From contig CAVVYR010000008.1 in the NCBI GenBank assembly GCA_963752475.1, positions 544,001 through 608,000 of the forward strand: a stretch of 64,000 nt of DNA, given 5' to 3'. The notes under the pieces are model-generated. The model saw nothing but the letters and a program-made list of their open reading frames with translations, was not told the origin of the DNA and searched no databases. The translations under genes were made by a program, and so were the position numbers. Shown piece by piece: positions 1 through 64,000 of this stretch. The stretch is from an uncultured Chloroflexia bacterium. Its GTDB lineage: Bacteria; Chloroflexota; Limnocylindria; Limnocylindrales; CSP1-4. Positions within the stretch are counted from its first letter, which is position 1; each line of letters begins with the position of its first letter.

Positions 1-4
1 TCCG

Positions 5-757
5 GTGCCAGGTTCCGATCCCTGGGCCGGCCAGCAGCCGCCGCCCATGCCGCCTCCGGAGGCTCCGCCCGGCCAGCAGGGTGGCTGGGGTCCGCAGCAG
101 CCGATGTGGCAGCCGCCCCCCGCCTACCCGCTCGCGCCGGACGCCTACCCGGTCAACGTCTCGTACGACCGCAGCGCGAATATCAACCGACTATGGGGCA
201 TCCCGCTCATCGGTCAGTTCGTGCGCTTCATCCTGGCCATCCCGCACATCATCGTGATGTTCCTGCTGGCGATCATGGCCGGCCTGCAGTTCCTCGTCAG
301 CTGGATCCCCGTGCTGCTCCTGGGCCGTTACCCAGGGTGGGGCTACCGTTGGACGGGCGGCCTGCTGGCCTACTCACAGCGCGTGGGTGCCTACGTGCTG
401 CTGATGACGCCGGAGTATCCGCCCTTCGCGCTTGAGGCGGAGGCGTACCCCGTGACCGTGCGCTACGACGAGGGCGTGCGCATCAACCGGCTCTGGGGCA
501 TCCCGATCCTCGGGTACGTCGTTCGTGCGATCGTCCTCATCCCGCACTTCATCCTGATCTGGCTCCTGTCCATCCTGGCCTGGTTCCTGATGTTGGTGGT
601 GTGGGTGCCGGTGCTGATCCTGGGACGACAGGCTGACATCATCTACACCATCATCGGTGGCTTCTATCGCTGGCAGTTGCGCGTGAACGCCTACTTCCTG
701 CTGATGGTCGACAAGTACCCACCCTTCTCACTCGGAGAGGACGACCCACGACTGTGA
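5..757 (+). CDS. DUF4389-like membrane protein with two internal repeats (may start before the window)
   Basis: Two copies of 'INRLWGIP..G..VR.I..IPH.I' and 'AY.LLM...YPPF.L'; Pro/Gln-rich N-terminus. Confidence 0.75.
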   Translation: MPGSDPWAGQQPPPMPPPEAPPGQQGGWGPQQPMWQPPPAYPLAPDAYPVNVSYDRSANINRLWGIPLIGQFVRFILAIPHIIVMFLLAIMAGLQFLVSWIPVLLLGRYPGWGYRWTGGLLAYSQRVGAYVLLMTPEYPPFALEAEAYPVTVRYDEGVRINRLWGIPILGYVVRAIVLIPHFILIWLLSILAWFLMLVVWVPVLILGRQADIIYTIIGGFYRWQLRVNAYFLLMVDKYPPFSLGEDDPRL

Positions 758-1305
758 CCGACCCCAACAACGACAACGACAACGCGACGACCGACGGCGA
801 GGCGACTGATTCCGCCACGCCCGATCAGCTCGAGGGTGCGCTCGAAGCGGCCGAATCCGCGCTGACCCGCGGCCCGGAGGTCGACTACCTGCTGGTGGCC
901 GACCGAGCCGAGGTCGTCAACGGCAAGCTCTACCTCATGGGTGGCAGCTGGGACCGCATCCAGCCGCAGCAGTTTCCGCATCGGATGATGCTGGGCATCG
1001 CTCTCGGCGTGCGCATCCCCTTCGCCTACACCGACGACCAGCACACGGTGGCCATCGAGCTGCTCCATGGCGAGACGCGCATGATCGGCTTCGAGGCCAA
1101 GCTGGCCACTGGACGACCGCCCGGCATGTCGGGCATGGACATGCTCGTGCCCATGGCCTTCAACATCCCCATCGCCATCCCTGACGAGGGTCAGGTCGCG
1201 CTCAAGGCCGTCATCGACGGTCAACACGGGCGTCGCCACGACATCAAGGTCATCAAGCGCCCCCAGCAGCAGGGCCAGCAGAACCCGCCCATCCAGCGGT
1301 CGTAA
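754..1305 (+). CDS. Conserved hypothetical protein (DUF6941-like)
   Basis: 'LLVADRAEVVNGKLYLMGGSWD' motif; GTGA overlap with upstream gene. Confidence 0.6.
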   Translation: MTDPNNDNDNATTDGEATDSATPDQLEGALEAAESALTRGPEVDYLLVADRAEVVNGKLYLMGGSWDRIQPQQFPHRMMLGIALGVRIPFAYTDDQHTVAIELLHGETRMIGFEAKLATGRPPGMSGMDMLVPMAFNIPIAIPDEGQVALKAVIDGQHGRRHDIKVIKRPQQQGQQNPPIQRS

Positions 1306-1665
1306 CTCCGGCGGGCCTGGAGTCGCGCGGCTCGACATCGCGAGGGCCTGACTCGGTGGGCTGTTGTTCGCCGTGCGGCCGTGCCCCGGCTCCACGCCCA
1401 GGCCACCTCCTGTTCATCTCTGGCCACCTTCTGGTCGTATGTGCCCGTACGTGGCCTTGGCCAGGTGGCCTCGAGGTCTCGGAGCTCGGAATCGCATCGC
1501 TATGCGGGATTGCTGCAGAGAACACCCGATATGCATTCTTCGGTGCATCACGATGCACCATGGCTCGGTCCGGTGTTGAGGGCATCCGGCTAGTGGTCCC
1601 CACGGGTACATCTGACCAGAAACTGGGTGCCACGACCGTCATCGGCAGCCGCCCTGGCCCCATCG

Positions 1666-1694
1666 TTGACGCTCGGGCGCGGCAGGACTAGACT
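1666..1694 (+). promoter_or_regulatory. Sigma70-type promoter of the rrf2-suf-cys operon
   Basis: TTGACG (1666-1671), 17-bp spacer, TAGACT (1689-1694). Confidence 0.7.
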
Positions 1695-1695
1695 T

Positions 1696-1720
1696 AATCC
1701 TGACGAAATCAGTCGGAATT
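1696..1720. promoter_or_regulatory. IscR type-1-like Rrf2 operator
   Basis: AATCCTGACGAAATCAGTCGGAATT: imperfect palindrome resembling ATASYYGACTRWWWYAGTCRRSTAT; directly after the -10, upstream of an Rrf2 gene. Confidence 0.7.
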
Positions 1721-1786
1721 GCCGGGCGCATCCGCCCCGCGGCACCCCCAGTCCGCCCGGCTCCCCGGAGATCAGCAAGACCACCT

Positions 1787-2313
1787 GTGAGCACCACCGT
1801 CCCGACCTCGGGATCCCTTCACTTCTCCACGCGTGGGGAGTACGGCGTGCGTCTCATGGTGGAGCTCGCCCGTCACTACGGCAGCGGCCCCGTCAGCCTC
1901 AGCGAGATGGCTGACCACGAGCAGCTGCCGCGTCCGTATCTCGAGCAGCTCGTGGTGAGCCTCCGCGAGGGCGGCCTCGTCACCAGCACGCGTGGCGCTC
2001 GTGGCGGCTACGAGCTGTCGCGAGCTCCTGCCGACATCCGCATGTACGAGGTCCTGACCGCGCTGGAGGGGCCTGTCACACCGATGATCTGCGCCAGCGC
2101 CGATCCCGAACACGCGGAGACCTGCGGCCGCTCCGGCTGCTGCAACGTGGAGCAGCTTTGGCAGCGCGTCCGTGACGCCATCGTCGAAGCTCTCGACTCC
2201 ATGACGCTCGAAGAACTCGCCGAGCCCGTGCCCGGCAACCCAGCCCATCCTGAACCAGCCCTCGTGGCCGTCAAGCCACTCAGCCATCGGACCAAGGAGC
2301 CAGTCGCCCAGCC

Positions 2314-2317
<4 letters not shown>
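1787..2317 (+). CDS. Rrf2-family (IscR-like) Fe-S transcriptional regulator
   Basis: 'STRGEYGVR', 'YLEQL', 'STRGARGGYEL' motifs; Cys cluster C..C....CC. Confidence 0.9.
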
Positions 2318-3228
<911 letters not shown>

Positions 3229-3271
3229 CCGCCACCGGCTCAGGCCGGCCGGTGACGCCCGCGCGACACCC

Positions 3272-4543
<1,272 letters not shown>

Positions 4544-4577
4544 TAACAGCCCCGTATCGAGTACCCTGCACGAGCCC

Positions 4578-4988
4578 ATGGACGACCTTTACCGCGACGA
4601 GATCCTTGAGCACTACCGCGAGCCGCACAACTTCGGCACGCTCGACGCGCCTGACGCCAGCTACGAGGGGCACAACCCCCTCTGTGGTGACCGCATCACG
4701 ATGATGCTCATCGTCGATGACGCGGGTGCTGTCTCCGATGTCGCCTTCAGCGGCCGAGGCTGCGCCATAAGCCAGGCCAGCGCGAGCCTGCTGACCGACG
4801 AGATCAAGGGTCGTCCCGTGGCTGAGATCGAGGCCATGACCAATCAGGACATCCTCGAACTGCTGGGAATCGAGATCAGCCCCGCCCGCCTCAAGTGCGC
4901 TCTGCTCTCGCTATCCACGCTGCAGAACGCGCTCCAGGAGCGCGAAGGCAGGGAGGCCACTCCCGAGGCTCCGGAGGTCAACCCATGA
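4578..4988 (+). CDS. sufU: SufU/IscU-type scaffold or sulfur acceptor
   Basis: LYRDEILEHY, NPLCGD, GCAISQAS, RLKCALL. Confidence 0.9.
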   Translation: MDDLYRDEILEHYREPHNFGTLDAPDASYEGHNPLCGDRITMMLIVDDAGAVSDVAFSGRGCAISQASASLLTDEIKGRPVAEIEAMTNQDILELLGIEISPARLKCALLSLSTLQNALQEREGREATPEAPEVNP

Positions 4989-5123
4989 CCTCGGGCGTCA
5001 TCGGCGCGATGTCAAGGGGGACTTGCGAGTGTCATCGGCCGGCTACCGTCGCCGGCCCCTGACCACCGACCGACCGAATCCCCTTCGACCGCCCGAGTCG
5101 ATCCACCACGGAGCCACACCCCG

Positions 5124-6311
5124 ATGACCAAGACCTACCGAGACCTCCTCGCCGAGGCGCGAGAGACGGTCCGAGAGGTGTCCACGGCCGAAGCCGAAGC
5201 TGCTGCCGCCGAGGGCGCCACCATCCTCGACTGCCGCGAGGACAGCGAGTGGGAGCAGGGCCATGTCACCGGCGCCACGCACCTCTCGAAGTCCTACATC
5301 GAGCAGGACATCGAAGGACTCGTCCCGAACCGCGCGGCGCCCATCGTCGTCTACTGCGCTGGCGGCATCCGTTCGCTCTTCACGGCCCAGACGCTCGCGG
5401 AGATGGGCTACACCAACGCGACCTCGATGACCGGAGGCTTCCAGGCCTGGAAGTCGGAGGGTCGCTCCTGGGAGCAGCCTCGCGTCCTGACCCAGGAGCA
5501 GAAGTCGCGCTACTCGCGCCACCTGCTGATCCCCGAGGTCGGCGCCGAGGGCCAGGCTCAGCTGCTCGACTCGAAGGTGCTCTTCATCGGCGCCGGCGGG
5601 CTCGGCTCCCCGGCGATGCTGTACATGGCCGCAGCGGGCGTGGGCACCATCGGCATCGTCGACTTCGACGTCGTCGACGCCTCCAACCTGCAGCGCCAGG
5701 TCATCCACCGCACCGACCGCGTCGGCATGCGCAAGGTGGAGTCCGCCGAGATGACCATCACCGACCTCAACCCCGACGTGAAGGTCGTGGCCCACGAGGT
5801 CATGCTCGGTCCGGACAACGTCGAGGAGCTCATCGCCGGCTACGACCTCATCTTCGACGGCACCGACACCTTCGAGACCCGCTACGTGCTCAACGACGCC
5901 GCGGTCAAGGCCGAGATCCCAGTGGTCCACGCGAGCGTCTTCCGCTTCGAGGGCCAGCTGACGGTCTTCAAGCCCTTCGAAGGGCCCTGCTACCGCTGCC
6001 TCTACCCCACGCCCCCACCGCCTGAGCTGGCACCTGGCTGCTCCGTAGCCGGCGTCCTCGGCGTCGTGCCCGGCGTGATGGGCCTGCTCCAGGCCACCGA
6101 GGGCCTCAAGGTCCTGCTCGACATCGGCGACTCGCTCGCGGGCCGCCTGCTCATCTACGACGCGCTCGATGGAGCCTTCAGCGAGCTTCGACTCCAGCGC
6201 GACCCGAAGTGCCCGGCGTGCGGCGAGGGCGAGCAGCCCCAGCCAGCCGCTGACGATGGCGTCTTCGCTCTGCCCACCACACCAGCTGCCACGACGGGGG
6301 TGAACGCATGA
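5124..6311 (+). CDS. moeZ: MoeZ/MoeB sulfur-carrier adenylyltransferase with N-terminal rhodanese domain
   Basis: Rhodanese 'YCAGGIRS'; ThiF motifs RYSRH, GAGGLGSP, SNLQRQ, GPCYRC, CPAC. Confidence 0.88.
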   Translation: MTKTYRDLLAEARETVREVSTAEAEAAAAEGATILDCREDSEWEQGHVTGATHLSKSYIEQDIEGLVPNRAAPIVVYCAGGIRSLFTAQTLAEMGYTNATSMTGGFQAWKSEGRSWEQPRVLTQEQKSRYSRHLLIPEVGAEGQAQLLDSKVLFIGAGGLGSPAMLYMAAAGVGTIGIVDFDVVDASNLQRQVIHRTDRVGMRKVESAEMTITDLNPDVKVVAHEVMLGPDNVEELIAGYDLIFDGTDTFETRYVLNDAAVKAEIPVVHASVFRFEGQLTVFKPFEGPCYRCLYPTPPPPELAPGCSVAGVLGVVPGVMGLLQATEGLKVLLDIGDSLAGRLLIYDALDGAFSELRLQRDPKCPACGEGEQPQPAADDGVFALPTTPAATTGVNA

Positions 6312-6583
6312 CCGTGGTCCGCATCCCGCCGGTACTGCGCGCGCAGGCCGGCAACAACAAGAAGGTGGACGTCACCGGCGCCACGGTCGGTGCCGCCCTC
6401 GAGTCGCTGCTCGAGCAGTACCCGGGCTTGCGCGAGCAGGTCTTCACCGATGACGGCGCGCTCAACCGCTTCGTCAACGTCTACGTCAACGGGCGTGACG
6501 TGCGCTACGAGCAGGAGCTCGAGACGCCGGTGGGGGAGAGCGACGAGGTCATCCTCCTGCCCGCCATGGCCGGGGGCTGCTAG
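6308..6583 (+). CDS. cysO: MoaD/ThiS-family sulfur carrier (CysO-like) ending in GGC
   Basis: Ubiquitin-like 'VRIPPVLR...FVNVYVNG.DVR...LPAMAGGC'; lies between moeZ and cysM. Confidence 0.8.
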   Translation: MTVVRIPPVLRAQAGNNKKVDVTGATVGAALESLLEQYPGLREQVFTDDGALNRFVNVYVNGRDVRYEQELETPVGESDEVILLPAMAGGC

Positions 6584-6596
6584 CGAGGTCCTCGTC

Positions 6597-7606
<1,010 letters not shown>

Positions 7607-7613
<7 letters not shown>

Positions 7614-8206
7614 ACGACGAACGACCCCGCGCTCCCGAGGTGCTCTCCGCGACCGACGAACCGGCCGTGGCCGGTGAGGGTGAGGTCGTGCCCGAGGTCG
7701 GAGCTTGGCAACGTGCGGCCGATAGCGGTGCCGCGGCCAGCGAGCGCGCTGCCGAGGCGGGCCCTCGTGGCGCCGGACCGCCCTGGGTGCCCGCCTCCGC
7801 TCGTATCCCCGCCGGTATCCGCCACGAGGTGGTCGAATGGCTGCGCTCGGCCGCGCCCAACGAGGGCTGTGGCGTGCTCGTGGCCCCGACGGTGGCCGAG
7901 GATGGCGGCGTACCCACGCGCTTCGTGGGCATGCGCAACGTGGCCGAGTCGCCCTACCGCTACCTCATGGACCCCATGGAGCAGCTGGAGCTGCTCGAGG
8001 AGATCGACGAGAACGACGAGGTCGTGTGGGCCATCGTCCACTCGCACGTGGAGTCGCCGCCGTACCCGTCGCCCACCGACATCGGTCTGGCGGCCTTCCC
8101 TGAGGCGATCTACCTGCTGGCGTCGTTCGCGGTCGAGCCACCCGAGCTGCGCGCCTGGACCATCGTCGACGGTGCTGTCAACGAGGTCGTGCTGGAGCGC
8201 ACGTAG
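7607..8206 (+). CDS. mec: JAB/M67 metallopeptidase (Mec-like CysO-cysteine peptidase)
   Basis: PNEGCG and HSH...YPS.TD JAMM motif; operon context. Confidence 0.85.
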
Positions 8207-8281
8207 CCGATCCCCATCTCGCGGTGCAACGCAACCGGGAGCGTCGTACACTCGCGGCCCAGTCAAGGAGGAGAGCGGGAA

Positions 8282-8773
8282 ATGAGTCAACTATTGGTCA
8301 TCACCTTCGAGGCCCGCGAAACCGCTGATCAGGCCGCCGAGCGCCTCAAGGGCGTCCAGAAGGCGCACGCCGCGAGCATCGCTGACATGGCCGTGGTGGA
8401 GAAGGATGAGAACGGCAAGGTCCACGTCAAGCACGGTGTGGACACCACGACCGCGGGCGGCGCCTGGGTCGGCGGCGCCCTGGGCCTGCTCCTGGGTCTC
8501 GTCTTCTTCCCCGTCGCCGGTCTGGCCATCGGTGCCGTCGCCGGCGCTGCCATCGGACGGTCCCTGCACCAGAACGTGGACAAGAAGCTGGTGCAGGACG
8601 TGACCGAGGATCTGACCGAGAACACCTCGGCCCTATTCGTCGTCGGTGAGGGTCAGGCATCCGCCGTCATCAACGCGCTCGGCCCGTACAAGGGCAAGGT
8701 CTACCAGACCACCCTCGACGCCGAGGCCGAGGCCCAGATCCAGGCCGCTCTGGACGTCGAGCGCAAGGACTAG
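8282..8773 (+). CDS. DUF1269-family membrane protein
   Basis: 'AVVEKDENGKVHV', Gly-rich TM hairpin, 'SALFVV'; strong RBS. Confidence 0.8.
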   Translation: MSQLLVITFEARETADQAAERLKGVQKAHAASIADMAVVEKDENGKVHVKHGVDTTTAGGAWVGGALGLLLGLVFFPVAGLAIGAVAGAAIGRSLHQNVDKKLVQDVTEDLTENTSALFVVGEGQASAVINALGPYKGKVYQTTLDAEAEAQIQAALDVERKD

Positions 8774-11133
8774 TCCTTCGCCTCCAGCGTGATCAGCTGG
8801 ACGGGTCCGCGTTGGCTGTTGCGCCCGTTGAGGGCGAGGAAGTCGGCCCGTCCGTCGCTGTCGTAGTCGAGGGCGATGACGTCGTCCTCGCTACCACCTC
8901 GCACCTCCGGCACGTCGATCGTGCTGAAGTCGCTGCCATCACCGGCGTTGCGCAGGATGATGTCGTGCGCGCCACCGTCCGACTTGCCCTGCAGCACGTA
9001 GAGGTCGGTGTCGCCGTCACCGTCGGCGTCACCGGCGGCCAGGGCCGTGCCCTCGGACACGCCACGATCCCAGGTGCGCTCGAAGCGGCCATCCTGCGCC
9101 AGCGACACCACGACCCGGTCCGGTGAGAGCTGCACGAGGTCGAGCTCACCGTCGCCGTCGAGGTCGGCCAGCAGCGCATCGCGCTCGTCGATGGATCCGA
9201 TGCCGGTCTCGGTCGTGACATCGGTGAAGGCCAGTCCCTCCTCGTTGCGGTAGAGGCGGATGCCCGCCTTTGGTCCAACGGCGCGCTTGTCCCAGTAGAC
9301 CAACAGCATGTCATCGCGCCCGTCGCCGTCGTAGTCGGCGATGTGGATGCCCTCGGCGGCCAGGCCGGTGTCGATGCCCGGGACCTGCGCTGCCTCGAAG
9401 TCGGCTGGACCCACGGCCAGGAATGCGCGATTGGTCGAGGGCTGGCCGTCCATGCGCTTGGTCTCCTGGCCGATGAAGAGGTCGAGATCGCCGTCCTCGT
9501 CGATGTCGAAGAAGCGCGGCTGCCGACCACGACCCAGGGGCTCGGTCGCGCCACCCGCCGTGGGGTGGAGCCGAGGAGTGTCGCCACCGGGGTCGAGCCA
9601 CAACTGGTTGTGCTTGGTGCCCGTGCCGCGTGAGGCCCCGAAGGCACAGTAGAGATCGGGCAGGCCGCTGGCATCGATGTCGGCGGCGGCACAGGCGTGG
9701 CGATCTCCGCCACCGAACTTCAGCTCCGAGTCGACATAGTTGCCGCCGTCGTTGCGGTAGAGGCGCCCGCGGGCACCATGCCGACCGAGGAACACATCCG
9801 CGTCGCCATCCCCATCGAAGTCGGCCGCCGTCGCGCCCCATGACTGGCTCTCCGTCGGCAGGCCGGCCTCCCCGGCGACGTCGACTGCCACGACGCGGCC
9901 TGGCAGCGGACCTTCGGGCTCGGCCGTGACCGGCGCCGGCGGCGATACGGAGTCCGAGGTCAGCACGGGGCTGGATGCCGGTCTCTGCTCGGCGTCACAG
10001 ATCCGGGCGACGATGCCTTCATCGGCCCGGCCCACGACCCAACCGTCGACGCCCGGGTCGCCGCTGATATCGGTGACCGTGCCCATTCCCCAGCCGCGGC
10101 GTGCGTCGGTGACCCGCCAGCGCTCGTCCACGTATCGCGCCACCAGCGGGGCATAGCGTCCCTTCTCCGCGTCCCAGCGCGTGCCGCCCACCGTGAGCAC
10201 GCCCTCGACGAGTGACACGCTCGTGAGCAGTGCGGGCTCGGCGCCGAGGTCAGGTGGCTCGAACTCCGACCAGATGACGCCACCCCAGCGCATGATCAGC
10301 GGCCTGATCGTGCCGCCTTCGAGTCGATGTCCTACGGCCCAGCCGACGTCGGACGTGGGCACGTCGATGTCGGCGATGGCAGCGTCCGGAGCGCCATCGA
10401 TCACGAAGCGGTCCCAGCCGGTGCCCTCTCGGACAGCGATGTAGGGATCCATGCTTGCATCCGAGAGTGCGGCGCCCACGACCCAGACCCCGCCCTCATC
10501 GCTGACAGAGATGCCGGCCAGGGTCGCGCGTTCGCCGTCCTCGAGCGGCAGGCGATGGCCGGTCCGGCCGTCTTCACCCAGCTGGACTACCCAGGGTCGT
10601 TGGTCGCCGGGCGCGCCCTGCAGGAAGCCGGAGGCCCAGGCGCCAGCCTGCGGCGAGGCGTCGACGTCGGTGAGGGCGGCGTTGAAGCCATCCGGCCGGA
10701 TGGTCTCCGTGCGGCCCCAACCCCCATCGTCACGGCGCGTCACGTATGCCGCCACGAAGTCCGTCTCGCGGCCGAAGCCGACGGCCCAGATAGGCTCGCC
10801 CGGACCGGTCGAGGCGATGGCCATGAGCCCTGAGTCGCGCGTGTCAGGCAGCGGTGGTTGCTCCAACTCCGCACGCTCTCCGAGGCCGTGAAGCACCGCC
10901 GCTGCGCGTCGCCCGCCGCCGAGCAGCGCGCCACCGGCGATCCAGGGCTTGTCAGGGTCGAAGGCAAGGACCCCTTCCGGTGCGATGTCCGCCCGCAGCT
11001 CCACGTCGGCCCAGCCGCGGTCGCACACGACGTCCTCGTCGGCGACGACCGGACCGGCCGCGATCGGGAAGGTCAGCACCAGGCCGAGCGCCATGGAGAG
11101 GGCTGGGAACCGGCGGCGGATCGTCGATGTCAT
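8770..11133 (-). CDS. Secreted beta-propeller protein with FG-GAP/VCBS repeats (CRTAC1-like C-terminus)
   Basis: Signal peptide; repeated 'WAVG' blades; many D.DGDG..D calcium loops. Confidence 0.8.
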   Translation of the reverse strand: MTSTIRRRFPALSMALGLVLTFPIAAGPVVADEDVVCDRGWADVELRADIAPEGVLAFDPDKPWIAGGALLGGGRRAAAVLHGLGERAELEQPPLPDTRDSGLMAIASTGPGEPIWAVGFGRETDFVAAYVTRRDDGGWGRTETIRPDGFNAALTDVDASPQAGAWASGFLQGAPGDQRPWVVQLGEDGRTGHRLPLEDGERATLAGISVSDEGGVWVVGAALSDASMDPYIAVREGTGWDRFVIDGAPDAAIADIDVPTSDVGWAVGHRLEGGTIRPLIMRWGGVIWSEFEPPDLGAEPALLTSVSLVEGVLTVGGTRWDAEKGRYAPLVARYVDERWRVTDARRGWGMGTVTDISGDPGVDGWVVGRADEGIVARICDAEQRPASSPVLTSDSVSPPAPVTAEPEGPLPGRVVAVDVAGEAGLPTESQSWGATAADFDGDGDADVFLGRHGARGRLYRNDGGNYVDSELKFGGGDRHACAAADIDASGLPDLYCAFGASRGTGTKHNQLWLDPGGDTPRLHPTAGGATEPLGRGRQPRFFDIDEDGDLDLFIGQETKRMDGQPSTNRAFLAVGPADFEAAQVPGIDTGLAAEGIHIADYDGDGRDDMLLVYWDKRAVGPKAGIRLYRNEEGLAFTDVTTETGIGSIDERDALLADLDGDGELDLVQLSPDRVVVSLAQDGRFERTWDRGVSEGTALAAGDADGDGDTDLYVLQGKSDGGAHDIILRNAGDGSDFSTIDVPEVRGGSEDDVIALDYDSDGRADFLALNGRNSQRGPVQLITLEAKD

Positions 11134-11271
11134 GGTGGTGACATCACTATCGCACGGGTGCTCGGCGCCTCGTCGGTGCCATGTCCTCGCAACCAGTCGC
11201 CTCAGCGGCTCTGGGAGGGGAGGACTCCGAAGGACGCGCGCTCCGGGTCGGCTCGATCCGCTCGGGCTCGG

Positions 11272-11718
11272 TCACTCCTCGCCGATATCCTCGTTCCAGA
11301 CGTCCGGATAGCGCTCGATGAACTCGGCCATGAGGGCCTTGCACTCGGGCGAGTCGAGGTTGATGACCTCCACGCCGCGCGAGCGCAGGTAGTCCTCGCC
11401 GCCCATGAAGGTCTCGTTCTCACCGATGACCACGCGGGGGATGCCGTAGAGCAGGATGGCGCCGGTGCACATATCGCAGGGTGAGAGCGTGGTGTACATC
11501 GTGGCCCGCTTGTAGACCGAGGCGTGGAGTCGGCCGACGTTCTCGAGGCAGTCGGTCTCACCGTGGCGGATGACCGAGCCCTGCTGCACGCGCTTGTTGT
11601 GGCCCGAGCCGAGGATCTTGCCGTCGGCCACGAGCGCGGCCCCGACCGGGACGCCACCCGCGGCCAAGCCCTGCGCGCCCTCGTCGATAGCGATCTTCAT
11701 GAAGTCGTGGTCGTCCAC
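11272..11718 (-). CDS. Nucleoside/cytosine deaminase (zinc-dependent CDA fold)
   Basis: HGE and PC..C motifs; GTG start at 11718 with GAGGAGG RBS. Confidence 0.88.
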   Translation of the reverse strand: MDDHDFMKIAIDEGAQGLAAGGVPVGAALVADGKILGSGHNKRVQQGSVIRHGETDCLENVGRLHASVYKRATMYTTLSPCDMCTGAILLYGIPRVVIGENETFMGGEDYLRSRGVEVINLDSPECKALMAEFIERYPDVWNEDIGEE

Positions 11719-11740
11719 GGTTCCCTCCTCTTGTCGGCAT

Positions 11741-12658
11741 CTAGGACCGACGATACGGCTTGAGGTAGGCGCCCGGGTAGGGCACATTGCGCCCGGACAG
11801 GGCGAGCGCGAGGATGACGATGAGGTACGGCAGCGCGAGCATGACTTCGTTGGGGATGTCCTCGAAGCCGGGCGTGATGCGCAGGCGCAGGCCCAGCGAG
11901 TAGACGGCCGCGAAGATGAGCGCGCCCAAGACGCCGCGGAAGATGCGCCAGCGCCCGAAGATGACGAGCGCGATGACCACCCACCCGCGTCCCGCGATGA
12001 TGTCGAGCGTGAAGGTACCCAGCACCGCGAGCGTGATGAAGGCGCCACCGACGGCCATCAGCGCGCCGCCGATCATGAGTGCGATGTAGCGCACGCGGAA
12101 GACGTTGATGCCGGCCACGTCCGCTGCCTCGGGATTCTCTCCGACCGCGCGGATCGACAGGCCCAGCGGCGTCTTCATAAGCACGTACCAGGCCAGCGGC
12201 ACGACCACGAAGAAGGCGATGTAGGTGAGCCCGTACTGCTCGGCGACGGTGTCGAGCGGCGCCGGCAGGAAGCCGAAGATCTCCCATTCACCCATGGGCT
12301 CGATGCGCGGCAGCGAGCCGCCAGTGAAGATCATGCGGTTGGCGAACTCCGACAGGCCGATGAGCACGATGGTCAGACCCAGGCCGCTGACGTGCTGGTT
12401 CGCTCCCAGCGTCACCGTCATCAGCGCCATCAAGGCACCAGCGATGAGGCCCACGACGATGGCCCCGAGCAGGCCGATCCAGGGATCGCCCGTCTGATAG
12501 GCCACGGCGAAGCCGAAGAAGGCACCCGCGTACATCGTGCCCTCGACGCCCAGGTTGAGGATGCCCGCGCGTTCGGTGTAGGTCTCGCCCACGGTGCCGT
12601 AGACGAGCGGCGTGGCGTTGCGGAAGGTGGCCGCGATGATGTCGGCGAAGAACATCAT
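11741..12658 (-). CDS. ABC transporter permease (nucleoside/CUT2-type)
   Basis: ERAGILNLGVEG, RAVGENPEAA, AGRGW..IALVIFG. Confidence 0.9.
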   Translation of the reverse strand: MMFFADIIAATFRNATPLVYGTVGETYTERAGILNLGVEGTMYAGAFFGFAVAYQTGDPWIGLLGAIVVGLIAGALMALMTVTLGANQHVSGLGLTIVLIGLSEFANRMIFTGGSLPRIEPMGEWEIFGFLPAPLDTVAEQYGLTYIAFFVVVPLAWYVLMKTPLGLSIRAVGENPEAADVAGINVFRVRYIALMIGGALMAVGGAFITLAVLGTFTLDIIAGRGWVVIALVIFGRWRIFRGVLGALIFAAVYSLGLRLRITPGFEDIPNEVMLALPYLIVILALALSGRNVPYPGAYLKPYRRS

Positions 12659-13815
12659 GTCGGTGGCTCCTCGACCGGTGCCGCGCCTTCGGGTCTGTCT
12701 GGTGGTTCATCGGGCTCGGGTTCGCCTTCATCGGGCGGCCGGTCGTCCTCACGGGTGGTGCGCCAGCGGTAGACGGCGAGCGCGCCCACGACGACCAGCA
12801 GCAGCGTGCCCTGCACCACGTCACCGACCTGGCTTGGGATCTGCAGCGAGCGGACCGCCGAGGAGGCGCCGACCGAGAGGTCGCCTAGCAGCAGGCCTGC
12901 CAACAGCACGCCCGGCATGGTCAGACCGCCGAGCATGGCCACGACCACGCCGGTGTAGCCGAAGCCGGGCGAGACGCCCTCGGTCAGGCGGAACTGGATG
13001 CCGGCGACCTCGCTGACCCCGGCGATACCGGCGACGGCACCGCTGACGAGCGCCACGCGCAGCAGCGTGCGCTCGACCTTGATGCCGGCGAAGCGGGCAC
13101 CGTGAGGGGAGAGGCCCACGGCTCGGACCCGCAGGCCGGTCGAGGTGCGACCGAGGACGTACCAGGCGATGATGATGAGGACGACCGCGATGACGAAGCC
13201 GAGGTGCAGGCGCGACCGGCCGATGAGCGGGATGAACTCCGAGAGCTGCGGGAACTCGGCGGCCTCGGCGATGCGTGGCGACTCGGGGAAGCCGGTGTCG
13301 GGGTCCTTCCAGGGCCCGTGAAGCAGGCCCTGCACGACGAGCAGGGCGACCGGATTCAGCAGCAGCGTGGTCACGACCTCGTCGATGCCCATCTTCACCC
13401 GCAGCAGCGCCGGCACCAGCGCCCATGCCGCGCCTGCCAGCGCGCCCGCACCGACCATCAGCGGCAGCACCACGATGGGTGACCAGCCGTGCGCGGTCTG
13501 GCCGATGCCGGCGGCGGCGACGGCACCCATGAGCAGCTGGCCCTCGACGCCGATGTTCCAGTAGCCGGCGCGGAAGGCGATGGCTACGGCCGTGCCCGTG
13601 AAGAGGATGGGCGTGGCCTTGTTGAGCACCTCCAGCAGCGTGAACTCGCGCGTGAGCGGGGTGATGAAGTAGGCCTCGTAGGCCTCGATGGGGTTGGCGC
13701 CGGCGATGACGAAGGCGCTGCCGCTGACCGCGAGGATGGTCACCACGGCCACGACCGCGATCATGCCGAAGCGGCCCAGTCGGTTCTCGGCCATGCGTCG
13801 CAGCTCGAGCGTCAT
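12655..13815 (-). CDS. ABC transporter permease (nucleoside/CUT2-type)
   Basis: WNIGVEGQ, EVVTTLLLN, GFGYTGVVVA. Confidence 0.9.
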   Translation of the reverse strand: MTLELRRMAENRLGRFGMIAVVAVVTILAVSGSAFVIAGANPIEAYEAYFITPLTREFTLLEVLNKATPILFTGTAVAIAFRAGYWNIGVEGQLLMGAVAAAGIGQTAHGWSPIVVLPLMVGAGALAGAAWALVPALLRVKMGIDEVVTTLLLNPVALLVVQGLLHGPWKDPDTGFPESPRIAEAAEFPQLSEFIPLIGRSRLHLGFVIAVVLIIIAWYVLGRTSTGLRVRAVGLSPHGARFAGIKVERTLLRVALVSGAVAGIAGVSEVAGIQFRLTEGVSPGFGYTGVVVAMLGGLTMPGVLLAGLLLGDLSVGASSAVRSLQIPSQVGDVVQGTLLLVVVGALAVYRWRTTREDDRPPDEGEPEPDEPPDRPEGAAPVEEPPT

Positions 13816-15344
13816 GCGGACGCCTCCGCGCCTTCACGCGCGCGACCGGCCATGAGCATGCCCAGGTGCTCCGGATCGGCGTCAGCGGCCTCGATGTGCC
13901 CGACGACCCGGCCTTCGTAGAGCACGATGATGCGGTCGGACAGACCGACGAGCTCATCGAGGTCCTCCGACATGAGCAGGATGGCCGCGCCCTCGGCGCG
14001 TCGGGCCAGCAGCTCCTCGCGGACGTACTCGCTGGCGCCGACGTCGAGGCCTCGGGTGGGCTGGCTCACGATGACGACCCTGGGGTCGCGTGAGAGCACA
14101 CGCGCCAGCAGCACCTTCTGGATGTTGCCGCCCGAAAGGGTGGCTACACGGTCGTTGGGGCGGGCCTTGATGCGGTAGCGCTCGATGAGGTCCTCGGCGT
14201 GGGCCTCGATGCCCTTGCCATCGAGGCGCCCGCCCGGAGCGAAGTCGTCGATGTGCTCCATGATCAGGTTGAGCGACACCGGCAGATCCAGCACGAGGCT
14301 GGCATGGCGGTCCTCCGGGATGCGCCCGACGCCTGCGTCCATGACCTTCGTGGGGCCGGTGTTGGCCAGTTCGACCCCGTCGACGGTGATGGAGCCAGCC
14401 GTCGCACGGCGCATGCCGCTGAGGACCTCGGCCAGCTCGGTCTGGCCGTTGCCGCTGACGCCGGCTACGCCCACGATCTCGCCGCTGTGGACCTCGAGGT
14501 CGATGTCATGGAGGGCATCGAGCCCGTGATTGCCGCGCGCGGAGAGGTCACGCACCTGGAGACGCGCTTCGCCGTCGTGCCACAGCGGCTCCTGGCGGTC
14601 GACGCCGAAGGTGGGCCGTCCGACCATCATGCGCGCCAGCTCGCGCTCGTCGGTGTCGCCCGGGGCAGTCCCTACCATCTGGCCCCGGCGCATGACCGAG
14701 ACGCGGTCGCTGATGGCCCGGACCTCACCCAGCTTGTGGCTGATGAAGACGACCGAGAGGCCCTCGTCGATGAGGCGTCGGAGCGTCTCGAAGAGTGCTT
14801 CCACCTCCTGGGGCACGAGCACGGCCGTGGGCTCGTCGAGGATGAGCACCCGACAGTCGCGAGCGAGGGCCTTCACGATCTCTACGCGCTGTTGCTCGCC
14901 GACCGAGAGGTCCTGCACGATGGCATCCGGCCGGACGGCGATGCCGAAGCGGTCGGCGGCCTCCTCGACCGAACGTCGGGCGGCCTCGAGGTCCAACCGC
15001 GCGCCGCCGGCTCGCCCGAGGATGACGTTCTCGGTCACCGACATCGGCTGCACCAGGCTGAAGTGCTGGGTGACCATGCCGACCCCTGCGGCGATGGCGT
15101 CTCGTGGGGCGTGGATGGTGACGCGCTCGCCGTCCACCGCGATGGTGCCGGCGTCTGGGGTGGTGAGCCCGTAGAGGATGCGCATCAGCGTGGTCTTGCC
15201 GGCGCCGTTCTCTCCGAGCAGAGCGTGGACCTCACCCTTCTCGAGGGCGAGGTCCACCCCGTCGTTGGCGACGAGGTCGCCGAAGCGCTTGGTGATGCCA
15301 CGCAGCTCGGCGGCCAGGTCTCCCCGGCCGCCGTCTGTGGTCAT
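13812..15344 (-). CDS. ABC transporter ATP-binding protein with two domains
   Basis: GENGAGKTT, LSVGEQQRVEI, LSGGNIQK. Confidence 0.92.
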   Translation of the reverse strand: MTTDGGRGDLAAELRGITKRFGDLVANDGVDLALEKGEVHALLGENGAGKTTLMRILYGLTTPDAGTIAVDGERVTIHAPRDAIAAGVGMVTQHFSLVQPMSVTENVILGRAGGARLDLEAARRSVEEAADRFGIAVRPDAIVQDLSVGEQQRVEIVKALARDCRVLILDEPTAVLVPQEVEALFETLRRLIDEGLSVVFISHKLGEVRAISDRVSVMRRGQMVGTAPGDTDERELARMMVGRPTFGVDRQEPLWHDGEARLQVRDLSARGNHGLDALHDIDLEVHSGEIVGVAGVSGNGQTELAEVLSGMRRATAGSITVDGVELANTGPTKVMDAGVGRIPEDRHASLVLDLPVSLNLIMEHIDDFAPGGRLDGKGIEAHAEDLIERYRIKARPNDRVATLSGGNIQKVLLARVLSRDPRVVIVSQPTRGLDVGASEYVREELLARRAEGAAILLMSEDLDELVGLSDRIIVLYEGRVVGHIEAADADPEHLGMLMAGRAREGAEASA

Positions 15345-15366
15345 CGCTATCGGACTGCGGGAAGGG

Positions 15367-16374
15367 CTATTCGGGGATCACCGAGCCAGCCGGGGTGGCC
15401 TCGTTGATGTCGACGCGGAAGAGGCCGCTGACGATCTCGTCCTGCTTGGCCAGGACTTTCTCTAGCAGGTCGGCCGGGACGAGGGCCTCGTTGATCGGGG
15501 CCAGCGCTGCGCCGCCCTTGGCGACCATGCTGAAGTCCTTGAGGTCCTGGGCGGTATAGGTGCCGCCCGCGACCTGGTCGATGATGTACGCGGCGGTAGG
15601 GGTCATGTTCCAGGTCACGCTGGTCACGACGTGATCGGGCCCGTCAGCGGACTGGTCGCTCATGTTGCCGACCGCGACGAGGTCCTCCTGCACTGCGGCC
15701 TCGATGACGCCCGCGCGCTCGGCGTAGAGCACGTCGGCGCCGGCATCGATCTGCGCCAGCGCGGCTTCCTTGGCGGACGCCGGGTCGAACCAGCTGTTGA
15801 TGAAGCTGACCTTGGCCTCGACCTCGGGGTTGACCGACTGCGCGCCCTGGATGAAGGCGTTACTGATGCGATTGACCTCGGGCACGGGCACGCCACCGAC
15901 GATGCCGATGATGTTCGACTCGGTCAGGCCACCCGCGAGCATGCCGGCGAGGTACGCGGGCTCGTGGATCCAGTTGTCGAAGACGCTGAAGTTGGGGTTG
16001 GCGGGGCCGCCACCGGAGCCGAAGACGAAGGCGATATCGGGATAGTCGGCCGCCACCCGACGGACGGCTTCCTCGTTGCCGAAGGCGTCGCCGAAGATGA
16101 TGTCTGGCGCCTCGAGCTCCGAAACTTCGGTCAGCACCAGCTCCATGTCACCGCTGTAGCCGATGTCATCGACGAAGGTGTAGTCGATGCGGCCGGCTTC
16201 GGCCTCTGCGTTGAGCGCGGTGTGGATGACGCCATCCCACGGCTCCTCGATCTGCGTGGCATAGGCGCCGAAGACCTTGAGGGGCTCGTCCTGGGCGACG
16301 ACCGCGGCAGAGCTCGCGGTCACGGTGAGGGCCAGTGCGGCGGTGGCCGCAAGCATGGGGCGACGCCTGATCAT
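15367..16374 (-). CDS. BMP-family ABC substrate-binding protein
   Basis: Signal peptide from MIRRRP (GGAGGT RBS); 'AYLAGMLAG', 'SWFDP..AKEAALAQI..GADV'. Confidence 0.88.
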   Translation of the reverse strand: MIRRRPMLAATAALALTVTASSAAVVAQDEPLKVFGAYATQIEEPWDGVIHTALNAEAEAGRIDYTFVDDIGYSGDMELVLTEVSELEAPDIIFGDAFGNEEAVRRVAADYPDIAFVFGSGGGPANPNFSVFDNWIHEPAYLAGMLAGGLTESNIIGIVGGVPVPEVNRISNAFIQGAQSVNPEVEAKVSFINSWFDPASAKEAALAQIDAGADVLYAERAGVIEAAVQEDLVAVGNMSDQSADGPDHVVTSVTWNMTPTAAYIIDQVAGGTYTAQDLKDFSMVAKGGAALAPINEALVPADLLEKVLAKQDEIVSGLFRVDINEATPAGSVIPE

Positions 16375-16707
16375 CCGATAGAACCTCCCTGGTGCCGGTG
16401 ACAGGCGCACCCAGGCGGGCGATGTCCCGGCCACTCTCGCTGCCCGAATCGTACAGGGGCCCACGCTGGAGAGGTCAAGTGCCTGCGCGGTTGCGAAGCG
16501 GGCACGTTCCGCCAAGAACCCCACGGCCAAGGCATCCACCTGCCCTTCTAGCGCCGCAACGGAGCGGCCGACCGCTCCATCGAGACCGATCGCGACCCCT
16601 CGTCAGTGGCGAGGGGTCGTCTCGATCCGCGTTGACTGCACGTGTGCCGCTCGGCACAATCGACCGCACGGGAGGACCGACACATCCGATATCACTTGGG
16701 GCGGCCG

Positions 16708-17442
16708 ATGACTCGTGACGCAGTGCTCTCCGGGGGAGGACGCACCGCACGGGCCGCGGCGCGCGTCGCTCGGTCGGCGCTGCTGTTGTCGCTGGCGTTG
16801 GTCCTGCTCGCGTCACTGCCCATGAACGCGGCGCAGGCCACGGTCATCAAGTCGGGCTCTCGCTCGAGCGGCGCCGTGGCGCTCACCTTCGACGACGGCT
16901 GGAGCGTTGGCGCCTGCGCGAGCATCGCGAGGACGCTGCGGGCCCATGACGCCAAGGGCACGTTCTTCGTCAACGGCAACAACCTCAGGCTCCAGCCGGC
17001 CAAGTGGCGACGCATCCTGAAGGGCATGCCCGTCGGCAATCACACGCGGTCGCACAAGAACCTGAAGCTGGAGTCCTCCCGCGTCGTCACCAAGCAGATC
17101 CGCGAGAACGAGGCCCTCCATGAGCGCATCCTCGGCCGACCGATGCTCAAGGTGCTGCGGCCTCCGTTCGGGGCTCACGACCGACGCGTCCGCCGCCTTG
17201 CGGGCCAGCTGGGTTACAAGCACACCGTGCTCTGGAACGTCGATACCTTTGACTGGAAGGCGTCTTCGACGGTCGCTTCGATCGTCTCTCGCGCGACCGG
17301 TGCTCGGCCCGGGTCGATCATCCTCATGCACTGCGGACCTCGTGCCACCACCAAGGCATTGCCGGCGATCATCCGGCACTACCAGGCGCGTGGCATCGAA
17401 CTCGTCGGTCTGGGGCGGCTTCTGGGCGCGAGTGGATCCTAG
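16708..17442 (+). CDS. Secreted polysaccharide deacetylase (NodB/CE4)
   Basis: LTFDDG, NHTRSH, RPPFG, DTFDW, IILMH. Confidence 0.9.
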   Translation: MTRDAVLSGGGRTARAAARVARSALLLSLALVLLASLPMNAAQATVIKSGSRSSGAVALTFDDGWSVGACASIARTLRAHDAKGTFFVNGNNLRLQPAKWRRILKGMPVGNHTRSHKNLKLESSRVVTKQIRENEALHERILGRPMLKVLRPPFGAHDRRVRRLAGQLGYKHTVLWNVDTFDWKASSTVASIVSRATGARPGSIILMHCGPRATTKALPAIIRHYQARGIELVGLGRLLGASGS

Positions 17443-17678
17443 CGCGCTGCGGCCAGGTGGCCCGCGTCTCACTGGCACACCGTCGCGTGTGATCCTGAGG
17501 TCGTGCCTCGCGGACGGGCGTAGATGAAGCTCTTCGGCGCAGCCGCCGGGCGGGTCGGTGAACGCCAGTGATTCGAGCTCCGACCACGCGGCATCCCGCC
17601 GCTCCGCGACCTTCCTCAGGCCCCCTGCTTGCCTGTGAAGGTCCCACTCGCCGAACTAGGCCATAGGGAGAGGCTCGG

Positions 17679-17819
17679 TCATTCGGTCATCGCCGTCGCC
17701 TCTTCGGAGGTCTCGGACGCAGCCGGCGATGTATCTGACGGCTCCTCCTGAGCCGTCGTCACGCCTGCGAGCGTGAGCGTCAGAACCACCGTGGTCGAGA
17801 TTGCCAGTAGCCGTCGCAT
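17679..17819 (-). pseudogene. Truncated secreted-protein gene (signal peptide and acidic linker only)
   Basis: MRRLLAISTTVVLTLTLAGVTTAQEE with RBS; ends at an 8-bp tandem duplication (17675-17690). Confidence 0.45.
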
Positions 17820-17931
17820 CGTCCCCCCATGACTGCTTGGCGTTTGTTTGGGTTCTGCGCCCGTGGTCAACCTCACAGGCCACGGATGCCTTCGAGCACG
17901 AAGTCCATGCGGCCGAGGTGGCTGACGGCGG

Positions 17932-18777
17932 TCACGCCGGGGGATCCAGCGGTCCTGGGTGGCCGTCGCCATGCGTCGCCATCAGCGTTGCCACCAGCGC
18001 TTCTTCGGTGGGCGTCGAACCCAGACCGAGGCGTGCACCAGCGACGGCTGCCGGCGTCGGCTCCAGGCCGGCCGAGCGAAGGGCGGGCCAGGAGGCCTCG
18101 GCGAAGACCTCAGCCGGCGTTCCCGCCAGGGTGACCTGTCCACCTTGGAGCACGACGAGGCGGTCGAAGGTCTGGGCCACGAAGTGCATGTCGTGGCTGA
18201 TGCCGACGACGGTCCGCCCTTCGGCCACGAGATCGCGGATGATCCCGCTGACCAGCTCGGTACCGCGTGCGTCGAGGCCGGTCGTGGGTTCGTCGAGCAC
18301 GACGACCGGCGTCTGCATGGCCAGCACGCACGCGATGGCGAGCAGCTTGCGGCGAGTCTCGCCGAGGTCGTCGGGATGGGTGCCGAGCTGGTCGCCCAGG
18401 CCGACCTGCTCCAGCGCCGCGGTCGTGCGCGCGTAGGCCTCGGCCTCGTCGAGACCAAGGTGGCGTGGCCCGAACTCGACCTCCTGGCGTACGTTGCTGC
18501 TGAAGATCTGGCGATCCGGTAGCTGGAAACAGAGCCCGACCGTACGAGCGAGCTCTGCCACACGCAGCTCCGCGGTCTCGGCGCCGTCAAGGAGTAGACG
18601 GCCGGTAGTGGGGCGGAGGAGGCCGTCGAGATGGCGTGCGAGCGTGGTCTTGCCGCTGCCGTTGGCGCCGATCAGCGCGAGTGCCTCACCCGGCGCGATG
18701 ACGAGGTCGATGCCGGCGAGTGCGCGCGTGCCATCGGGGTAGTCGAAGGTGACGCCTTCGAGTCGCAGCTCGGTCAC
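17932..18777 (-). CDS. ECF transporter ATPase
   Basis: GANGSGKTT, FQ.PDRQIF, LDEPTTGLD. Confidence 0.88.
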   Translation of the reverse strand: MTELRLEGVTFDYPDGTRALAGIDLVIAPGEALALIGANGSGKTTLARHLDGLLRPTTGRLLLDGAETAELRVAELARTVGLCFQLPDRQIFSSNVRQEVEFGPRHLGLDEAEAYARTTAALEQVGLGDQLGTHPDDLGETRRKLLAIACVLAMQTPVVVLDEPTTGLDARGTELVSGIIRDLVAEGRTVVGISHDMHFVAQTFDRLVVLQGGQVTLAGTPAEVFAEASWPALRSAGLEPTPAAVAGARLGLGSTPTEEALVATLMATHGDGHPGPLDPPA

Positions 18778-19577
18778 CGGTGCACCTCCACGATCGCCGG
18801 GTCCAGTCCGGCATCGATGAGCATTCGGCGCAACGCGACCTCGGGTGGCTCGGCCACTCCCAACGCGGCCGTTCCGGGATCGGCCAGCACCTCGTCAGTC
18901 TTGCCGCGCGCGACGATGTTGCCCGCGCCCATCACCAGCACCGTGTCGGCCACCGTCGCGAGCTCCGCGACGCGCTGCTCGGCGAGGAGCACCGCCGCGC
19001 CGGCATCGGCAGCAGCGCGAACGGCGTCGAGCACGAGCCGTGCGGCGGAGGCGTCCAGGTGCGCGACGGGATCGTCGAGCACGAGATGGCGCGATCGCAT
19101 CGCCAGTAGCCCGGCCAGCACCACCAGCTGCTGCTGTCCGCCCGAGAGCCGCACAGGATCCCTGTCGACCAGGTCCTCGATACCTGTGAGCCGGAGCGCA
19201 GCCCCGACCCGTTCCTCGACCTCCTCGCGCACGAGCCCCAGGTTGGCCGGCCCGAAGGCGACCTCCTCGAACACGGTCTCGGCGATGAGCGAGAGCTGGC
19301 CCACGGGGTCCTGCACGCCGGTCACTACCTGCTCGGCCAGCCGGTGCATGGGCCAGTCCGCGACCGAGTCGAGGTCGATGCCGACCTGACCCGAGAGCTT
19401 CCCGCCGACCACGCGCGGCGCCAGTCCGCCGGCCACCAGACACAGCGTCGACTTGCCCGCCCCCGACGGCCCCACCAACCCCGTGATGGTGCCCTCTGCG
19501 AGGTCTAGGTCAACCCCGTGGAGCGTGTCCTTCTTTGTGCCGGGATAGCGGTACGAGACACCACGCAGGTTCAGCAC
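18774..19577 (-). CDS. ECF transporter ATPase
   Basis: GPSGAGKST, EVAFGPANLG, LSGGQQQ; GTG start. Confidence 0.85.
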   Translation of the reverse strand: MLNLRGVSYRYPGTKKDTLHGVDLDLAEGTITGLVGPSGAGKSTLCLVAGGLAPRVVGGKLSGQVGIDLDSVADWPMHRLAEQVVTGVQDPVGQLSLIAETVFEEVAFGPANLGLVREEVEERVGAALRLTGIEDLVDRDPVRLSGGQQQLVVLAGLLAMRSRHLVLDDPVAHLDASAARLVLDAVRAAADAGAAVLLAEQRVAELATVADTVLVMGAGNIVARGKTDEVLADPGTAALGVAEPPEVALRRMLIDAGLDPAIVEVHR

Positions 19578-20338
19578 GGCAGGACTCCCGCAACGCGCGC
19601 CGCCGCCAGGGCCACGACGCCCGCGACCATGGCCCACCGACCCAGGCGCTGGGCCGTGCTGTCGCGCGGGATCCGCAGGACCGTGACTCGGCCCGGGCGG
19701 GTGAAGCCGCGTGTCTCCAACGCCAGCGTGCGTGTCTCGACCTCGCCGATGGCACCCAGCACGGTCGGTGCCGCGATGGCCACCACGCCTCGGCCACGTC
19801 GGAGCCAGCTGCCCTCCGAATCGAAGCCGCGGGCGCGTTGGGCAGCGGTGACCTCGCGAGCCTGCTCGGCCAGGCGCGGGATCATGGCCACGGCGTTGTG
19901 GATCACGAACGTCATCCGTGCCGAAAGCCCGTGGTGTCGGAGGCTGCCCACGAGGTCCGCCGGGGAGGTCGTGCGGTAGAAGAGGACGGCCGCGCCGGCC
20001 ATCGTGAGTACTCGGATGACGACCTCGGCCGCGAGCCAGGCCCCGTCGGCCAGTGTGCCCGGCGAGAAGAGCAGGTTGACCACGACCACGCTCAGCGCCA
20101 GCGGCAGGGCCAGCAACAGGCTCAGGCGGACGACCGGGACGAGCGCTCTGGCTGCGACGGCCGGCAGGAGGACCGCGGCGACCACCAACACCAGAAGGCA
20201 GACCACGCCACCCAGGACGAGCGCGACGACCATCGTGGTCACGGCCGCGACCAAGCGCGTCAACGGGTCGAGTGCGCGCCAGGCGCCAGCAGGGGCGCGA
20301 CCGGTCGATGTCAAGGGTTCATCGGGACGAGGGGGCAC
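19571..20338 (-). CDS. ECF transporter T component
   Basis: LDPLTRL, AQRARG and ALETRGF motifs. Confidence 0.88.
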   Translation of the reverse strand: MPPRPDEPLTSTGRAPAGAWRALDPLTRLVAAVTTMVVALVLGGVVCLLVLVVAAVLLPAVAARALVPVVRLSLLLALPLALSVVVVNLLFSPGTLADGAWLAAEVVIRVLTMAGAAVLFYRTTSPADLVGSLRHHGLSARMTFVIHNAVAMIPRLAEQAREVTAAQRARGFDSEGSWLRRGRGVVAIAAPTVLGAIGEVETRTLALETRGFTRPGRVTVLRIPRDSTAQRLGRWAMVAGVVALAAARVAGVLPC

Positions 20339-21203
20339 CTACTCCGCGGCCGATGCCTCGGCCTGGCGCCGCTGCTCGTCCGCCACGAGCAGGGCGATGA
20401 TGAACACCGCGGCATCGGTAGCTTGCTCTGCGGGTAGGTCTGCAAGCAGCAGTGGAAGTACTCCGCATGCACGATTCACCGTTCGCGCGTGCGGGCTGTC
20501 CGCGATGAGCGCCACGGACATGCCCCCTGGATCCGTGCCCAGGCATGCTGCTACGGCCTCCCGGTCGAAGGGTGCCGCGGGGGCTGCATTCAGCTCTTCG
20601 GCGATGTCGAAGATGCCCGTGAAGATCTCGTCATCACTGAACGTGTCCGCAGAGGCCGCCTGGGCCCGGCTCTGGGGTCGTCGCTTCGTCGGGCATCTCC
20701 GTCGGCAGCGCTGGGCAGGCGGCCGCGTCCGCAGCGTAGTCCGCGGCCAGCGTGCGCGCCGCCTTCACGATCTTGGCGGTCGGTGCGCCGTTGGGTGTGG
20801 CCAGGTAGGTTCCCAGGACGAACCGCTCGCCCTTGGTCGGGAACACGCGGCCGGTCCTGGTGCCCGCGCCGTACTGTCCATCCTCTGCGTACTTCTCATC
20901 TTCGGTCAGGCAGTAGGTCGTCTCGAGGTTGAGTGTCGCGTCCGGCTGATCCGCTGGGATCCAGGCGGCCCGGATGGTGGCCTGCTTGTCCCAGTCGTCC
21001 GATCGGTAGAAGCAGCGCGCCTTGGCGAATCGCTCACCGGGCCCAGTGACCTCGCCCGATGAGAACTTCAGGGGCCCCAGCTTGCCCGGACAGGCGCTCG
21101 GTCGATCCGATCCGAGCGTGGGGAGGACCAGGAGCATCGACAGCAGGGTCGCGCCCAAGATCGCGGTTGCGGTGGAGTAGACCCGGAAGGCTCGCATCTG
21201 CAT
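20339..21203 (-). pseudogene. Frameshifted secreted hypothetical protein inside the ECF operon
   Basis: Signal-peptide ORF ends at 20634, but a one-base shift near 20665 continues in coding-like sequence to the stop at 20339. Confidence 0.55.
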
Positions 21204-21234
21204 GGGGCAAGCCTGCGCTGAGCCATCGCTCTCG

Positions 21235-22296
21235 TCAATCCGGCTCGGCATTCGCATCGCGCTCGGTCAGCGGCAGCAGGTACTCACCTTGCGGGAAGCG
21301 CGCCTTGGTGCGCGCGGCCATGGCTCCAAGGATGAGGTACACGACGAAGTACGTGATGACCTTGTCGACCGGATCGCTGATGAGGGACTGGCCCAGCACC
21401 GCCTGCTGCAGGTCGGCTCCCGCCTGCCGGAAGGCGGCGATGACGAAGTCGGCGCCCGAGCCGGTCACGCCACCGAAGAGGCCGGCGGCGATGGGCGCCG
21501 CGATGAAGGCGGCCACCACACCTGTGCTGACACCCGCCGCGAGGATGTAGGCCACGGCCAGGTCGCGCCGGCGCCAGAGCAGCGTGATGAGTCCGATCGC
21601 TGTGCCCGCGACCAGCAGCATGGCCAACCAGCCCAGGATGAGGAAGGCCCTGTCGTCCGAGGCCGGGGCGAGGTCACCGCCCTCGGCTGCGGCGAGCCAC
21701 GCTCGCAGCGCGAGCACGACCATCACGATGACCGCGCCGATGGTGAGCGCGCCACCGATCGTCAGCTGTCGCCCTGAGCTGTTCGGCCGAGGTCGTAGCC
21801 AGCCCCAGCGCGCGAACGTGCCCGCGAGCAGGCCCACGACCACGGCCACGATGGCGAAGGGCACCGCGAAGGGGCTGCCGAAGGGTGCTGGTGCAAGGTA
21901 GGTCCAGACGACGTTGGTGAGGAAGCCCGTGGCAGCACCGGCAAGCGGCCCGGCCAGGGCAGCCACGAGGATGGTGCCGATCGAGTCGAGGTAGATGGGG
22001 ATCTTGAGGGCACTGGCCACGGCTGTCCCGAGCACGATGTTGAGGGCCATGGCCACCGGCATCAGCACCAGCGTGCGCGTGTCGAACTGGCGCGTGATCG
22101 ACTCGATGCGCCGGGTCTGCAGGTACTCGATGACGGCGTAGGTGAGGATGCCCGCGGGGATAGCCACGACCATGACCACGGCGAAGGTGTCGAGTGCCTC
22201 CTCGAAGGCAAGCTCGCCGAGCAGGCTCAGGCCGGTGATCGCGATGAGCGCGAACACGGCCAGCCCACCGCCGACCCGCAGCCACGTCTGCGACAC
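21235..22296 (-). CDS. ECF transporter S component (extended)
   Basis: 'LMPVAMALNIVLG', 'PIYLDSIGTIL', 'FGGVTGSG', 'DPVDK'; GTG start with GGGAGGT RBS. Confidence 0.8.
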   Translation of the reverse strand: MSQTWLRVGGGLAVFALIAITGLSLLGELAFEEALDTFAVVMVVAIPAGILTYAVIEYLQTRRIESITRQFDTRTLVLMPVAMALNIVLGTAVASALKIPIYLDSIGTILVAALAGPLAGAATGFLTNVVWTYLAPAPFGSPFAVPFAIVAVVVGLLAGTFARWGWLRPRPNSSGRQLTIGGALTIGAVIVMVVLALRAWLAAAEGGDLAPASDDRAFLILGWLAMLLVAGTAIGLITLLWRRRDLAVAYILAAGVSTGVVAAFIAAPIAAGLFGGVTGSGADFVIAAFRQAGADLQQAVLGQSLISDPVDKVITYFVVYLILGAMAARTKARFPQGEYLLPLTERDANAEPD

Positions 22297-22381
22297 CCCG
22301 TACCTCCCGTCCGTCAGAACCCTCGACCCCGCGCGCCAGAGTGCCAGAAACGGCCACTCAGCACCGGCCACGAGGGCATCG

Positions 22382-23374
22382 TCACTCGGTCGTGCGCCGC
22401 TCCTGCGCCAGCCGGCCGACCCGGTCGATGAAGCGCTCGAAGAACTCGCCGCTGTCGGCCTCGACCGCGATGTCCAGGTCCGGCTCGCGGTCCCAGTGTC
22501 GGCGCCAGTCGGTGACGGTCTCGCCCGTCGTCCAGCGGCCCTCGAGCTCGACCTCCACGGCCACGGCCTCGGTCCGGGCCAGCGCCGGATCGAGGGCCGC
22601 GGCCACCACGAGCGCATCGTGGATGAAGGCGCCATGGAAGCCGTCGTAGCGGCTGTGGAACTCGAAGTAGAAGCGCAGGGCATCGTCGATGAAGCGGACG
22701 ATGGGATCGTCGACGTCGCCCACCGCCTGGGCCAGGCGCTCGAGGTGCGCGGGCGTCATCTTGGCCCGCTCGGTGACGTCGAGCCCGAAGGCGATCGGTC
22801 GCGGCGCGTCGGTCGCGGCCCAACCCCTGATGGTCGCGGCCAGCGCTTCGGGGTCCACGCCCGCGTTCCACTCCATGGTGGGCGCCGTGTTCCCCGGTGA
22901 GCGGTAGGCACCGACCATCATCACCAGGCGTCGTAGCAGGCGCGGCAGCCCGGGCTCACGCTCGAGGGCCACGGCCACGTTCGAGAGCGGGCCCAGCGTG
23001 ACCAGCGTCACCTCACCCGGTCGAGCTCGGGCTTCGGCGATGATCATCTCCGCTGCATCGCGGGACCCGGCCGTGCCCGATGGGGCCGCCAGCTCGGCAT
23101 AGCCCAGGCCCGTCGGCCCGTGTGTGTCGTCGGCGATGCGCAGCGGCCGGCCGATGGGGCTATCGCACCCCGCGGCGACCTCCACATCAGCACGTCCGGC
23201 CAGCTCCAGGACCGCCAGCGTGTTGCGCAGGACGTCGGGCAATCCGACGTTGCCGGCGACACAGCTCACGCCCACGATCTCGGCCTCGGGCGAGGCACAC
23301 GCGTAGAGCAGCGCCAGGGCATCGTCGATGCCGGTGTCGCAGTCGATGAGCAGGGGCGTGGGCGCGGGGGTCAT
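22382..23374 (-). CDS. Nucleoside hydrolase (IUNH family)
   Basis: DCDTGIDD, AGNV, LGPLSN, EWN...DP, HD. Confidence 0.92.
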   Translation of the reverse strand: MTPAPTPLLIDCDTGIDDALALLYACASPEAEIVGVSCVAGNVGLPDVLRNTLAVLELAGRADVEVAAGCDSPIGRPLRIADDTHGPTGLGYAELAAPSGTAGSRDAAEMIIAEARARPGEVTLVTLGPLSNVAVALEREPGLPRLLRRLVMMVGAYRSPGNTAPTMEWNAGVDPEALAATIRGWAATDAPRPIAFGLDVTERAKMTPAHLERLAQAVGDVDDPIVRFIDDALRFYFEFHSRYDGFHGAFIHDALVVAAALDPALARTEAVAVEVELEGRWTTGETVTDWRRHWDREPDLDIAVEADSGEFFERFIDRVGRLAQERRTTE

Positions 23375-24357
23375 GCCGGCTCGACGCCCTTCACCTCGAC
23401 GCCCTTCACCTCGACACTGGCGATACCCGTCGGGTCCACTCCCCAGACCCAGGCCGCCGCGTCCGCATCGTCCATCACGGCGCCTCGGATCCAGGCCGTG
23501 AGCACCGCCCGAGCGTAGGTCTGTTGCGTCTCGGCGTCCAAGCTCGAGTTTCCGCAGACGAGGCCGATGAGGTCGGCCTGGTCCAGGGACCCGCAGTGCC
23601 CACCGCCCTCGATGATGCGCAGCTGCGCTGGGCCGCCGGCCGCCTCGAACATCGGCCACTGGTGTCGGTCGACCGGAGTGATGCGGTCCTCGGAGCCGGC
23701 CACGAGCAGCACCGAGGCCTCGATCACCTCCGCCGCCTCGACGGCGCTGGGCCGGGTATCGGCAGCCGTGAGCGTGGCCACGGAGCGGACGGTCGGATCC
23801 ATCTCGGCGGCCAGGATCGCGGCTCCGCCACCCATGGAATGGCCGCCCACGGTCCTGGCTGCGGGATCGAGCGGTAGGCCGGGCTGATCGTCCTCCAGCG
23901 CGGCCATGGCCACGGCATCGAGGGCCGCCAGCAGATCGGCCGCGAAGCGTTCGTGATCAGGGAAGAGCTCACTGCCCGAGCGTGGCGCCACCACCGTGAT
24001 GCCCCACGACGCGAGATGACGGAGCGTGGACTCGTACGGCTCGACGGGCGAGAGATAGCCGTGCCCGAAGGCGTACATCGCCGATCGCTCGTCCTGCGCC
24101 GGTTCAGCCTGCGTCGGCAGGGGCACGAACAGTCGCGCGTCGAACGGATCATCCGCACCGCTCCGCGGAACGCTGATCTCACGCGTCTCGACCTGGTAGG
24201 GACCCGCAGCGATGTAGTCGGCGGCCGCGTCCGTCGCTTGCGCCGTCGCAGCCCAGGCCACCGACACCGAGAGGCTCAGGAGCAGCGCCATCGCGACGAG
24301 GGCCCGGCGGACCGGCGCGCGGAGCCCTCCGATGGCGACGAGAGTCAAGCGTGTCAT
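23371..24357 (-). CDS. Secreted alpha/beta hydrolase (chlorophyllase/cutinase-like)
   Basis: FGHGY, HLASWG, GHSMGGG, GS.D, GGH. Confidence 0.8.
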   Translation of the reverse strand: MTRLTLVAIGGLRAPVRRALVAMALLLSLSVSVAWAATAQATDAAADYIAAGPYQVETREISVPRSGADDPFDARLFVPLPTQAEPAQDERSAMYAFGHGYLSPVEPYESTLRHLASWGITVVAPRSGSELFPDHERFAADLLAALDAVAMAALEDDQPGLPLDPAARTVGGHSMGGGAAILAAEMDPTVRSVATLTAADTRPSAVEAAEVIEASVLLVAGSEDRITPVDRHQWPMFEAAGGPAQLRIIEGGGHCGSLDQADLIGLVCGNSSLDAETQQTYARAVLTAWIRGAVMDDADAAAWVWGVDPTGIASVEVKGVEVKGVEPA

Positions 24358-24507
24358 CTCCGCAGTATCACCCGGCCGCCCCGCCGACGCGTGGCCTGTG
24401 CCCGAGCCCGTGTAGCATGCGTTGACACTGCCCGCCAGCGCCACCCGCATCGAGCCCACGCGTGTCCGGGCCTCCACACTCGCATGCACATCTCTCGGAG
24501 GGAACCC

Positions 24508-25962
24508 ATGAGCCACCGCGTCACACTCATCCCCGGCGATGGGGTGGGACCGGAGATCACCGCCGCCACGCGCCGCGTCATCGAGGCCACCGGCGTGAGC
24601 ATCGAGTGGGAGGAGGCCATCGCGGGCGAGGCCGTGTTCCGCGCCGGCGACAGCTCCGGCGTGCCGCAGGAGACGGCCGACTCGATCGCCCGCACTGGCG
24701 TGGCCCTCAAGGGCCCCCTGGCCACGCCCATCGGCTTCGGTGAGAAGTCGGCCAACGTGACCCTGCGCAAGCTCTTCGAGACCTATGCCAACCTGCGTCC
24801 CGCGCGCCAGATCCCCGGCGTGCCCACGCGCTACGACGGCGAGGGCGTGGACTTCATCGTGGTGCGCGAGAACATCGAGGACCTCTACGCTGGCGTCGAG
24901 TACATGGACAGCCGCGACGTGGCCGTGGCGCTCAAGATCATCACACGGCGCGGCTCGGAGAAGATCATCCGCTACGCCTTCGAGCTGGCTCGTCGCGAGG
25001 GCCGCAGGAAGGTCACCTGCGCCACCAAGTCCAACATCCTCAAGCTCTCCGAAGGTCTCTTCCAGCGTGTCTTCGATGAGATGGCGCCGGAGTATCCCGA
25101 GATCGAGGCGCAGCACCTGATCATCGACAACGTGGCCCATCAGATGGCCAAGGACCCCGCCCAGTTCGACGTCATCGTCACGACCAACCTCGCGGGCGAC
25201 ATCATCAGCGACCTGGCCTCCGGGCTGGTCGGTGGGCTGGGTTTCGCCTCGAGCGGCAACTTCGGCGACGAGGTGGCCATCTTCGAGGCCGTCCACGGTT
25301 CCGCGCCCAAGTACGCGGGGGCGAACGTCATCAACCCCACCGCGCTCATCCTCAGCTCCGTGTTGATGCTCAAGCACCTCGGTGAGGCTGACGCCGCACG
25401 ATCGATCGAGGATGCCGTCTTCGCCACCCTCGAGCAGGGCGCGGTGACCCTGGATGTCGCCCGTCAGGCCGGCAATGTGGAGCAGGCGACGTCGACCTCG
25501 GGCTTCGCCGATAGCGTCATCGAGAACCTGGGCAAGCAGCCTTCGGTGCGCTACCCCACCAAGGCGGAGCCGCCGGCGTCGGCACCGTCGTCGCTGCCGC
25601 GCTGGGAGCCCCGTCCGGTCGACCCGCCTGACACGCAGCTGCTCGGCGTCGACATCTACACCGAGATGGACGGCGATCCGCAGGCGGTGGGCAAGCTGCT
25701 CGACGAGGCCGCTGGGCCCGACTTCAAGCTGCTCCTGATGTCGGCTCGCGGGACGGTCGTCTACCCAACAGCCAACCCGCACACCGACACCGTTGGCTGG
25801 TGGCGCTGCCGCTTCGTGGCGGCCGAGGAGGGTGGGATCGTCGACGACGCGGCCATCCTGGGACTGCTGGGTCGTGTCGGCGAGCGCATGACCTGGGCGC
25901 ACGTCCAGAAGCTGCGCGTGATCGAGGGCGAGACCGGCTTCACCAAGGCCCAAGGGCAGTAG
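24508..25962 (+). CDS. icd: Isocitrate dehydrogenase with C-terminal extension
   Basis: IPGDGVGPEI, LKGPLATP, SANVTLRK, RENIEDLY, KSNILK, FEAVHGSAP, GFTKAQGQ end. Confidence 0.88.
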   Translation: MSHRVTLIPGDGVGPEITAATRRVIEATGVSIEWEEAIAGEAVFRAGDSSGVPQETADSIARTGVALKGPLATPIGFGEKSANVTLRKLFETYANLRPARQIPGVPTRYDGEGVDFIVVRENIEDLYAGVEYMDSRDVAVALKIITRRGSEKIIRYAFELARREGRRKVTCATKSNILKLSEGLFQRVFDEMAPEYPEIEAQHLIIDNVAHQMAKDPAQFDVIVTTNLAGDIISDLASGLVGGLGFASSGNFGDEVAIFEAVHGSAPKYAGANVINPTALILSSVLMLKHLGEADAARSIEDAVFATLEQGAVTLDVARQAGNVEQATSTSGFADSVIENLGKQPSVRYPTKAEPPASAPSSLPRWEPRPVDPPDTQLLGVDIYTEMDGDPQAVGKLLDEAAGPDFKLLLMSARGTVVYPTANPHTDTVGWWRCRFVAAEEGGIVDDAAILGLLGRVGERMTWAHVQKLRVIEGETGFTKAQGQ

Positions 25963-26018
25963 GCCTGGGAGTCGAAGGTCCGTAGGCTGTCCTCGCGGCG
26001 ACCCCTAGACTCATCCTC

Positions 26019-26432
26019 GTGGAAGAGGAACTCGAAGGCACCCCCGAGCTCGATCGTCAGGAGCGACCCGTGCCGCTCGACGTGCATGGGCGTCCGTTGG
26101 TGCCCCAGCGCGTGCCGGAGCTCGAGCCGACGCCGCTGCAGTCGAGCTTCATCTACCTCTCGATCGTCGTCCTCATCTGCGGCGTCATCGCTATCGGTGC
26201 CCTGGAGCTGGGCACACCCATGTCATCGCTCTGGGTCAGGATCCCAGTCCTGGTCGGCGGGATCGTGCTCCTGGCGGTCACCGTCGATGCGCTCGTGCGC
26301 GTCTGGCGCTCCATCGGTGCGTGGTGGGACGTGGACCGAGGCCGCGCCCTCTTCCGCGTCGTCTGGGTGGCCGTCATCGCGGCCTCGATCGTCGCCGTCG
26401 TGGCCATCATGTTCATCGTGCTGACGTCCTGA
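26019..26432 (+). CDS. Hypothetical membrane protein (3 TM)
   Basis: Three hydrophobic segments; coding-like codon usage. Confidence 0.65.
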   Translation: MEEELEGTPELDRQERPVPLDVHGRPLVPQRVPELEPTPLQSSFIYLSIVVLICGVIAIGALELGTPMSSLWVRIPVLVGGIVLLAVTVDALVRVWRSIGAWWDVDRGRALFRVVWVAVIAASIVAVVAIMFIVLTS

Positions 26433-27052
26433 TGAAGCGTCTCGACGATCCCGCTTCCCGTCTGCCGGTACAGGGCTTCGATGACGGTGCGCCCGAGTGG
26501 ATGGCACCGCTCCTGCGCCACTGCGCCCGCTGTGGCGGCCGTCTCGACTTCGGCCCGGTGCCGGGCGATGACCGTCCACGCTACCACTGCACCGAGTGCG
26601 GCCACGTGACCTACGTCAACCCGCGCATCGTGGCCACGGCCCTGCCCATCACCGACGAAGGTCGTGTCGTGCTCATCAAGCGGGCCATCCCGCCGGGTGT
26701 GGGCACCTGGGCCCAGCCGGGCGGCTTCCTGGAGGCGGATGAGACCGTCATCCAGGGCGCCGTACGGGAGACGCGCGAGGAGACCGGGCTCGAGATCGTG
26801 CCCACCGACATCGTGGGCATCTATCCCCAGCCGCGGGCCTCGGTGGTGATCGTCGTCTACCGCGCCGACATCACGGGCGGCGAGATGGTCCTGACCCACG
26901 AGACGCTCGACGTGCGGGCCTTCGAGGTCGACGAGCTGCCGTGGGACGGCATCGGCTTCAACACCTCGCTGTGGGCGATCCGAGACTACGTCCGCAGCGT
27001 GCGGCCCGACCTCGACGTCGAGCAGCTCGGGAGCGAGCAAGCCGACTTCTAG
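26432..27052 (+). CDS. NUDIX hydrolase with N-terminal zinc ribbon
   Basis: C..CG and C..CG...Y.NP; Nudix box GGFLE.DE....GA.RETREETG. Confidence 0.9.
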   Translation: MKRLDDPASRLPVQGFDDGAPEWMAPLLRHCARCGGRLDFGPVPGDDRPRYHCTECGHVTYVNPRIVATALPITDEGRVVLIKRAIPPGVGTWAQPGGFLEADETVIQGAVRETREETGLEIVPTDIVGIYPQPRASVVIVVYRADITGGEMVLTHETLDVRAFEVDELPWDGIGFNTSLWAIRDYVRSVRPDLDVEQLGSEQADF

Positions 27053-27129
27053 CGGCGAGACGATCGCCGCTGTCATCCGCCGCCATGTGGTCGCCAGCGT
27101 ACGACCGGCAAGTCCCCGCTCCGGCGAGC

Positions 27130-27429
27130 TCAGGCGCCGATGGTGAGGATGTTCGAGAAAGCGCCGAGTGCGCCGATGAACACGCCGAACGCGAGCACGC
27201 CGGCGGCGACCCTGGGGCGATCCTTGACCGAGATGAGGAAGACGGCCGCCACCAGCAGCACGGTCGCGAACTTGGCCACGGTCAGCAGCGCCAGCCCCCA
27301 GTCATCGTGGATCGTGGCCACGATGGGATTGAGCTCCGCGCCCAGGCCGTCGCGGGCCACCATCACCAGGAAGGTGGCGTAGTCAGCGACGTGAGCAAGG
27401 ATCAGGAGTCCGATCGCGGCAGCCGTCAT
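27130..27429 (-). CDS. Small membrane protein (DUF5658-like)
   Basis: D..T...G..ELNP...K motif, 3 TM. Confidence 0.6.
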   Translation of the reverse strand: MTAAAIGLLILAHVADYATFLVMVARDGLGAELNPIVATIHDDWGLALLTVAKFATVLLVAAVFLISVKDRPRVAAGVLAFGVFIGALGAFSNILTIGA

Positions 27430-27572
27430 GAGCCCTCCGTGCCCGCAGCGGGGCATCGTTCGTTCGGCGCGGGACCGGGCTCGCCACTGCTCGACGTGAC
27501 CCGGTTCGGCGACCGGGGCGGATCACGCGTCTTCGCTTCCCGCGTGGGAGTACAACTCGGATACGTCCGATT

Positions 27573-28742
27573 CTATCGAGTAGCGGGCGTCGTTCCGATG
27601 ACCCCGTCGCGGACCGGAATTGACATATCCGCCCAATCGGTGACACGACGCACCGGATCACCGGGCCAGACCACCCTCCCACCGATCCCCAGCCAGTCGT
27701 CGATGTGCCAGCAGATGATCGGCGCCACCGCGGCGAGGTAGGCGAACGTGCCCCACCAGCCGAGGAAGAGCGTGGCCGCGAAGACCAGCGTCCCGCCGAT
27801 GATCAGCCCGCTCGCCGAGCGCACGAACACGAGGTTGAGCCAGGCCAGGGCGACACCGACTCCGATGCGCAACGCGTTCCAGGCCGCTTTGGGCACCTCG
27901 TCGCCGAGGCCGAGGCCGTAGGCCAGCGAGTAGTACGGGCGAGCGTGCAGCGCCTCCGCCTCGCGGAAGGACCACAGCAGCGAGCCTGGGCCCCAGGCCA
28001 CCGCCGCCGGGAGCCACAGCAGCGCTGACGAGGCCAGGAATACCAGCAACGGGCCGATGCCGGCGAAGCCCACGAGTCCCGGCAGCCACGCGACGGCGTA
28101 CGGCTTGAAGGCCACCGCCAGCGCCAGCAGCACCGCACCCAGCAAGGGCAGGCGTACCGCGGCCAGCAATGCGACGAGGATGAGCAGGCCGGCGGTGGTG
28201 TCGTTGGAGCCGTCGCCGGCGGCCACCACGAACGCCGGCGTGACCGCGTACATGGCCAGGCCCAGCGGTCGCCCACGTAGCGCCAGCAGGCTCAGGACCA
28301 CGACGGCGGCGAGCAGCTCCATGCGTCCGGGATCGGCCAGGCTGGGCAGATACCAGAAGAGGGCCAGCGGACCGTAGGCGAACGGCGCGCCAGGCGGGAG
28401 CGAGGCTTCGTAGCCGTGGCCGTACGGGTTGCCACCGGCGAGGACCTCGCGTGCCGCCGCCTCGGTCACCGCGAGCACGTCGCTGTAGCCGGTCGGTGGC
28501 GCGACGCGTAGCGCGAGCCCCACCAGCAGCAGGATCACGATGGCCCCGGCCGAGAGCCGCCAGCGCAGCGAGTAGGCCAGCGTGGCCGCGACGAGGATGG
28601 CCGCGAGCACGACCATGCGTGGCGGGGTCCCGGCTTGGAGCAGCAGCACCAGCGCCACGAGCAACGCCAGCCAGACGGCCTTGTCGCTGGTCGGCATCGC
28701 GTCCGGGGTCGCCGGCGGTTCCGACGCCGGAGGCTGGCTCAC
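27573..28742 (-). CDS. Polytopic membrane protein, GT-C glycosyltransferase-like
   Basis: 'G.NPY', 'FAYGP', 'G.ND', 'A.AFK'. Confidence 0.6.
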   Translation of the reverse strand: MSQPPASEPPATPDAMPTSDKAVWLALLVALVLLLQAGTPPRMVVLAAILVAATLAYSLRWRLSAGAIVILLLVGLALRVAPPTGYSDVLAVTEAAAREVLAGGNPYGHGYEASLPPGAPFAYGPLALFWYLPSLADPGRMELLAAVVVLSLLALRGRPLGLAMYAVTPAFVVAAGDGSNDTTAGLLILVALLAAVRLPLLGAVLLALAVAFKPYAVAWLPGLVGFAGIGPLLVFLASSALLWLPAAVAWGPGSLLWSFREAEALHARPYYSLAYGLGLGDEVPKAAWNALRIGVGVALAWLNLVFVRSASGLIIGGTLVFAATLFLGWWGTFAYLAAVAPIICWHIDDWLGIGGRVVWPGDPVRRVTDWADMSIPVRDGVIGTTPATR

Positions 28743-29362
28743 TCGTCCGAGCCGGCCGACTCCCAGGTCGAATCACGCAGCACCCGACCGAGCAGGTCGG
28801 CCGCGTCCTCGAGGCGCAGCCGCTCGTCGCGGTCGAGATCGGAGATCGTCTCGGCCAGCGGGGCGATCTGGCGTACGCGGCCCTTCTCCAGTTGCTTCAC
28901 ACCCTTGGAAGTGGCCTCGATGACCACGGAACGGGCGTCATCGGGGTTCGGCCTGCGTGTGACCAATCCGTCGGCCTCCATGGCGTGGATGAGGCGCGTC
29001 ATCGTCGGTGGTCGGACGTGCTCGGCCGCGGCGAGTTCGCCCAGCGTCCGCGGTCCACCCAGCACCAGCAAGGCCAGCGCCGAGAGGCGTGCGCGAGTCA
29101 GGCCTTCGCCCGCATCGGCACGCGAGAGGTGTCGCTGCAGGACCGTGGAGATACTGGCCAGACGGGCCGCCAGCTCCATCGAGTCCACCGTGCGTCGTCG
29201 TCGGGCCTCGGCCAAGTCCGTGACCTCGGCTGCCGCAGGAGAGGACTCGTCGGCCTCGCTGATCGGTTCAGCCGTGGCTGCGGCCAGGCGCAACGCCTTC
29301 CTGCGTTCCTTCTTGCTGACCTTGCCCTTGGCCTTGCCTTTGCCCTTGGACTTCTTGCCCAT
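28739..29362 (-). CDS. MarR-family regulator with Lys-rich N-terminus
   Basis: 'LGELAAAEHV.PPTMTRLI..ME..GLV.R...P.D.R'. Confidence 0.88.
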   Translation of the reverse strand: MGKKSKGKGKAKGKVSKKERRKALRLAAATAEPISEADESSPAAAEVTDLAEARRRRTVDSMELAARLASISTVLQRHLSRADAGEGLTRARLSALALLVLGGPRTLGELAAAEHVRPPTMTRLIHAMEADGLVTRRPNPDDARSVVIEATSKGVKQLEKGRVRQIAPLAETISDLDRDERLRLEDAADLLGRVLRDSTWESAGSDE

Positions 29363-29456
29363 CGATGCCCCGGCTGACCCGCGCTACGCAGCAGTGGCGA
29401 GTAGGACTGCAGGACGCCATCCTACCCGCGCCGAGCGACCGCGGAAGGCCGTTTCG

Positions 29457-30032
29457 TCAGCCTTGGGCGCGCCGGAAGCAGCTCACGATGTGGTCGTTCA
29501 CAAGGCCCGTCGACTGCATGTAGGCGTAGACGATGACCGGGCCCACGAAGCGGAAGCCGCGCCGCTTCAGGTCGGCCGAGATGGTCGCCGCCAGCGGAGT
29601 CTCGGTCGGGATCTCGGCCATCGTCGCGAAGTGGTTGGCGATGGGCTCGCCGTCGACGAAGCCCCACAGGTACGGGTCCAGGCCACCGTCCGCCTCACGC
29701 AGGCCGAGCACGGCTCGGGCATTGTCACGGAACGCGCGGACCTTGGCCTTGTTGCGGATGATGCGACGGTCGGCCAGCAGTCGTGCCTGGCGCGTGTCGT
29801 CGTACGTTGCCATGGCCCCGGCATCGAACCCGTCGTAGGCTGCGCGATAGCCGTCGCGCCGGTTCAGGATCGTGGACCACGAGAGCCCGGCCTGCGCACC
29901 CTCGAGACAGAGCATCTCGAAGAGCCGTCGTTCATCGTGCAGGGGAACGCCCCACTCCTCGTCGTGGTAGGCGACCATCCGCGGGTCGGTGCCTGCCCAA
30001 TCGCAGCGGTGTGCCCCCCGCGGGGCGCTCAG
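29457..30032 (-). CDS. tag: DNA-3-methyladenine glycosylase I
   Basis: RC.W, YHDEEWG, LEGAQAGLSW, GLVNDH..SC; start probably CTG overlapping the upstream TGA. Confidence 0.9.
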   Translation of the reverse strand: MSAPRGAHRCDWAGTDPRMVAYHDEEWGVPLHDERRLFEMLCLEGAQAGLSWSTILNRRDGYRAAYDGFDAGAMATYDDTRQARLLADRRIIRNKAKVRAFRDNARAVLGLREADGGLDPYLWGFVDGEPIANHFATMAEIPTETPLAATISADLKRRGFRFVGPVIVYAYMQSTGLVNDHIVSCFRRAQG

Positions 30033-30790
30033 TAGACCTTCCGGACGTCCGCGGGCAGCCTCAGTTCGAAGGCTGAGTCGAGGAGCGTCGGGTCGAGGTC
30101 GAGCGCGGTGACCTCCGCGTGTCGCGTGACGCTGTCACCGATGCGCTCGGTCAGCAGCACCACGAAGCCACTGTCGCGCGCGATCCCGACGTCGATGGAG
30201 CGATCGGGCCGGTCAACGAGGACCTTCGCCGAGCGTGGATGCCGGGACCGCACGATGACTGCTTCCCGACCAGCCACCGACTGCGTGCCGACGACTGCGA
30301 GGGGACCGGTGACGAGGACATTGCGGAACAGCCCGTGAGGGTGGATGAACGTCTCGGCCAGGCTGCCCGCCGGCAGGCGCGTCAACGGCTGGTACTGGCG
30401 CGCGAACGTCGGCAGGTCGTCCTGGTCGGAGCCAGCCACGCGAGCGGGCAACGCTCGAACACTCGCGACGTTGGTGGCCGCGTCGTAGGCCGTTGCGGTC
30501 GCGCCGTCACTGAGCCAGATGGCGTAGTCGCGTGTGAGTTGCTCCGCACTGCGTCGGGTGGTGACGCGGGCGTGGCCCGGGTGCTTGAGCTGGACCTCGA
30601 CGGTCGAGACCTGCTCGCCCTTGGCGTTGACCACGCGGTCCTCGATGGACATGCGCAGCGTCTGCACCCGCAACTCGGCCTCACGAGCGAACGAGAACAA
30701 CTCCTCGATGGTGGGGGCTTCGTCGGCCATGGCCACGCGCGCCGCGGAGGGCGCGATCTGGTCCTGACCTGTGGGGATGAGGTCTGACAT
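30029..30790 (-). CDS. LolA-like fold hypothetical protein
   Basis: 'K.PG.AR', 'W.SDG', C-terminal 'F.L.LP.D'. Confidence 0.55.
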   Translation of the reverse strand: MSDLIPTGQDQIAPSAARVAMADEAPTIEELFSFAREAELRVQTLRMSIEDRVVNAKGEQVSTVEVQLKHPGHARVTTRRSAEQLTRDYAIWLSDGATATAYDAATNVASVRALPARVAGSDQDDLPTFARQYQPLTRLPAGSLAETFIHPHGLFRNVLVTGPLAVVGTQSVAGREAVIVRSRHPRSAKVLVDRPDRSIDVGIARDSGFVVLLTERIGDSVTRHAEVTALDLDPTLLDSAFELRLPADVRKVY

Positions 30791-30801
30791 CGCAGGTGAT
30801 G

Positions 30802-31443
30802 CTACCCGACCGACCCGCCTTGGGGAAGTGCGCGCCGCACGGCCACGACCTCGATGAGGTGGAAGTGATGGTCCTCACCCAGCGCGGTCTGGCCATCCTC
30901 CTCCTTCTCGGTCCAGTGCTCGATCTCGAAGCCGGCGAGGTACCCGCGGATCACCTCGGGCGCGGGACAGGTCATGTCTTCCTCGCCCGCGGCATCGTCG
31001 TTGTCGGCGAAGAGCATGCCGCTGAAGCGTCCGCCGACCGGGATGGCGGCGAGGATTCGCGCCCAGGTGGCCTCATAGTCGTCGGCCGGCTGGAAGGGCA
31101 GGATGAGGTTGGCGTTGAGCAGGTCGCAGCCTGGGATCTCGAAGTCCTGCAATCTCGAGACCTCCGTCTCGAGGCGATCGCGATCCGCTTCGGGCGTCAG
31201 TTCCCACAGGCGCTGGGGTCCCTCGGGCGTCATGTCCGTGGCCAGCACGCGCCAGCCACGCCGGAGCAGTTCGCGCGTGTCACGTCCGGCACCACAACCG
31301 AGGTCGACCGCGAAGCGGGGGCCTGCGGCTGGGTGTTTGCCGAAGGCCTTGGCGGCGGTCCTGGTGGTGGTCCATGAGGGTCGCTCGGCGGTCACGTCGT
31401 AGTAGTCGGGCCAGTGGGTCTCGGAAGCGTTCTTGTCGGTCAT
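30802..31443 (-). CDS. Class I SAM-dependent methyltransferase
   Basis: AVDLGCGAGRD motif I. Confidence 0.85.
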   Translation of the reverse strand: MTDKNASETHWPDYYDVTAERPSWTTTRTAAKAFGKHPAAGPRFAVDLGCGAGRDTRELLRRGWRVLATDMTPEGPQRLWELTPEADRDRLETEVSRLQDFEIPGCDLLNANLILPFQPADDYEATWARILAAIPVGGRFSGMLFADNDDAAGEEDMTCPAPEVIRGYLAGFEIEHWTEKEEDGQTALGEDHHFHLIEVVAVRRALPQGGSVG

Positions 31444-31607
31444 CGTCAGGCCAGCGTAGCGTCATGCTCGAGGCAGCGACGTCGTCAACGCCGTCCTGAT
31501 GGCGCCCGATCAGGGCCGTGGCTTCCTGGCCCACCGGGCAGAGCCTCAGGCTGCCTCACGTGACCTTCTGTGCGCTATCGCCGAAGCTCTCCTTCGCCAG
31601 GCGTACG

Positions 31608-31631
31608 ATGTCTGGTCGTCGCCGCCATGGC
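31608..31631. repeat. Site B0 (right half only; left boundary of array)
   Basis: ATGTCTGGTCGTCGCCGCCATGGC followed by tail D; left half absent or degenerate. Confidence 0.75.
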
Positions 31632-31662
31632 TGGGCGGCGCAGCCGAGGCGGCGCGCTGGGA

Positions 31663-32283
31663 CTAGTCAGCTGGTGGCCCGGTGGGCAACGGATACAGCT
31701 GGCGGCCCCCGGTCATGTCCGGGACCGGCTCGTCGGGGAACGACAGCATCTCGGCCTCGAAGATGTGGCCTTCGTATGCCAGGTCCCACGGGCCTTCCGC
31801 GTCCGCTGGGGTCACCCCGTGCAGCAGCGCATAGAGTCCCTCGTAGGCACCCTCACCGGCTAGGACGTAGAAGCTGTACCGCTTGCCGCCGCCGTTGACC
31901 CAGCGTCCGGTGCCACGCCAGCGCCCGTCCTCATCTTCCAGCAAGCTCCGGCTGACCGTGTTCATGGCGCCGTCGAGCACGTCCGACGGCTTCCAGATGA
32001 GCGTGTAGTCGAGCGTGAGCCAGAGGTCGTTCGGGAGTCGTGGGTCGCTCCACTCGACCACCTGGCGCATGAGAGCTGGCCGGCCCGTCCCGACCGTGAT
32101 CTCATACCCCCGCACGTCGGAGGGGACGTTCGCTTCGCTGAAGCTGTGGCCGTACACCTCGACCACGGTGCCGGTGACGAACGTTACCGGGGCCGGCACT
32201 TCCTGTGCCGCTGCGGTGGTTGCCAATCCGAAGCACAGCGCCAGGCTACCGAGGAGCGTCAGCGAGGCTCGAGCTGCAGGCAT
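31663..32283 (-). CDS. Secreted 'SDPRL'-family paralog 1
   Basis: Signal peptide; EWSDPRL, G.W.G.G, GEGAYEGL, YEG.IFE. Confidence 0.85.
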   Translation of the reverse strand: MPAARASLTLLGSLALCFGLATTAAAQEVPAPVTFVTGTVVEVYGHSFSEANVPSDVRGYEITVGTGRPALMRQVVEWSDPRLPNDLWLTLDYTLIWKPSDVLDGAMNTVSRSLLEDEDGRWRGTGRWVNGGGKRYSFYVLAGEGAYEGLYALLHGVTPADAEGPWDLAYEGHIFEAEMLSFPDEPVPDMTGGRQLYPLPTGPPAD

Positions 32284-32306
32284 TACGCACCTCCAAGTGC
32301 CCGCGC

Positions 32307-32379
32307 GCGGGCCGGGTCCGCCAGTGGCTTGACGCGGTCCAGGCGGCCATGGCTGGGGCCGCGCGTCATCGCCTCCCGC
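32307..32379 (-). ncRNA. c-di-GMP-II-like riboswitch, copy 1
   Basis: P1 GCGGG/CCCGC; K-turn-like GAUGA; pseudoknot CCGCC/GGCGG; 23 nt before ATG. Confidence 0.75.
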
Positions 32380-32431
32380 TAACTACGATTCTCTCTCGCG
32401 CGTCCATCAAGGCCGCCTGAGCAGCGTCCGA

Positions 32432-32478
32432 AATCGCCATGTATAACGGGTCTCGGTCTGATCGTTGCCGCCATGGCG
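32432..32478. repeat. Site B1
   Basis: AATCGCCATGTATAACGGGTCTCGGTCTGATCGTTGCCGCCATGGCG. Confidence 0.85.
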
Positions 32479-32703
32479 CAGGCAGCCGAGGTGACGATGG
32501 GCTAGTCCATGGGGTCAGGCTCGGTGGTGACCGGAACCGGAGCCTCTGGGAACGCCAGCATGTCGCCCTCGAAGACGTAGCCCTCATAGGAGACATCGGT
32601 CGGGCTTGGCATCCGCACCCCCGGTCCCCAGGGCACGGCGTGCAATCCCTCGTAGGCACCTTCGCCGGTCAACTCGTAGAAGCTGTACTTGCCGTGGGAG
32701 CTA

Positions 32704-33875
32704 GTGCCTCATGCCGCAATGGCGGGGAGCGAATGATGGACCTCGGCCTTGATGCGCCAGGGCTTGGCTGGGCGGCAGTTCCGGTTGTGCCAGCGGAGGT
32801 AGGCATGGATGGCCGCACCCTGCTCGTCGTGGCTGGCGTGGTCGCTGCCGTTGAGCGCGAAGCGCCGGAGGGCCTGGAACTGGCACTCGATGAGGTTGAG
32901 CCAGCTCGCGTAGGTGGGCAGGTACACGAGTTCGATGTCGTGCGCGTCGGCCCACTCGCGGAGCTCCTTCTTGAGATGCGGGCTGAAGTTGTCGAGCACC
33001 ACGATGAGGTGCTCGTCGAAGCGGGCCCGCAGCGAGCGCAGCAGCTCGCGCACCTCGCGCCAGGTCTTGGTCGCCCGGATGTGGCCGTAGAGCTTGCCGC
33101 TCGCGGGATCGTAGGCCGCGAGCAGCTGGCGCACGCCCGCGGTGCGCGTGTAGGTGGCCCGGAGGCGGGCCGGGTGCTTGCTCGGATGCCAGCCCGCTCC
33201 GAGGCGTGGCTGCAGGTTCAAGGGGCCGAACTCGTCGAGGCAGAGCACCCGGCTGCCCGCGGGCGGATGGGCGTAGAGGTCGAGCACGCGGTTCTTCTTG
33301 GCCTCGAAGTCCGGATCGGGCGAGGCCTTCGGGGTCTTGTGGTGCAGGAAGCGGATGCCATGCTCACGCAGGATGCGCCGGAGCTGGCTCCCGCTGATGG
33401 TCGGCACCACTCGCGTCCGGAGCAGGTGGTCGCGCAGCTTGGTCAGACTCCAGTCGGTGAAGGGCTCACCGAGGTCTCGGGGACGGGCGAGAGCCACCTT
33501 CACGATGGCCGCGCGCTGGGCCTCATCGATCCGGCGTGGTCGGCCCCCGCCCTTCCGAGGGTCCAGGGCCGCGAAGCCCCGCTCGTCGAAGGCGTGGATG
33601 AGTTCGGCCACGTGCGTCGCGCTGGCGCGGTGCAGCCGCGCGATCTCGGGCACGCTCTGGCCCTGGAACGAGGCGAAGAGGAGCATCGCCCGGTGCTGCG
33701 TGGTCGGGTTCGTACTGCGACGAGCGAGCCTGAGCAGGTGCATCGCCTCCCCATCGCTGAGCTCACGGATGAACAACTCGGGCCGGCGGGCCATCTGCAC
33801 CTCCCTGCGACGACGGGCCGAGGGTCGACCCTTGCGACAGTGCGATTACCTACCGGACATTATGAATCGAGGCAC
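32704..33875 (-). mobile_element. IS630-family insertion sequence
   Basis: TA duplication (32702-03 and 33876-77) within CTAG; terminal inverted repeat GTGCCTC, extending imperfectly to ~25 bp. Confidence 0.92.
32709..33800 (-). CDS. IS630 transposase
   Basis: HTH, GGGRP, WSL..L, CLDE, VLDNFSPH, LPTYASWLN.IE. Confidence 0.93.
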   Translation of the reverse strand: MQMARRPELFIRELSDGEAMHLLRLARRSTNPTTQHRAMLLFASFQGQSVPEIARLHRASATHVAELIHAFDERGFAALDPRKGGGRPRRIDEAQRAAIVKVALARPRDLGEPFTDWSLTKLRDHLLRTRVVPTISGSQLRRILREHGIRFLHHKTPKASPDPDFEAKKNRVLDLYAHPPAGSRVLCLDEFGPLNLQPRLGAGWHPSKHPARLRATYTRTAGVRQLLAAYDPASGKLYGHIRATKTWREVRELLRSLRARFDEHLIVVLDNFSPHLKKELREWADAHDIELVYLPTYASWLNLIECQFQALRRFALNGSDHASHDEQGAAIHAYLRWHNRNCRPAKPWRIKAEVHHSLPAIAA

Positions 33876-34303
33876 TAGCGATCAATCGCCCGGTGCCACT
33901 CCAACTCCCGACCTCATCCACCAACAGATGGTTGGTCGCGATGGTGGTCCATCCCCACTCGTCGGCAGGATGGGACACCGACTGGTGGTCCAGGGTGAAC
34001 CAGTGCTCGGCGGGGAGTCGTGGGTCGCTCCACTCGACTCGCTGCTCGATGAGGTCCACCCGGCCGCCGCTGGTCACCTCGTAGTCCCCCACGATGGTCG
34101 GCGGGTCTGGCTCGATGTCCTCCCAGTCCCGTGCTTCGGTGTGCACCGTCATGTCCCATGGGAACCCGGTCACGAAGGTGATGGGGCCAGGTCCCTCTGA
34201 CTGCGCAGCCGCCGTGATGAGCAGGCTGGCGAGCAGGACAAGAGCGGATGCCCCCGCCAGTACTGTCCGCAATGTACGCATCTCGCACCTCCTGGGTGCA
34301 TGC

Positions 34304-34378
34304 GCGGGCCGGGTTCGCCAGTGGCTCGGCGCGACTCAGGCGGCCAACGTACGCGAGTCGGACTTCACGGCCTCCCGC
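34304..34378 (-). ncRNA. c-di-GMP-II-like riboswitch, copy 2
   Basis: Same fold; inner stem shows compensatory GACUC/GAGUC. Confidence 0.75.
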
Positions 34379-34418
34379 TACCGATGATTCTCTCGCGAGC
34401 GTCCATCGGCAATCCCGA

Positions 34419-34463
34419 AATCGCCATGAATAGCGGGTTTGGTCTGGTCGTCGCCGCCATGGC
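34419..34463. repeat. Site B2
   Basis: AATCGCCATGAATAGCGGGTTTGGTCTGGTCGTCGCCGCCATGGC. Confidence 0.9.
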
Positions 34464-34490
34464 ACAGGCAACCGAGGCGGCCAGAAAGGG

Positions 34491-35372
34491 TTACTCGGCG
34501 GGCTTGGCCTCCGTCGTCCCGTCAACATCCGTCAGCGTGGCGCTCTCCACAACCGCAGGCTCGTCCGATGCGTTTCGGATCACATAGACCGTGTCGCCCG
34601 CGAATGAACCCGACGTGAGAATGTCGGCATCGGGCGCGATGAACCTGACCGAGTCGGTCAGCGCCCCGTCGACCTCGGATGGGGCAGCGAAGCCGCTCTC
34701 CAAGCGACCCTCTTCAAGCGCCAGGAGGCGCAGCACCCCGGCTTCGTCAGAGTCAAGCACCAGCTGGCCGCCGGGATCGAACGTGATTCGTTCGAGGATG
34801 ACCGCGACCGGGGCACTGATCAGCTCGGTCAGGGTCTCCTCGGCCGGGAAGTCCCAGACCAGCAACTGGTAGTCAGCACCCGGAGCAGGCTCCCTCGGTG
34901 TCTGCGGCTCAATGCTGTTGGCGATGCCCACGATGAACGATACGTACGGTTCCGTACCGTCGATCACCCACGAGCCCGAAGCCGCGCCGTCGTAGTACAG
35001 CACCACGTCACCAGCACCGAGGGCGATGGTGGCCATCGGGTCCGGAGCTCCATCGGAGCCGTCCTCACCCCAGAGGTGTGCCCGCGTGTCCTTCACGACC
35101 TGCGCGCTCCCTTGCTCCACGTACTCGACGTAGGTGTAGCCCGCTGGTTCCTCCGACCCTTCCTCAGCGCTGCTGCTCGGCTCGACCATGACACGCGCGA
35201 ACCACGTGTGATCGACATCCGGGGGTATGGCTTCCACAGGGATGACACCGCGGTCGCTCAGGACATCGACGTCGACGCCGGACGTACCTCCTTCTGCCGC
35301 GACCGCAGGCCCGAGACTGAGAACCAGCATCGTGAGAGCGGTGCCCGCGAGGCACTGACGTACGGTACGCAT
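34491..35372 (-). CDS. Secreted acidic protein, probable double cupin-like fold
   Basis: MRTVR signal peptide; 'YVEQGS','LGAGDVV' and 'RITFDPG','LEEGRL','RNASDEPA'. Confidence 0.7.
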   Translation of the reverse strand: MRTVRQCLAGTALTMLVLSLGPAVAAEGGTSGVDVDVLSDRGVIPVEAIPPDVDHTWFARVMVEPSSSAEEGSEEPAGYTYVEYVEQGSAQVVKDTRAHLWGEDGSDGAPDPMATIALGAGDVVLYYDGAASGSWVIDGTEPYVSFIVGIANSIEPQTPREPAPGADYQLLVWDFPAEETLTELISAPVAVILERITFDPGGQLVLDSDEAGVLRLLALEEGRLESGFAAPSEVDGALTDSVRFIAPDADILTSGSFAGDTVYVIRNASDEPAVVESATLTDVDGTTEAKPAE

Positions 35373-35389
35373 GGATCCCCCTTTCCAGC

Positions 35390-35462
35390 GCGGGCCGGGT
35401 TCGCCAGTGGCTCGGCGCGGCTCAGGCGGCCATGGTGTGGGCCGTGCGTCGTCGCCTCCCGC
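35390..35462 (-). ncRNA. c-di-GMP-II-like riboswitch, copy 3
   Basis: Conserved P1, pseudoknot and 3' GAGCCACUGGCGAACCCGGCCCGC. Confidence 0.75.
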
Positions 35463-35501
35463 TCAGTTGATTCTCTCGCGGGCGTCCAACGGTTCGCACG
35501 A

Positions 35502-35547
35502 AGTCGCCATGAATAGCGGGTTATGTCTGGTCGTCGCCGCCATGGCG
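35502..35547. repeat. Site B3 (TTATGTCTGGT variant)
   Basis: AGTCGCCATGAATAGCGGGTTATGTCTGGTCGTCGCCGCCATGGCG. Confidence 0.9.
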
Positions 35548-35583
35548 CCCGTGCGTCCGGCAGCCGAAGGCGGTGCGAGGGGG

Positions 35584-36135
35584 TTACTCGGCAGGCGGCA
35601 AGACCCACTCTGGTGGCTCGGGCCAAGCGCCGGGGATGATGACCCCCTCGACCTCCCAACCACCGGGAGCCGGACGCTGGATTAGCATGGCCGAGAGGCC
35701 CTCGTACCCATGCTCACCGGTGAAGTAGTTCACGTAGTGGCTGACTCCGGTGCCCGGCGTGAAGCCCTGACCCGCCATGGTCCAGGAACCGCCGTCGTTC
35801 GTCAGGCGTCCGATGAGCGTGCGCACCGTGGCCCCGGAGCCGTAGACGTCATAGTTGGAGTTCGCCTCCAACTCTCCGCTCAACCGCGGGTCGTCGGTCT
35901 CCAGGCTCAACGTCCAGCCGTAGTTCCGCGTGGACGCGACCATCGGCTGCGGCGAAGTCTCGGTCTGGGCGGACTGGTTCGGGGCGACGGCGCGGATGGT
36001 GCCGGTGACGACGGCGGGCGCGAGAACATCGGCTTCCGAAGCCGGGTCAGCATCCCGCGCCACGCCGGTGACGCTCGACGGTCCGAGCAGCGCCAGGGCG
36101 ACGGTCCCCACCAAGGACAACCGCAACGTACGCAT
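35584..36135 (-). CDS. Secreted 'SDPRL'-family paralog 3
   Basis: MRTLRLSLVGT signal; DDPRLSG, LTNDGGSW, GEHGYEGLSA. Confidence 0.85.
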   Translation of the reverse strand: MRTLRLSLVGTVALALLGPSSVTGVARDADPASEADVLAPAVVTGTIRAVAPNQSAQTETSPQPMVASTRNYGWTLSLETDDPRLSGELEANSNYDVYGSGATVRTLIGRLTNDGGSWTMAGQGFTPGTGVSHYVNYFTGEHGYEGLSAMLIQRPAPGGWEVEGVIIPGAWPEPPEWVLPPAE

Positions 36136-36153
36136 GACATCCCCCGTTCGTGT

Positions 36154-36226
36154 GCGGGCCGGGTTCGCCAGTGGCTCGGCGCGGTCCAAGGCGGCCATTG
36201 CTGGACCGCGCTTCGAAGCCTCCCGC
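36154..36226 (-). ncRNA. c-di-GMP-II-like riboswitch, copy 4
   Basis: Perfect 10-bp inner stem GCGCGGUCCA/UGGACCGCGC. Confidence 0.78.
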
Positions 36227-36275
36227 TATGTAGATTCTCTCGCCGACGTCCATCGGCTCCTCGGCCGTGCTCCAG

Positions 36276-36321
36276 AATCGCCATGCATAGCGGGTCATGC
36301 CTGGTGGTCGCCGCCATGGCG
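36276..36321. repeat. Site B4
   Basis: AATCGCCATGCATAGCGGGTCATGCCTGGTGGTCGCCGCCATGGCG. Confidence 0.85.
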
Positions 36322-36347
36322 CAGGCAGCTGGGGTGGGGGAATGGGG

Positions 36348-36947
36348 TCAGCCGAAGAAGACCGCGTCGATCAGCGCGAGCAGTGCGAACAGGGCGACGG
36401 GCAGCACCACGATTCCCAGCGCGATCAGGATCAGGAGTTCTCGGTCCGGGCGGCGAATCCCCTTGCTGCGGCGTCGGATGATGCTCCCGACCCTGTCGCC
36501 GAAGGCGGCGCCGATCGAGACCGTCACGAGCGCAGCGACGATGCCGTCGGGGATGTCGTCCTCGGGAAAGCCGAGTCGGCCACCGATACCGGTACTGAGG
36601 GCGAATCCGACGAGGGCTGCCGCCGCCATGGCGCCGATGAGACCGACCACACCGAGGCGTCGTCGTGGGGACGGCGAGTGCCCGATGATTCCCGCCGGGA
36701 CGACCGCGATGAGGATGCAGGCTGCCCAGAGGGTGATGGTCTCAGCAGACAGACCCCGGTAGCACCCCCAGCACTCCGGGTCGTCGTATCCGGGTTCGTA
36801 GAACTCCTGGATCATGTCCACCCACGCCGCTCCGAGCACGAGGCCGAGGACGAGGCAGAGTGCCGCTGCTACCGCGATGGCCGCGATGATTCGCCCGACG
36901 CCCGCAATCGGATCGACGCTGGTCCCACCCACGGGACGAGGTGCCAT
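36348..36947 (-). CDS. Hypothetical membrane protein (~5 TM) cassette
   Basis: Hydrophobic segments; CWGC motif in the first loop. Confidence 0.65.
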   Translation of the reverse strand: MAPRPVGGTSVDPIAGVGRIIAAIAVAAALCLVLGLVLGAAWVDMIQEFYEPGYDDPECWGCYRGLSAETITLWAACILIAVVPAGIIGHSPSPRRRLGVVGLIGAMAAAALVGFALSTGIGGRLGFPEDDIPDGIVAALVTVSIGAAFGDRVGSIIRRRSKGIRRPDRELLILIALGIVVLPVALFALLALIDAVFFG

Positions 36948-37031
36948 GTCTGTCGCCCCTCCATCCACCGATCCGCCAATCCCGATCGTCGCCGGTGTCA
37001 GCGTCGGGTCAAGCAAGGTGCAGCCGTGCTA

Positions 37032-37049
37032 CGTCTCGTAGCCTCCCGC
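37032..37049 (-). ncRNA. Riboswitch remnant, copy 5 (5' end only)
   Basis: GCGGGAGGCUACGAGACG matches the 5' end of copy 11; the rest is missing. Confidence 0.6.
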
Positions 37050-37089
37050 TACCTACAATTCTCTCGCGGGCGTCCATCAGCCGACCCTG

Positions 37090-37135
37090 AATCGCCATGA
37101 ATAGCGGGTTTGGTCTGGTCATCTCCGCCATGGCG
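37090..37135. repeat. Site B5
   Basis: AATCGCCATGAATAGCGGGTTTGGTCTGGTCATCTCCGCCATGGCG. Confidence 0.9.
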
Positions 37136-37318
37136 GTTGACCGCGCTTCGATACTTAGGCACAGAAACGGGGGCACCCGGGGCGATGAGACGCTTCCTGT
37201 CCCGACGGCCAGATCCAGAGCGTCGCTTCGTCGAGCTCCTCGAGCGCGCTCGCGTGATGACGGATCCTTCATGGCGCGACCACGCCACGTCCGACGAGCA
37301 GCTCGCGATCAGGGCGCA

Positions 37319-37933
37319 CTAGCCGCCCAGCTGGTACCTGCCCCGCTCCAGCTCCTGGACGTCGGGGCAGAAGTCGCCGCCCTCCTGCCCTTCGGTGGAG
37401 GCGATGCCCACGAAGTACAGATCGTCCGGGTCGCCCACCAGCTTGCGATCGACGGTCAGCGTCAGGATCGTTCCCTCGACCTCGACGTCGACGACGCCCC
37501 AGAACACCGGGTCGCCCTCGGTCAGCGTCGCGTCGAACAGCGGGGCACCGGACACGGCCTCCTGCTCGAGCGTGGCTCCATGGACGACGAGGACGTGGGT
37601 GATGTCATCGGGGAAGACCGCCGCCGGATCGGCCGACAGGCCGACCCACAGCTCATCCGTCGACATCGTCTCGACGTCATACGAGAGCGGTGGCTCCGCG
37701 GCGAACTCGAAGGTGAAGCTGACGAGGGATTGCCAGGGTTCAGCGATGCTGCAGGACAAGAAGTCGGGCCCTGCGCCGCCAGGGACGTCGCCGACGGGGT
37801 CCTCGTAAACCGCCAGCGGGACGATCGGCGCGTCGGTCGGCTCCGGCTCGACCTCGGCGGCAGCCACCCCGGTCGCGCTCGCCAGCACGAGCGCAGCGGC
37901 GGCCGTCAGGATCCTCGATATCAGGGTCATCAT
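37319..37933 (-). CDS. Secreted acidic hypothetical protein
   Basis: Signal peptide; 'DPVGD.....PD' and C-terminal 'D.CPD' motifs; GGAGG RBS. Confidence 0.75.
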   Translation of the reverse strand: MMTLISRILTAAAALVLASATGVAAAEVEPEPTDAPIVPLAVYEDPVGDVPGGAGPDFLSCSIAEPWQSLVSFTFEFAAEPPLSYDVETMSTDELWVGLSADPAAVFPDDITHVLVVHGATLEQEAVSGAPLFDATLTEGDPVFWGVVDVEVEGTILTLTVDRKLVGDPDDLYFVGIASTEGQEGGDFCPDVQELERGRYQLGG

Positions 37934-37946
37934 CCCCTCCTGTCAC

Positions 37947-38014
37947 GTTCCGCAAGTGGCGTGGCGCGGTCTGGGGCGACCGTGGTCGACGGGCCGTGCG
38001 TCATCGCCTCCCGC
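37947..38014 (-). ncRNA. Degenerate riboswitch, copy 6 (3' P1 strand lost)
   Basis: 5' two-thirds conserved; CCGG-CCCGC missing. Confidence 0.6.
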
Positions 38015-38064
38015 TACACCCAATTCTCTCGCGGGCGTCCATCAACCACCCTTGAACAGCACGG

Positions 38065-38110
38065 AATCGCCATGAATAGCGGGTTTGGTCTGGTCGTCGC
38101 CGCCATGACG
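38065..38110. repeat. Site B6
   Basis: AATCGCCATGAATAGCGGGTTTGGTCTGGTCGTCGCCGCCATGACG. Confidence 0.9.
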
Positions 38111-38136
38111 CAGGCAGCCGAGGCGGCGCGCTGGGA

Positions 38137-39042
38137 CTACTGCTCCGGGTGAAGCTGGTAGTTGAGGAAGGCCTCGGTCAGCTCCCAGGTTGCCTGCTCC
38201 TGGAGGATCTGATCTTCGCCATGCCCGGTCGGCAACTCGGCGTAGACGTATTCGATGCCTGCGGCTCCGAGTGCATCAGCGAGGTTGCGAGATGCCTCGA
38301 TGGACACCACGCCGTCTAGGTTGCCATGGAGGACGAGCATGGGAACGGTGTCCTCATCGACGTGGAACATGGGCGAAGCCTCCTGAGCGATGGTCGGGTC
38401 GGCCTCGATCTCAGCGACCGGGATCGCCTCGTGCCAGGCGTCCCGGAGCCACTCCGGCTCGGGGATGGTCAGGTCTACGTTGCCAGCAGTCGTGATGACG
38501 CACTGCACCCGGCTGGAGATGCCGGCCAGCTCTGGATCGGAGTCATCGACGGTGTCGAGGACGCCAAGCATGGCCGCGAGGTGTCCGCCGGATGAGTCGC
38601 CGACCGCGCAGACGCGGTCCGGGTCGACGTTGTACTCGTCCGCGTGGGCACGAACCCAGCGGACCACTCGTTGTGCGTCATGGAGCTGTGCCGGCCAGCG
38701 CACCTCGCCCGTGGCCTGGTCGAGCAGCCGATAGCCGGCGAGGAAGGTGACGTACGGCTCGCCGAACCCACTTCCAGCAGCCATGTCGCCGAACGGTGCC
38801 GCTCGTTCGGGCGTGATACCGACCTCGAGTGCGCCGCCGTGGAAGAAGATGAGCGCCGGGCGCGGCGCCTCGCGGGGTTCCGGCTGGTAGATGTGCGTGT
38901 ACTGGCGCAGCGGATCCTCCCCGTACACGACGAACTCCTCGACCTTGGGCCAGGTGTCGTCCTGTGCGACGACAGCACCTCCCACGCCTGCGAGCAGCGC
39001 GAGGATTGCCGTCCCGACAAGACACAGCCTCAACGTACGCAT
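38137..39042 (-). CDS. Secreted alpha/beta hydrolase (HSL/BD-FAE-type esterase)
   Basis: FHGGA, YRL, GDSSGGHLA, HG..D.VV; MRTLRLCLVGT signal. Confidence 0.88.
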   Translation of the reverse strand: MRTLRLCLVGTAILALLAGVGGAVVAQDDTWPKVEEFVVYGEDPLRQYTHIYQPEPREAPRPALIFFHGGALEVGITPERAAPFGDMAAGSGFGEPYVTFLAGYRLLDQATGEVRWPAQLHDAQRVVRWVRAHADEYNVDPDRVCAVGDSSGGHLAAMLGVLDTVDDSDPELAGISSRVQCVITTAGNVDLTIPEPEWLRDAWHEAIPVAEIEADPTIAQEASPMFHVDEDTVPMLVLHGNLDGVVSIEASRNLADALGAAGIEYVYAELPTGHGEDQILQEQATWELTEAFLNYQLHPEQ

Positions 39043-39059
39043 GCCATCTCCCTTCGTCA

Positions 39060-39131
39060 GCGGGCCGGGTTCGCCAGTCGCTGGGCGTGGCCTTGCGACC
39101 AGTGCTGGGACTGCGCGTCAGAGCCTCCCGC
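39060..39131 (-). ncRNA. c-di-GMP-II-like riboswitch, copy 7 (diverged)
   Basis: P1 intact; pseudoknot UCGC/GCGA. Confidence 0.65.
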
Positions 39132-39181
39132 TACGATCGGTTCTCGCGCGAGTGTCTATACGCTCCTCTGAGCGCTACCGG

Positions 39182-39227
39182 AATCGCCATGTATAGCGGG
39201 TTTGGTCTGATCGTCGCCGCCATGGCG
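39182..39227. repeat. Site B7
   Basis: AATCGCCATGTATAGCGGGTTTGGTCTGATCGTCGCCGCCATGGCG. Confidence 0.9.
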
Positions 39228-39285
39228 CAGGCAGCCGAGGCGAGCCTTGACCGGCGGAGGACTATGGAGGCACGCAGTTCGGGGC

Positions 39286-40482
39286 ATGGCCATGGCGACG
39301 CTCGGCAGACGGCTCGGAGTGACGACGCACGCAGTAGCCATGCCGATAGTCACAGTGGCGGTGAGCCTCGCGCTCGCACTCACCGTCGAAACGGGTCCGG
39401 CCGCGGGCGCCACAGGCAAGGCCTGCCGCAGGCGAAACACCGACTCGGGTCAGACCTACACGCGCCTCCAGGCCGCGGTCAACGTTGCGCAGCACGGCGA
39501 CAAGCTCGCCGTTCGTGGCACCTGTGCCGGGCACACGGCCATCGGCAAGCGCTTGACCGTCGTCGGTGAGCGAACGAGGCGGTCCGGCGGGCCGCAGCTC
39601 AGCGGGCGCAACAAGGATCGGGTCTTGACCATCGCCAAGGGCGCGAGAGTGATGATTCGCGACTTGGTCGTCACTCAAGGTGACTCGAAGTGGGGCGGCG
39701 GCATCCAGAACAACGGCGATCTCATCCTCACCAACGTCAAGGTCCGCGGGAACCGTTGCCAGCTCAAGGACGTGGCCCTCGGAAGGGCGGGTGGCATCCT
39801 CAACCGCGGCAGGCTCTGGCTCAACGGCGCGAGCCGGGTCCAGCGCAACTGGTGCGATGATGGAACTGCCGGCGTGTGGAACGCGAAGCCGGGCACCATC
39901 GTCCTCAACGGCTCGAGCACGATCGCCTTCAACGGCGGCGTCTATGGCGGCGGTGTTGACAACGCCGGAACCATCATCATGAACGACAGGAGCGCCATCG
40001 CTCACAACAGCGCGGGTGAGAGCACCGGAGGGGTCGGGAACTCGGGCCGTTTCGTCATGCGTGACAGGAGCACCATCAAGGGCAATGGTTGCGGCGATCC
40101 CGACTACTGCGGCACAGGTGGGGTGTGGAACGGGCCGAAGGGCTCGTTCACGATGCTCGACCGCAGCTCGATCCGAGACAGCGAACCCGCTGGCGTGTAC
40201 ACCGCCGGCACGTTCACGATGAAGGGCGCGAGCACGATATCCAACAACACGGGTTGGTACTGCGACCATGCGGGCGGCGTCCACGTCTCCGGCGGCCGCT
40301 TCTCCATGACCGGCTCGAGTCGCATCACCGGCAACAAGCTCGATCCTGAGTACGCGCCCTGCGAGACTCGTGGAGCCGGCCTCTACCACAACGGCGGTAC
40401 CATCCACGGCGTGCGCTGTGGCCCAGGGACGCCAGCCAACGTCTACGGCAACACACCCGACGACTGCTACTTCGCGGAGTAA
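39286..40482 (+). CDS. Secreted parallel beta-helix (pectin-lyase/Pmp-like repeat) protein
   Basis: 'LQAAV' cap, repeated GGGI.N / S.I..N, C-terminal N.PD.C; start uncertain. Confidence 0.78.
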   Translation: MAMATLGRRLGVTTHAVAMPIVTVAVSLALALTVETGPAAGATGKACRRRNTDSGQTYTRLQAAVNVAQHGDKLAVRGTCAGHTAIGKRLTVVGERTRRSGGPQLSGRNKDRVLTIAKGARVMIRDLVVTQGDSKWGGGIQNNGDLILTNVKVRGNRCQLKDVALGRAGGILNRGRLWLNGASRVQRNWCDDGTAGVWNAKPGTIVLNGSSTIAFNGGVYGGGVDNAGTIIMNDRSAIAHNSAGESTGGVGNSGRFVMRDRSTIKGNGCGDPDYCGTGGVWNGPKGSFTMLDRSSIRDSEPAGVYTAGTFTMKGASTISNNTGWYCDHAGGVHVSGGRFSMTGSSRITGNKLDPEYAPCETRGAGLYHNGGTIHGVRCGPGTPANVYGNTPDDCYFAE

Positions 40483-40509
40483 CGGGAGCCACGCAGCAGC
40501 CCCGCTCAG

Positions 40510-40555
40510 TATCGCCATGAATAGCGGGTTTGGTCTGGTCGTCGCCGCCAGGGCG
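40510..40555. repeat. Site B8 (no riboswitch or tail)
   Basis: TATCGCCATGAATAGCGGGTTTGGTCTGGTCGTCGCCGCCAGGGCG, between two convergent genes. Confidence 0.9.
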
Positions 40556-40694
40556 ACACGCTGTGGGCTAGCCCGTCCGCGCCTGGGTGACGCGGCTTCT
40601 TTCAGGCTTCGCGACTGGGCATGCACGCCAGTCGGATCCACACTGGGTGCGACTCGATCTCAGGTGTTCTAGGTGAGCGTCGACGCGAGCGCGC

Positions 40695-41522
40695 CTACGG
40701 TGGGGCGTTGCAGGGTGTGTCGCCAGCCAGGCGGCAGGGCATGAAGCTGAAGGGCCGCGTCTCCGAGACCGCAGTCCGTCGATGACCGTAGTGCGCGGTG
40801 ACCCGCCACCACCAGCCGGTGAGGTTGTGGTCAGCGATGAACGCGCGGCAGCCTCCGAAGCTGAACTCGGACCGAGTGAGTTCCGTGAACACAAGCGGCA
40901 CGGAACCTTCGTGCCACACGCGAAGGTGGTAGGTGCCTCGGCCCTCGAGCTTCGGTCCACTCCAGTCGAAGTCAAGTTGGAACCCGTACCCCCGCGTCGG
41001 TTGTGCCGGGCACCCGATGGCCGGGTCGTTCTGGGCGATCTGCGCTCCCGGGGCAGGCGCGATGAGCTCGACGCGGGTGACCGGGATCTCGCAGCGCACC
41101 GACGAACCGACACCCGGGCCCTGGCGGCACAAATCGACACCGACCCCACCGTCGAGCAGGTCGGTGAGGGCCCCGCCGAACAGGCGATCCGGCCCGACCC
41201 CACCGAACAGGCGGTCACGGCCGAGTCCGCCGTAGAGCCGGTCTCGACCACGGTTCCCGACGAGCCGGTCGAGACCCGGCCCACCGCAGATGATGTCGTT
41301 GCCACCGCGTCCAAGGACGATGTCGTCGCCACCGCGAGCGACGATGACGTCGGCCCGCTTCGTGCCCACGATGACGTCGGCCTTGTTGGTGCCCACGATC
41401 GTGGCTGGCTTGCCACCGCACTGGGGCTGGGCCTCGGCCGCATTCGTCACCAAAGCCACTGAGGCCAGCAGCCCCGCGGAAATGAGGAAGGCACCCGATC
41501 GGCGGAACGATGCACCGGTCAT
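40695..41522 (-). CDS. Secreted protein with hemolysin-type Ca-binding repeats
   Basis: 'C.GKPATIVGT', GG.G.D.L repeats, C-terminal beta domain. Confidence 0.82.
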   Translation of the reverse strand: MTGASFRRSGAFLISAGLLASVALVTNAAEAQPQCGGKPATIVGTNKADVIVGTKRADVIVARGGDDIVLGRGGNDIICGGPGLDRLVGNRGRDRLYGGLGRDRLFGGVGPDRLFGGALTDLLDGGVGVDLCRQGPGVGSSVRCEIPVTRVELIAPAPGAQIAQNDPAIGCPAQPTRGYGFQLDFDWSGPKLEGRGTYHLRVWHEGSVPLVFTELTRSEFSFGGCRAFIADHNLTGWWWRVTAHYGHRRTAVSETRPFSFMPCRLAGDTPCNAPP

Positions 41523-41543
41523 CTCGCGATCCCCCTTCGTGCC

Positions 41544-41569
41544 GCGGGTCTGGCGTCATCGCCTCCCGC
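41544..41569 (-). ncRNA. Internally deleted riboswitch, copy 8
   Basis: Both P1 strands retained; ~47 nt of core removed. Confidence 0.6.
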
Positions 41570-41618
41570 TACTGCTGATTCTCTCGCGGGCGTCCATCGT
41601 GTTCGAGCGCACTACCGG

Positions 41619-41664
41619 AATCGCCATGTATAGAGGGTTTGGTCTGGTCGTCGCCGCCATGGCG
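41619..41664. repeat. Site B9
   Basis: AATCGCCATGTATAGAGGGTTTGGTCTGGTCGTCGCCGCCATGGCG. Confidence 0.9.
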
Positions 41665-41690
41665 CGGGCAGCCGAGGCGGCGCGATGGGG

Positions 41691-42242
41691 TTACTCGGCG
41701 GCGTCCGGCTCCGGGACCTCCGGCACCTCGCTCGGGAAGATGACGCCCTCGAGGCTCAAAGCGGAAGGTTGCAGCACATTGCCCGTTTCGAGGACAACCA
41801 TCGCACTGAGTCCCTCATAGCCATCGCGGCCAGTGGGCGCCACCCATCGCACGGAACGTGGATCCCCGCGCAGATCGGTGAGGTAGCCATTGCCTTCACC
41901 CAGCCAACTGCCGCCGTCGTTGGTCAGCTCGTATGTGTGCGAGTCGATGGCGGTGTCGGAGCCGCCGTCCCAGTGCCAGGTGACGGTGCGCGTCACGGTG
42001 CCATTCAGACGAGGGTCACTCGTGCTCCAGACGCCGGCGACCGCTCCGGTGTTGATCGCGCCTCCCATATCGAGGATGACGAAGTCCCCGCCTACCTCCC
42101 GGCGTTCCCCTCTCATCAAGGCGCTCCCGGTCACCTCAGCAGCCTCCATGTTCGGCTCGTCCTGTGCCGCGACTCCGACCACCGAGCCGGCGAACAGGCC
42201 GAGCGCGAGGATGGAGATGGTGGTGGTCCTGATCGCCCGCAT
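41691..42242 (-). CDS. Secreted 'SDPRL'-family paralog 4 (no riboswitch)
   Basis: TSDPRLNG, LTNDGGSW, GRDGYEGLSA, LEGVIF. Confidence 0.85.
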   Translation of the reverse strand: MRAIRTTTISILALGLFAGSVVGVAAQDEPNMEAAEVTGSALMRGERREVGGDFVILDMGGAINTGAVAGVWSTSDPRLNGTVTRTVTWHWDGGSDTAIDSHTYELTNDGGSWLGEGNGYLTDLRGDPRSVRWVAPTGRDGYEGLSAMVVLETGNVLQPSALSLEGVIFPSEVPEVPEPDAAE

Positions 42243-42374
42243 GGGCAGTCTCCCTGCCCCCCGTGGTGGACGCGTCAAACCAAGCCCCCTCGCGTCCTCA
42301 CCACATAGAGGTCGCCAGACCCTCCAAGCGTTCCATCTTCTTGCGCCGCGGGCAGCCGAGGCGGCGCGATGGGG

Positions 42375-42908
42375 TTACTCGGCGAGCGGCACGGGCACTT
42401 CGGGCGCCGGTGGCGGTTCACCCTCGAAGATGACACCGTCGAACACGGTCTGGCCCTCCTCGACGACATGGGCCACGACACTCCAGCCGTCGTACGCACC
42501 CTCGCCTCGGAGCACACTGGTCACCGGCCAGGGGCGCTGGCGCCCGCTCGCGCGATACCAGGTGTTCGGCTCTTCCTGCCACGCTCCCTCGTCGTTCTCG
42601 ACCCGCATCGTCCCGTTCCAGAGGTTGAACCCCCCGGGGTCCGAGTGCTGGTCCCGGTTCGCGGCCCACGTGTACGTGCCCGAGAAGCGCGGGTCGCTGG
42701 ACTCGATGACGACGCCCGTCTCGATGACACCTCGGTACTCGACCAAGTCGTCGCCGAAGACGAACGTTCCCGGCTCGACGACCGTGTCGACGGTGGCCCT
42801 GGCCTGGAACTCGGTGACTGTCGGCTCCTCGGCTGTGGTCACTCCCGTTCCGACGACCGCCAGCATGAGCACAGACACCGCAGCCGCGAACGGCCTGATG
42901 GCGCGCAT
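42375..42908 (-). CDS. Secreted 'SDPRL'-family paralog 5
   Basis: SSDPRFSG, VENDEGAW, GEGAYDGW, FDGVIFEG. Confidence 0.85.
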   Translation of the reverse strand: MRAIRPFAAAVSVLMLAVVGTGVTTAEEPTVTEFQARATVDTVVEPGTFVFGDDLVEYRGVIETGVVIESSDPRFSGTYTWAANRDQHSDPGGFNLWNGTMRVENDEGAWQEEPNTWYRASGRQRPWPVTSVLRGEGAYDGWSVVAHVVEEGQTVFDGVIFEGEPPPAPEVPVPLAE

Positions 42909-42924
42909 GACATCCTCCTCATCC

Positions 42925-42998
42925 GCGGGCCGGGTTCGCCAGTGGCTCGGCGCGGTCCAGGCGGCCCTGGTGGTAGGCCGTGCGTCGCAGCCTCCCGC
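42925..42998 (-). ncRNA. c-di-GMP-II-like riboswitch, copy 9
   Basis: Full-length conserved unit, 16 nt before ATG. Confidence 0.75.
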
Positions 42999-43054
42999 TA
43001 GGTCCATTGTCTCGCGGGTGTCCATGGGCAGGCAGCCGAGGCGGCGCGATGGGC

Positions 43055-43960
43055 TTACTGGAGGAGCTCCATCACGGTCTCGATCGTGAGGTCGCCCGGC
43101 GTGATGTGGCCACCGGCGAACTCCACCAGCTCGACGTCGTACCCGGCTTCGGCGAGCACGGCCTCGAACGCGGCTGAGTTCTCCGGCGATACTGTCGAGT
43201 CATCCTCCCCGTGGACCAGCCGTACCCGCAGCTCAGGATGCACCCCGACCGCGCCGTAGAGCATCTCCCACAGCTCGGGTTCATGCTCCATCAGGAGGTC
43301 GCGGCCGTACCTGCCCTCGTAGCCCACGAAGGCGTCGTAGGCGCCCGCGACGCCCATGAAGCCATCGACACGGGTCGAGGCGTCGCTGGCCGTGCACTCG
43401 AACTGGGATGGCGGACCACCTGCGGACTCGGCGTACTCGTCCCACACGCGGTCGAAGTCCTCTCCGACGAGCGCGACATGTGCCGGCGGTCCGCCATCCA
43501 GCGACCACCCGGTCAACACCAGCGGCGCCGTCTCGCTGCCGTACTCCGAGCCACGGGCGAAGCGCACGGCGCAGGCCACGGCCTCCACGGCCGCGCGGAC
43601 GACCGTCGGGTCCGCATGGAGCACGACCTCCGACCACTGGAGCGGGGGCGAGCCGGTCACGAAGACGGACACACCCTGCTCGGCCAGTGCCTTCGAATTC
43701 ACCGCCGACCCGCCTACGCTGACGACCATGGGTGCATCCTCGCTCTCGGCAGTGACGTGGACACGGAGCTTCAGCTCGGTCCCCTCACCATCCGGTGAAC
43801 TTCCCGTGGCGTAGACGAGGTCCTTGATGACCGAGACCTCGGCCGGAGAGTCCGATGTCGCACCAGCTGACTCGTCGCCGTCGGTCTGGGCAGCCACGCC
43901 GAGCGGCAGCATGGCCACCGCCACGGCCACCCCCGCCAACACTGCTCGCGGCGTTCGCAT
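43055..43960 (-). CDS. Secreted alpha/beta hydrolase
   Basis: GWSLDG nucleophile elbow, HG.DD, GGH; MRTPR signal. Confidence 0.8.
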   Translation of the reverse strand: MRTPRAVLAGVAVAVAMLPLGVAAQTDGDESAGATSDSPAEVSVIKDLVYATGSSPDGEGTELKLRVHVTAESEDAPMVVSVGGSAVNSKALAEQGVSVFVTGSPPLQWSEVVLHADPTVVRAAVEAVACAVRFARGSEYGSETAPLVLTGWSLDGGPPAHVALVGEDFDRVWDEYAESAGGPPSQFECTASDASTRVDGFMGVAGAYDAFVGYEGRYGRDLLMEHEPELWEMLYGAVGVHPELRVRLVHGEDDSTVSPENSAAFEAVLAEAGYDVELVEFAGGHITPGDLTIETVMELLQ

Positions 43961-43978
43961 GACACTCCCCCTTCATGT

Positions 43979-44053
43979 GCGGGCCGGGTTCGCCAGTGGC
44001 TCAGCGTGGTCCAGGCGGCCAACGTCGAGGAGCCGCGCGTCAGCGCCTCCCGC
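43979..44053 (-). ncRNA. c-di-GMP-II-like riboswitch, copy 10
   Basis: Full-length conserved unit. Confidence 0.73.
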
Positions 44054-44104
44054 TACTGATGATTCTCTCGCGTGCGTCCACCGGCTCGATGGGCACTCGT
44101 CCAG

Positions 44105-44150
44105 AATCGCCATGAATAGCGGGTTATGTCTGGTGGTCGTCACCATGGCC
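44105..44150. repeat. Site B10 (TTATG variant)
   Basis: AATCGCCATGAATAGCGGGTTATGTCTGGTGGTCGTCACCATGGCC. Confidence 0.88.
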
Positions 44151-44229
44151 AATCACGCCGCCGGGCCGTCCGGCCCTTGACCCGCTGAGCGGGGCGCGGA
44201 GGATAGGGTCGCGAGCCAGGAGGGGGAAC

Positions 44230-45492
44230 GTGATGTCCAAGCGAGGCGGGGCCTTGGCGCCGACGCTGCCGCGGATTCTGCTGGCGCTCCTGGCCATGCC
44301 CCTGGCGCTCGCGGCGAGCGCGGGCGCGCCCCACGCCGCCGCTGAGCCCGTGGATGCGATGCCTACGATCACGCTTGTCGAGCAGCGTGTAATCAGAATC
44401 GCGGACAGTCAGTTGCTCTCGCTGTCGCCTGACGGTGGCTCGATCGTCGTCACCCGACCAGCTGGGCCGATGCCAACCGAGCTCTGTATCCACGAGGTGG
44501 CGACGCTCGCCGTGCGCATCTGCGCGGACGTCAGTGACCTCGATGCGGGCCTCTGGCCCGACAGCGTGGTCTGGTCACCCGACAGTGCGTGGCTGGCCTT
44601 CGCCGAGCTGTGGCCCATGTTCTTGGTCGATGGCGACCTGTGGCTCATGGACGCCTCCACTGGTGCGCTCGGCAACTTGCTCGACGATGGCTTCAGCGGC
44701 GCCCTGGGGGAAGCGGCTGCAGGCGAACTCACCTGGAAGGGCGTCATCACGCTGCCGATGTACCCGACGTTCACGCCTGACAGCGCCGCGGTGACGTTCT
44801 CGCGGACCACGGTCCAGGCCGGCGAGTTCAGCGGTGTTGGGGACATCGCAACGCTCCCCATCACCGGTGGCGATGCGGTCACGCTGGGCGGTTCCGAACG
44901 CGAGGAGTTGGTCGGCGAGTATCGCACCATGCAGTGGGCAGCAGACGGATCCGCCCTCTATGTCTCCCTCGTCGACCAGCAGGCTTCAAGGCTCGGACCT
45001 GACAGCGGGATCTGGGTGTTCGAGGCTGATGGAAGGCACGCCCGCCAACTCCTGAGCATCACTGGCCGCGACGACTGGCCGACGCGCATCTTGGCGGTGT
45101 CCCCGCGTGGGGAGCGCCTCCTCGTATCGGACCCGAGGGCGGCCGCGGGCGGCGCCCCGCTATGTGCTTGCTCGGTGGTCGATGGCTCGACCGGAGCCGC
45201 GGAGCCCATCGAGCCGCTGGGATCGGAAGCCCGCCAGTCCACGCCCATCACCGGGGCGATGCTCTCGCCGGATGGGTCGCTGGTGATCACGGTCTCAGGC
45301 CATCTCGAGAAGCAGGTGGCCGTCCGGGAGGTGGCAACGTCGAACGAGACGGTCCTGCTACGGGAGCCGTCTGGGACCGCCCCATCGGACCTCGCGGGCG
45401 AGGTCCTGACCTGGGCCCAGGACGACACGGTGCTGGTCGATGGAGCCAGACGCGGCCGCGGTACGCTGATCGTCCTCGACCGGGGAAGCTAG
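44230..45492 (+). CDS. Secreted TolB/WD40-like beta-propeller protein
   Basis: Signal peptide; LSPDG, WSPDS, FTPDS, LSPDG blades; GGAGG RBS. Confidence 0.8.
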   Translation: MMSKRGGALAPTLPRILLALLAMPLALAASAGAPHAAAEPVDAMPTITLVEQRVIRIADSQLLSLSPDGGSIVVTRPAGPMPTELCIHEVATLAVRICADVSDLDAGLWPDSVVWSPDSAWLAFAELWPMFLVDGDLWLMDASTGALGNLLDDGFSGALGEAAAGELTWKGVITLPMYPTFTPDSAAVTFSRTTVQAGEFSGVGDIATLPITGGDAVTLGGSEREELVGEYRTMQWAADGSALYVSLVDQQASRLGPDSGIWVFEADGRHARQLLSITGRDDWPTRILAVSPRGERLLVSDPRAAAGGAPLCACSVVDGSTGAAEPIEPLGSEARQSTPITGAMLSPDGSLVITVSGHLEKQVAVREVATSNETVLLREPSGTAPSDLAGEVLTWAQDDTVLVDGARRGRGTLIVLDRGS

Positions 45493-45585
45493 GGCAGAGC
45501 CTGGCAGCGACGTCGTCGGGGCCAAGCCTGCGACAAGCCGTGCGGCTGCCAAGAGGCGTCAAGCTCCGCCTAGACGGTCGTGTGG

Positions 45586-45631
45586 GATCGCCATGAATAG
45601 CGGGTTTGGTTTGGTCGTCGCCGCCATGGCG
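45586..45631. repeat. Site B11 (no riboswitch)
   Basis: GATCGCCATGAATAGCGGGTTTGGTTTGGTCGTCGCCGCCATGGCG, between convergent genes. Confidence 0.9.
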
Positions 45632-45660
45632 CAGGCCGCCGAGGCGAAGCGATGGGGCTG

Positions 45661-46860
45661 CTACTCGATGGCCGATGCAGCGTCCGGGGTGATCACGTAG
45701 GTCTCGATGCTGTCCCGGGCCAGGCCGAGCGTCTGGAGCTCGGTCCCATCTTCAAGGGTCACGACGTCCCCATCGGATGTGGATGCGGCCCTGACCCACA
45801 CGTTGCCATCAACGTCGATATCGATCTCCTGGACGCACCGGTCCGTCAGGAAGCGACGCCAGGTCGTGCCATCGAAGCGGCCGAGACCGTCGCAGGAGAC
45901 CAGGTGCGAGCACATGACCCCGCAGGGCTGCTCGGTCTTGAAGGACGCCCACAGACTGCCATCCGGCCCCAGCACGCCAGGGTTCCACCACGCGGACGTC
46001 GTGCCACCGACGGGTAGGGGCACCTCGAGTCGCTGCTTGTCGCCGTTCTCTTTCAAGGAGCGGATGACGATGCTCTCGCCGCCGAGCGCCAGGGTCCGGA
46101 CTGCACCGTCGCTTCCGATGACGAAACCGTATCCTGGCAACCCTGCCACGGGCATCCAGCCATCGTCGGTGAGGCGGCTCACGGCCGTCTTCCGGCGCAG
46201 CCACAGCGCACCGTCCGGGGCCACGTCCCACGACCTGATGTTGTTGGCCTTCGGCTTGTCCGCCGGGTGCTTGGGCAGGCGGGTCCAGGAGTCGCCTTCG
46301 AGACGCAGGAATCGACCGCCGCCCGGGCGATCGGTCTCCCTCAAGGCCCACACGGTGCCATCGGGTTGGAGGCGGAAGTCGAGACCCTCGTACACGTTGC
46401 CCGTGCGCTTGAGCCGCGGCCGCCAAGCGGTACCGTCATGCGAGTAGAGGGTCCAGCGGACGGGCCGGCCTTCCACGGTCCCGTCATGGGCGACGATCCA
46501 CGGCGTGCCATCCGATCCGACCTGGACCGGCCACGGGACGTTCTCCCGCGTCCGCCCGTCCGGGTAGGGAAGCTCCTGCTCTGCACCCAACTCGAGGAGA
46601 TCCCGGTCCCCCATGAGCCACACGCTGCCATCAAGGCCGATGGCCAACTCATCGTTCAGGCCGCTCCTCCCGATCGATCCCGCAAGCTCTCGAACACCGC
46701 CCCCAAGGACCCGTAGGACACCCGGTTCGACCTCCTCGGTCACCAGGCCCGCGAGCAGCCCGCCGGTACCGCTCTGGCCGCTGGCCTCTTGCCCCGCTGC
46801 GGCAGTGCTCGAGGTCAGGACCAAGGCAAGCGTCAACGCCGTCGCGATACGTGCACGCAT
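45661..46860 (-). CDS. Secreted beta-propeller protein (DG.VW repeats)
   Basis: Signal peptide; repeated 'DG(S/T).W' and 'FDG..W'. Confidence 0.8.
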   Translation of the reverse strand: MRARIATALTLALVLTSSTAAAGQEASGQSGTGGLLAGLVTEEVEPGVLRVLGGGVRELAGSIGRSGLNDELAIGLDGSVWLMGDRDLLELGAEQELPYPDGRTRENVPWPVQVGSDGTPWIVAHDGTVEGRPVRWTLYSHDGTAWRPRLKRTGNVYEGLDFRLQPDGTVWALRETDRPGGGRFLRLEGDSWTRLPKHPADKPKANNIRSWDVAPDGALWLRRKTAVSRLTDDGWMPVAGLPGYGFVIGSDGAVRTLALGGESIVIRSLKENGDKQRLEVPLPVGGTTSAWWNPGVLGPDGSLWASFKTEQPCGVMCSHLVSCDGLGRFDGTTWRRFLTDRCVQEIDIDVDGNVWVRAASTSDGDVVTLEDGTELQTLGLARDSIETYVITPDAASAIE

Positions 46861-46877
46861 GACGTCCCCTCTTGCAT

Positions 46878-46953
46878 GCGGGCCGGGTTCGCCAGTGGCT
46901 CGGCGCGGTCCAAGGCGGCCAACGTACACAGGCCGCGTCTCGTAGCCTCCCGC
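46878..46953 (-). ncRNA. c-di-GMP-II-like riboswitch, copy 11
   Basis: Full-length conserved unit. Confidence 0.73.
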
Positions 46954-46992
46954 TACCTACGATTCTCTCGTGGGCGTCGACCGCGATCACAG

Positions 46993-47038
46993 ATCCGCCA
47001 TGAATGGCGGGTTTGGTCTGGTCGTCGCCGCCATGGCG
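46993..47038. repeat. Site B12
   Basis: ATCCGCCATGAATGGCGGGTTTGGTCTGGTCGTCGCCGCCATGGCG. Confidence 0.88.
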
Positions 47039-47064
47039 CCGGCAGGCGAAGCGGCGCATGGGAA

Positions 47065-47097
47065 CCCCGCCCCCGGTCCTCCACGCCGGGGGCGGGG
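47065..47097. terminator. Strong GC hairpin (no U-tract)
   Basis: CCCCGCCCCCGG-9 nt-CCGGGGGCGGGG. Confidence 0.4.
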
Positions 47098-47162
47098 CCT
47101 ACAGGGGGGTGCCTGGTTGACAAGTCCTGAGCGCCGCAGGCAGCCGAATCGGCGCGATGGGG

Positions 47163-47732
47163 TCACTCGGCAGGCGGTCCTGGCAGCGGTGGCAGTCCGC
47201 TCTCGATGATCCAGCCTTCATACTGCTCGTCCCACGGTCCGTCGGGGTCGTGGTCGGGCGCACCTCGCAGCAGGGCGTGCATGTCCTCGTAGGCCCCGTC
47301 ACCCTCCAGAACGTAGTAGCTGTAGTGCCGCTCCGGGTCGGGACCGTAGCCCTGCTTGATGGCCCGCCCGGTGCCATGCCAGCGGCCCTCAGAGCCGTCC
47401 AGCAGGACGTTCATCTCGGTGACCATCACGAAGTAGTCCTCGATGGCCTCCACGTCGACCTCCTCGCCCTCGAGTTCGGGCGGCACGTCACCATAGAGGT
47501 ACCAGGCACCCTCGACCTCGAGCGTCGGCGGCAGGCGCGGGTCGCTCCACTCCACGGTCTGCTCCCACGTGGCGCGGCCCTCGTCCTCGGTCGCGGAGTC
47601 ATTGGTGTCACCGACCGCCGTGCCGGTGACGAAGACGGCGCGGACCGCCTCCTTGTTCATCTGCGCGGCGACCGCGACCGTGGAACCGAAGACCAGCGCC
47701 ACGGCGACGGCGACCACCCATGGCGTACGCAT
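47163..47732 (-). CDS. Secreted 'SDPRL'-family paralog 6
   Basis: EWSDPRLP, GRWHGTG, GDGAYE, YEGWIIE. Confidence 0.85.
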   Translation of the reverse strand: MRTPWVVAVAVALVFGSTVAVAAQMNKEAVRAVFVTGTAVGDTNDSATEDEGRATWEQTVEWSDPRLPPTLEVEGAWYLYGDVPPELEGEEVDVEAIEDYFVMVTEMNVLLDGSEGRWHGTGRAIKQGYGPDPERHYSYYVLEGDGAYEDMHALLRGAPDHDPDGPWDEQYEGWIIESGLPPLPGPPAE

Positions 47733-47750
47733 GACATCCCCCTTCCTTCT

Positions 47751-47824
47751 GCGGGCCGGGTCCGCCAGTGGCTCGGCGCGGTCCAAGCGGCCATGGTGGT
47801 GGGCCGTGCGTCATCGCCTCCCGC
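47751..47824 (-). ncRNA. c-di-GMP-II-like riboswitch, copy 12
   Basis: Full-length unit with GGCGG pseudoknot strand. Confidence 0.75.
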
Positions 47825-47898
47825 TACGTCAGATTCTCCACCTGGCGGCAATCAAGGTCTCCTGACGAGCCGAAGGCAGCCCCGGCGGCGCGATGGGG

Positions 47899-49023
47899 TC
47901 ACTCAGGGAACGTCTGCATCCCTTCGGTCGTGACCGACTCCGGCTGGGCCGGGAACACCATCGGGTCGGTCTCGAAGATGTAGCCCTCGTACGAGTGGTC
48001 GAGTGGTCCGCTGGCATCTGCACCCGGAGTCATACGCAACACGGCCCAGAGTCCGTCGTAGGCGCCCTCGCCGGTCAGTTCGTAGAGGCTGTAGCGGTGG
48101 TCGAGACCCTCGACCGCTCGACCGGTACCCCGCCAACTTCCCTCAGGGCCTTCCAGCAGGTTGCTGGTCGTGACGGCCATCGCGCCCTCCGGAGGCCCCT
48201 GCGCCTCTCGCGGGTCGAGGATGAAGGCGAGGTTCATGTTCATCCAGTGCTGCGATGGCAGGCGCGGGTCGCTCCATTCGATGACTTGCTCGATGACCCC
48301 GTAACTCTCAGCGCCGACCAACCAGCCCCCCACCTCGTGGGGTGGTCCTTCGACGATGGTGTTCGCCCCCGGGTGGTCGTACTGCTCGACCACGGTCCCG
48401 GTGACGAAGGTGACGGGAGCCGGTTCCTCGTCCTGCTCGGCCAGAGTCGCGGACAGAGGCAGCTCGATGGGGTCAGGCATCGGCGGCACCTCGCTCTCGA
48501 AGACGTAGCCGTCGTAGATGCTCGTGACGTGGCCGTCAGCATCGATGACCGGGTTGCCGCCAGCATCCACCACGAGCGACCCTTCGAGCATCGCCCAGAG
48601 ACCTTCGTACGCACCGCTGCCGGTGAGGACATACAGCCCGACCGACGACTCCGGGTCCACGAGCGAGTACTCCGTCCCGGCCCAGTCACCCTCCTCGCCG
48701 ACCAGCCGGACGGCGACGGCGAATGCTCCGACAGCGCCGTCTTCGAGTTCGTGCCAGTTGGCGTTGGTGTCGTACAAGAACCGCGACGGCAGACGCGGGT
48801 CACTCCACTCGACGGTGCGCTCGGTCAGCACGCCGCGCGAGTAGTGCACGTCACCGTCCTCCCACTCTACGGGTTCCGAAGTCATGGACGTGCTCAGCTG
48901 TGTGCCGGTGACGTGGGTCGCAGACGGCGCTTCGCCATCGTCCTGAGCCGTGACGAGCACGGCCAGACCGCCGACCAAGGCGAGCACGACCATCCCGGAC
49001 AGGGTATGCAGCAACGTTCGCAT
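47899..49023 (-). CDS. Secreted 'SDPRL'-family paralog 7 (two tandem domains)
   Basis: EWSDPRLP and G.GAY.GLWA each occur twice. Confidence 0.88.
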   Translation of the reverse strand: MRTLLHTLSGMVVLALVGGLAVLVTAQDDGEAPSATHVTGTQLSTSMTSEPVEWEDGDVHYSRGVLTERTVEWSDPRLPSRFLYDTNANWHELEDGAVGAFAVAVRLVGEEGDWAGTEYSLVDPESSVGLYVLTGSGAYEGLWAMLEGSLVVDAGGNPVIDADGHVTSIYDGYVFESEVPPMPDPIELPLSATLAEQDEEPAPVTFVTGTVVEQYDHPGANTIVEGPPHEVGGWLVGAESYGVIEQVIEWSDPRLPSQHWMNMNLAFILDPREAQGPPEGAMAVTTSNLLEGPEGSWRGTGRAVEGLDHRYSLYELTGEGAYDGLWAVLRMTPGADASGPLDHSYEGYIFETDPMVFPAQPESVTTEGMQTFPE

Positions 49024-49040
49024 GAGGTCCCCTCGCTTGA

Positions 49041-49115
49041 GCGGGTCGGGTTCGCCAGTGGCTCGGCGCGGTCCGGGCGGCCATGATCGAGGAGTCGCGC
49101 TTCATCGCTTCCCGC
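49041..49115 (-). ncRNA. c-di-GMP-II-like riboswitch, copy 13 (A/C/A pocket variant)
   Basis: GCGGGAAGCGAUGAA...GGCGAACCCGACCCGC; closest to the canonical consensus. Confidence 0.78.
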
Positions 49116-49165
49116 AACACCGATTCTCTCGCGGACGTCCAACCGCTCGAAGTCGGCTCGACGGG

Positions 49166-49202
49166 AATCACCATGAATAGCGGGTTATGTCTGGTCGTCG
49201 CC
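49166..49202. repeat. Site B13 (right end truncated; right boundary of array)
   Basis: AATCACCATGAATAGCGGGTTATGTCTGGTCGTCGCC, then unrelated sequence. Confidence 0.85.
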
Positions 49203-49329
49203 CCTGAGGGATGACCGTCGGTCCTCAGGTGACCCGGACTCGGGGCGCTGACCTGCTCCTGCTCAGGCAGGGGACTGGGAGCAGGAGGCTCTCGTTGTCT
49301 CGGATGAGGGTCTCGGTGGGACTCTCTTC

Positions 49330-50330
49330 CCGTGCAGCGGGCCGCGAGGGGACAGGCGGCACAGGCCGACCCGAAGCTGGCCTCGGCCGCCCGGCGGCGT
49401 CGGGCCCGCAGCGGGACGGACAGCGCGGCCGGGCAGGTGACCGTGGCCGCCTCGCGGTCGATGGCGAAGTCATCCTTGCTGAAGCGGCCACCCAGGGCGA
49501 CCGACGGCTGCACCTTGATGCGCGGCTCGGCTGCGGCGGTCTCGAGCGTCTCGAGCAGTGCGCCACTGCCGTAGCCGGCATCGCCGTAGACGACGGGTGG
49601 CACGCCGGGGCCGGGCTCGCGGGCTTCGAGCTCGGCCTCGAGCAGCTCGGGTGCGACCGCCGCATCGCCGCCGTTGCCCGGCGTCACGGCCGTCGCGGTC
49701 ACGATCTCGCTGTCGGGGTCGATCGCGACGTGGCCCTTGTAGCCGTCGAAGCTGCGGGCCTGGGTCTTGTGCCCGTGGCGGGCATCGGGATCGACCGTGC
49801 TGACGATCCGGTCGGGCGCCACCCGCCGGGCGATGCGGAAGGTGCCCTCGCCGTCGGTCTCGAGGTCCTGGCCCAGCAGCGTCGCGAGCAGCGCGGCGGC
49901 CTCGGCGAGGGGCGCGTCGATGGCCTCGCCCTCGAGCGCGACGAGCAGCGCGCTGGCATCGGTCGCGACCGCATCGATGAGGGCCTCGCGCGCTGCGGCG
50001 TCCTCCCAGTCGATGGCGGGCTTGCCGCCGCTTCGATAGTCGTCGTCACGCCCGAGGAGGGAACGGAGCTCGTCCTCGCGCTCGCCCGCGACCCGGAGCA
50101 GGCCGCGGATGCCCGAGCGCAGGAGCGTGACGGTGTCCATCGTGGCCACCGCGTCATAGAGCGGCGTCGAGTCGAGCACCCGGCGGCGACCCACGAGGCC
50201 GGCCTCGCGGGCCGCGCCGAGGGCGACCTCGAAGATGCGCTCCGGATGTTCGGAACCCGCGAGGCGGGCACGCATGTCCACGAGCACGGTGTGGCTGAAG
50301 CCGGGATGGTCGAAGTCGAGCCCACCGCAG
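49330..50330 (-). pseudogene. IS1182-like transposase fragment, both ends missing
   Basis: LDSTPL.DAVAT.DT, VSTVDPDARHGHK, DGYKGH, YGDAGYG, VTCPA, C..CPL..RCT. Confidence 0.75.
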
Positions 50331-50379
50331 GGCGGACGGCCGCCGGGCGCCGCAGCGTGAGGACCTCGAGGGCTCCGGT

Positions 50380-51312
50380 TCCGCATCCGCTGCGTCCGGA
50401 CGCCTCACGAGGGCATCGCCGCGGCCTCGCGCTCGGGGCCAGCCGACCGCCTCCATCGCTGGCGACGACGCTACGCGGACGGTGGCATCGAGGCCCTGCG
50501 CCACGAACGGCGCGGTCCGTCCGGAGCGGCTCCCGGCCGATCGAGCGGGCGGTCATCGTGGTGCGCCTCCTGACGTACTGGAACAGCAAGCGCCTCGCCG
50601 CCGAGTTCACCCGTCGGGGCATCTACCCCTTGCGCCACCACGCGGTAGACACGCTGCTCGGCGAGTACGGTGCCGCACGGCCCGGGGTCCACCGCCCACG
50701 TGGCCCCGCGTACGAGCGCTCCGGCCCGACGAGCTCTGGCACATCGACATCAAGGGTCCCTTCTGGCTCCGACGGTCGGAGCACGAGCGCACGAAGGTTG
50801 GACGTCGGGCTCGTCGACGACCACAGCCGCTACCTCATCGGCCTGCGGGTGCTGCCCCGGCGGCCACCGAGCCCATCCTCGCCTGGTTCGACGAGTGCCT
50901 CGAGCTGGTGGGCATCCCGCTCGAGGTCTGAGCGACAACGGCAGCCCCTTCGCGACCTGGATGCCGGTACGCTCTTCGGCAAGACCCTCGAGCAGCTGCG
51001 CATCCGCCACGTCCGAACGCAGGTCAACTCGCCCTGGACGAACGGCAAGATCGAGCGCTTCTGGGGCGTGCTCCAGCGGAGTTGCTCGACCGCGAGCTGT
51101 TCCCCACGCCCGAGGCCGCGACGAGGGACTGATGCGCTTCGCGGTCTACTACGACTATCACCGGCTCCACGGCGAACTCGACTGGCAGACTCCCGCTGAG
51201 CGCTACGACGGCACGCCCTTCACCGATCTGGCTTCGAGCACGTGCCAGCGCTCCAGCACCTCCAGGACTGGTGACGAGTTGATGGCGCATGACTGATGTT
51301 CATAAGAAACTA
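50380..51312 (+). pseudogene. IS481-like transposase with multiple frameshifts
   Basis: 'RWRRRYADGG', 'PDELWHIDIKG', 'VDDHSRY', 'SDNG', 'PWTNGKIERFW', 'TPAERY' spread across frames. Confidence 0.8.
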
Positions 51313-51858
51313 GGCAGCGTCGCAGGAGTACGTCACGTTCGAGATGAGCGTCGAGCTCCCGTCACCGTTCGGTACGGCCTGGTTCGTGTCCAGCTCGTCG
51401 ATCGTGGCCGTGACCGGCAGCGTGCCCCCGGGGACGGACGTGAGCATGTTCGTCTCCCAGACCGGGTTGCCGGCCTCGTCCAGGATGCCTGCCCCGGCGT
51501 AGTCGAACAGGACCGTGCCCTCGCCACAACCCTCGACCTCGCCCGCGAAGAACACGGAGCCGCTGACCTCGAACGTGGCCTCGGCGAAGTTGCCGACCAT
51601 CGTGCCGTCCAGGACGGAGATACCGTCGAACGGGTCGGACCTGGTCTGCGGGTTCAAGAACGTGAGGGTCAGGATGGTGCCGTCTTCGCTGGCCTCACAG
51701 GCCGGTAGCCCGGCTGCGGAGCCCTGACCGTACTCGCACGTGATGTTCTCGCCGAAGGTGACGGCGCTCTCGGCCTCGGTCTGCGCCATGGCGGCGCCCG
51801 GCAGCAGTGCGGCCATGAGTCCGCCTGCGAGCAGGCTGGTGATCTTCCGCTTCTTCAC
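51310..51858 (-). CDS. Secreted acidic beta-rich hypothetical protein
   Basis: GTG start with GGAGAG RBS; KKRK-led signal peptide. Confidence 0.7.
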   Translation of the reverse strand: MKKRKITSLLAGGLMAALLPGAAMAQTEAESAVTFGENITCEYGQGSAAGLPACEASEDGTILTLTFLNPQTRSDPFDGISVLDGTMVGNFAEATFEVSGSVFFAGEVEGCGEGTVLFDYAGAGILDEAGNPVWETNMLTSVPGGTLPVTATIDELDTNQAVPNGDGSSTLISNVTYSCDAA

Positions 51859-52220
51859 GAAGCACTCTCCCATCCCCCGGACAGCCACGCGGTGTTGGAG
51901 CGGGAACCGCGCCTCGGCGCGACTGCGAGGAGGGAATGTACAGCGCGCAGGTGCGAGATGTCTACACGAACATCCTTCGCCGCCGACGGGACGACATGGA
52001 CGATCTCTGGACCCAACGCCCTCTACGCCGTCCTGCCAGAGGCCATCGAAGGCCAGGCCGTTCCTCGGCTCAGGGCACGTCGACCGGCCGCACCACGCCT
52101 GGAACTTGCCGTGGCCGCTGCTGAGCCAGGCCACGCCACAGACGTTGTGGACCCTTGCGCGGGTGGTCGCCGGTGGGCAATGTCACAGAGGAGTCACCGC
52201 TCTTGTCATACATTGTGTAG

Positions 52221-53018
52221 ATGGACATGCATCAGGAGCCGGGCCTCCGGCACCTAACCTACGATCAGCTCGTCGCCTCGACGGCCGACCACGAATGTGA
52301 CGGCATCGGGCGAGACCACATCTGTGTCAGGATCGCCGCGGTCGCGGACCTGCCCACCAAGTTCGGGAACTTCCACATCGTCGGCTTCTGGAACGACCGC
52401 GATGGCAAGGACCACGTGGCCATCGTCAAGGGCGACCCCTTCGGCGTGGAGGACGTGCCCGTCCGAATGCACAGCGAGTGCCTCACGGGCGACGCCCTCG
52501 GTTCGCTTCGCTGCGACTGCCGCGACCAGTTGACCTCCGCGCTGCGCACCATCGGTGAGCAGGAGACCGGCATGGTCCTGTACCTCCGTCAGGAGGGTCG
52601 CGGCATCGGCCTGCTGAACAAGCTGCGCGCCTATGGCCTGCAGGACGAAGGCCTCGACACCGTCGACGCCAACCTCGCCCTCGGCTTCCGTGACGACGAG
52701 CGCGACTACTCGGTCGCGGCTCACATGCTGGGCTTGCTCCAGGTGCGCTCGGTCAAGCTCATGACCAACAACCCCCGCAAGATCGAGGGGTTGCGCGAGC
52801 TGGGCGTGACCGTGAGCGGCCGCCAGCCGCACATCATCCCGGCCAACGAACACAACCAGTTCTACCTCGAGACGAAGGCCGAACGTTCCGGCCACCTCAT
52901 CGACTTCGACGGCCATGAGCACCTGCTCGAGCAGATCGATCGACCGGTGGTCGACGGCATGGATGACGAGGTGGTCGAGGCCATCAGCACGCTCGATGCG
53001 GTGGAGGTGCGGGCATGA
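52221..53018 (+). CDS. ribA: GTP cyclohydrolase II
   Basis: VRMHSECLTGD...S.RCDC, QEGRGIGL.NK, TNNPRK. Confidence 0.93.
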   Translation: MDMHQEPGLRHLTYDQLVASTADHECDGIGRDHICVRIAAVADLPTKFGNFHIVGFWNDRDGKDHVAIVKGDPFGVEDVPVRMHSECLTGDALGSLRCDCRDQLTSALRTIGEQETGMVLYLRQEGRGIGLLNKLRAYGLQDEGLDTVDANLALGFRDDERDYSVAAHMLGLLQVRSVKLMTNNPRKIEGLRELGVTVSGRQPHIIPANEHNQFYLETKAERSGHLIDFDGHEHLLEQIDRPVVDGMDDEVVEAISTLDAVEVRA

Positions 53019-53716
53019 GCGAGCGGCGTGTGGCCATGGTCACCGGTGCCAGTGGTGGTCTTGGCCGAGTGCTCGTCCCGGACCTCGCCGGCGACGACTG
53101 GGACGTCGTCCTGGTGGGCTCTTCGCAGTCCCGGCTCGACGGGCTCGTGGCTGATTCCGGGCTCGATGCCACGAACGTGGCCACCATCGAGGCTGACCTG
53201 CGTGACCAGTCTGCGGCCACCGCGGCCATCGACGCGGCCTACGACCGCTTCGGGCGGGTCGATGCCCTCGCCCACCTCGTTGGCGGCTGGACCGGCGGCA
53301 TGCACGTGGGTCGCTCGCCCGACGACCCCTACCGCGACATGATCGACCAGCATTTCTGGACCTCACTCAACGTCGTGCGCGAGCTGGCGCCCCGCATGAT
53401 CGACGCCGGCTTCGGCCGCATCGCTGCGGTCTCCTCGCCCATGGCGGCTGCGCCGGAGGCGGGCATGAGTGCCTACGGTGTCGGCAAAGCTGCGCAGGAG
53501 ACGCTGTTCCGGGCCCTCGCGCAGGAGGTTTCCGGCACCGGCGTGACCGTCAACGTCGTGCGGGTGCGGGCCATCGACACCTCGGCCGGAGCGGCTGGGT
53601 CGGACAAGGCCGACGCGACCTCGCCCGCCGAGATCTCCGCCGCCATCCGCTATCTCTTCAGCGACGCTGCGCGCGTGGTCAACGGCGACCACCTCGGGTT
53701 GCACGGGGGGCGTTGA
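53015..53716 (+). CDS. SDR-family oxidoreductase
   Basis: TGASGGLG, Y...K (YGVGK). Confidence 0.88.
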   Translation: MSERRVAMVTGASGGLGRVLVPDLAGDDWDVVLVGSSQSRLDGLVADSGLDATNVATIEADLRDQSAATAAIDAAYDRFGRVDALAHLVGGWTGGMHVGRSPDDPYRDMIDQHFWTSLNVVRELAPRMIDAGFGRIAAVSSPMAAAPEAGMSAYGVGKAAQETLFRALAQEVSGTGVTVNVVRVRAIDTSAGAAGSDKADATSPAEISAAIRYLFSDAARVVNGDHLGLHGGR

Positions 53717-53843
53717 CAGAACGCCACACCCGACTGACGGGACCCTGTACTTCAGCCGGGTCGGGGCGTAGCCTTGCCTGCGCCGGGCGGCCCGCGGCCC
53801 TCGCTCATCCCGCTGCCTGACCTGCCCGGCCCGAGGAGACGAG

Positions 53844-54911
53844 ATGGACGCTTCCCTGATCCGGCCCCGCCTCGTGGCGCTCGGCGTCGGTACCGTGCTG
53901 GCCGGCTCCGCGCTCGGCGTGGCAGCCACCTCCGCGGCCAGCGACTGCACCTACACGTTCCCGGATGGCGGCGGCACCTATGACAAGGTCGTCAAGTCCG
54001 GCCAGACCATCTGCGGCGGCCCCGGTGACGACACGGTCCTGAAGATGAACGGGGGCCGCTTCCTGGGCTACGGTGGCAACGACCACGTCGACGAGAAGAA
54101 GGCCGGCCGCTTCATCGGCGGCGCCGGCGCCGACTCTGTCGGGACGCACCTCGATGGCGTCTTCCTCGGCGGACGGGGCCCCGACCACGTGGAGATCCTG
54201 CGCAACGGTCTCTACGACGGCGGCAAGGGCAACGACACCGCCGGTCGACAGCACAGCGGCTACTTCATCGGCGGCAACGGTCACGACAGTCTGGCCGTCC
54301 TGCTCAACGGCACCTTCTCGGGCGGCGCGCACAACGACAGCATCACCGAGGAGCACCGCCAGGGCGTCTTCGCGGCCGGGCCCGGCAACGATTCCTCGGC
54401 CAGGCAGACCGGCGGCACCACTCGCGGCGGCTCAGGCTTCGACCGGGTCGAGGTGATGAGCGGGAACGCCGTCTTCAACGGCGGGCCGCACCGCGACATC
54501 GTGGTCGAGCTTCTCGGCTCTGCCCGCTTCTCCGGCAACAAGGGCAACGACCTCGTCGAGGATCGGCTGGGCAACAGGGCCTGGTTCTTCGGTGGGCCGG
54601 GGCATGACGGCGTCTTCCGCATGACCGACTCGGCCAGGTTCGCCGGGGGCGAGGATCGCGACACCGTCGAGTGGATGTACGACTTCGCTGTCTTCAACGG
54701 TGGCCCCAAGGCCGACGCCGTGGCCCACCAACTCGGCGGGGTCTTCGCCGGCAACAAGGGCCCCGACAGCGTCGGTGATGACGACCTCTTCTACGGCTTG
54801 TGGGCCGGCCTTGCCAACGGCGGCCCAGGCGGCGACACGATCAACGCCTGCACCGGCGGTAGCGGAACGCACACGCGCTTCGAGATCGAGACGACCACGA
54901 CCTGTCCATAG
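53844..54911 (+). CDS. Secreted Gly-rich repeat protein (F.GG.G.D.V; RTX-like beta-roll)
   Basis: Signal peptide; many tandem F.GG.G.D repeats. Confidence 0.78.
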   Translation: MDASLIRPRLVALGVGTVLAGSALGVAATSAASDCTYTFPDGGGTYDKVVKSGQTICGGPGDDTVLKMNGGRFLGYGGNDHVDEKKAGRFIGGAGADSVGTHLDGVFLGGRGPDHVEILRNGLYDGGKGNDTAGRQHSGYFIGGNGHDSLAVLLNGTFSGGAHNDSITEEHRQGVFAAGPGNDSSARQTGGTTRGGSGFDRVEVMSGNAVFNGGPHRDIVVELLGSARFSGNKGNDLVEDRLGNRAWFFGGPGHDGVFRMTDSARFAGGEDRDTVEWMYDFAVFNGGPKADAVAHQLGGVFAGNKGPDSVGDDDLFYGLWAGLANGGPGGDTINACTGGSGTHTRFEIETTTTCP

Positions 54912-54936
54912 ACCGGTCGCGTTCGGTCCAGGGCGG

Positions 54937-55746
54937 TCAGGCCGGCGCGACGCGCTCGAGCCAATCGGTGAGGTCGCTGATGACCTCGTCGCGGTTGGCG
55001 TCGTTGAGCACCTCGTGACGTCCGTCTTCATACAGGTGGATGGTGACGTCGTCGGTGGGCATGTCCCCGACGGCCTGGAGCGAGCGCTGATAGGGCACGA
55101 ATGGGTCACTCGTTCCGTGGAACAGCGCCACCGGCATCGTGAGCAGGTCGTTGTTCCGGGCGAATCGGTCAAGCGCCACGACCTCGGCTTCGAGCAGCCC
55201 TCGCTTGTACTGGCCGTGGTAGACGAGCTCGTCCGCGGCGTAGGCCGCGCCGGCCGCCGGGTCACGTGAGATAGCCAGTGGGTCGTATTCGACCCGCGGC
55301 AACTGCGGCGCAGCGAGCACTTCGCGCGCCCAGGTCCAGTCACCGATGACGGCGCCACAGAAGCCGACACCGGCGACCTCGGCCGGCCAGCGTTGGGCGA
55401 AGCGGGCCGAGAGCAGGCCACCCATGGAGTGGCCGACGAGCAACAGCGGAAGGCCGGGGTGCTCCGTGCGTGCGATGTCGGCCAGCGTGTGCAGATCGTC
55501 GGTCACATGCTCGAAGTCGGTGATGAGGGCACGTTCGCCTTCCGAGCGCCCGTGACCGATATGGTCGTCGGCGTAGACCACGGCGCCACGGGCGTTGAGC
55601 GCCGCGGCCACATGTCCGTACCGTCCTCCATGCTCAGCGTAGCCATGGACGATGAGCACGATCCGGACAGGTGGATCGGCGGGCTCCCAGCGGTGGTAGT
55701 GGATCCGGCCCTCGCTGCCGGCGAAGGTCGACTCGGTCATGGTCAT
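54937..55746 (-). CDS. Lysophospholipase-like alpha/beta hydrolase
   Basis: HGYAEH.GRY, GHGRS, GHSMGG, HEVLN. Confidence 0.9.
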   Translation of the reverse strand: MTMTESTFAGSEGRIHYHRWEPADPPVRIVLIVHGYAEHGGRYGHVAAALNARGAVVYADDHIGHGRSEGERALITDFEHVTDDLHTLADIARTEHPGLPLLLVGHSMGGLLSARFAQRWPAEVAGVGFCGAVIGDWTWAREVLAAPQLPRVEYDPLAISRDPAAGAAYAADELVYHGQYKRGLLEAEVVALDRFARNNDLLTMPVALFHGTSDPFVPYQRSLQAVGDMPTDDVTIHLYEDGRHEVLNDANRDEVISDLTDWLERVAPA

Positions 55747-55756
55747 GTGCGGCTGA

Positions 55757-56392
55757 TCACTCGAACAACGTACGCACCTGCTCGGCCATGGCCGCGCCCA
55801 GGCGCGCACACGATTCCGGGCCCAGGTGGATGCCATCGTCGGGGTGCGCCGAGGCCACCGAGCCGGCATCGAAGAACGCGGCACCGTGGTCCGCTGCCAC
55901 GAGCTGGTACATGCCGGCCAGTCGACGCGAGGTCTCGATCGCGGCACCGAAGCCCCACATCTCGCTCTGGGCCGTGAGCGGCCCGATGGGCACAGGCGAC
56001 ACGAGCAGCACCTGCGGCGGTGTGTCGTCCGGCCCCGCGAGCGTGCCCTTGGCCTCGTCGACCAGCCGAGCCGCTCCACAGGCGATCTCGGCCGCGGTGT
56101 TGTCATAGATGCGCTTGAGGTCGTTGGTGCCAAGCATGATGATCACGAGATCGACCGGCGCGTGCGTGAGCAGGCAGGGGTAGAGGTACGTGAGTCCGTT
56201 GCGGCCCCTCTCGATGGGTGCGTCCCAGACGGTACAGCGGCCGTTGAGGCCCTCTTCGATGACCTCGTAGCCGTCCCCCAGGGCGCCGGCCATCACGCGC
56301 GGCCAGCGTCGTTCTCGCGGTAGGCGTCCGGGTCCCGAGGGGTTCGCGCCGTGGGTGTTGGAGTCGCCGAAGCAGACGATGGTGCGGGTCAT
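55757..56392 (-). CDS. SGNH/GDSL hydrolase
   Basis: FGDSNT, EEGLNGR, LGTND, DGIH. Confidence 0.9.
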   Translation of the reverse strand: MTRTIVCFGDSNTHGANPSGPGRLPRERRWPRVMAGALGDGYEVIEEGLNGRCTVWDAPIERGRNGLTYLYPCLLTHAPVDLVIIMLGTNDLKRIYDNTAAEIACGAARLVDEAKGTLAGPDDTPPQVLLVSPVPIGPLTAQSEMWGFGAAIETSRRLAGMYQLVAADHGAAFFDAGSVASAHPDDGIHLGPESCARLGAAMAEQVRTLFE

Positions 56393-57531
56393 GCCGATAC
56401 CTCCTTGAAGCGGTCGATGCGGAACATCTCGATGTCATGGCCGGTGCCGCCGTCGAGCGCCAGGTCGGCGGCGATCTCCCCGACCACCGTCGAGAACTTG
56501 AAGCCGTGCCCGCTGCAGGGCGAGACGACCACGACCTCTGGCCTGTCGGGCAGCGTATCGATGATGAAGTGCTCATCGGGCGTCATCGTGAACATGCACG
56601 TCTTGAGCGAGAGCGCCGGTCCGTCGGCCTGCGGCAGATAGCGCGAGAGCGCCGACCGCAGCAGCGCTTCGTCCTCGGGCTCGATACGCGAGCGGTCCCA
56701 GTCATCCGGATCGACCGGTCGGCTGAGCCGCCCCATCTCTCCGATCTTCAAGCCCGGGATGCCGAACTCGGGGAAGCCGTAGAAGAGGCCCTCCTCGACG
56801 TCGAGGATGAACACCGGCAGCGCCTGCGGCGTGAACAGCTCCGGCTGCCTGGTGCCGGCCCAGAGCAGGACGCGCCGCTCGGGCACGGCCACCGGCGCCA
56901 GCTCGGATACCAGCTTGCCGACCCAGGCACCGGCGCTGATGATGAGCCGCCGGGCGCGGTACTCGGCCGTGGCCGTACGTACGGTCACCCCGCCATCACG
57001 GGCCTCCCACTCGGTCACGGGCTCGTGCCCGTGGATCTCGGCGCCGGCCGCCAGCGCAAGGCCCGCATGCCCGGCGATGGCACGCTCGGAGAGCACGAAA
57101 CCACCATCGGGCGAGTACACGCCGACGAGGTCGTCCGGCAGCTCCAGCCCCGGGAAGCGCGCGTGGATCTGACCAGCATCGAGGAGCTCGTGGTCCAGAC
57201 CGTGTTCGCGGGCGGAGGCCAGGGCGCCGACCACGGACTCTGCGTCAGGGCGCCCGGCATCGATCCCGCCGGTGTTGACGATGATGGTCTCCCCCAGGCG
57301 CTCGCCCAGCTCCTGCCAGCGCTCGTAGGCCCGACGCAGCAGGGGTACGTAGCGCGGATCTTCCGCGTAGGCCAGGCGGATGATGCGGTTGACGCCATGC
57401 GAGGAGCCGGTGTCATGCGGGATGCTCGATCGCTCCAGGCCCAGGACCCGGGCGCCACGGCCGGCCAACTCGGCCACCGCAGCACTGCCCATGCCGCCGA
57501 CCCCGACGACGATGACGTCGTACTCGTTCAT
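56389..57531 (-). CDS. solA: N-methyl-L-tryptophan oxidase / monomeric sarcosine oxidase
   Basis: GVGGMGS, GSSHG..RIIR.AY, CMFT.TPD..F, CSGHGFKF. Confidence 0.88.
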   Translation of the reverse strand: MNEYDVIVVGVGGMGSAAVAELAGRGARVLGLERSSIPHDTGSSHGVNRIIRLAYAEDPRYVPLLRRAYERWQELGERLGETIIVNTGGIDAGRPDAESVVGALASAREHGLDHELLDAGQIHARFPGLELPDDLVGVYSPDGGFVLSERAIAGHAGLALAAGAEIHGHEPVTEWEARDGGVTVRTATAEYRARRLIISAGAWVGKLVSELAPVAVPERRVLLWAGTRQPELFTPQALPVFILDVEEGLFYGFPEFGIPGLKIGEMGRLSRPVDPDDWDRSRIEPEDEALLRSALSRYLPQADGPALSLKTCMFTMTPDEHFIIDTLPDRPEVVVVSPCSGHGFKFSTVVGEIAADLALDGGTGHDIEMFRIDRFKEVSA

Positions 57532-57602
57532 GCACCTACCCCCGGTCGACCACGAAGACCGGGGGTACGGCCCGGCCTTCGTCGTGCGGTCACGACTCGC
57601 GG

Positions 57603-58031
57603 CTACATGCCGTCGATGGTGGACTCGTTGGCGGCTTCATCAGCTGCTGCGAAGGCGTCGCGGATGTCCTCGCGGCTGGTGTACCAGAGGAGCAGTGCGG
57701 GGATTGCGGCAGCGGCCAGGCCGTAGGCCACGTTCTGCGTGGCGATGAGCACGAACATCGCGTCGACCAGTCCGAAGACGGCCATGATCATCGTGAAGAT
57801 GAGCGCCCACGGTCGCATCGACCAGAGGGCCCAGCCGACGCCCAGGTAGATGGCGCCGATGACGACGGTCAGGATGCCGACCCAGATGACGCCGGTACCG
57901 TCCCACCTCTGGTCACCGAAGACGCCCACGCCGAGCAGCTGCAGTCCGACGAGCAGGCGAACGATGGCGATGGCGATGGCCAGCGCGCCGAGGACGAGTA
58001 CGCCGAAGGGGCGCTTGTTCACGCTTTCCAT
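57603..58031 (-). CDS. Hypothetical 4-TM membrane protein
   Basis: 'RP.GV.VL' N-terminus; GGAGG RBS. Confidence 0.7.
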   Translation of the reverse strand: MESVNKRPFGVLVLGALAIAIAIVRLLVGLQLLGVGVFGDQRWDGTGVIWVGILTVVIGAIYLGVGWALWSMRPWALIFTMIMAVFGLVDAMFVLIATQNVAYGLAAAAIPALLLWYTSREDIRDAFAAADEAANESTIDGM

Positions 58032-58286
58032 GTGGACCTCCTGAGCAGGTTCGAACCCCGTGCGTTCGAGGGGAGGGCGCGTTTCACGTCGCACGCTGGG
58101 TCCTAGCCTATCGCAGCGTCACACGTGCAGGAGCGGCGATCACCGTCCTCGATGTGCTGAGGCGCCAACCGGGGTCGCCGTGCCATTCGCTATGCTGCGC
58201 GACGATCGAGACCGACCGACAGGGGATCAGGAGGCAGCGCCATGGCCGACCGTCATGAAGCTCGCCAACGGGGAGCAGGCCTCGCC

Positions 58287-59216
58287 TCAGAGATCTTCGA
58301 TCCGCTGGGGTGTGAGCTTGGGCCCGAACCTGGGAGCCTTGATCCCGGCCCGTTCGATGAGCCGCACCACACGCGCACGCTGGCCGCGATAGGGCTCCAG
58401 GAGCTCCAGCATGCGGGTGTCATCGCCACGTGGCTCGCCGGCCAGCGCCCAGCAGACCGTGTTGGGGATGTGGAAGTCGCCCACGCTCACGGCGTCCGGA
58501 TCCCCGAAGGCCTGCCGTGCGACCTCCGCGGCCGACCAGGCCCCGACCCCCGGGGTCGCGCGTAGTCGAGCGCGAGCAGCCGGCGGGGTCATGTCGACCG
58601 CTTCCTCCAGCCATGCGGCCCGCTCGGCGGCACGGATGAGCGTGATCGCCCGTCGCTGCTCGAGACCGACTGGGTGCAGCTCGTAGTAGGGCAGGGCAGC
58701 GACCACCTCCGGCCGCGGTGCCAGCCGTAGGCCGGCGGGTCCGGGGGCATCCTCGCCCCAGCGCCTGAGGATGCCGAAGTAGGCCCGATGCGCCTGCGCC
58801 GAGGTCACCTTCTGGCAGCAGATCGTCGGCACCAGCGACGGCCAGACCGCGTCGGTGCGCCCGAAGCGGAAGCCAGGCGAGGCGGCAGCCAAGTCCCGTA
58901 GCCTGCCCGCCGGCAGGACCAGGGCGGAGGGGTCGTCCTCCGCACCAAGCAGCCGCGGCACACCCAGCAGCGCAGCCGTTGCACCCGGCCCCCAGGCGGA
59001 GACGCGCCAGCCCTCGCGTGCACGAGCGATGCGTGTGGTCGCCGGACCGTCGGCTGTGCGCGACGCTCGCCAGACCACGCCGCGTTCGAAGCGGATGGTC
59101 GGGTCACCGTGGCCGTGTCGCAGCTCGCCCAGCGTGGCCGCGGGATCGACCTCGAAGTCCAGCCGCACGATCTCATCGACGTCCGGCGTCGCGCCCCCGT
59201 GCGTGTCGCCGGTCAT
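58287..59216 (-). CDS. AlkA-like HhH-GPD DNA glycosylase family protein
   Basis: QKVT, PGVGAWSA, GDPDAVSVGDFH. Confidence 0.85.
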   Translation of the reverse strand: MTGDTHGGATPDVDEIVRLDFEVDPAATLGELRHGHGDPTIRFERGVVWRASRTADGPATTRIARAREGWRVSAWGPGATAALLGVPRLLGAEDDPSALVLPAGRLRDLAAASPGFRFGRTDAVWPSLVPTICCQKVTSAQAHRAYFGILRRWGEDAPGPAGLRLAPRPEVVAALPYYELHPVGLEQRRAITLIRAAERAAWLEEAVDMTPPAARARLRATPGVGAWSAAEVARQAFGDPDAVSVGDFHIPNTVCWALAGEPRGDDTRMLELLEPYRGQRARVVRLIERAGIKAPRFGPKLTPQRIEDL

Positions 59217-60574
59217 GCCGCCGGTGTCACCTCGGCCACGAAGGTCAGGTTCTGACCCAGCGACCACAGCGCCAGCACCGTCATCGCGATCATCAGCGCC
59301 GCCAACGGCCACTGCGCGGTCGACTCACCCTCGCGTCGTCGCTCGCGCACCGCAGCGTGGCCAAGCCAGGCACCCACCACGTGCCCGAGCACGACCGCCA
59401 TGACCTGCACCGTCCACACCGCCGAGCTCGAGAGCCACTCGTCGGCGGGCTCGAAGCGCACGGTGCCGAAGAGGTCCCAGCCCTGCTGGAAGGGGTCGGA
59501 GGCGGCGACGATGATGCGCTGGCCCTCCACCAACAGGTACGTGAGGTAGTGGGCCACGATGTAGCCGACCGCCACGGGCACGAGTCCGGCGCCCATGGCG
59601 GCGTAGCCCACGCGGCGCCCGACGCCGATCACGAGCAGGGCCATGAGTCCGAGGAAGCCGATGAGCAGGAGGCTGTCGGTCACCGGGTGCACGCCGCCGA
59701 AGACGTCGTCGAACGGCTGCGTCTGCGAGACCCCGTCCCAGATGACCGAGCCGACGCCGACCGCTACCACCGCCAGCAGCGAGGCCGACCATGGCTCGTG
59801 GGTCAGCGCCCGACCGAAGGGGCGTCGCTGCACCTGGCCGTCGCGGCGGCGGCCCAGCAGCCCGTACGGCGCGAGCCGGCCGAGCAGCCCGAACCAGACG
59901 CTGAAGACCTCGCCGTGAACGCGCCAGCGATGCTTGCCGTACCAGGCCATGCCCACGAGGGTGATGAGGGTGTAGCCGAGCAGTACCAACCCCAGCTCGC
60001 GGCCGCCGCCCACGTTGGAGTCGAGCTCGAGCCAGACGAAGAAGCCGAACGTGACCGCCGCGGGCCAGGCCTGCGTGCGCTGGTGCCAGGGGGCTCGTCC
60101 CGGCAGGCGCAGGCCGGTCGGTCGCACGATGGCGGCGATGAGGTCGTGGAGCGTCGTGAATGGGTCGAGCCAGGCCCAGGCCGGCCCCAGCAGCGCGCTC
60201 AGCAGCGCCAGACCGATCCAGCCGTAGACCCACAGGATGATCGAGCCCACCTCGGCGTCGCTGATGCCGCCGGCGACGGCTTGGGCCACGACCCAGAGCC
60301 AGGCCAGCAGTCCGATCGCGCGCAGCAGCCAGCGGATCGGCCGCCAGACCGTGCGCACCCGACCTGGCTCCGGTTCAGGCGCAGGTCGGTCGTCTCCGAA
60401 GGCCACGAACACGAACGACAGCGCCACCGCGATCGCGGCACCAGCGAGGTAGGCCGCGAAGGGCAGTGGCGCATCGACGTCGCCGTGCAAGGTGTGCGCG
60501 CTGGCAGGTGTCGCGGCAAGCAACAAGAGCACGGCCACGGACCCCGCCACGCGGAGCGTTCGGTTCCACCTCAT
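59213..60574 (-). CDS. Conserved polytopic membrane protein with 'AH' N-terminus
   Basis: 'AH.L...DAPLP', 'VP.A.GY..AHY', 'DPF..GW', 'GHV.G....H'. Confidence 0.75.
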   Translation of the reverse strand: MRWNRTLRVAGSVAVLLLLAATPASAHTLHGDVDAPLPFAAYLAGAAIAVALSFVFVAFGDDRPAPEPEPGRVRTVWRPIRWLLRAIGLLAWLWVVAQAVAGGISDAEVGSIILWVYGWIGLALLSALLGPAWAWLDPFTTLHDLIAAIVRPTGLRLPGRAPWHQRTQAWPAAVTFGFFVWLELDSNVGGGRELGLVLLGYTLITLVGMAWYGKHRWRVHGEVFSVWFGLLGRLAPYGLLGRRRDGQVQRRPFGRALTHEPWSASLLAVVAVGVGSVIWDGVSQTQPFDDVFGGVHPVTDSLLLIGFLGLMALLVIGVGRRVGYAAMGAGLVPVAVGYIVAHYLTYLLVEGQRIIVAASDPFQQGWDLFGTVRFEPADEWLSSSAVWTVQVMAVVLGHVVGAWLGHAAVRERRREGESTAQWPLAALMIAMTVLALWSLGQNLTFVAEVTPAA

Positions 60575-60623
60575 CTGTACAGATGAGCCTAGCAGCGCTA
60601 TGGGGCGGGACTACACTGCGCGC

Positions 60624-60944
60624 ATGCCCAAGTACAGGAAGGTCGACGCCGAGCTCATGGACAACCCGCCCAAGCCGAAGCCACGCGGTCGTCCCATCAG
60701 CCCCGAGCAGCAGGCGTTGATCAACCGCATCAAGAAGATCACTGACGAGACCGTGGTGTACGAGGCCGTCGTGGGGCCCGACGAGAAGCCGGCCACCGTG
60801 CGTGCGCAGATCATGCGTGCGTCCAAGCTGGCCGGCGTCGAACTCGCCGTCAAGAAGTCGCCCGACGGCTTCTACTTCGGCCTGATGACGCCCAAACGCA
60901 AGTCCAAGCGCGGCCGACCGCGCAAGGACACCGGAGCCAAGTAG
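60624..60944 (+). CDS. Small basic protein with AT-hook motifs
   Basis: PRGRP and KRGRPRK; Lys-rich. Confidence 0.7.
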   Translation: MPKYRKVDAELMDNPPKPKPRGRPISPEQQALINRIKKITDETVVYEAVVGPDEKPATVRAQIMRASKLAGVELAVKKSPDGFYFGLMTPKRKSKRGRPRKDTGAK

Positions 60945-61316
60945 CTGGCCGCCGCGGGCGGCGGGCCGGTCATCCAGGTCTTCGGCCGCAACGACTCACA
61001 GACGACGCGACGGGCGCAGCGCTTCTTCAAGGAGCGGCGCATGCCCATCGCCTTGGTCGATCTGAAGAAGCGGCCGCCAGCACCGGGTGAGCTCAAGCGC
61101 TTCGCTCAGAAGTTCGGAGCTCGGGCGCTGTTGGACGAGGACTCGAAGGCCTACAAGAAGGCCAACCTCGGCTATCTCACCATGGGTGACAGCGAGGTCT
61201 TCGATCGCGTCATCGCCGAACCGAAGCTGCTGCGGCTCCCGCTCGTGCGTTACGGCAACGAGCTCACCATCGGTGTCGACGAGGAGACCTGGAAGGCCTG
61301 GCACCAGGCCGGCTGA
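60945..61316 (+). CDS. ArsC/Spx/YffB-like protein lacking CxxC
   Basis: IQVFG....TRRA.RFFKER; P.LLRLPLVR; no ATG/GTG/TTG before the conserved N-terminus, CTG at 60945 has a GGAG RBS. Confidence 0.75.
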   Translation: MAAAGGGPVIQVFGRNDSQTTRRAQRFFKERRMPIALVDLKKRPPAPGELKRFAQKFGARALLDEDSKAYKKANLGYLTMGDSEVFDRVIAEPKLLRLPLVRYGNELTIGVDEETWKAWHQAG

Positions 61317-61382
61317 GTCGCTACCCGCTCAGCCGCCGGCGCGGATCGAGGCCGCCGTGGGTCACGGCCGCTGTGGGTCAGG

Positions 61383-63140
61383 CTAGAAGGGCCGGAGGCT
61401 ACCCCACGCGAACTTGACCGTGCGGTCGGGGCCGGGTGTGACCGAGAAGTAGCGGCTCTTGAGCACACGGATGCGCGTGTTGCCGCGCTTGGCTGTGAAG
61501 AGCACGAAGTCCTCGCGGCCGTCGAAGTCCACGTCGGCAGCGATCAGGCGAGTCCTCGTCACGGGGATGGGATCCCTCTTGGGCGCGACCCACAGCCTGG
61601 CCCGTTTGAAACCGCCGCGCCTCAGGCCCTGCAATCGCTCGACGGCCGTTCGCACCTTGGTGCCATTGAGCATCATCACGTCGTCGCGACCATCACGGTT
61701 GGCATCGCCCACGGTCATCTTGACCTTCGCCGGCGTCAGGGTCGGATCCTGCCAGCGGATCCTGTACTCGTCCGTGCGCGGGAGACTGCCCGGCAGGGGG
61801 CTCTTCGTCACTGCGGTCTTCAGGCGCACGCCGTTCACGTTCTCGCGCACCACGAGGTCGCTGCGGCCATCGCCACTGAGATCGGCCAACCATACGCTCG
61901 CGACATCGTCGAAGTCCTGGCGCTCGGCCCACCACACGACCGGATCGCTCAGTTTCGTGGAGTTGCTGAACCTGGATCGCTTGAGCACGACCATGCGTGA
62001 GTTCCCGGCACTCTCGCCTCGACCGAAGATGGCCAGGTCCTCGCGGCCGTCAGCATGGAAGTCGCCGATGAGCAACTGCGCGCCGTTGACGGGCACGATC
62101 GTGTCGCCCTGCCACCACGTCTCGGGCGTGCCGAAGTTGACGCCATCGCTGAGCGCGACCCAGATGCGCCCGCTGGTGCCGCCGGTCTTCTTGAGCCAGG
62201 CCAGGTCATGCCGGCCGTCGCCGTCGAGGTCGCCGAGTGCGTGATCGACGAGGTCGTCGGTAGTGATGTTCACGCCGGCGTGGGTACCGGGCTCGGGTGC
62301 GGCCTGACCCAGGGTGAACACGCGCGTGGTGCGCTGGCCGGGAATCTGCTCCATGGCCAGTGCGTCGCCGTGCTTGGTGCCGACCACGTCGTGGGCGCCC
62401 GGCGTCACGATCTCGAGCGCCGGGTTGAGGTACTTGCGCAGGATCTCGCGGTACTTGAGCCCGATCGAGCCGCACTTCTTGGTGCTGTTGTGGAAGAGCT
62501 TGAAGCCGCCTGCGTCAGCACCGCAGGGGACAGCGCTCGAGCCGGCCCGGTAGCCGGTCAGGAAGAAGCGGCTACTCGAGGTCTTGTAGCGGTACTTCCG
62601 CAGCGACTGATCCCAGGTCTGGTCCATGGCCGCGCGGATCTTGGAACCCTCGGCTGGCCATCTCGGCGTCCCGGGCCCGAACTTCTCGGGCCGATACCAC
62701 TGGTCGGTGGTGGAGTCGACGACGTCGTAGCACTGCTTCACGCCGTCCTTCCACTTGGTGCCGCCGCGGTAGTACTTGACGTGATACCAGGCGAACTGCT
62801 TGGTCGCGACGGCGCCGGCCTTGATCGTCTCGAGGGGATACTTCTCCGGCCACTCCGCGGCCATGACCGTGGCCACGTACTCGTAGAAGTCGACCGTCTG
62901 GACGGTGCCGTCGAGGTCGGAAGCCGGGCTGGTCGCGGCGGTCCGCAGGACCCGGATGGTCTGCGGCGGCGACATCACGCTGGGCCAGTCAGTGCACTTC
63001 CCGGGCGAGGCGTCGAAGGACAGCTCGACCCGCGGCTCAGGCGGTGCGATGGCAGCGCTGGCAGGCAAGGCGAAGGCGATGACGACGAGCAGGCTTGACA
63101 ACACGGCGACGAGCCCGCGCGCCGGCTGGGGACGGCGCAT
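61383..63140 (-). CDS. Secreted SpoIID/LytB-domain protein with FG-GAP repeats
   Basis: 'YVA.VM.AEW....LE.IKAGAVA', 'DST.DQ.Y'; GD.DGDGR.D repeats. Confidence 0.8.
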   Translation of the reverse strand: MRRPQPARGLVAVLSSLLVVIAFALPASAAIAPPEPRVELSFDASPGKCTDWPSVMSPPQTIRVLRTAATSPASDLDGTVQTVDFYEYVATVMAAEWPEKYPLETIKAGAVATKQFAWYHVKYYRGGTKWKDGVKQCYDVVDSTTDQWYRPEKFGPGTPRWPAEGSKIRAAMDQTWDQSLRKYRYKTSSSRFFLTGYRAGSSAVPCGADAGGFKLFHNSTKKCGSIGLKYREILRKYLNPALEIVTPGAHDVVGTKHGDALAMEQIPGQRTTRVFTLGQAAPEPGTHAGVNITTDDLVDHALGDLDGDGRHDLAWLKKTGGTSGRIWVALSDGVNFGTPETWWQGDTIVPVNGAQLLIGDFHADGREDLAIFGRGESAGNSRMVVLKRSRFSNSTKLSDPVVWWAERQDFDDVASVWLADLSGDGRSDLVVRENVNGVRLKTAVTKSPLPGSLPRTDEYRIRWQDPTLTPAKVKMTVGDANRDGRDDVMMLNGTKVRTAVERLQGLRRGGFKRARLWVAPKRDPIPVTRTRLIAADVDFDGREDFVLFTAKRGNTRIRVLKSRYFSVTPGPDRTVKFAWGSLRPF

Positions 63141-63241
63141 CGCGACCGACGGTAGCGCACGCGCTCGGTTTGCACAGGCCCCAGTGGTGCCTGAGCGCAC
63201 CATGACCATCGGTTCGACGAGCTTTCCGTTACGCTCACGCG

Positions 63242-64000
63242 ATGCACATCTCGATCGTCGGCGCTGGCTACGTCGGCCTCGTTACCGCTGCCTGTCTTGC
63301 CCACGTGGAGCACCGCGTGACGTGTCTGGACGTCGACCAGGCACGCATCGAGCGACTGCGTCGTGGTGACCTGCCGGTGCACGAGCCCGGTCTCGACGAT
63401 CTGGTGTCAGAGGGTCTGGCCAACGGCCGCCTGAGCTTCGCATCCGACTACGTCGCGATGTGCGGGACCGACCTCATCATCGTGGCCGTGGGCACGCTCG
63501 ATGCGGACGAGGAGTGGGACGGCACCATCGTGCGCGCCGCCGTCCGGGCCATCGCCGAAGGTCGCTCGCTTCCCCGTGACATCGTCATCCGCTCGACGCT
63601 CATGCCCGGCACCGCCGTGGCGCTGGCCGAGGAGATCCGCGAGATCGATCCCGACGTGCGCCTGGCCCACAACCCCGAGTTCACGCGTGAGGCCGTGGCG
63701 GTCAAGGACTTCCTCGAGCCCGACCGTATCGTCGCTGGCGTGGACGGCCACGACGACGGCGGACGAGGCACGGCCCTGGCGCAGGCGCTGCGGCAGCTCT
63801 ACGAACCCTTCGACGCGCCGTTCATCGTGACCGACCTCACGAGTGCGGAGACGATCAAGGTCGCATCCAACGTCTTCCTCGCGGCCAAGATCACCTTCGC
63901 CAACGAGATCAGCCGCCTCACCGCCGCCACCGGGGCCGATGCCCAGGCCGTGGTCGACGGCATGGGTGCGGACAAGCGCATCGTGCGCAACTTCCTCTCT
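63242..64000 (+). CDS. ugd: UDP-glucose/GDP-mannose dehydrogenase (runs off the window)
   Basis: MHISIVGAGYVGL, HEPGL, VAVGT, NPEF.RE, AETIK...N.FLA.KI.FANE. Confidence 0.9.
   Translation, partial: MHISIVGAGYVGLVTAACLAHVEHRVTCLDVDQARIERLRRGDLPVHEPGLDDLVSEGLANGRLSFASDYVAMCGTDLIIVAVGTLDADEEWDGTIVRAAVRAIAEGRSLPRDIVIRSTLMPGTAVALAEEIREIDPDVRLAHNPEFTREAVAVKDFLEPDRIVAGVDGHDDGGRGTALAQALRQLYEPFDAPFIVTDLTSAETIKVASNVFLAAKITFANEISRLTAATGADAQAVVDGMGADKRIVRNFLS

What the first reader, a model, noticed from the sequence alone, without database searches (positions are those of the whole stretch)
31608..49202. Site B: 46-bp direct repeat resembling a recombination site, marking cassette borders regardless of gene orientation
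Seen: consensus AATCGCCATGA-ATAGCGGG-TT(TG/AT)GTCTGGT-CGTCGCCGCCATGGCG in 13 copies plus one half, all in the same orientation. It persists where the other modules are absent and sits between convergent genes (B8, B11), so it is unlikely to be a promoter. Reading (i): an 11-8-11 tyrosine-recombinase core, CATGA-N8-TTATG. The TTATGTCTGGT arm (B3, B10, B13) resembles XerD arms of dif/cer sites, so host XerCD could act on it, which would explain the lack of a local integrase. Reading (ii): a single-strand hairpin CGCCATG(AATA bulge)GCGG / CCGC-CATGGCG with extrahelical bases, like attC or HUH/REP substrates. Caveats: 8 copies have TTTGG instead of TTATG, and I see no compensatory changes in the hairpin.
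Basis: partly seen in the sequence, partly recalled or inferred. Interest (0 to 1): 0.82.

Follow-up and report, generated by a model that had tools for sequence, protein, structure and literature searches.

The report
Cassette-junction repeat in Chloroflexota array
A 46-base repeat sits at every joint of a very variable array of small, mostly secreted-protein genes in uncultured soil Chloroflexota; it looks like the recombination site at which gene cassettes are swapped, as in integrons but with a different site and no known enzyme.

Summary
The window holds 13 copies plus one half copy of site B, all in one orientation. A 38-nt version gives 9 matches against 0 in 100 shuffles.

The genes lie on the minus strand, where B reads left arm, 13-bp core GCGACGACCAGAC, right arm. 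B was not found in 147 of 150 genomes of the family sample. It is multicopy in 13 of 40 same-genus genomes.

In 21 loci, all 150 aligned copies are co-oriented within their locus, while 81 genes run with B and 73 against it. Cassette content is highly variable and shuffled between species.

Variant sites share the core: left arm plus a second right arm at array ends (17), a second left arm plus that second right arm (3), and start-of-array hybrids.

Best reading (0.55): B is the attachment or junction site of a gene-cassette array, with exchange at the core. It works like an integron/CALIN or tandem-integration array but is not a member of either.

The conserved dif site found here resembles B poorly and the junction lies outside the proposed spacer. 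The hairpin shows 0 compensatory changes.

No recombinase was identified. Two recent copy events have borders outside the core.

The parts
31594..31631 (-). Array-end site: B left arm plus core GCGACGACCAGAC, followed by a different right arm (ATCGTACGCCTGGCG).
   Evidence: model positions 6-28; type P-O-B'. One search shows the same roughly 38-nt site at 87-97% identity at many array ends in other genomes.
32429..32481 (-). B copy 1. It follows the tail module and precedes the promoter-like box and the riboswitch of gene 31663-32283.
   Evidence: aptamer start 54 nt after B
34416..34467 (-). B copy 2
   Evidence: 42 nt to the aptamer
35499..35549 (-). B copy 3 (ATAA variant after the core)
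   Evidence: 41 nt
36272..36324 (-). B copy 4
   Evidence: 51 nt
37087..37136 (-). B copy 5, with no tail module on its left. Its left flank is homologous to the left flank of a B in G155 whose right flank matches the right flank of copy 8.
38062..38113 (-). B copy 6
   Evidence: 52 nt
39178..39230 (-). B copy 7. The 5' end of + strand gene 39247-40482 is on its left; a riboswitch-led minus-strand gene is on its right.
40507..40556 (-). B copy 8, between convergent genes (40695-41522 on the minus strand and 39247-40482 on the plus strand). No promoter or riboswitch lies beside it.
41615..41667 (-). B copy 9
   Evidence: 51 nt
44101..44151 (-). B copy 10, between divergent units. On its left is the promoter-like leader of + strand gene 44230-45492; on its right is the riboswitch-led gene 43055-43960.
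45584..45634 (-). B copy 11, between convergent genes (45661-46929 on the minus strand and 44230-45492 on the plus strand)
46990..47041 (-). B copy 12
   Evidence: 41 nt
49164..49209 (-). Array-start site: core plus B right arm, with the usual left arm replaced by other sequence. Transposase remnants lie beyond it.
   Evidence: model 7-52; type x-O-P'; DDE_Tnp_1 and rve_3 fragments at 48851-51199

Best explanation
Site B is the junction (attachment-type) site of a highly variable gene-cassette array. On the array's strand (window minus strand) it reads left arm CGCCATGGCG, 13-bp core GCGACGACCAGAC, right arm CAAACCCGCTATTCATGGCG.

Each stretch between two B copies is a self-contained expression unit of one of two kinds:
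- Forward unit: a promoter-like box ending in GAGAAT, a c-di-GMP-II-GCG/GAG variant riboswitch, a gene (often for a secreted protein), and a conserved tail module.
- Reversed unit: a gene with its own TTGACC-N16-GAGGAT promoter-like leader.

I propose that recombination at or next to the core inserts, deletes and reshuffles cassettes. The exchange would be between directly repeated B copies, and between B and a related palindromic chromosomal site that carries the same core. This would keep every B in one orientation whatever the orientation of the genes. It would also leave hybrid sites at the two ends of each array.

Shown: the anatomy, the conservation, the polarity, the hybrid site types, and the different cassette order between species.

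Inferred: that the exchange is conservative and site-specific rather than homology-driven.

Unknown: the enzyme.
For: 1. Conservation. Nearly every one of about 45 positions is conserved (1.3-1.9 bits) in 150 aligned copies from 14 genomes, while the flanks differ.

2. Restricted distribution. At E<=0.001, 4 of 151 family genomes match (G000 plus three single weak partial hits). At E<=0.01, 22 of 41 genus genomes match, and 13 of 40 hold 5-41 copies.

3. Polarity. All 150 copies are co-oriented within each of 21 loci, yet ORFs inside the arrays run 81 with B and 73 against it. Left-flank and right-flank types combine freely (tail|riboswitch 16, tail|reversed-gene end 5, leader|riboswitch 17, leader|reversed-gene end 22).

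4. Cassette diversity and shuffling. The 201 ORFs fall into 178 orthogroups and 120 families, and shared orthogroups sit in different neighbourhoods. One B in G155 joins the left flank of window copy 5 to the right flank of copy 8.

5. Four site types share the core:
- full B: 106;
- B left arm plus a second right arm (GTCGTACGCCTGGCG): 17, each the last site of an array or next to a housekeeping gene, with different outer flanks;
- a second left arm plus the second right arm: 3, at three unrelated loci (L131:958, L136:4700, L140:1463), forming an imperfect palindrome;
- other left arm plus B right arm at array starts (window 49164, L137:2857, L043:337).

6. One locus in different states. Beside the same conserved gene, G160 has one reversed cassette between a start-type and an end-type hybrid, G185 has the palindromic site alone, G182 and G174 have arrays ending there, and G161, G178, G180 and G183 have no site (9 of 21 loci readable). 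G000 also has none. Homology between genomes starts exactly at the core.

7. A recent copy. In G168, near-identity begins 3 nt left of the core.
Against: - No recombinase is linked to B. In G000 the only full tyrosine recombinases are one XerC/XerD-like pair, and neither they nor a third, fragmentary match lie near the array. G000 and G161 have no serine recombinase, and those of three other genomes lie on contigs without B sites. IS110-type genes are not adjacent. No HUH Y1 enzyme was found. Array flanks hold EF-G, IS21 and unrelated genes. These are incomplete MAGs (58-93% complete).
- Two recent copy events have borders outside the core. In G161 the shared block starts at the tail module and ends 4 nt after the second B. 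In G168 the block ends at the start codon. So homologous recombination or gene conversion between conserved modules also acts, and might explain everything.
- I found no clean pair of an empty and an occupied site with both outer flanks conserved.
- Of the 53 of 150 copies that precede a riboswitch, 48 sit at 41-42 or 51-53 nt, one helical turn apart. This hints at a regulatory constraint.
- The second-arm sites occur only in the same clade plus one further genome, so they are not an independent housekeeping target.
Confidence: 0.55

Rival explanations
1. B has no dedicated recombinase. It is one of several conserved intergenic modules (tail module, B, promoter box, riboswitch, signal-peptide start, reversed-gene leader). 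Cassettes are shuffled by RecA-type homologous recombination and gene conversion between these modules. The hybrid sites are products of rare exchanges in the roughly 23-bp stretch of near-identity formed by the left arm and the core.
For: Recent copy events have borders at other modules: the start of the tail module and 4 nt after a B in G161, and the start codon in G168. No candidate recombinase was found. Forward units share about 250 bp at 70-85% identity.
Against: The sharp borders of B's conservation next to unconserved spacers are not what gene conversion of whole intergenic regions would give. The second right arm is conserved at 87-97% at many loci with different outer flanks. The palindromic site with both second arms recurs at three unrelated loci. 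Unrelated genes in both orientations cannot arise by unequal crossing-over alone.
Confidence: 0.15
2. B is a double-stranded binding site for a regulatory or architectural protein, that is, an upstream activating or operator site, or an insulator between independently regulated units. Recombination at B would be incidental.
For: Of the 53 of 150 copies followed by the GAGAAT-type box and aptamer, 16 lie at 41-42 nt and 32 at 51-53 nt, while the spacer sequences vary. The forward promoter-like box has no conserved -35 element. B has outer dyad symmetry (CGCCATG ... CATGGCG).
Against: 97 of 150 copies have no such promoter downstream. In G000, 26 of the 35 riboswitch leaders listed have the same promoter-like box but no B within 170 nt. 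B keeps its orientation when the neighbouring gene is reversed. Copies 40507 and 45584 lie between convergent 3' ends. No regulator gene travels with the arrays. This reading does not explain the core-sharing hybrid sites.
Confidence: 0.15
3. One reading: B is an 11-8-11 XerC/XerD site related to dif, recombined by the host Xer proteins.
For: XerC/XerD-like genes are the only full tyrosine recombinases found in G000, and both are present in 5 of 5 B-bearing genomes tested. About 40% of copies carry TTAT(G) after the core. The left arm of one palindromic site (G185) shares 8 bases in a row with the dif XerD-type arm (my own comparison). The main arrays of four genomes lie 23-86 kb from dif on the same contig.
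Against: The dif-like site matches B's proposed arms at 12 of 22 positions by my own count, and only in the minority variant. About half of the copies have TTTGG. Hybrid sites diverge inside the proposed XerD arm, not in the proposed 8-bp spacer. The arrays are not at dif.
Confidence: 0.06
4. B acts in RNA, as a 3'-UTR element, a terminator (intrinsic or Rho-dependent) or a processing site between units.
For: On the array strand B follows the stop codon and tail module of forward genes. The tail module can pair with the start of B (first fold). The central part is C-rich and G-poor (sequence).
Against: Folding z-scores range from -1.5 to +0.1. There is no U tract, no Rfam match at E<=10 apart from one chance-level hit, and no covariation. 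Nearly half of the genes are antisense to B, and 71 of 150 copies follow a reversed gene's 5' leader rather than a 3' end.
Confidence: 0.05
5. One reading: B works as a folded single strand (attC-like or an HUH/REP substrate) with extrahelical bases.
For: The arms CGCCATG-GCGG and CCGC-(TATT)-CATGGCG are complementary in 91% of cells. The related palindromic site folds into a 9-bp stem (z -1.2 to -2.2).
Against: There are 0 compensatory changes in 1484 cells and 132 broken cells, and shuffles pair as well. DNA and RNA folds of B are no better than shuffles. The loop is the best-conserved part. Junctions map to the loop, not to an outer box. No Y1 HUH gene was found in 5 of 5 genomes, and there is no integron-type integrase beyond the Xer-like pair in G000. 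B is confined to arrays rather than dispersed.
Confidence: 0.04

Closest known systems
Integron cassette arrays and clusters of attC sites lacking an integrase (CALIN)
   Same: Arrays of up to tens of co-oriented repeats separate short, very diverse cassettes, mostly of unknown function. Cassette order differs between relatives, there are chimeric sites at the array ends, IS elements lie inside and beside arrays, and often no integrase is nearby. (Passages of PMC4889954 read; here.)
   Different: B is conserved in sequence rather than in fold, has no supported hairpin, and lacks the R-box motifs (recalled). The junction lies in the middle of the site rather than at one edge. Cassettes carry their own promoter-like boxes and riboswitches. 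Nearly half of the genes are reversed. No IntI-type gene was found.
Tandem site-specific integration with a common core (attL - attP - attR arrays of integrase-driven integrative elements)
   Same: Four site types are built from two left arms and two right arms around one identical core. Full sites lie inside the array and hybrids lie at its two ends.
   Different: The units are 0.6-2 kb cassettes with no integrase of their own, and no integrase was found nearby or shared by the genomes tested. The presumed chromosomal target occurs at several loci, and only within the clade that has B.
XerCD-dependent modules (dif modules bounded by pdif sites on Acinetobacter plasmids)
   Same: Small accessory modules are bounded by short conserved sites and shuffled without a recombinase of their own. 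(Search listing and abstracts only: PMC6449649, PMC13141974.)
   Different: B resembles the host dif-like site poorly. The sites are directly repeated here, whereas pdif sites alternate in orientation (recalled). The arrays are chromosomal.
REP/BIME-type intergenic palindromes
   Same: Short GC-rich elements with dyad symmetry lie downstream of genes. The related palindromic site sits just after the terminators of housekeeping genes.
   Different: B is confined to arrays (16-17 hits in 4.25 Mb, all but two of them in one locus). There is no RAYT-type Y1 gene and no structural covariation.

Membership tests
Integron attC site / CALIN | Imperfect palindrome that folds as a single strand, conserved in structure rather than in sequence | tested here: not met
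   0 compensatory changes in 1484 cells, with pairing equal to shuffles; fold z about 0; sequence conserved at nearly every position, including the 'loop'.
Integron attC site / CALIN | Outer R boxes with AAC / GTT core triplets, and crossover at the edge of the site (motifs recalled, not from a call) | tested here: not met
   By eye, the outer boxes of B are CGCCATG / CATGGCG. Hybrid sites diverge after the central core, not at an edge.
Integron attC site / CALIN | Integron-type tyrosine integrase next to the array or elsewhere in the genome (not required for a CALIN) | tested here: not met
   G000 has two full PF00589 matches (a Xer-like pair on C14) and one fragment. None lies near arrays in the 5 genomes. 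The assemblies are 78-89% complete.
Integron attC site / CALIN | At least two co-oriented sites separating short cassettes | tested here: met
   150 of 150 copies are co-oriented within their 21 loci.
XerCD / dif-type site | Two 11-nt arms resembling the host dif arms around a 6-8-nt spacer | tested here: not met
   The dif-like site was found and is conserved as one copy in 25 of 41 genomes. By my own count, the arms of B match at 12 of 22 positions, and only in the TTATG variant.
XerCD / dif-type site | Strand exchange within the spacer | tested here: not met
   the site types diverge directly after ...CCAGAC, which lies inside the proposed XerD arm.
XerCD / dif-type site | XerC and XerD encoded by the host | tested here: met
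   two matches of 144-158 bits in each of 5 of 5 genomes.
Integrase att sites with a common core (attP/attB/attL/attR logic) | An identical core shared by sites with different arms, with hybrids at the ends of the inserted DNA | tested here: met
   counts of 106 / 17 / 3 / a few for the four combinations. Searches give their positions.
Integrase att sites with a common core (attP/attB/attL/attR logic) | Empty and occupied forms of one locus with both outer flanks conserved | tested here: inconclusive
   the right flanks are conserved and homology starts at the core, but the left flanks differ in every genome compared.
Integrase att sites with a common core (attP/attB/attL/attR logic) | A cognate integrase | tested here: not met
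REP element with RAYT (HUH) transposase | Genome-wide dispersed palindromes plus a Y1 transposase gene | tested here: not met
   copies occur only in arrays. PF01797 found in 0 of 5 genomes.
Transcription-factor operator / upstream activating site | Fixed position and orientation relative to the regulated promoter, present at the promoters of the regulon | tested here: not met
   only 53 of 150 copies precede the promoter-like box, though 48 of those fall in two phased distance classes; 26 of 35 leaders in G000 lack B; orientation is independent of the gene.
Intrinsic terminator | Stable GC-rich hairpin followed by a U tract on the transcribed strand | tested here: not met
   z from -1.5 to +0.1, and no U tract in the sequence.
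c-di-GMP-II-GCG/GAG riboswitch (RF03170/RF03169) | Lies within the aptamer model | tested here: not met
   the aptamers end 41-54 nt downstream of B; no Rfam family matches the B region.

The most novel reading that the evidence does not exclude
B, the related palindromic site and their hybrids define a previously undescribed gene-cassette platform in Limnocylindrales-type Chloroflexota. It would be functionally analogous to an integron but built on a double-stranded site with a 13-bp core and run by a non-IntI enzyme (an unrecognised recombinase, or the host Xer pair used in a new way). Each mobile cassette would bring its own promoter, and often its own orphan riboswitch of the c-di-GMP-II-GCG/GAG type.
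Probability: 0.35. Interest if true: 0.9.

Novelty: new variant of a known kind. Interest (0 to 1): 0.72.

Why it matters
If B is a true cassette attachment site, a common soil and sediment lineage with no cultured members has its own way of collecting and reshuffling dozens of small genes, many of them for secreted proteins. This would have evolved independently of integrons.

The system offers short, well-defined substrates for finding the enzyme: full B, the palindromic site, and the two hybrids. It would also be a natural case in which each mobile cassette carries its own sensor (a riboswitch whose ligand is, to my knowledge, unknown) rather than relying on a common promoter.

Whatever the mechanism, B is a practical marker for finding these arrays and delimiting their cassettes in metagenomes.

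Tried and rejected
- Public reads. One search found 5 runs. Four were laid on window 31000-50000. All are short contigs from metagenomes. The 15 listed joints link repeated modules with sides of 21-46 nt and could come from relatives or from assembly paths. One RNA library holds a few exact 150-260-nt contigs, but DNA carry-over cannot be excluded. This says nothing about transcription, ends or excision.
- Empty versus occupied site. Three genus-wide flank searches and pairwise BLAST gave conserved right flanks but never a conserved left flank.
- Linkage test. The two bases after the core agree between orthologous cassettes at their left border in 8 of 17 pairs, and at their right border in 7 of 24 pairs, with chance at 0.29. 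The direction fits exchange at the core, but the sample is too small.
- Recombinase hunt. I tested PF00589, PF00239, PF01548 and PF01797 in 5 genomes, array flanks, and the surroundings of three serine recombinases. Nothing is linked to B.
- Duplicate cassette in G174. At 88% identity through both flanking B copies, its borders cannot be resolved.
- Rfam at E<=10 on a B region gave one chance-level hit.
- The reversed-gene leader as a structured RNA. RNAalifold on 41 of 46 leaders gave -0.75 kcal/mol and no covariation. I dropped four that looked degenerate and one duplicate.
- Earlier findings of the scan. Nothing for this place or sequence; one related note was found by words.
- Literature. 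No paper holds both 'Limnocylindria' and 'riboswitch'. Two papers mention c-di-GMP-II-GCG only in passing. I did not find the 2017 paper that defined the variants in the library.
- Supplementary files were not consulted.

Full report
OBSERVATION

The repeat is real. The repeat finder recovers it as families D2, D8 and D10. An alignment of 13 copies has 87% mean column identity. A sequence-only model built from that alignment (R1) finds the 13 copies and the half copy at 31609-31631, all on one strand. A 38-nt stretch with up to 3 mismatches occurs 9 times, against 0 in 100 shuffles. The rest of the 4.25-Mb assembly has only two more copies, on contigs C19 and C29.

SETTING

- By third-position G+C, the array's genes lie on the minus strand.
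- Rfam finds ten c-di-GMP-II-GCG/GAG variant riboswitch aptamers in the window, all on the minus strand, and 35 in the genome (150 of 4285 first-look candidates were scored).
- On that strand a typical interval reads: stop codon, a conserved tail module, B, a variable spacer, a promoter-like box ending in GAGAAT, 4-6 nt, the aptamer, a ribosome-binding site, and a gene that often begins with a signal-peptide-like MRT(L/V)R....
- Relatives found with a housekeeping protein are MAGs labelled Chloroflexia or Candidatus Limnocylindrales.

DISTRIBUTION

- In a sample of 150 other genomes of the family, R1 gave only three single, weak, partial hits.
- In 40 genomes of the same genus, 21 have a hit at E<=0.01 and 13 hold 5 to 41 copies.
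- I fetched 20 array loci from 13 of these genomes. Together with the window and two own-genome loci, R1 gave 172 hits in 279,011 bases. The best 150 were aligned as A2.
- Nearly every position from CGCCATGG to CATGGCGAT carries 1.3-1.9 bits. Only the three bases after the core and one T in the right arm vary freely.

WHAT LIES BESIDE B

To the right of B, among the 150 aligned copies:
- 53 are followed by the GAGAAT box and the aptamer.
- 29 are followed by the 3' end of a gene on the opposite strand whose product ends in ...FEFLPAEE-like residues.
- 68 are followed by something else.

To the left of B, among the same 150:
- 37 have the tail module after a forward gene.
- 71 have a conserved block that, read on the other strand, is the 5' leader of a reversed gene. 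It has an invariant TTGACC, 16 variable bases, and GAGGAT.
- 42 have something else.

The four combinations all occur. Inside the arrays, 81 ORFs run with B and 73 against it, yet all 150 copies are co-oriented within each of the 21 loci. ORFs were called by my own script with a third-position G+C filter, so the counts are approximate. An element tied to a gene's start or end would turn with the gene. B does not.

CASSETTES

- The 201 ORFs in and beside the arrays fall into 178 groups at 55% identity or more, and into 120 looser families.
- Where Pfam recognises them they are unrelated: BD-FAE esterase, RTX repeats, methyltransferase, GYD, M20 peptidase. Most have no match.
- The 19 groups shared between arrays sit in different neighbourhoods.
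- One B of G155 has the left flank of window copy 5 and the right flank of copy 8.

SITE TYPES

Partial hits led to a 13-bp core, GCGACGACCAGAC. The counts were:
- 106 full B sites.
- 17 with the B left arm and a second right arm (GTCGTACGCCTGGCG or ATCG...).
- 22 with another left arm and the B right arm. Most of these are degenerate B, but window 49164, L137:2857 and L043:337 are the first sites of arrays.
- 3 with a second left arm (CATGTnACnAGG) and the second right arm.
- 18 with the B left arm and a decayed or cut right arm.

The 17 are the last site of an array or lie next to a housekeeping gene, and their outer flanks differ. The same roughly 38 nt recur at 87-97% identity in many genomes. 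The three sites with both second arms lie at unrelated loci in three genomes and form an imperfect palindrome with a 9-bp stem.

One conserved gene (MQTGL...) is followed by different states in different genomes:
- In G185, the palindromic site alone.
- In G160, one reversed cassette between a start-type and an end-type hybrid.
- In G182 and G174, array ends.
- In G156, a partial site.
- In G161, G178, G180 and G183, no site.

These come from the 9 of 21 loci where my anchor matched. G000 also has no site there. Homology between the genomes begins exactly at the core. This is the pattern that conservative recombination at a common core leaves. It is also the pattern of tandem insertions.

AGAINST A SIMPLE SITE-SPECIFIC PICTURE

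I found no recombinase linked to B:
- G000 has one XerC/XerD-like pair and a fragment.
- G000 and G161 have no serine recombinase, and those of G155, G168 and G182 lie on contigs without B sites.
- IS110-type genes are elsewhere.
- No Y1 HUH gene was found in 5 of 5 genomes.
- Array flanks hold an EF-G paralogue, IS21 and unrelated genes.

Two recent copy events have borders outside the core:
- In G161, the shared block runs from the start of the tail module to 4 nt past the second B.
- In G168, a near-identical block starts 3 nt left of the core and runs through the right arm, spacer, promoter box, riboswitch and ribosome-binding site to the start codon. Unrelated coding sequence follows it.

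So homologous exchange between conserved modules certainly happens. I could not find an empty and an occupied form of one locus with both flanks conserved.

XerCD reading:
- A search for the inner dif arms gives a single site in the genome. It lies near a skew turning point of contig C7.
- With up to 3 mismatches it is present exactly once in 25 of 41 genus genomes, with variation mainly in the 6-nt spacer and 0 control hits. I take it as dif.
- By my own count, B matches its arms at 12 of 22 positions, and only in the TTATG variant.
- The site types diverge inside the proposed XerD arm.

Hairpin reading:
- It pairs in 91.1% of cells, but shuffles pair as well (91.4%). There are 0 compensatory changes in 148 distinct copies.
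- Folds are no better than shuffles.

A REGULATORY ROLE?

- Of the 53 copies upstream of a riboswitch, 16 lie 41-42 nt and 32 lie 51-53 nt from the aptamer start. That is one helical turn apart, with varied spacer sequence. This is the best argument for a protein that works with the promoter.
- Against it: 97 of 150 copies have no such promoter. In G000, 26 of 35 leaders have the same box without B. The orientation rule is broken. The G168 event shows that core, right arm, spacer, promoter and riboswitch move as one block, so the two spacings may be inherited.

VERDICT

B is most likely the attachment or junction site of a cassette array (0.55). It works like an integron/CALIN array (passages of PMC4889954) or a tandem-integration array, but fails the membership tests for attC, dif and REP.

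Remaining weight:
- Homology-driven shuffling without a dedicated enzyme: 0.15.
- A regulatory or architectural binding site: 0.15.
- The Xer reading: 0.06.
- An RNA-level role: 0.05.
- The single-strand hairpin reading: 0.04.

The riboswitch and promoter part of that note agrees with what I see. The evidence from B, which that array may lack, points the other way for this genus.

Noticed in passing
window 27463-49121 (minus strand); whole genome: There are ten c-di-GMP-II-GCG/GAG variant riboswitch aptamers in the window and 35 in the genome. Nearly all are preceded at 4-8 nt by a box of the type TGGACGCCCGCGAGAGAAT (GAnAAT at a fixed distance), which looks like a -10 element placing the transcription start at the first base of the aptamer. 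No conserved -35 element was seen.
   Followed up: partly
window 44152-44229 (+) and, in decayed form, 39231-39290 (+); 46 distinct instances in other loci: Reversed genes share a conserved leader: an invariant GGCCGTCCGGCCCTTGACC, 16 variable bases, then GAGGAT(G), followed by a ribosome-binding site. RNAalifold finds no structure, so it reads as a promoter (-35 TTGACC, -10 GAGGAT). Its -10 resembles the GAGAAT of the forward units.
   Followed up: partly
window, directly after minus-strand stop codons, e.g. 41668-41693, 38114-38139, 47042-47070; also without B at 42345-42375, 43025-43055, 47869-47900: A roughly 26-nt tail module (CCCCATCGCGCCGCCTCGGCTGCC-like) follows the stop codon of forward genes, with or without B. 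It can pair with the first bases of B. Its function was not examined.
   Followed up: no
window 32709-33800 (-) and 49300-51280: An IS630-type transposase (DDE_3 plus HTH domains) interrupts one cassette. Decayed DDE_Tnp_1 and rve-type fragments lie just beyond the first site of the array, so the upstream end of the array may be truncated.
   Followed up: partly
G000:C7:606488-606515: A likely dif site, present as a single copy in 25 of 41 genus genomes. In G155, G168, G174 and G182 the main B array lies 23-86 kb from it on the same contig, so the arrays may be terminus-proximal.
   Followed up: partly
L052:13233-13268 and L054:8015-8049: In two genomes B is cut at the same base (after CCCGCT) by the same foreign end (GATATACGTCCTTGTTG-like). 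In G169 the inserted DNA holds an IstB-like gene by BLAST clustering, so this may be an IS21-type element that targets B, or one inherited insertion. A third B (L049:3970) is cut at the same base by other DNA.
   Followed up: no
L135:773-830 (G182:C17): An end-type site is followed after 12 nt by a second partial core and a B right arm. This places an end hybrid and a start hybrid back to back.
   Followed up: no
L043:6951-7145 and L044:3167-3361 (G168): A roughly 190-nt block (core, right arm, spacer, promoter box, riboswitch, ribosome-binding site, start codon) is nearly identical in front of two unrelated genes 10 kb apart. It is a clear case of a regulatory 5' module being copied onto another gene.
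   Followed up: yes
G000:C8:638082-638109 (contig end): An end-type site lies at the very end of the window's contig, about 400 nt after a 488-aa gene. A further array probably follows and broke the assembly.
   Followed up: no
window 27130-27549 (-): A riboswitch of the same class, outside the array and without B, precedes a 108-aa DUF5658-like membrane protein gene. A MarR-family gene lies 1.2 kb upstream of that riboswitch.
   Followed up: no

Follow-up and report, generated by a model that had tools for sequence, protein, structure and literature searches.

Architecture of the cassette array

The window analysed here, a stretch of 64 kb, belongs to the 4.25-Mb, 88.8% complete genome assembly (G000) of a soil and sediment bacterium from a Limnocylindrales-like genus of the Chloroflexota. 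It contains an array of 16 cargo genes, of which 14 lie on the minus strand and two are inverted, on the plus strand, together with 14 copies of a junction site (site B) in a single orientation and nine c-di-GMP-II-GCG/GAG aptamers above the Rfam threshold. On the minus strand, the units run in the order stop codon, tail D, site B, spacer, box C, aptamer, ribosome-binding site, and ATG. A second class of cassette is inverted and carries a promoter-like module (module E) without a riboswitch. Gene models were obtained with a crude codon-usage caller written for this analysis.

31594..49209, minus: whole cassette array, bounded by terminal site T and the first junction site; contains 16 cargo genes plus an IS630 copy
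31663..32283, minus: cargo, 206 aa, secreted beta-barrel paralogue family H1
32698..33879, minus: IS630-family insertion with a DDE_3 transposase (32709-33794); contig C7 has a copy of 99.5% identity
34491..35372, minus: cargo, 293 aa, signal-like N-terminus; no Pfam match
35584..36198, minus: cargo, H1 family; likely start is the ATG near 36135, past the aptamer
36348..36947, minus: cargo, 199 aa, membrane-anchor-like N-terminus
37319..37933, minus: cargo, 204 aa
38137..39042, minus: cargo, 301 aa, BD-FAE/alpha-beta-hydrolase esterase (Pfam)
39292..40482, plus: inverted cargo, 396 aa, Gly/Asn-rich repeats, signal-like N-terminus, no riboswitch
40695..41522, minus: cargo, 275 aa, RTX calcium-binding repeats (Pfam)
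41691..42242, minus: cargo, H1, 183 aa; upstream only tail D (42349-42368), with B, C, and aptamer absent
42375..42908, minus: cargo, H1, 177 aa
43055..43960, minus: cargo, 289-301 aa; no Pfam match
44233..45492, plus: inverted cargo, 419 aa, signal-like N-terminus, no riboswitch
45661..46860, minus: cargo, 399 aa, signal-like N-terminus
47163..47732, minus: cargo, H1, 189 aa; structure model an 8-stranded beta-barrel, pLDDT 84.8
47899..49023, minus: cargo, 374 aa, H1-family protein of double length
49331..51305, no strand assigned: repeated DNA that borders the array upstream and includes a transposase fragment of IS481 type; copies 96-99.6% identical on contigs C4, C8, C20, and C21
51310..51858, minus: secreted-looking 182-aa gene, upstream of the IS481-type border DNA; no family match

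Seven of the 16 cargo genes are paralogues of the beta-barrel family that we label H1, and the other nine are mutually unrelated. One H1 paralogue is split by the IS630 element into 33850-34281 and about 32500-32697. An orthologue of the inverted 419-aa cargo (44233..45492) gives a weak match to a PD40 beta-propeller, and the 182-aa gene beyond the border DNA is possibly the array's oldest cassette.

An earlier note on this DNA had described 16 genes, 15 of them with predicted signal peptides, separated by a modular repeat. The repeat and its order of modules are both present in the sequence, and the N-termini of 15-16 of the 16 cargo proteins look signal- or anchor-like when judged by eye. 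The gene count also held, although two genes lie on the plus strand without a riboswitch and IS630 interrupts one paralogue. The 14 B copies do separate genes, but B is absent at three junctions (near 47880, 43030, and 42360). The proposed RTX-repeat protein (40695-41522) was recovered by Pfam, as was one of two proposed esterases (38137-39042, BD-FAE) but not the second, and the riboswitch, given as ~73 nt, proved to be an aptamer of about 85 nt.

Junction site B and terminal site T share a core

Site B is a 47-bp junction site made of a left arm, the 13-bp core GCGACGACCAGAC, and a right arm. It is specific to such arrays: the genome-wide module search that had been proposed placed 14 of 16 nhmmer profile matches in the 4.25-Mb genome inside the array, and the genome has 11 exact copies of the 13-bp core, whereas 30 shuffled cores averaged 0.4 copies and never exceeded 3. 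The array is closed by the only T in the genome, whose right arm forms an imperfect palindrome, GGCGACGAC/CAGAC/..TCGTACGCC.

31594..31633, minus: terminal site T; B-type left arm and core GCGACGACCAGAC, then right arm ATCGTACGCCTGGCGA; tail D at 31637-31656
32432..32498, minus: B 32432-32478 and tail D 32479-32498 (nhmmer profile)
34419..34484, minus: B 34419-34463 and tail D 34465-34484 (nhmmer profile)
35502..35547, minus: site B (nhmmer profile)
36275..36321, minus: site B (nhmmer profile)
37089..37135, minus: site B (nhmmer profile)
38064..38130, minus: B 38064-38109 and tail D 38111-38130 (nhmmer profile)
39181..39247, minus: B 39181-39227 and D/E hybrid 39228-39247; on the plus strand the hybrid places TTGACC upstream of the inverted gene
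40510..40555, minus: site B in a convergent intergenic region, promoter module on neither side
41618..41684, minus: B 41618-41664 and tail D 41665-41684 (nhmmer profile)
44104..44190, minus: B 44104-44149 and module E at about 44150-44190; reverse complement of E has TTGACC ~60 nt upstream of the inverted gene
45587..45651, minus: B 45587-45631 and tail D 45632-45651, convergent intergenic region
46993..47156, minus: B 46993-47038, D-like second copy 47039-47058, 80-nt insert with a GC-rich hairpin, tail D 47137-47156
49165..49209, minus: first junction site; core and B-type right arm, alternative-type left arm ..CATCCCTCAGGG, resembling CATGTAACAAGG beside other arrays

Across the window and a first set of relatives' loci, 82 profile matches to B were collected, with the site conserved between species and its flanks not. 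Of the genus's 49 genomes, 13 contain a strict B pattern and none its reversed control. In every mapped array all B matches lie on the same strand, which is also the strand of the forward genes with box C and aptamer, while the E-type genes are inverted. B sites occur in all four types of junction, even in convergent ones where no promoter is near (40510-40555 and 45587-45631). CATGGCG boxes are repeated on both sides of the B core and could be arm-type sites. The folding energy of D plus B is no better than that of shuffled sequences (z -0.2 to -1.9), and B sites probably act as double-stranded DNA. In two genomes an IS110-family element sits inside B, with a remnant in a third, and B thus also serves as a specific IS target.

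Each mapped array closes with a variant T that shares the 13-bp core with B. Neither T nor the core common to the two sites figured in the earlier note. Among the collected loci there are 17 Rt-type sites, adjoined by at least six different housekeeping flanks. A T pattern yielded true sites at 21 of 31 GTDB loci, all 21 with Chloroflexota-type titles, and at 10 of 10 loci in JGI metagenome contigs. Sorted by left arm (Lb or Lt) and right arm (Rb or Rt), 152 core sites comprised 98 Lb-Rb, 16 Lb-Rt, 2 Lt-Rb, and 1 Lt-Rt; the rest were 13 sites with Lb and a different right arm, 12 with Rb and a different left arm, one with Lt and a right arm that fits no class, and nine in which neither arm was recognised. 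Three more Lt-Rt sites lie in loci L057, L067, and L068. Three species share the flank and Rt at one orthologous locus, where the left arm is Lb in two of them and Lt in the third. Left and right arms combine modularly at the core.

Riboswitch units and other modules

Ten c-di-GMP-II-GCG/GAG aptamers in the 64-kb window exceed the Rfam gathering score, nine in 31608-49202 and one at 27549-27463; genome-wide, 33 exceed the family threshold (RF03170, GCG; RF03169, GAG).

32301..32406, minus: box C 32387-32406 and c-di-GMP-II-GCG aptamer 32385-32301, 62.2 bits
34298..34405, minus: box C and aptamer 34384-34298, 52.6 bits
35384..35488, minus: box C and aptamer 35468-35384, 61.1 bits
36148..36252, minus: box C and c-di-GMP-II-GAG aptamer 36232-36148, 60.7 bits
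Upstream of the 199-aa cargo, minus: box C 37057-37076 and aptamer remnant, 5' part only, about 37049-37020
Upstream of the 204-aa cargo, minus: box C 38022-38041 and partial aptamer 38008-37951, 26.3 bits
39054..39158, minus: degenerate box C and sub-threshold aptamer 39136-39054, 42.7 bits versus a threshold of 47.9
Upstream of the RTX cargo, minus: box C 41577-41596 and internally deleted aptamer at about 41569-41540
42919..43048, minus: GAG-type aptamer 43004-42919, box C 43005-43024, tail D 43029-43048; 47.4 bits; B deleted here
43973..44080, minus: box C and aptamer 44059-43973, 62.4 bits
46872..46980, minus: near-consensus box C and GAG-type aptamer 46959-46872, 57.2 bits
47745..47892, minus: aptamer 47830-47745 and tail D 47873-47892; 52.5 bits; B absent, box C shrunk to GGAGAATC
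49035..49141, minus: box C and aptamer 49121-49035, 60.5 bits

Box C precedes 30 of 35 riboswitches across the genome and looks like their promoter. The two form a fixed unit, with box C 1-3 nt upstream of the aptamer and a Shine-Dalgarno sequence and start codon 7-17 nt downstream of it, followed by a conserved signal-peptide start, and this unit is attached to unrelated cargo. The close spacing of aptamer and start codon implies control of translation initiation. Box C and riboswitch had been regarded as parts of the array, but the unit occurs genome-wide, the module with signal peptide being common to 30-35 genes. An intact aptamer survives at only 9-10 of the 16 cargo genes, and the inverted class has its own promoter-like module E and lacks a riboswitch. 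The array modules may function as promoters; no sigma-70 consensus promoter was found in the array, and its terminator-like patterns do not exceed chance level. A single second-messenger signal for the array, and the ligand of these variant aptamers, are inferences. We found no paper on such a fixed unit attached to unrelated cargo, and the papers in which the variant families are named list only their models.

Turnover of arrays among relatives

The array occupies a conserved locus between an rpiB-like/methyltransferase side and a GFO/ABC-transporter side. At this locus three genomes have neither cassettes nor T, five have 2-9 genes, and one has at least 11, compared with 16 cargo genes in the studied genome, or 17 counting the 182-aa gene upstream of the IS. 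The earlier note had proposed cassette behaviour, against which identical gene order in relatives would have counted; content and order do vary at this one locus, from 0 to at least 17 cassettes, in favour of that view. Further support for it comes from near-identical cassettes in different arrays and from a junction site that is conserved across species, unlike its surroundings. Four genomes at this locus were compared for stratigraphy. The cassettes shared between species, a SnoaL-like gene (91-94% aa) and H1(185) with H64 (86-90% aa), adjoin the far flank, and the species-specific genes (4, 6, and 10) lie between these and T. A similar trend, with species-specific cassettes toward T, was seen in two to four genomes at the hisA locus. 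This comparison with relatives suggests that the array grows by the addition of genes at one end.

Cassettes present in two arrays match over 687 bp at 99.4% and over 1215 bp at 99%, and about 15 more duplicated blocks between arrays match at 88-98%. In the best block, the 99.4% identity begins with D's first base, ends with the last base of the second B, and includes rare variants of the outer arms, which homologous recombination or gene conversion fits better than core exchange. The ends of other blocks lie at D, where the aptamer begins, or past CCCGCT, so the rearrangement is not clean. Unoccupied-looking sites are rare, and none of those found is at a cassette-free locus; in the sequencing runs, which are short Logan contigs broken at the repeats, no circles, empty sites or strain-level indels were visible. 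Some arrays contain ECF sigma genes.

Search for a recombinase

The integron-integrase model detected no IntI in the 13 B-bearing genomes and exceeded its cut-off in one of the 49 genomes of the genus, which is B-free. A search for recombinases that co-occur with B had been suggested; none lies beside any array mapped. The tyrosine recombinases found in the 88.8% complete studied genome are two Xer-like proteins and a fragment; the same assembly has no Resolvase domain, no Y1 transposase, and one weak, partial 'Recombinase' match. In five further genomes with B, the Xer pair is accompanied by scattered integrases, and none of them adjoins a mapped array. Xer is present in B-free genomes too, so the distribution of B cannot be put down to the presence of the enzyme. 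Neither T nor B appears to resemble the dif consensus.

Discussion

We favour, at a probability of about 0.55, the reading that this is an integron-like array to which cassettes are added at T through recombination in the core, by an enzyme acting in trans, and that homologous recombination moves cassettes as well. An incoming cassette with a B-type site would recombine with T inside the common core, so that T is regenerated at the end with an ordinary B inward of it; new cassettes would then accumulate beside T and older ones shift away. The enzyme could be a Xer-type tyrosine recombinase of the host or one that has escaped recognition, and homologous recombination between conserved modules would transfer cassettes between arrays. 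A forward cassette consists of promoter-like box C, a c-di-GMP-II-GCG/GAG aptamer, the conserved start of a signal peptide, then cargo and finally tail D, from which come the last codons and stop; an inverted cassette carries its own promoter-like module E and no riboswitch. The main evidence for a recombination site is T and the core common to B and T. Against this reading stand the lack of a recombinase beside the arrays, the duplicated blocks whose ends lie off the core, and the absence of T from cassette-free loci, for which it offers no account of seeding.

A less probable alternative involves no site-specific recombination. Tandem duplication would be followed by homologous recombination, gene conversion, or break repair, with D-B, B, C-aptamer, and the signal-peptide start as portable homology; B and T would be kept by another function or by constant homogenisation, and palindromic T could be break-prone, with repair templated on another array adding cassettes. 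That the duplicated blocks are bounded by the outer edges of homology modules and not by the core points this way, as do the seven H1 paralogues, the spread of the C-aptamer-signal-peptide module over 30-35 genes, and the failure to find a dedicated recombinase in this or the other B-bearing genomes. However, nine of the 16 cargo genes are mutually unrelated, and duplication and homology alone leave unexplained why the same T closes every array at six or more unrelated loci, why B has one orientation and occurs where no gene needs it, and why novelty is confined to the T side. The two arm types also join exactly at a core of 13 bp, too short for efficient RecA recombination.

It is unlikely that B and T are purely transcriptional elements (an array-wide regulator's operator, a bidirectional terminator, or an insulator) and that turnover reflects ordinary island dynamics. 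In forward units B does sit 14-28 nt ahead of box C, and the two inverted units have the TTGACC, part of module E or the D/E hybrid, some 10-45 nt away from B; a GC-rich hairpin could form from D and the B left arm after forward genes, and ECF sigma genes occur in some arrays. Nevertheless, the shuffle-like folding energies, the chance-level terminator patterns, and the missing sigma-70 consensus argue otherwise; moreover, B is found at convergent and divergent junctions alike, 24 riboswitch units outside the array work without B (one on contig C29 excepted), and the T right arm is conserved beside unrelated flanks. A classical integron or CALIN (an attC cluster without integrase) is most improbable: the cassettes are short, uniformly oriented, and variable among relatives, but membership is ruled out by the absence of IntI (the sole integrase-positive genome being B-free) and by a B that, read directly, lacks the RYYYAAC...GTTRRRY ends of attC and any hairpin beyond chance, and these cassettes bring their own expression signals.

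The array growth at T that we prefer resembles integrons in its long single-gene cassette arrays, its sites in one orientation, with a repeated site at each junction and a special site at the growing end, its newest cassettes at that site, and its variable content among close relatives. Integron junction sites are targeted by IS1111-attC elements, as B is by IS110-family elements. Unlike integrons, the array lacks IntI, its sites are unrelated to attC and not hairpin-like, it grows at its 3' end beside ordinary housekeeping genes and not beside an integrase and common promoter, and its cassettes bring a promoter-like box with a riboswitch or their own inverted-orientation promoter. Xer-dependent modules (pdif of Acinetobacter plasmids, IMEX at dif) likewise have short bounding sites and a host recombinase external to the element; T has two inverted 9-10 bp arms around a short spacer, like tyrosine-recombinase core sites, and in the studied genome no tyrosine recombinases other than Xer-like ones were detected. 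However, pdif sites alternate in orientation whereas the array's sites all point the same way, and several arrays per chromosome lie at non-terminus loci. Four arm combinations on one core are as expected from exchange within a common core, as in lambda-type attP/attB logic, but here the inserted DNA has no integrase, many small inserts are stacked serially, and unoccupied-looking sites are rare. The aptamers, nine in the array and 33 in the genome, belong to known c-di-GMP-II variant families (RF03170, RF03169), from which the array differs in using them within a fixed unit on unrelated cargo. If this reading holds, the array would be an integron analogue built from different parts and growing at one end.

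Architecture and cargo of the array

The source genome (4.25 Mb in 38 contigs, 88.8% complete) carries the array on the minus strand of the window, at 31594-49209; the window belongs to contig C8 and has a G+C content of 68.6%. The unit order proposed for this strand by the earlier note, namely stop codon, 3' tail D, 47-bp junction site B, spacer, promoter-like box C, aptamer, ribosome-binding site and ATG, is borne out by the sequence. Gene models from a simple codon-usage caller place 16 cargo genes and an IS630 transposase within the array. Two cargo genes (39292-40482 and 44233-45492) are inverted and lie on the plus strand; both encode clear signal-like N-termini, and the minus-strand frame at these positions is not protein-like. 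Three further features of the window are referred to below.

27463-27549, minus strand: lone c-di-GMP-II-GCG aptamer outside the array, 61.2 bits
32698-33879: IS630-family insertion, DDE_3 (PF13358, 72.8 bits) with N-terminal HTH_32 and HTH_29
49331-51305: pair of adjoining repeats, bordered by the first junction site and the next gene for a secreted protein

The IS630 insertion has a 99.5% identical copy on contig C7 of the same genome. The two repeated segments have 96-99.6% identical copies on contigs C4, C8, C20 and C21 and contain an IS481-type transposase fragment; at the equivalent array end of a relative lies an IS21 element (IstA/IstB, L009:3705-5698).

Pfam named only a BD-FAE esterase, an RTX-repeat protein and the transposase in the window array, and Pfam and NCBIfam searches together returned no family for most of the cargo. 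Seven cargo genes belong to a single paralogue family, H1, which is modeled as an eight-stranded β-barrel (pLDDT 84.8) with weak similarity to AOC, Diels-Alderase and DUF3224 barrels (best E 1.7e-3, TM 0.4-0.6). Tail D runs into the coding region at 3' ends (32479-32500, 34484-34493, 41684-41693 and others), and unrelated cargo proteins terminate in ..P-A-E, or similar, followed by a stop, encoded by GCCGAGTAA and then CCCCATCGCGCC. Because D overlaps the coding ends of unrelated cargo, the tail appears to provide their final codons and stop.

Of the 16 genomic matches to a profile of site B, 14 fall within this array; B is thus characteristic of arrays of this kind, unlike box C and the aptamer. 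Among 49 genomes sampled from the genus, 13 contain the strict B pattern and none the reversed control; genomes of the sister family measure 1.0-1.4 Mb. Across the fetched arrays B is near-invariant, and the spacers and cargo differ. In IMG/VR viral contigs the pattern matched three times, each time outside a B context, indicating that all three matches arose by chance.

The terminal site and the common core

The key features of the array are its terminal site, T, and the core that T has in common with B. Every array with a visible downstream end closes in T, which consists of the B left arm and the 13-bp core GCGACGACCAGAC followed by RTCGTAYGCSTGGCGA, and which forms an imperfect palindrome with inverted arms GGCGACGAC and GTCGT(A)CGCC around CAGAC. 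Sites with the T right arm number 17 in the compared loci and adjoin six or more housekeeping flanks that are unrelated to one another. In GTDB, a pattern scan returned 31 loci, of which 21 had arms, all 21 being Chloroflexota-type by title; the other 10, from other phyla, were without arms. In JGI metagenome contigs, arms accompanied all 10 matches to the T pattern.

Of 152 core sites, 98 combine the B left and B right arms, 16 the B left and T right arms, 2 an alternative left arm (Lt, ..CATGTAACAAGG) and the B right arm, and 1 Lt and the T right arm; the remainder have a left arm only (13), a right arm only (12), Lt with an unclassified right arm (1) or neither arm recognized (9). With three sites outside this tally counted in, Lt is joined to the T right arm four times and to the B right arm twice; the first site of the window's array is one of the latter pair. 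Three species can be compared at one orthologous locus: the flank gene and the T right arm match at 90-97% identity and the left arm and last cassette differ, which places the boundary between cassette and flank at the core.

Two loci carry more complex ends. At L032:18742-18830, CCAGAC and a right arm of the B type come immediately after a complete T, and beyond them lie one more inverted cassette and a second T, indicating that T can become internal if a cassette is added beyond it by a different join. At L015:1689-3805, an M20 peptidase gene is enclosed by a pair of T-type sites spaced 2.1 kb from each other. The outer of the two carries Lt, and together with the peptidase gene it is found again in a second genome (L057).

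Turnover and direction of growth

The flanks of the window array are conserved in relatives, with an rpiB-like gene and a methyltransferase on one side and a GFO-oxidoreductase and an ABC transporter on the other. At this locus three genomes have no cassette, and a search for T at these three cassette-less copies did not find it. Five genomes hold 2-9 genes, one holds at least 11, and the source genome, in which the far flank is lost, holds 16 cargo genes, or 17 when a 182-aa gene upstream of the insertion sequence is counted. The earlier note's idea of a cassette platform is thus largely upheld by the test that the note itself set, as gene order and content differ between relatives at one locus.

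Cassettes that occur in more than one species abut the far flank: a SnoaL-like gene (91-94% amino-acid identity), and a shared H1 gene together with a 222-aa gene (86-90%). Species-specific genes (4, 6 and 10) sit between these shared cassettes and T. In two long arrays at a second, hisA-side locus, shared genes are again mostly far from T, with one inverted exception. Shared cassettes far from T and new ones near it are the pattern predicted by insertion at T, in what is a small sample of genomes. We consider it somewhat better than an even bet (a probability of roughly 55%) that the array grows at T by recombination in the core, by means of an enzyme acting in trans.

The surroundings of arrays in relatives include a gene for heliorhodopsin (Pfam E 3.9e-75) within a few kb on the upstream side of one array (L009:2295-3152), and five tRNA genes with a c-di-AMP riboswitch adjoining another (L023:14799-16618).

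Movement between arrays

Near-identical cassettes occur in separate arrays. A 687-bp D-B-gene-E-B cassette, where E is the promoter-like module of inverted genes, is present at 99.4% identity in two arrays of one genome; a 1215-bp aptamer-esterase-D-T cassette is 99% identical in two arrays of another; and about 15 more blocks of 88-98% identity connect arrays of different species and loci. In the 687-bp block, the identity extends to rare variants that the two flanking B sites carry in their outer arms, a sign of homologous recombination or gene conversion by way of the modules. Other block breakpoints coincide with the start of D or of the aptamer, or follow CCCGCT, and the block ends are not all consistent with exchange at the core. 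Mapping of crossovers from BLAST block ends was abandoned, as rare variants gave mixed answers; the blocks run through B because B is conserved everywhere. Homologous recombination clearly contributes to cassette movement. That duplication with homologous or break-repair shuffling, without any site-specific step, would account for the arrays is less likely in our estimation than growth at T.

Contigs from four Logan runs, compared with 30501-50000, break at the repeats; the joints listed link paralogous modules with sides of 21-46 letters at 90% likeness, and are not distinguishable from other arrays or organisms. Contigs from RNA libraries that are identical to parts of the array may reflect DNA carry-over.

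Site B is itself a target of insertion by IS110-family elements in other loci compared.

L039:5480-7120, minus strand: IS110-family element inside B, 396-aa transposase (PF01548 and PF02371)
L034:3150-4900: IS110-family element inside B
L015, near 9795-11045: remnant of an IS110-family element inside B

In two genomes the transposase domains scored 85.8-86.7 bits (DEDD_Tnp_IS110, PF01548) and 83.5 bits (Transposase_20, PF02371). The element is 98% identical in two species, has ~300 nt of non-coding DNA before its gene and is inserted between CCCG-CT and CT-ATTC, with CT on both sides, a position that coincides with the block breakpoint after CCCGCT. Two further B sites end after CCCGCT with no insertion sequence adjoining.

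Nature of site B and relation to integrons

Relatives contain two gene classes, a forward class with box C, aptamer and 3' tail D, and an inverted class with module E, including a conserved TTGACC, ahead of the gene. B stands at all four kinds of junction: forward-forward, inverted-inverted, convergent (forward-inverted) and divergent (inverted-forward). This argues against a simple promoter, operator or terminator. That B and T are transcriptional elements and nothing more is improbable. Two other candidate roles were rejected. Single-strand folding of D plus B was no better than that of shuffled sequences (z -0.2 to -1.9), and B is thus not an attC-like or RNA hairpin; a plus-strand coding reading (a short MNSGFGLVVAAMA... 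peptide) was dropped since copies of B differ by 1-nt indels and some have in-frame stops.

Integrons, which are defined by IntI and attC, are to our knowledge the only well-understood platform that stacks single-gene cassettes. The likeness is that here too content varies between relatives and the newest cassettes lie at the presumed insertion site. However, the integron integrase model (TIGR02249) passed its cut-off in only 1 of the 49 genomes of the genus, and that genome lacks the B pattern; all 13 B-bearing genomes gave only Xer-like partial matches of ~85 bits. The single passing protein (genome G061, C10:96075-97019) is a bona fide integron integrase at 483.7 bits against a cut-off of 265, indicating that classical integrons and B arrays occur in different members of the genus. 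Ends of the attC form RYYYAAC/GTTRRRY were not seen in the B copies inspected, and whereas integron cassettes are promoterless and depend on a common promoter at the integrase end, the cassettes here have promoter-like modules of their own, box C with an aptamer in forward cassettes and module E with TTGACC in inverted ones. The integron comparison drawn in the earlier note therefore does not extend to identity, and a true integron can be dismissed.

Nor did a recombinase linked to the arrays emerge from searches of the source genome and five relatives. PF00589 had no match in the window. The source genome encodes two Xer-like tyrosine recombinases and a fragment, and searches of it returned no Resolvase domain, no Y1 transposase and one weak partial 'Recombinase' match; the five other B-bearing genomes encode the Xer pair along with scattered integrases, none of which adjoins a mapped array. 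Sites in pdif modules alternate in orientation, whereas in every array listed here all copies of B lie on one strand. Xer sites comprise a XerC arm, a 6-bp center and a XerD arm; T has inverted arms around CAGAC and may differ from the common dif consensus.

Expression signals

Nine c-di-GMP-II-GCG or -GAG aptamers (RF03170/RF03169) in the array score at or above the Rfam gathering threshold (47.4-62.4 bits, model positions 1-85/86). Besides these there are one below threshold and three truncated: a relaxed search added a sub-threshold aptamer (39136-39054) and a partial one (38008-37951), and fragments of the aptamer alone are left in two further units. The lone aptamer outside the array precedes the gene for a 99-aa membrane protein that matches DUF5658 weakly. 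A standard box C is missing here, and at least five relatives (L010, L017, L018, L019 and L022) conserve the aptamer in the corresponding position.

Genome-wide there are 35 aptamer matches, 33 above cut-off. Box C, defined as T[TGA]GNC[AG]-N7-GAnAAT and present 39 times in the whole genome, precedes 30 of the 35 and ends 1-6 nt ahead of the Rfam model start. A Shine-Dalgarno-like motif and start codon follow all 35, the start codon lying within 17 nt in 33, and a shared ATGCGTACGTTGCG... signal-peptide start opens many of the downstream genes. As box C, aptamer and signal-peptide start co-occur across the genome, they make up a single expression unit used throughout the genome. The simplest reading of box C is a -10-type promoter element, and that of aptamer control is action at translation initiation; a cyclic dinucleotide is the putative ligand of the variant aptamers, with predicted control of the downstream gene. 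No sigma-70 consensus promoters were found in the array, and intrinsic terminators are at chance (5 terminator-like sites vs 4.0 expected). Riboswitch control, first proposed for the array as a whole, extends to the forward class (9-10 of 16 cargo genes) but not to the inverted class, which has no riboswitch; that a single second-messenger signal governs it is a putative feature.

Genes for ECF-type sigma factors (Sigma70_r2/r4_2) lie beside H1-family genes of 246-339 aa on contig C29 of the same genome (L043:5628-9575) and in a relative (L041). They are also found inside arrays of two relatives, and at one conserved locus they adjoin a lone B-C-aptamer unit. These longer H1 relatives might be anti-sigma-like partners of the ECF sigma factors.

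Proposed mechanism and significance

In the growth at T that we favor, cassettes bearing the 47-bp site would integrate into the palindromic terminal site through the 13-bp common core. The recombinase would act in trans from elsewhere in the genome and could be the housekeeping Xer pair or a member of an unknown family. Each cassette would bring its own expression module, either a promoter plus a riboswitch of the cyclic-dinucleotide type, joined to a signal peptide, or its own reverse promoter. More tentatively, and at a little short of even odds, the arrays may represent a previously unrecognized gene-capture system of Chloroflexota, functionally parallel to integrons with no shared components, by which the cell would build up a signal-responsive, rapidly changing secretome.

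Nothing in print on these arrays was found in the portions of papers retrieved, which list the Rfam variant models or concern unrelated integron work. No paper joined Limnocylindr and riboswitch, and none joining Limnocylindr with cassettes or integrons was among the matches listed. Where the GAG and GCG variants are named, the passages available do no more than list the models among Rfam classes, and ligand data for RF03170/RF03169 did not appear in those parts of the searched literature.

If the proposal is true, cassette stacking evolved more than once, independently of IntI and attC, and the arrays differ from integrons in their sites, in the lack of a linked integrase, in growing at the 3' end and in cassettes that come with a riboswitch. 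It would also yield two new short sites for recombination, together with a recombinase to seek; should that enzyme be Xer, Xer-exploiting elements would extend from plasmids and dif-linked islands to chromosomal arrays. Each genome would supply a natural collection of ~30 or more variant c-di-GMP-II aptamers, on unrelated cargo, for studies of ligand and function. Finally, growth of these arrays at T would explain how secreted proteins diversify in a little-known lineage of soil and sediment.

What the first reader, a model, noticed from the sequence alone, without database searches (positions are those of the whole stretch)
32307..49115. Thirteen c-di-GMP-II-like riboswitches in 17 kb, with a variant G/C/G ligand pocket
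Seen (copy 4, gene strand): GCGGG-AGGC-UUCGAA-GCGCGGUCCA-GCAAUGG-CCGCC-U-UGGACCGCGC-CGAGCC-ACU-GGCGA-AC-CCGG-CCCGC. Known: this maps segment by segment onto class II c-di-GMP riboswitch architecture (P1, kink-turn, stem, loop pseudoknot; canonical 3' end ...AGUGC-AA-CCGA-CC). Stems vary compensatorily across copies: inner stem GACUC/GAGUC in copy 2; pseudoknot CCGCC/GGCGG in copy 1 and UCGC/GCGA in copy 7. By my manual alignment from memory, the three ligand-stacking adenosines (A13/A70/A74 numbering) read G/C/G in nine full copies. That would correspond to the rare 'c-di-GMP-II-GCG' variant, whose natural ligand is not settled as far as I know. Ten full-length copies in one locus is exceptional and gives gene context for ligand hunting.
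Basis: partly seen in the sequence, partly recalled or inferred. Interest (0 to 1): 0.88.

Follow-up and report, generated by a model that had tools for sequence, protein, structure and literature searches.

The report
Array of variant c-di-GMP-II riboswitches
A 17-kb run of genes for secreted proteins in an uncultured Chloroflexota-like bacterium carries a class-II cyclic-di-GMP-type RNA sensor in front of almost every gene, with one ligand-contacting base changed in a way that no named variant family describes.

Summary
Rfam covariance models place 10 matches above gathering score in the window, all on the minus strand. A model built from them finds 11 intact aptamers, one decayed copy and one remnant. 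A third stub was seen by eye. Inside 32307-49115 that makes 10 intact plus 3 decayed, so 13.

They are members of the c-di-GMP-II clan, with P1, P2, a k-turn-like loop, P3 and a loop-tail pseudoknot, and the pairs covary.

The pocket reading needs correcting. Using the numbering of the solved class-II structure, all 10 intact array copies read A69/C70/G73. That is neither the canonical A/A/G nor the Rfam GCG consensus G/C/G. Only the copy at 27463-27549, outside the finding, is G/C/G.

The genome holds about 36 copies. In the same genus 23 of 24 genomes have the motif, with 1-31 copies each, so arrays are a lineage trait.

Each aptamer ends 16-23 nt before the start codon of a signal-peptide protein gene. 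The genome has 7 GGDEF and 3 EAL domains, and no PilZ was found.

Best reading: translational cyclic-dinucleotide switches, most likely for c-di-GMP, running a secretome regulon. Ligand and direction are untested.

The parts
32307..32379 (-). Intact aptamer, P1 to P1. Pocket letters 68-70 are G,A,C. It precedes the 206-aa secreted beta-barrel-family gene 31666-32283.
   Evidence: RF03170 62.2 bits; R1 90.3 bits; alignment row
34304..34378 (-). Intact aptamer, pocket A69/C70. It precedes the truncated family gene 33853-34281 (143 aa).
   Evidence: RF03170 52.6 bits; R1 89.5 bits
35390..35462 (-). Intact aptamer, pocket A69/C70. It precedes the 293-aa signal-peptide protein gene 34494-35372, which has no Pfam match.
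   Evidence: RF03170 61.1 bits; R1 86.6 bits; Pfam none
36154..36226 (-). Intact aptamer, pocket A69/C70. It precedes the 183-aa family gene 35587-36135.
   Evidence: RF03169 60.7 bits, alignment shown; R1 93.4 bits
37936..38017 (-). Decayed aptamer. P1-5', P2, k-turn loop, P3 and loop are kept. The pseudoknot strand is mutated, and the pocket and P1-3' strand are replaced. It precedes the 204-aa gene 37322-37933.
   Evidence: R1 38.9 bits; Rfam partial match 26.3 bits; sequence
37032..37049 (-). Aptamer 5' stub (P1-5', P2-5', k-turn loop only) behind a full upstream element. It lies before ORF 36348-37016.
   Evidence: sequence read; upstream element hit at window 37060-37142
39060..39131 (-). 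Intact aptamer, pocket A69/C70, loop GGTCGC. It precedes the 301-aa BD-FAE / alpha-beta hydrolase gene 38140-39042.
   Evidence: RF03170 42.7 bits, below the cut-off; R1 73.5 bits; Pfam PF20434 1.5e-37
41544..41569 (-). Aptamer remnant with an internal deletion that removes P3, the pseudoknot and the pocket. It precedes the RTX-repeat protein gene 40698-41522.
   Evidence: R1 16.5 bits, E 0.27; sequence; PF00353 3.3e-17
42925..42998 (-). Intact aptamer, pocket A69/C70. It precedes the 177-aa family gene 42378-42908. The paralog 41691-42278 follows without an aptamer of its own.
   Evidence: RF03169 47.4 bits; R1 88.5 bits
43979..44053 (-). Intact aptamer, pocket A69/C70. It precedes the 301-aa signal-peptide protein gene 43058-43960, which has no Pfam match.
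   Evidence: RF03170 62.4 bits; R1 93.0 bits
46878..46953 (-). Intact aptamer, pocket A69/C70. It precedes the 399-aa signal-peptide protein gene 45664-46860.
   Evidence: RF03169 57.2 bits; R1 88.9 bits. RNA-library contigs with 0-2 differing letters lie on parts of the gene in 3 runs.
47751..47824 (-). Intact aptamer, pocket letters 68-70 G,A,C. It precedes the 189-aa family gene 47166-47732.
   Evidence: RF03170 52.5 bits; R1 95.3 bits
49041..49115 (-). Intact aptamer, pocket A69/C70, with A at position 74. It precedes the 374-aa gene 47902-49023, which holds two copies of the family domain.
   Evidence: RF03170 60.5 bits; R1 85.1 bits
27469..27543 (-). Intact aptamer outside the finding's range. 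It is the only window copy with the Rfam GCG pocket letters (G69/C70). It precedes a 99-aa membrane protein gene, 27133-27429, with a weak DUF5658 match.
   Evidence: RF03170 61.2 bits; R1 59.8 bits; Pfam PF18902 E 2.2e-4, below its cut-off
44064..44168 (-). One example of the roughly 100-nt conserved intergenic element. It runs from the upstream gene's stop codon to the promoter-like motif TGGAC-N8/9-GAGAAT, 7-8 nt before P1. There are 14 hits on this contig.
   Evidence: alignment A3; nhmmer over the genome; upstream rows

Best explanation
The stretch is a tandem array of genes for signal-peptide-bearing proteins, mostly of unknown function. Many are paralogs of a roughly 180-aa predicted beta-barrel family. 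The rest include two alpha/beta-hydrolase-sized proteins and an RTX-repeat protein.

Almost every gene has its own promoter-like motif and its own single aptamer of the class-II c-di-GMP fold: P1, P2, a k-turn-like internal loop, P3, and a pseudoknot between the P3 loop and the 3' tail. The aptamer's P1 closes 16-23 nt before the start codon, and a G-rich Shine-Dalgarno sequence follows 5-10 nt after P1. There is no room for a terminator, so control is at translation or mRNA stability.

I infer that the ligand is a cyclic dinucleotide, most likely c-di-GMP. Five of the pocket elements of the solved class-II structure are kept: A13, A61, A69, G73 and a Watson-Crick pair at 14-60. Only the intercalating A70 is replaced, by C. 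I read that change as tuning affinity rather than switching ligand.

I also infer an ON logic. Ligand binding locks the C-rich 3' strand (A69-C79) into the pocket and P1. Without ligand that strand is free to pair with the neighbouring G-rich Shine-Dalgarno sequence.

SHOWN: the fold, its covariation, the copy numbers, the pocket letters and the gene context. INFERRED: the ligand, the direction of switching and the transcription start.
For: FOLD. There are 10 Rfam matches above gathering score and 11 intact copies by model R1. On 92 aptamers from this and other genomes, 88.8% of cells form standard pairs. 13 of 21 pairs change on both sides. 0 of 500 shuffles reach the observed values, and slid controls give 29-40% paired.

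POCKET. The alignment rows were mapped onto the contacts A13, A14-U60, A61, A69, A70 and G73 described in PMC13715770 (first of two parts of the text read).

SAME LIGAND ACROSS POCKET TYPES.
- One genome holds 31 A/C, 3 A/A, 1 G/C and 1 A/T copies, plus 1 row with gaps at 69/70, in front of paralogous genes.
- Orthologous genes are under the A/C type here and the G/A type elsewhere. The SRPBCC protein is 52% identical and the methyltransferase 55% identical.

c-di-GMP IS MADE. The genome has 7 GGDEF, 3 EAL and 1 DAC domains. No SMODS and no PilZ were found in this 88.8%-complete genome.

PRECEDENT. Class-II c-di-GMP riboswitches of C. difficile are ON switches for adhesins and pili, and the class-II aptamer is the less selective of the two classes (passages of PMC11477304).

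POSITION OF THE SHINE-DALGARNO SEQUENCE. It was tabulated for 38 leaders. In local folds of the 3' part, the Shine-Dalgarno bases are paired with probability >=0.5 in 21 of 34 copies.

SELECTION. Paralogous proteins are only 17-44% identical, while the 11 aptamers have 82% mean column identity. The three decayed copies show what unselected copies look like.
Against: - No binding or reporter data exist.
- A70 is the base that intercalates between the two guanines, so replacing it with C could change the ligand and not only the affinity.
- The paper that defined the variants treated such pocket changes as signs of altered specificity. I recall this only, because the paper is not held.
- The anti-Shine-Dalgarno idea failed its control. 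Predicted duplexes between the aptamer's 3' segment and the Shine-Dalgarno-to-AUG stretch are no stronger in 33 riboswitch leaders (mean -9.18 kcal/mol) than in 1396 other Shine-Dalgarno-bearing leaders of the genome (mean -9.23, p 0.55).
- Whole-leader minimum-energy folds give no consistent partner for the Shine-Dalgarno sequence.
- One RNA-library contig identical to the window spans 42950-43100. It crosses the inferred transcription start of the 42925-42998 aptamer. This fits read-through from the upstream gene or DNA carry-over.
Confidence: 0.55

Rival explanations
1. Altered specificity. The A69/C70/G73 pocket senses a different nucleotide signal, for example 3'3'-cGAMP, c-di-AMP, pGpG or another dinucleotide. 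The few A/A copies in the same genome sense c-di-GMP. The secretome would then be under two separate signals.
For: - C70 replaces the intercalating adenine.
- The change is fixed in 31 of 37 copies in this genome and in 12 of 16 parsed top hits in sister species. That pattern looks like a selected state, not drift.
- Pocket changes in other riboswitch classes do switch ligands (listings and abstracts seen).
- A G-C pair at the 14-60 position shifted the preference between cGAMP isomers in an engineered class-II RNA.
Against: - No CD-NTase (SMODS) was found in the genome, which is 88.8% complete.
- The bases that read the two guanines, A69 and G73, are unchanged.
- Orthologous genes carry A/C, G/A or A/A aptamers in different genomes.
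- The regulated genes, for secreted and surface-type proteins, are what c-di-GMP riboswitches usually control.
Confidence: 0.25
2. Same ligand, opposite logic. The folded, ligand-bound aptamer sits 5-10 nt from the Shine-Dalgarno sequence and blocks 30S loading or shortens mRNA life, so it acts as an OFF switch.
For: - P1 ends 16-23 nt before the start codon, inside a ribosome's footprint.
- In the Rfam consensus, P1 is extended by a C-rich 5' arm and a G-rich 3' arm that could bury a Shine-Dalgarno sequence.
- The ON model failed its control.
Against: - In these copies the outer P1 pairs of the Rfam model are not formed. They are marked as non-standard pairs.
- The characterised class-II switches are ON switches.
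Confidence: 0.15
3. No longer sensors. The repeated leader is a duplicated promoter-leader cassette kept uniform by gene conversion within the array, and the aptamers are passengers.
For: - The roughly 100-nt upstream element is almost confined to this contig's array: 14 of 16 nhmmer hits.
- The signal peptides and C-terminal residues are also conserved between paralogs. This is what tandem duplication with homogenisation would give.
Against: - Aptamers with the same pocket lie at 9 other contigs with unrelated upstream sequence beyond the short promoter-like motif, and in other genomes.
- Pairs covary.
- Copies that really decayed lost exactly the pocket and P1.
Confidence: 0.05

Closest known systems
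c-di-GMP-II riboswitch (Rfam RF01786; solved structure 3Q3Z as described in PMC13715770)
   Same: - Same helices, k-turn-like loop and loop-tail pseudoknot.
- A13, A61, A69 and G73 are kept.
- It sits in the 5' leaders of secreted and surface-type protein genes, in an organism with GGDEF and EAL enzymes.
   Different: - C replaces the intercalating A70.
- Position 14-60 is a G-C pair, not A-U.
- Every window copy scores below the family's 53.5-bit cut-off.
- The Shine-Dalgarno sequence lies next to P1, where the C. difficile examples have a terminator platform.
c-di-GMP-II-GCG (Rfam RF03170)
   Same: C at position 70. 10 of 11 intact window copies pass its 47.9-bit cut-off. It is the best-scoring model for 7 of them.
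   Different: The family consensus has a conserved G at position 69. The 10 array copies have A there. Only the 27463-27549 copy, and single-copy hits in three sister species, read G/C.
c-di-GMP-II-GAG (Rfam RF03169)
   Same: It is the best-scoring model for 3 array copies. This type precedes orthologous SRPBCC and methyltransferase genes in other Chloroflexota records.
   Different: Its pocket is G69/A70. The array copies are A69/C70. The better score comes from letters outside the pocket, such as the U after P2.
Multi-copy cyclic-dinucleotide riboswitch regulons and tandem class-II aptamers (C. difficile: 12 class I + 4 class II, PMC11477304; 59 doublets and 9 triplets of class II, PMC9481103)
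   Same: Many genes of one organism, mostly for surface or secreted proteins, are tied to one second messenger through RNA sensors.
   Different: Here there is one aptamer per gene, repeated gene after gene, where the tandem cases put several aptamers in one leader. The copy number, about 36 in 4.2 Mb, is higher than the C. difficile figure.

Membership tests
c-di-GMP-II clan (CL00127), fold level | P1, P2 and P3 helices in the family's order, with an internal loop between P2 and P3 | tested here: met
   Full-length covariance-model alignments. P1 is 94-97% paired and P3 86%, and all 8 P3 pairs change on both sides.
c-di-GMP-II clan (CL00127), fold level | Pseudoknot between the P3 loop and the 3' tail | tested here: met
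   Loop CCGCC / tail GGCG(A/G). 4 pairs are 81-98% paired. The fifth pair covaries (C-G 15, U-A 7, G-C 1) but is A.C in 67 rows. The alignment was fitted to the model, so it leans towards the structure.
c-di-GMP-II (RF01786, canonical) | Score at or above the curated 53.5 bits | tested here: not met
   The best window copy scores 52.0 bits (36148-36232). Only 1 of 33 genome matches reaches 53.5, and it lies on another contig.
c-di-GMP-II (RF01786, canonical) | Ligand-contacting A69, A70 and G73 | tested here: not met
   A69 and G73 are present. Position 70 is C in 10 of 10 intact array copies. Numbering is from PMC13715770.
c-di-GMP-II (RF01786, canonical) | Binds c-di-GMP and switches expression | not testable with these tools
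   Needs in-line probing, ITC or reporters.
c-di-GMP-II-GCG (RF03170) | Score at or above the curated 47.9 bits | tested here: met
   10 of 11 intact window copies pass. The 39054-39136 copy scores 42.7 bits.
c-di-GMP-II-GCG (RF03170) | Pocket G69/C70/G73. The positions are inferred from the two consensus lines and the structure paper. The defining paper could not be read. | tested here: not met
   A69 in 10 of 10 array copies. Met only by 27463-27549.
c-di-GMP-II-GAG (RF03169) | Score at or above 40 bits and pocket G69/A70/G73 | tested here: not met
   The score is met by 10 of 11. The pocket is not: the copies read A69/C70.

The most novel reading that the evidence does not exclude
The A69/C70/G73 aptamers are a fourth pocket class of the c-di-GMP-II fold that has not been recognised as such. 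They have expanded to dozens of copies per genome in one uncultured Chloroflexota genus, and they sense a dinucleotide other than c-di-GMP, or c-di-GMP at a very different threshold. They work beside a few canonical A/A copies and one G/C copy in the same cell. A whole secretome would then be wired to two or three nucleotide signals purely through RNA, in an organism where no PilZ receptor was found.
Probability: 0.2. Interest if true: 0.8.

Novelty: new variant of a known kind. Interest (0 to 1): 0.58.

Why it matters
The ligands of the pocket variants of class-II c-di-GMP riboswitches are, as far as my searches show, not in print. This genome offers three or four pocket states (A/C, A/A, G/C, and G/A in relatives) on one conserved scaffold, in front of paralogous or orthologous genes. 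That is a natural mutational series for asking what the intercalating base does.

It also shows an uncultured soil and sediment lineage in which RNA sensors, not PilZ proteins, may be the main readers of a second messenger. They control about 36 genes, most encoding secreted proteins that no database describes.

The practical lesson is that Rfam's three clan members cannot be told apart by score alone. The pocket letters have to be read.

Tried and rejected
1. Extended P1 burying the Shine-Dalgarno sequence, as the Rfam consensus suggests. The outer pairs are non-standard in these copies. Rejected.

2. Specific anti-Shine-Dalgarno helix between the pseudoknot/pocket strand and the Shine-Dalgarno-to-AUG stretch. 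Local folds suggested it. It is no stronger than in 1396 control leaders, so it is kept only as a generic C-rich/G-rich competition. Start codons were picked by a simple rule, and a few are probably one ATG too early.

3. Whole-leader minimum-energy folds gave no common partner for the Shine-Dalgarno sequence.

4. Terminator platform. There is no room, with 16-23 nt between P1 and the start codon.

5. Reading the upstream motif as an ordinary -35/-10 pair. The spacing is only 8-9 nt (by eye). A sigma-54 reading was also dropped by eye. Neither was tested further.

6. Fold of the main protein family. The model has pLDDT 76. Foldseek against the PDB found no match at E<=0.001. The weak rows are small beta-barrels (a DUF3224 protein, allene-oxide-cyclase-like and Diels-Alderase barrels). 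The Atlas gave only unnamed Chloroflexota clusters. This is a lead only.

7. Seeing the canonical RF01786 consensus line. Five Bacillota loci were scanned, and their class-II hits were reported under the GAG model. The position mapping therefore rests on spacing and on invariant letters.

8. Literature. The 2017 PNAS paper that defined the variants is not held. Supplements are closed. Their tables may list the positions behind the names, and any binding tests.

9. RNA libraries. Only a few short contigs of three salt-marsh metatranscriptomes lie on the stretch. Parts without cover say nothing.

10. Two GGDEF genes lie 2-3 kb from aptamer copies on contigs C6 and C1. By my own rough count about 0.4 would be expected by chance. 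That is too weak to use.

11. Sampling limits. Two rows and four could not be parsed by my pattern and were left out of those counts.

Full report
WHAT IS THERE

Rfam's covariance models place 10 matches at or above gathering score in the window. All are on the minus strand, and all belong to the c-di-GMP-II clan. Seven score best with RF03170 (GCG) and three with RF03169 (GAG). With a looser threshold two more appear: 39054-39136 at 42.7 bits, and a partial match at 37951-38008.

I built a model (R1) from the 11 full copies and scanned the window with filters off. It gave 11 matches at 59.8-95.3 bits, then 38.9 bits for 37936-38017 and 16.5 bits for 41541-41572, then noise at or below 14.6 bits.

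Reading the sequence shows three decayed copies:
- 37936-38017 keeps the 5' two thirds but has lost the pocket and the P1 3' strand.
- 41544-41569 has an internal deletion that joins the k-turn region to CCCGC.
- 37032-37049 is an 18-nt stub behind a complete upstream element.

An eleventh intact copy lies at 27463-27549.

THE FOLD

The model alignments show P1 (GCGGG/CCCGC), an unpaired A and P2 (GGC/GCC). A 6-nt/3-nt internal loop follows, with invariant GA on both sides, which fits the k-turn I recall for this class. Then comes P3. A P3-loop CCGCC faces GGCG(A/G) in the tail.

I aligned 92 aptamers from this genome and from other records and counted pairs:
- 88.8% of cells form standard pairs.
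- 13 of 21 pairs change on both sides.
- 0 of 500 shuffles reach any of the five measures.
- Sliding the 3' partners drops pairing to 29-40%.
- All 8 P3 pairs covary.
- The pseudoknot has one covarying pair: C-G 15, U-A 7, G-C 1, and A.C in 67 rows.

The alignment was fitted to the model, which favours the structure.

THE POCKET

A 2026 structure paper (PMC13715770, first of two parts of the text read) describes the class-II contacts:
- A13 is the floor.
- The A14-U60 pair lies under the ligand backbone.
- A61 is the ceiling.
- A69 reads one guanine.
- A70 intercalates between the two guanines.
- G73 reads the other guanine.

The spacing A61-(8)-A69-(4)-G73 is the same in its second RNA (A56, A64, G68).

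In the Rfam lines the invariant A after P2 and the invariant G of CCG fall on positions 61 and 73. The GAG and GCG consensus lines then read G69-A70 and G69-C70. The names therefore most simply stand for positions 69/70/73, with A/A/G as the canonical state. I could not confirm this, because the defining paper is not held.

On this numbering all 10 intact array copies read A69/C70/G73. A13 and A61 are kept, position 14-60 is G-C, and position 74 is G in 9 of 10. Only the 27463-27549 copy is G/C/G.

The copies are not the GCG pocket as Rfam's consensus shows it. Which variant model wins is decided elsewhere, for example by the U after P2 in the three 'GAG-best' copies. Rfam even files an A/A example from a Bacillota isolate under GAG.

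HOW COMMON

The genome is 4.25 Mb in 38 contigs and 88.8% complete.
- It has 35 matches to RF03170, 33 of them over the cut-off.
- It has 36 matches to RF03169, 34 over the cut-off.
- It has 33 matches to the canonical model, of which one just reaches the cut-off.

Of 37 aligned rows from this genome, 31 are A/C, 3 A/A, 1 G/C and 1 A/T, and 1 is the decayed copy.

It brought 83 further aptamers, mostly from records titled Chloroflexia, Chloroflexota or Candidatus Limnocylindria/Limnocylindrales. Their pocket types were G/A 42, A/C 26, A/A 7 and G/C 3. Two more were of other kinds (A/T, A/G), one row had gaps, and 2 could not be parsed.

In the window's own genus 23 of 24 other genomes have a match, with 1 to 31 copies, several in clusters. 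In the sister family 0 of 16 do. I fetched 20 top hits from 12 of those genomes, and 16 could be parsed: 12 A/C, 3 G/C and 1 G/A. The G/C ones share the features of the 27463 copy. Dense arrays are thus a trait of the genus, with this genome at the top of the range.

WHAT IS REGULATED

Every intact aptamer is followed, after 3-10 nt, by a G-rich Shine-Dalgarno sequence and then a start codon, 16-23 nt after P1. Most products begin with a signal-peptide-like MRTLRLSL..A-Q-D/E (by eye).

About 20 genome copies control paralogs of a roughly 180-aa family with SDPRL and YEGL motifs. These are only 17-44% identical to each other. Pfam has no model for the family. Its language-model neighbours are unnamed Chloroflexota clusters. 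Its predicted fold is a beta-barrel (pLDDT 76.4) with only weak likeness to DUF3224-type and allene-oxide-cyclase-type barrels.

Other controlled genes encode:
- a BD-FAE esterase
- an RTX-repeat protein, behind the deleted aptamer
- SRPBCC proteins
- a methyltransferase
- a small membrane protein

The SRPBCC and methyltransferase genes are under A/C aptamers here and G/A aptamers in other genomes, at 52% and 55% protein identity.

LIGAND AND LOGIC (INFERENCE)

The genome encodes 7 GGDEF, 3 EAL and 1 DAC domain. No SMODS and no PilZ were found, with the caveat that the genome is incomplete.

Class-II switches of C. difficile turn on adhesin and pilus genes, and the class-II aptamer tolerates ligand analogues (passages). 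With A69 and G73 intact, c-di-GMP is the most likely ligand, and C70 is a plausible affinity dial. A changed ligand is the main rival.

For the direction, the only recurrent feature is a C-rich 3' strand that can pair either with the P1 5' strand or with the nearby Shine-Dalgarno sequence. That would give an ON switch. The pairing is no stronger than for ordinary leaders of this genome, and whole-leader folds are inconsistent. The direction is therefore open.

SURROUNDINGS

Within the array, a roughly 100-nt element runs from the stop codon of the upstream gene to a TGGAC-N8/9-GAGAAT motif, 7-8 nt before P1. The long element is nearly confined to this contig: 14 of 16 nhmmer hits. The short motif, or a TTGTC...GACAAT form of it, precedes most of the 36 copies genome-wide. 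If GAGAAT is a -10 box, transcripts start at P1.

One RNA-library contig identical to the window crosses that point, at 42950-43100. This could be read-through or DNA in the library. Contigs with 0-2 differing letters from three metatranscriptome runs of three studies lie on parts of gene 45664-46860.

VERDICT

This is a real and dense riboswitch array of a known fold. Its count and architecture were described correctly. Its pocket type (A/C/G) is not what the named Rfam variants show, and its ligand is unknown. It is a new variant of a known kind, of moderate to good interest. It comes with a ready-made natural series of pocket states for experiments.

Noticed in passing
window 32390-49209, minus strand (e.g. 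44064-44168, 38025-38125, 41580-41679). Copies without an intact aptamer lie at 45556-45646, 40506-40561 and 37060-37142.: A roughly 100-nt intergenic element is conserved between array units. It holds two CATGGCG repeats and possible alternative hairpins, and starts right after the upstream gene's ...AE stop. Its reverse complement creates spurious plus-strand ORFs with repeated peptides. 14 of 16 nhmmer hits in the genome are on this contig. Its function is unknown. It could be a terminator, an operator, or a product of homogenised duplication.
   Followed up: partly
7-8 nt upstream of P1 at most of the 36 genome copies, e.g. window 44061-44080: A bipartite motif, TGGAC-N8/9-GAGAAT (or TTGTC-N8-GACAAT on contigs C14 and C31), is conserved even where the long element is absent. 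The spacing is too short for an ordinary -35/-10 pair. It may mark a dedicated sigma factor or regulator for the regulon.
   Followed up: partly
window 27463-27549, and loci L140, L150, L151: The G69/C70 (true GCG-type) aptamer has its own signature (GGGAAGC, AGUGGCG, loop GGUCGCC). In three sister genomes the fetched top hit has this signature; two of them have only one RF03170 match. Here it precedes a small membrane protein with a weak DUF5658 match. It looks like an older, separate lineage from the expanded A/C copies.
   Followed up: partly
loci L049, L046, L045, L058, L030, L053 (G/A-type aptamers in other genomes): Leaders of the G/A type often carry GCGUCCC(G)G(A)GG between P1 and the start codon. 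Its UCCC could pair with the GGGA of the P1 5' strand. This platform differs from the one in this genome.
   Followed up: no
window 32709-33800 (-) and 48851-50386 (-) / 49211-51199 (+): Transposase-like ORFs, judged by eye and not scanned. The first lies directly downstream of the truncated 143-aa family gene 33853-34281 and may have cut it. The second group flanks the upstream end of the array.
   Followed up: no
G000 contig C6 589516-592189 and contig C1 140450-150487: GGDEF genes lie 2-3 kb from two aptamer copies, and an EAL gene lies 9 kb from one. This may be chance.
   Followed up: no
window 41691-42278 (-): A paralog of the beta-barrel family without its own aptamer lies directly behind gene 42378-42908. 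It is probably co-transcribed under the 42925-42998 aptamer.
   Followed up: no
G000 contigs C32 (14113), C31 (20350), C14 (23191, 4772): Several aptamer-led genes elsewhere in the genome look frameshifted or very short. They may be pseudogenes or assembly errors of this draft genome.
   Followed up: no
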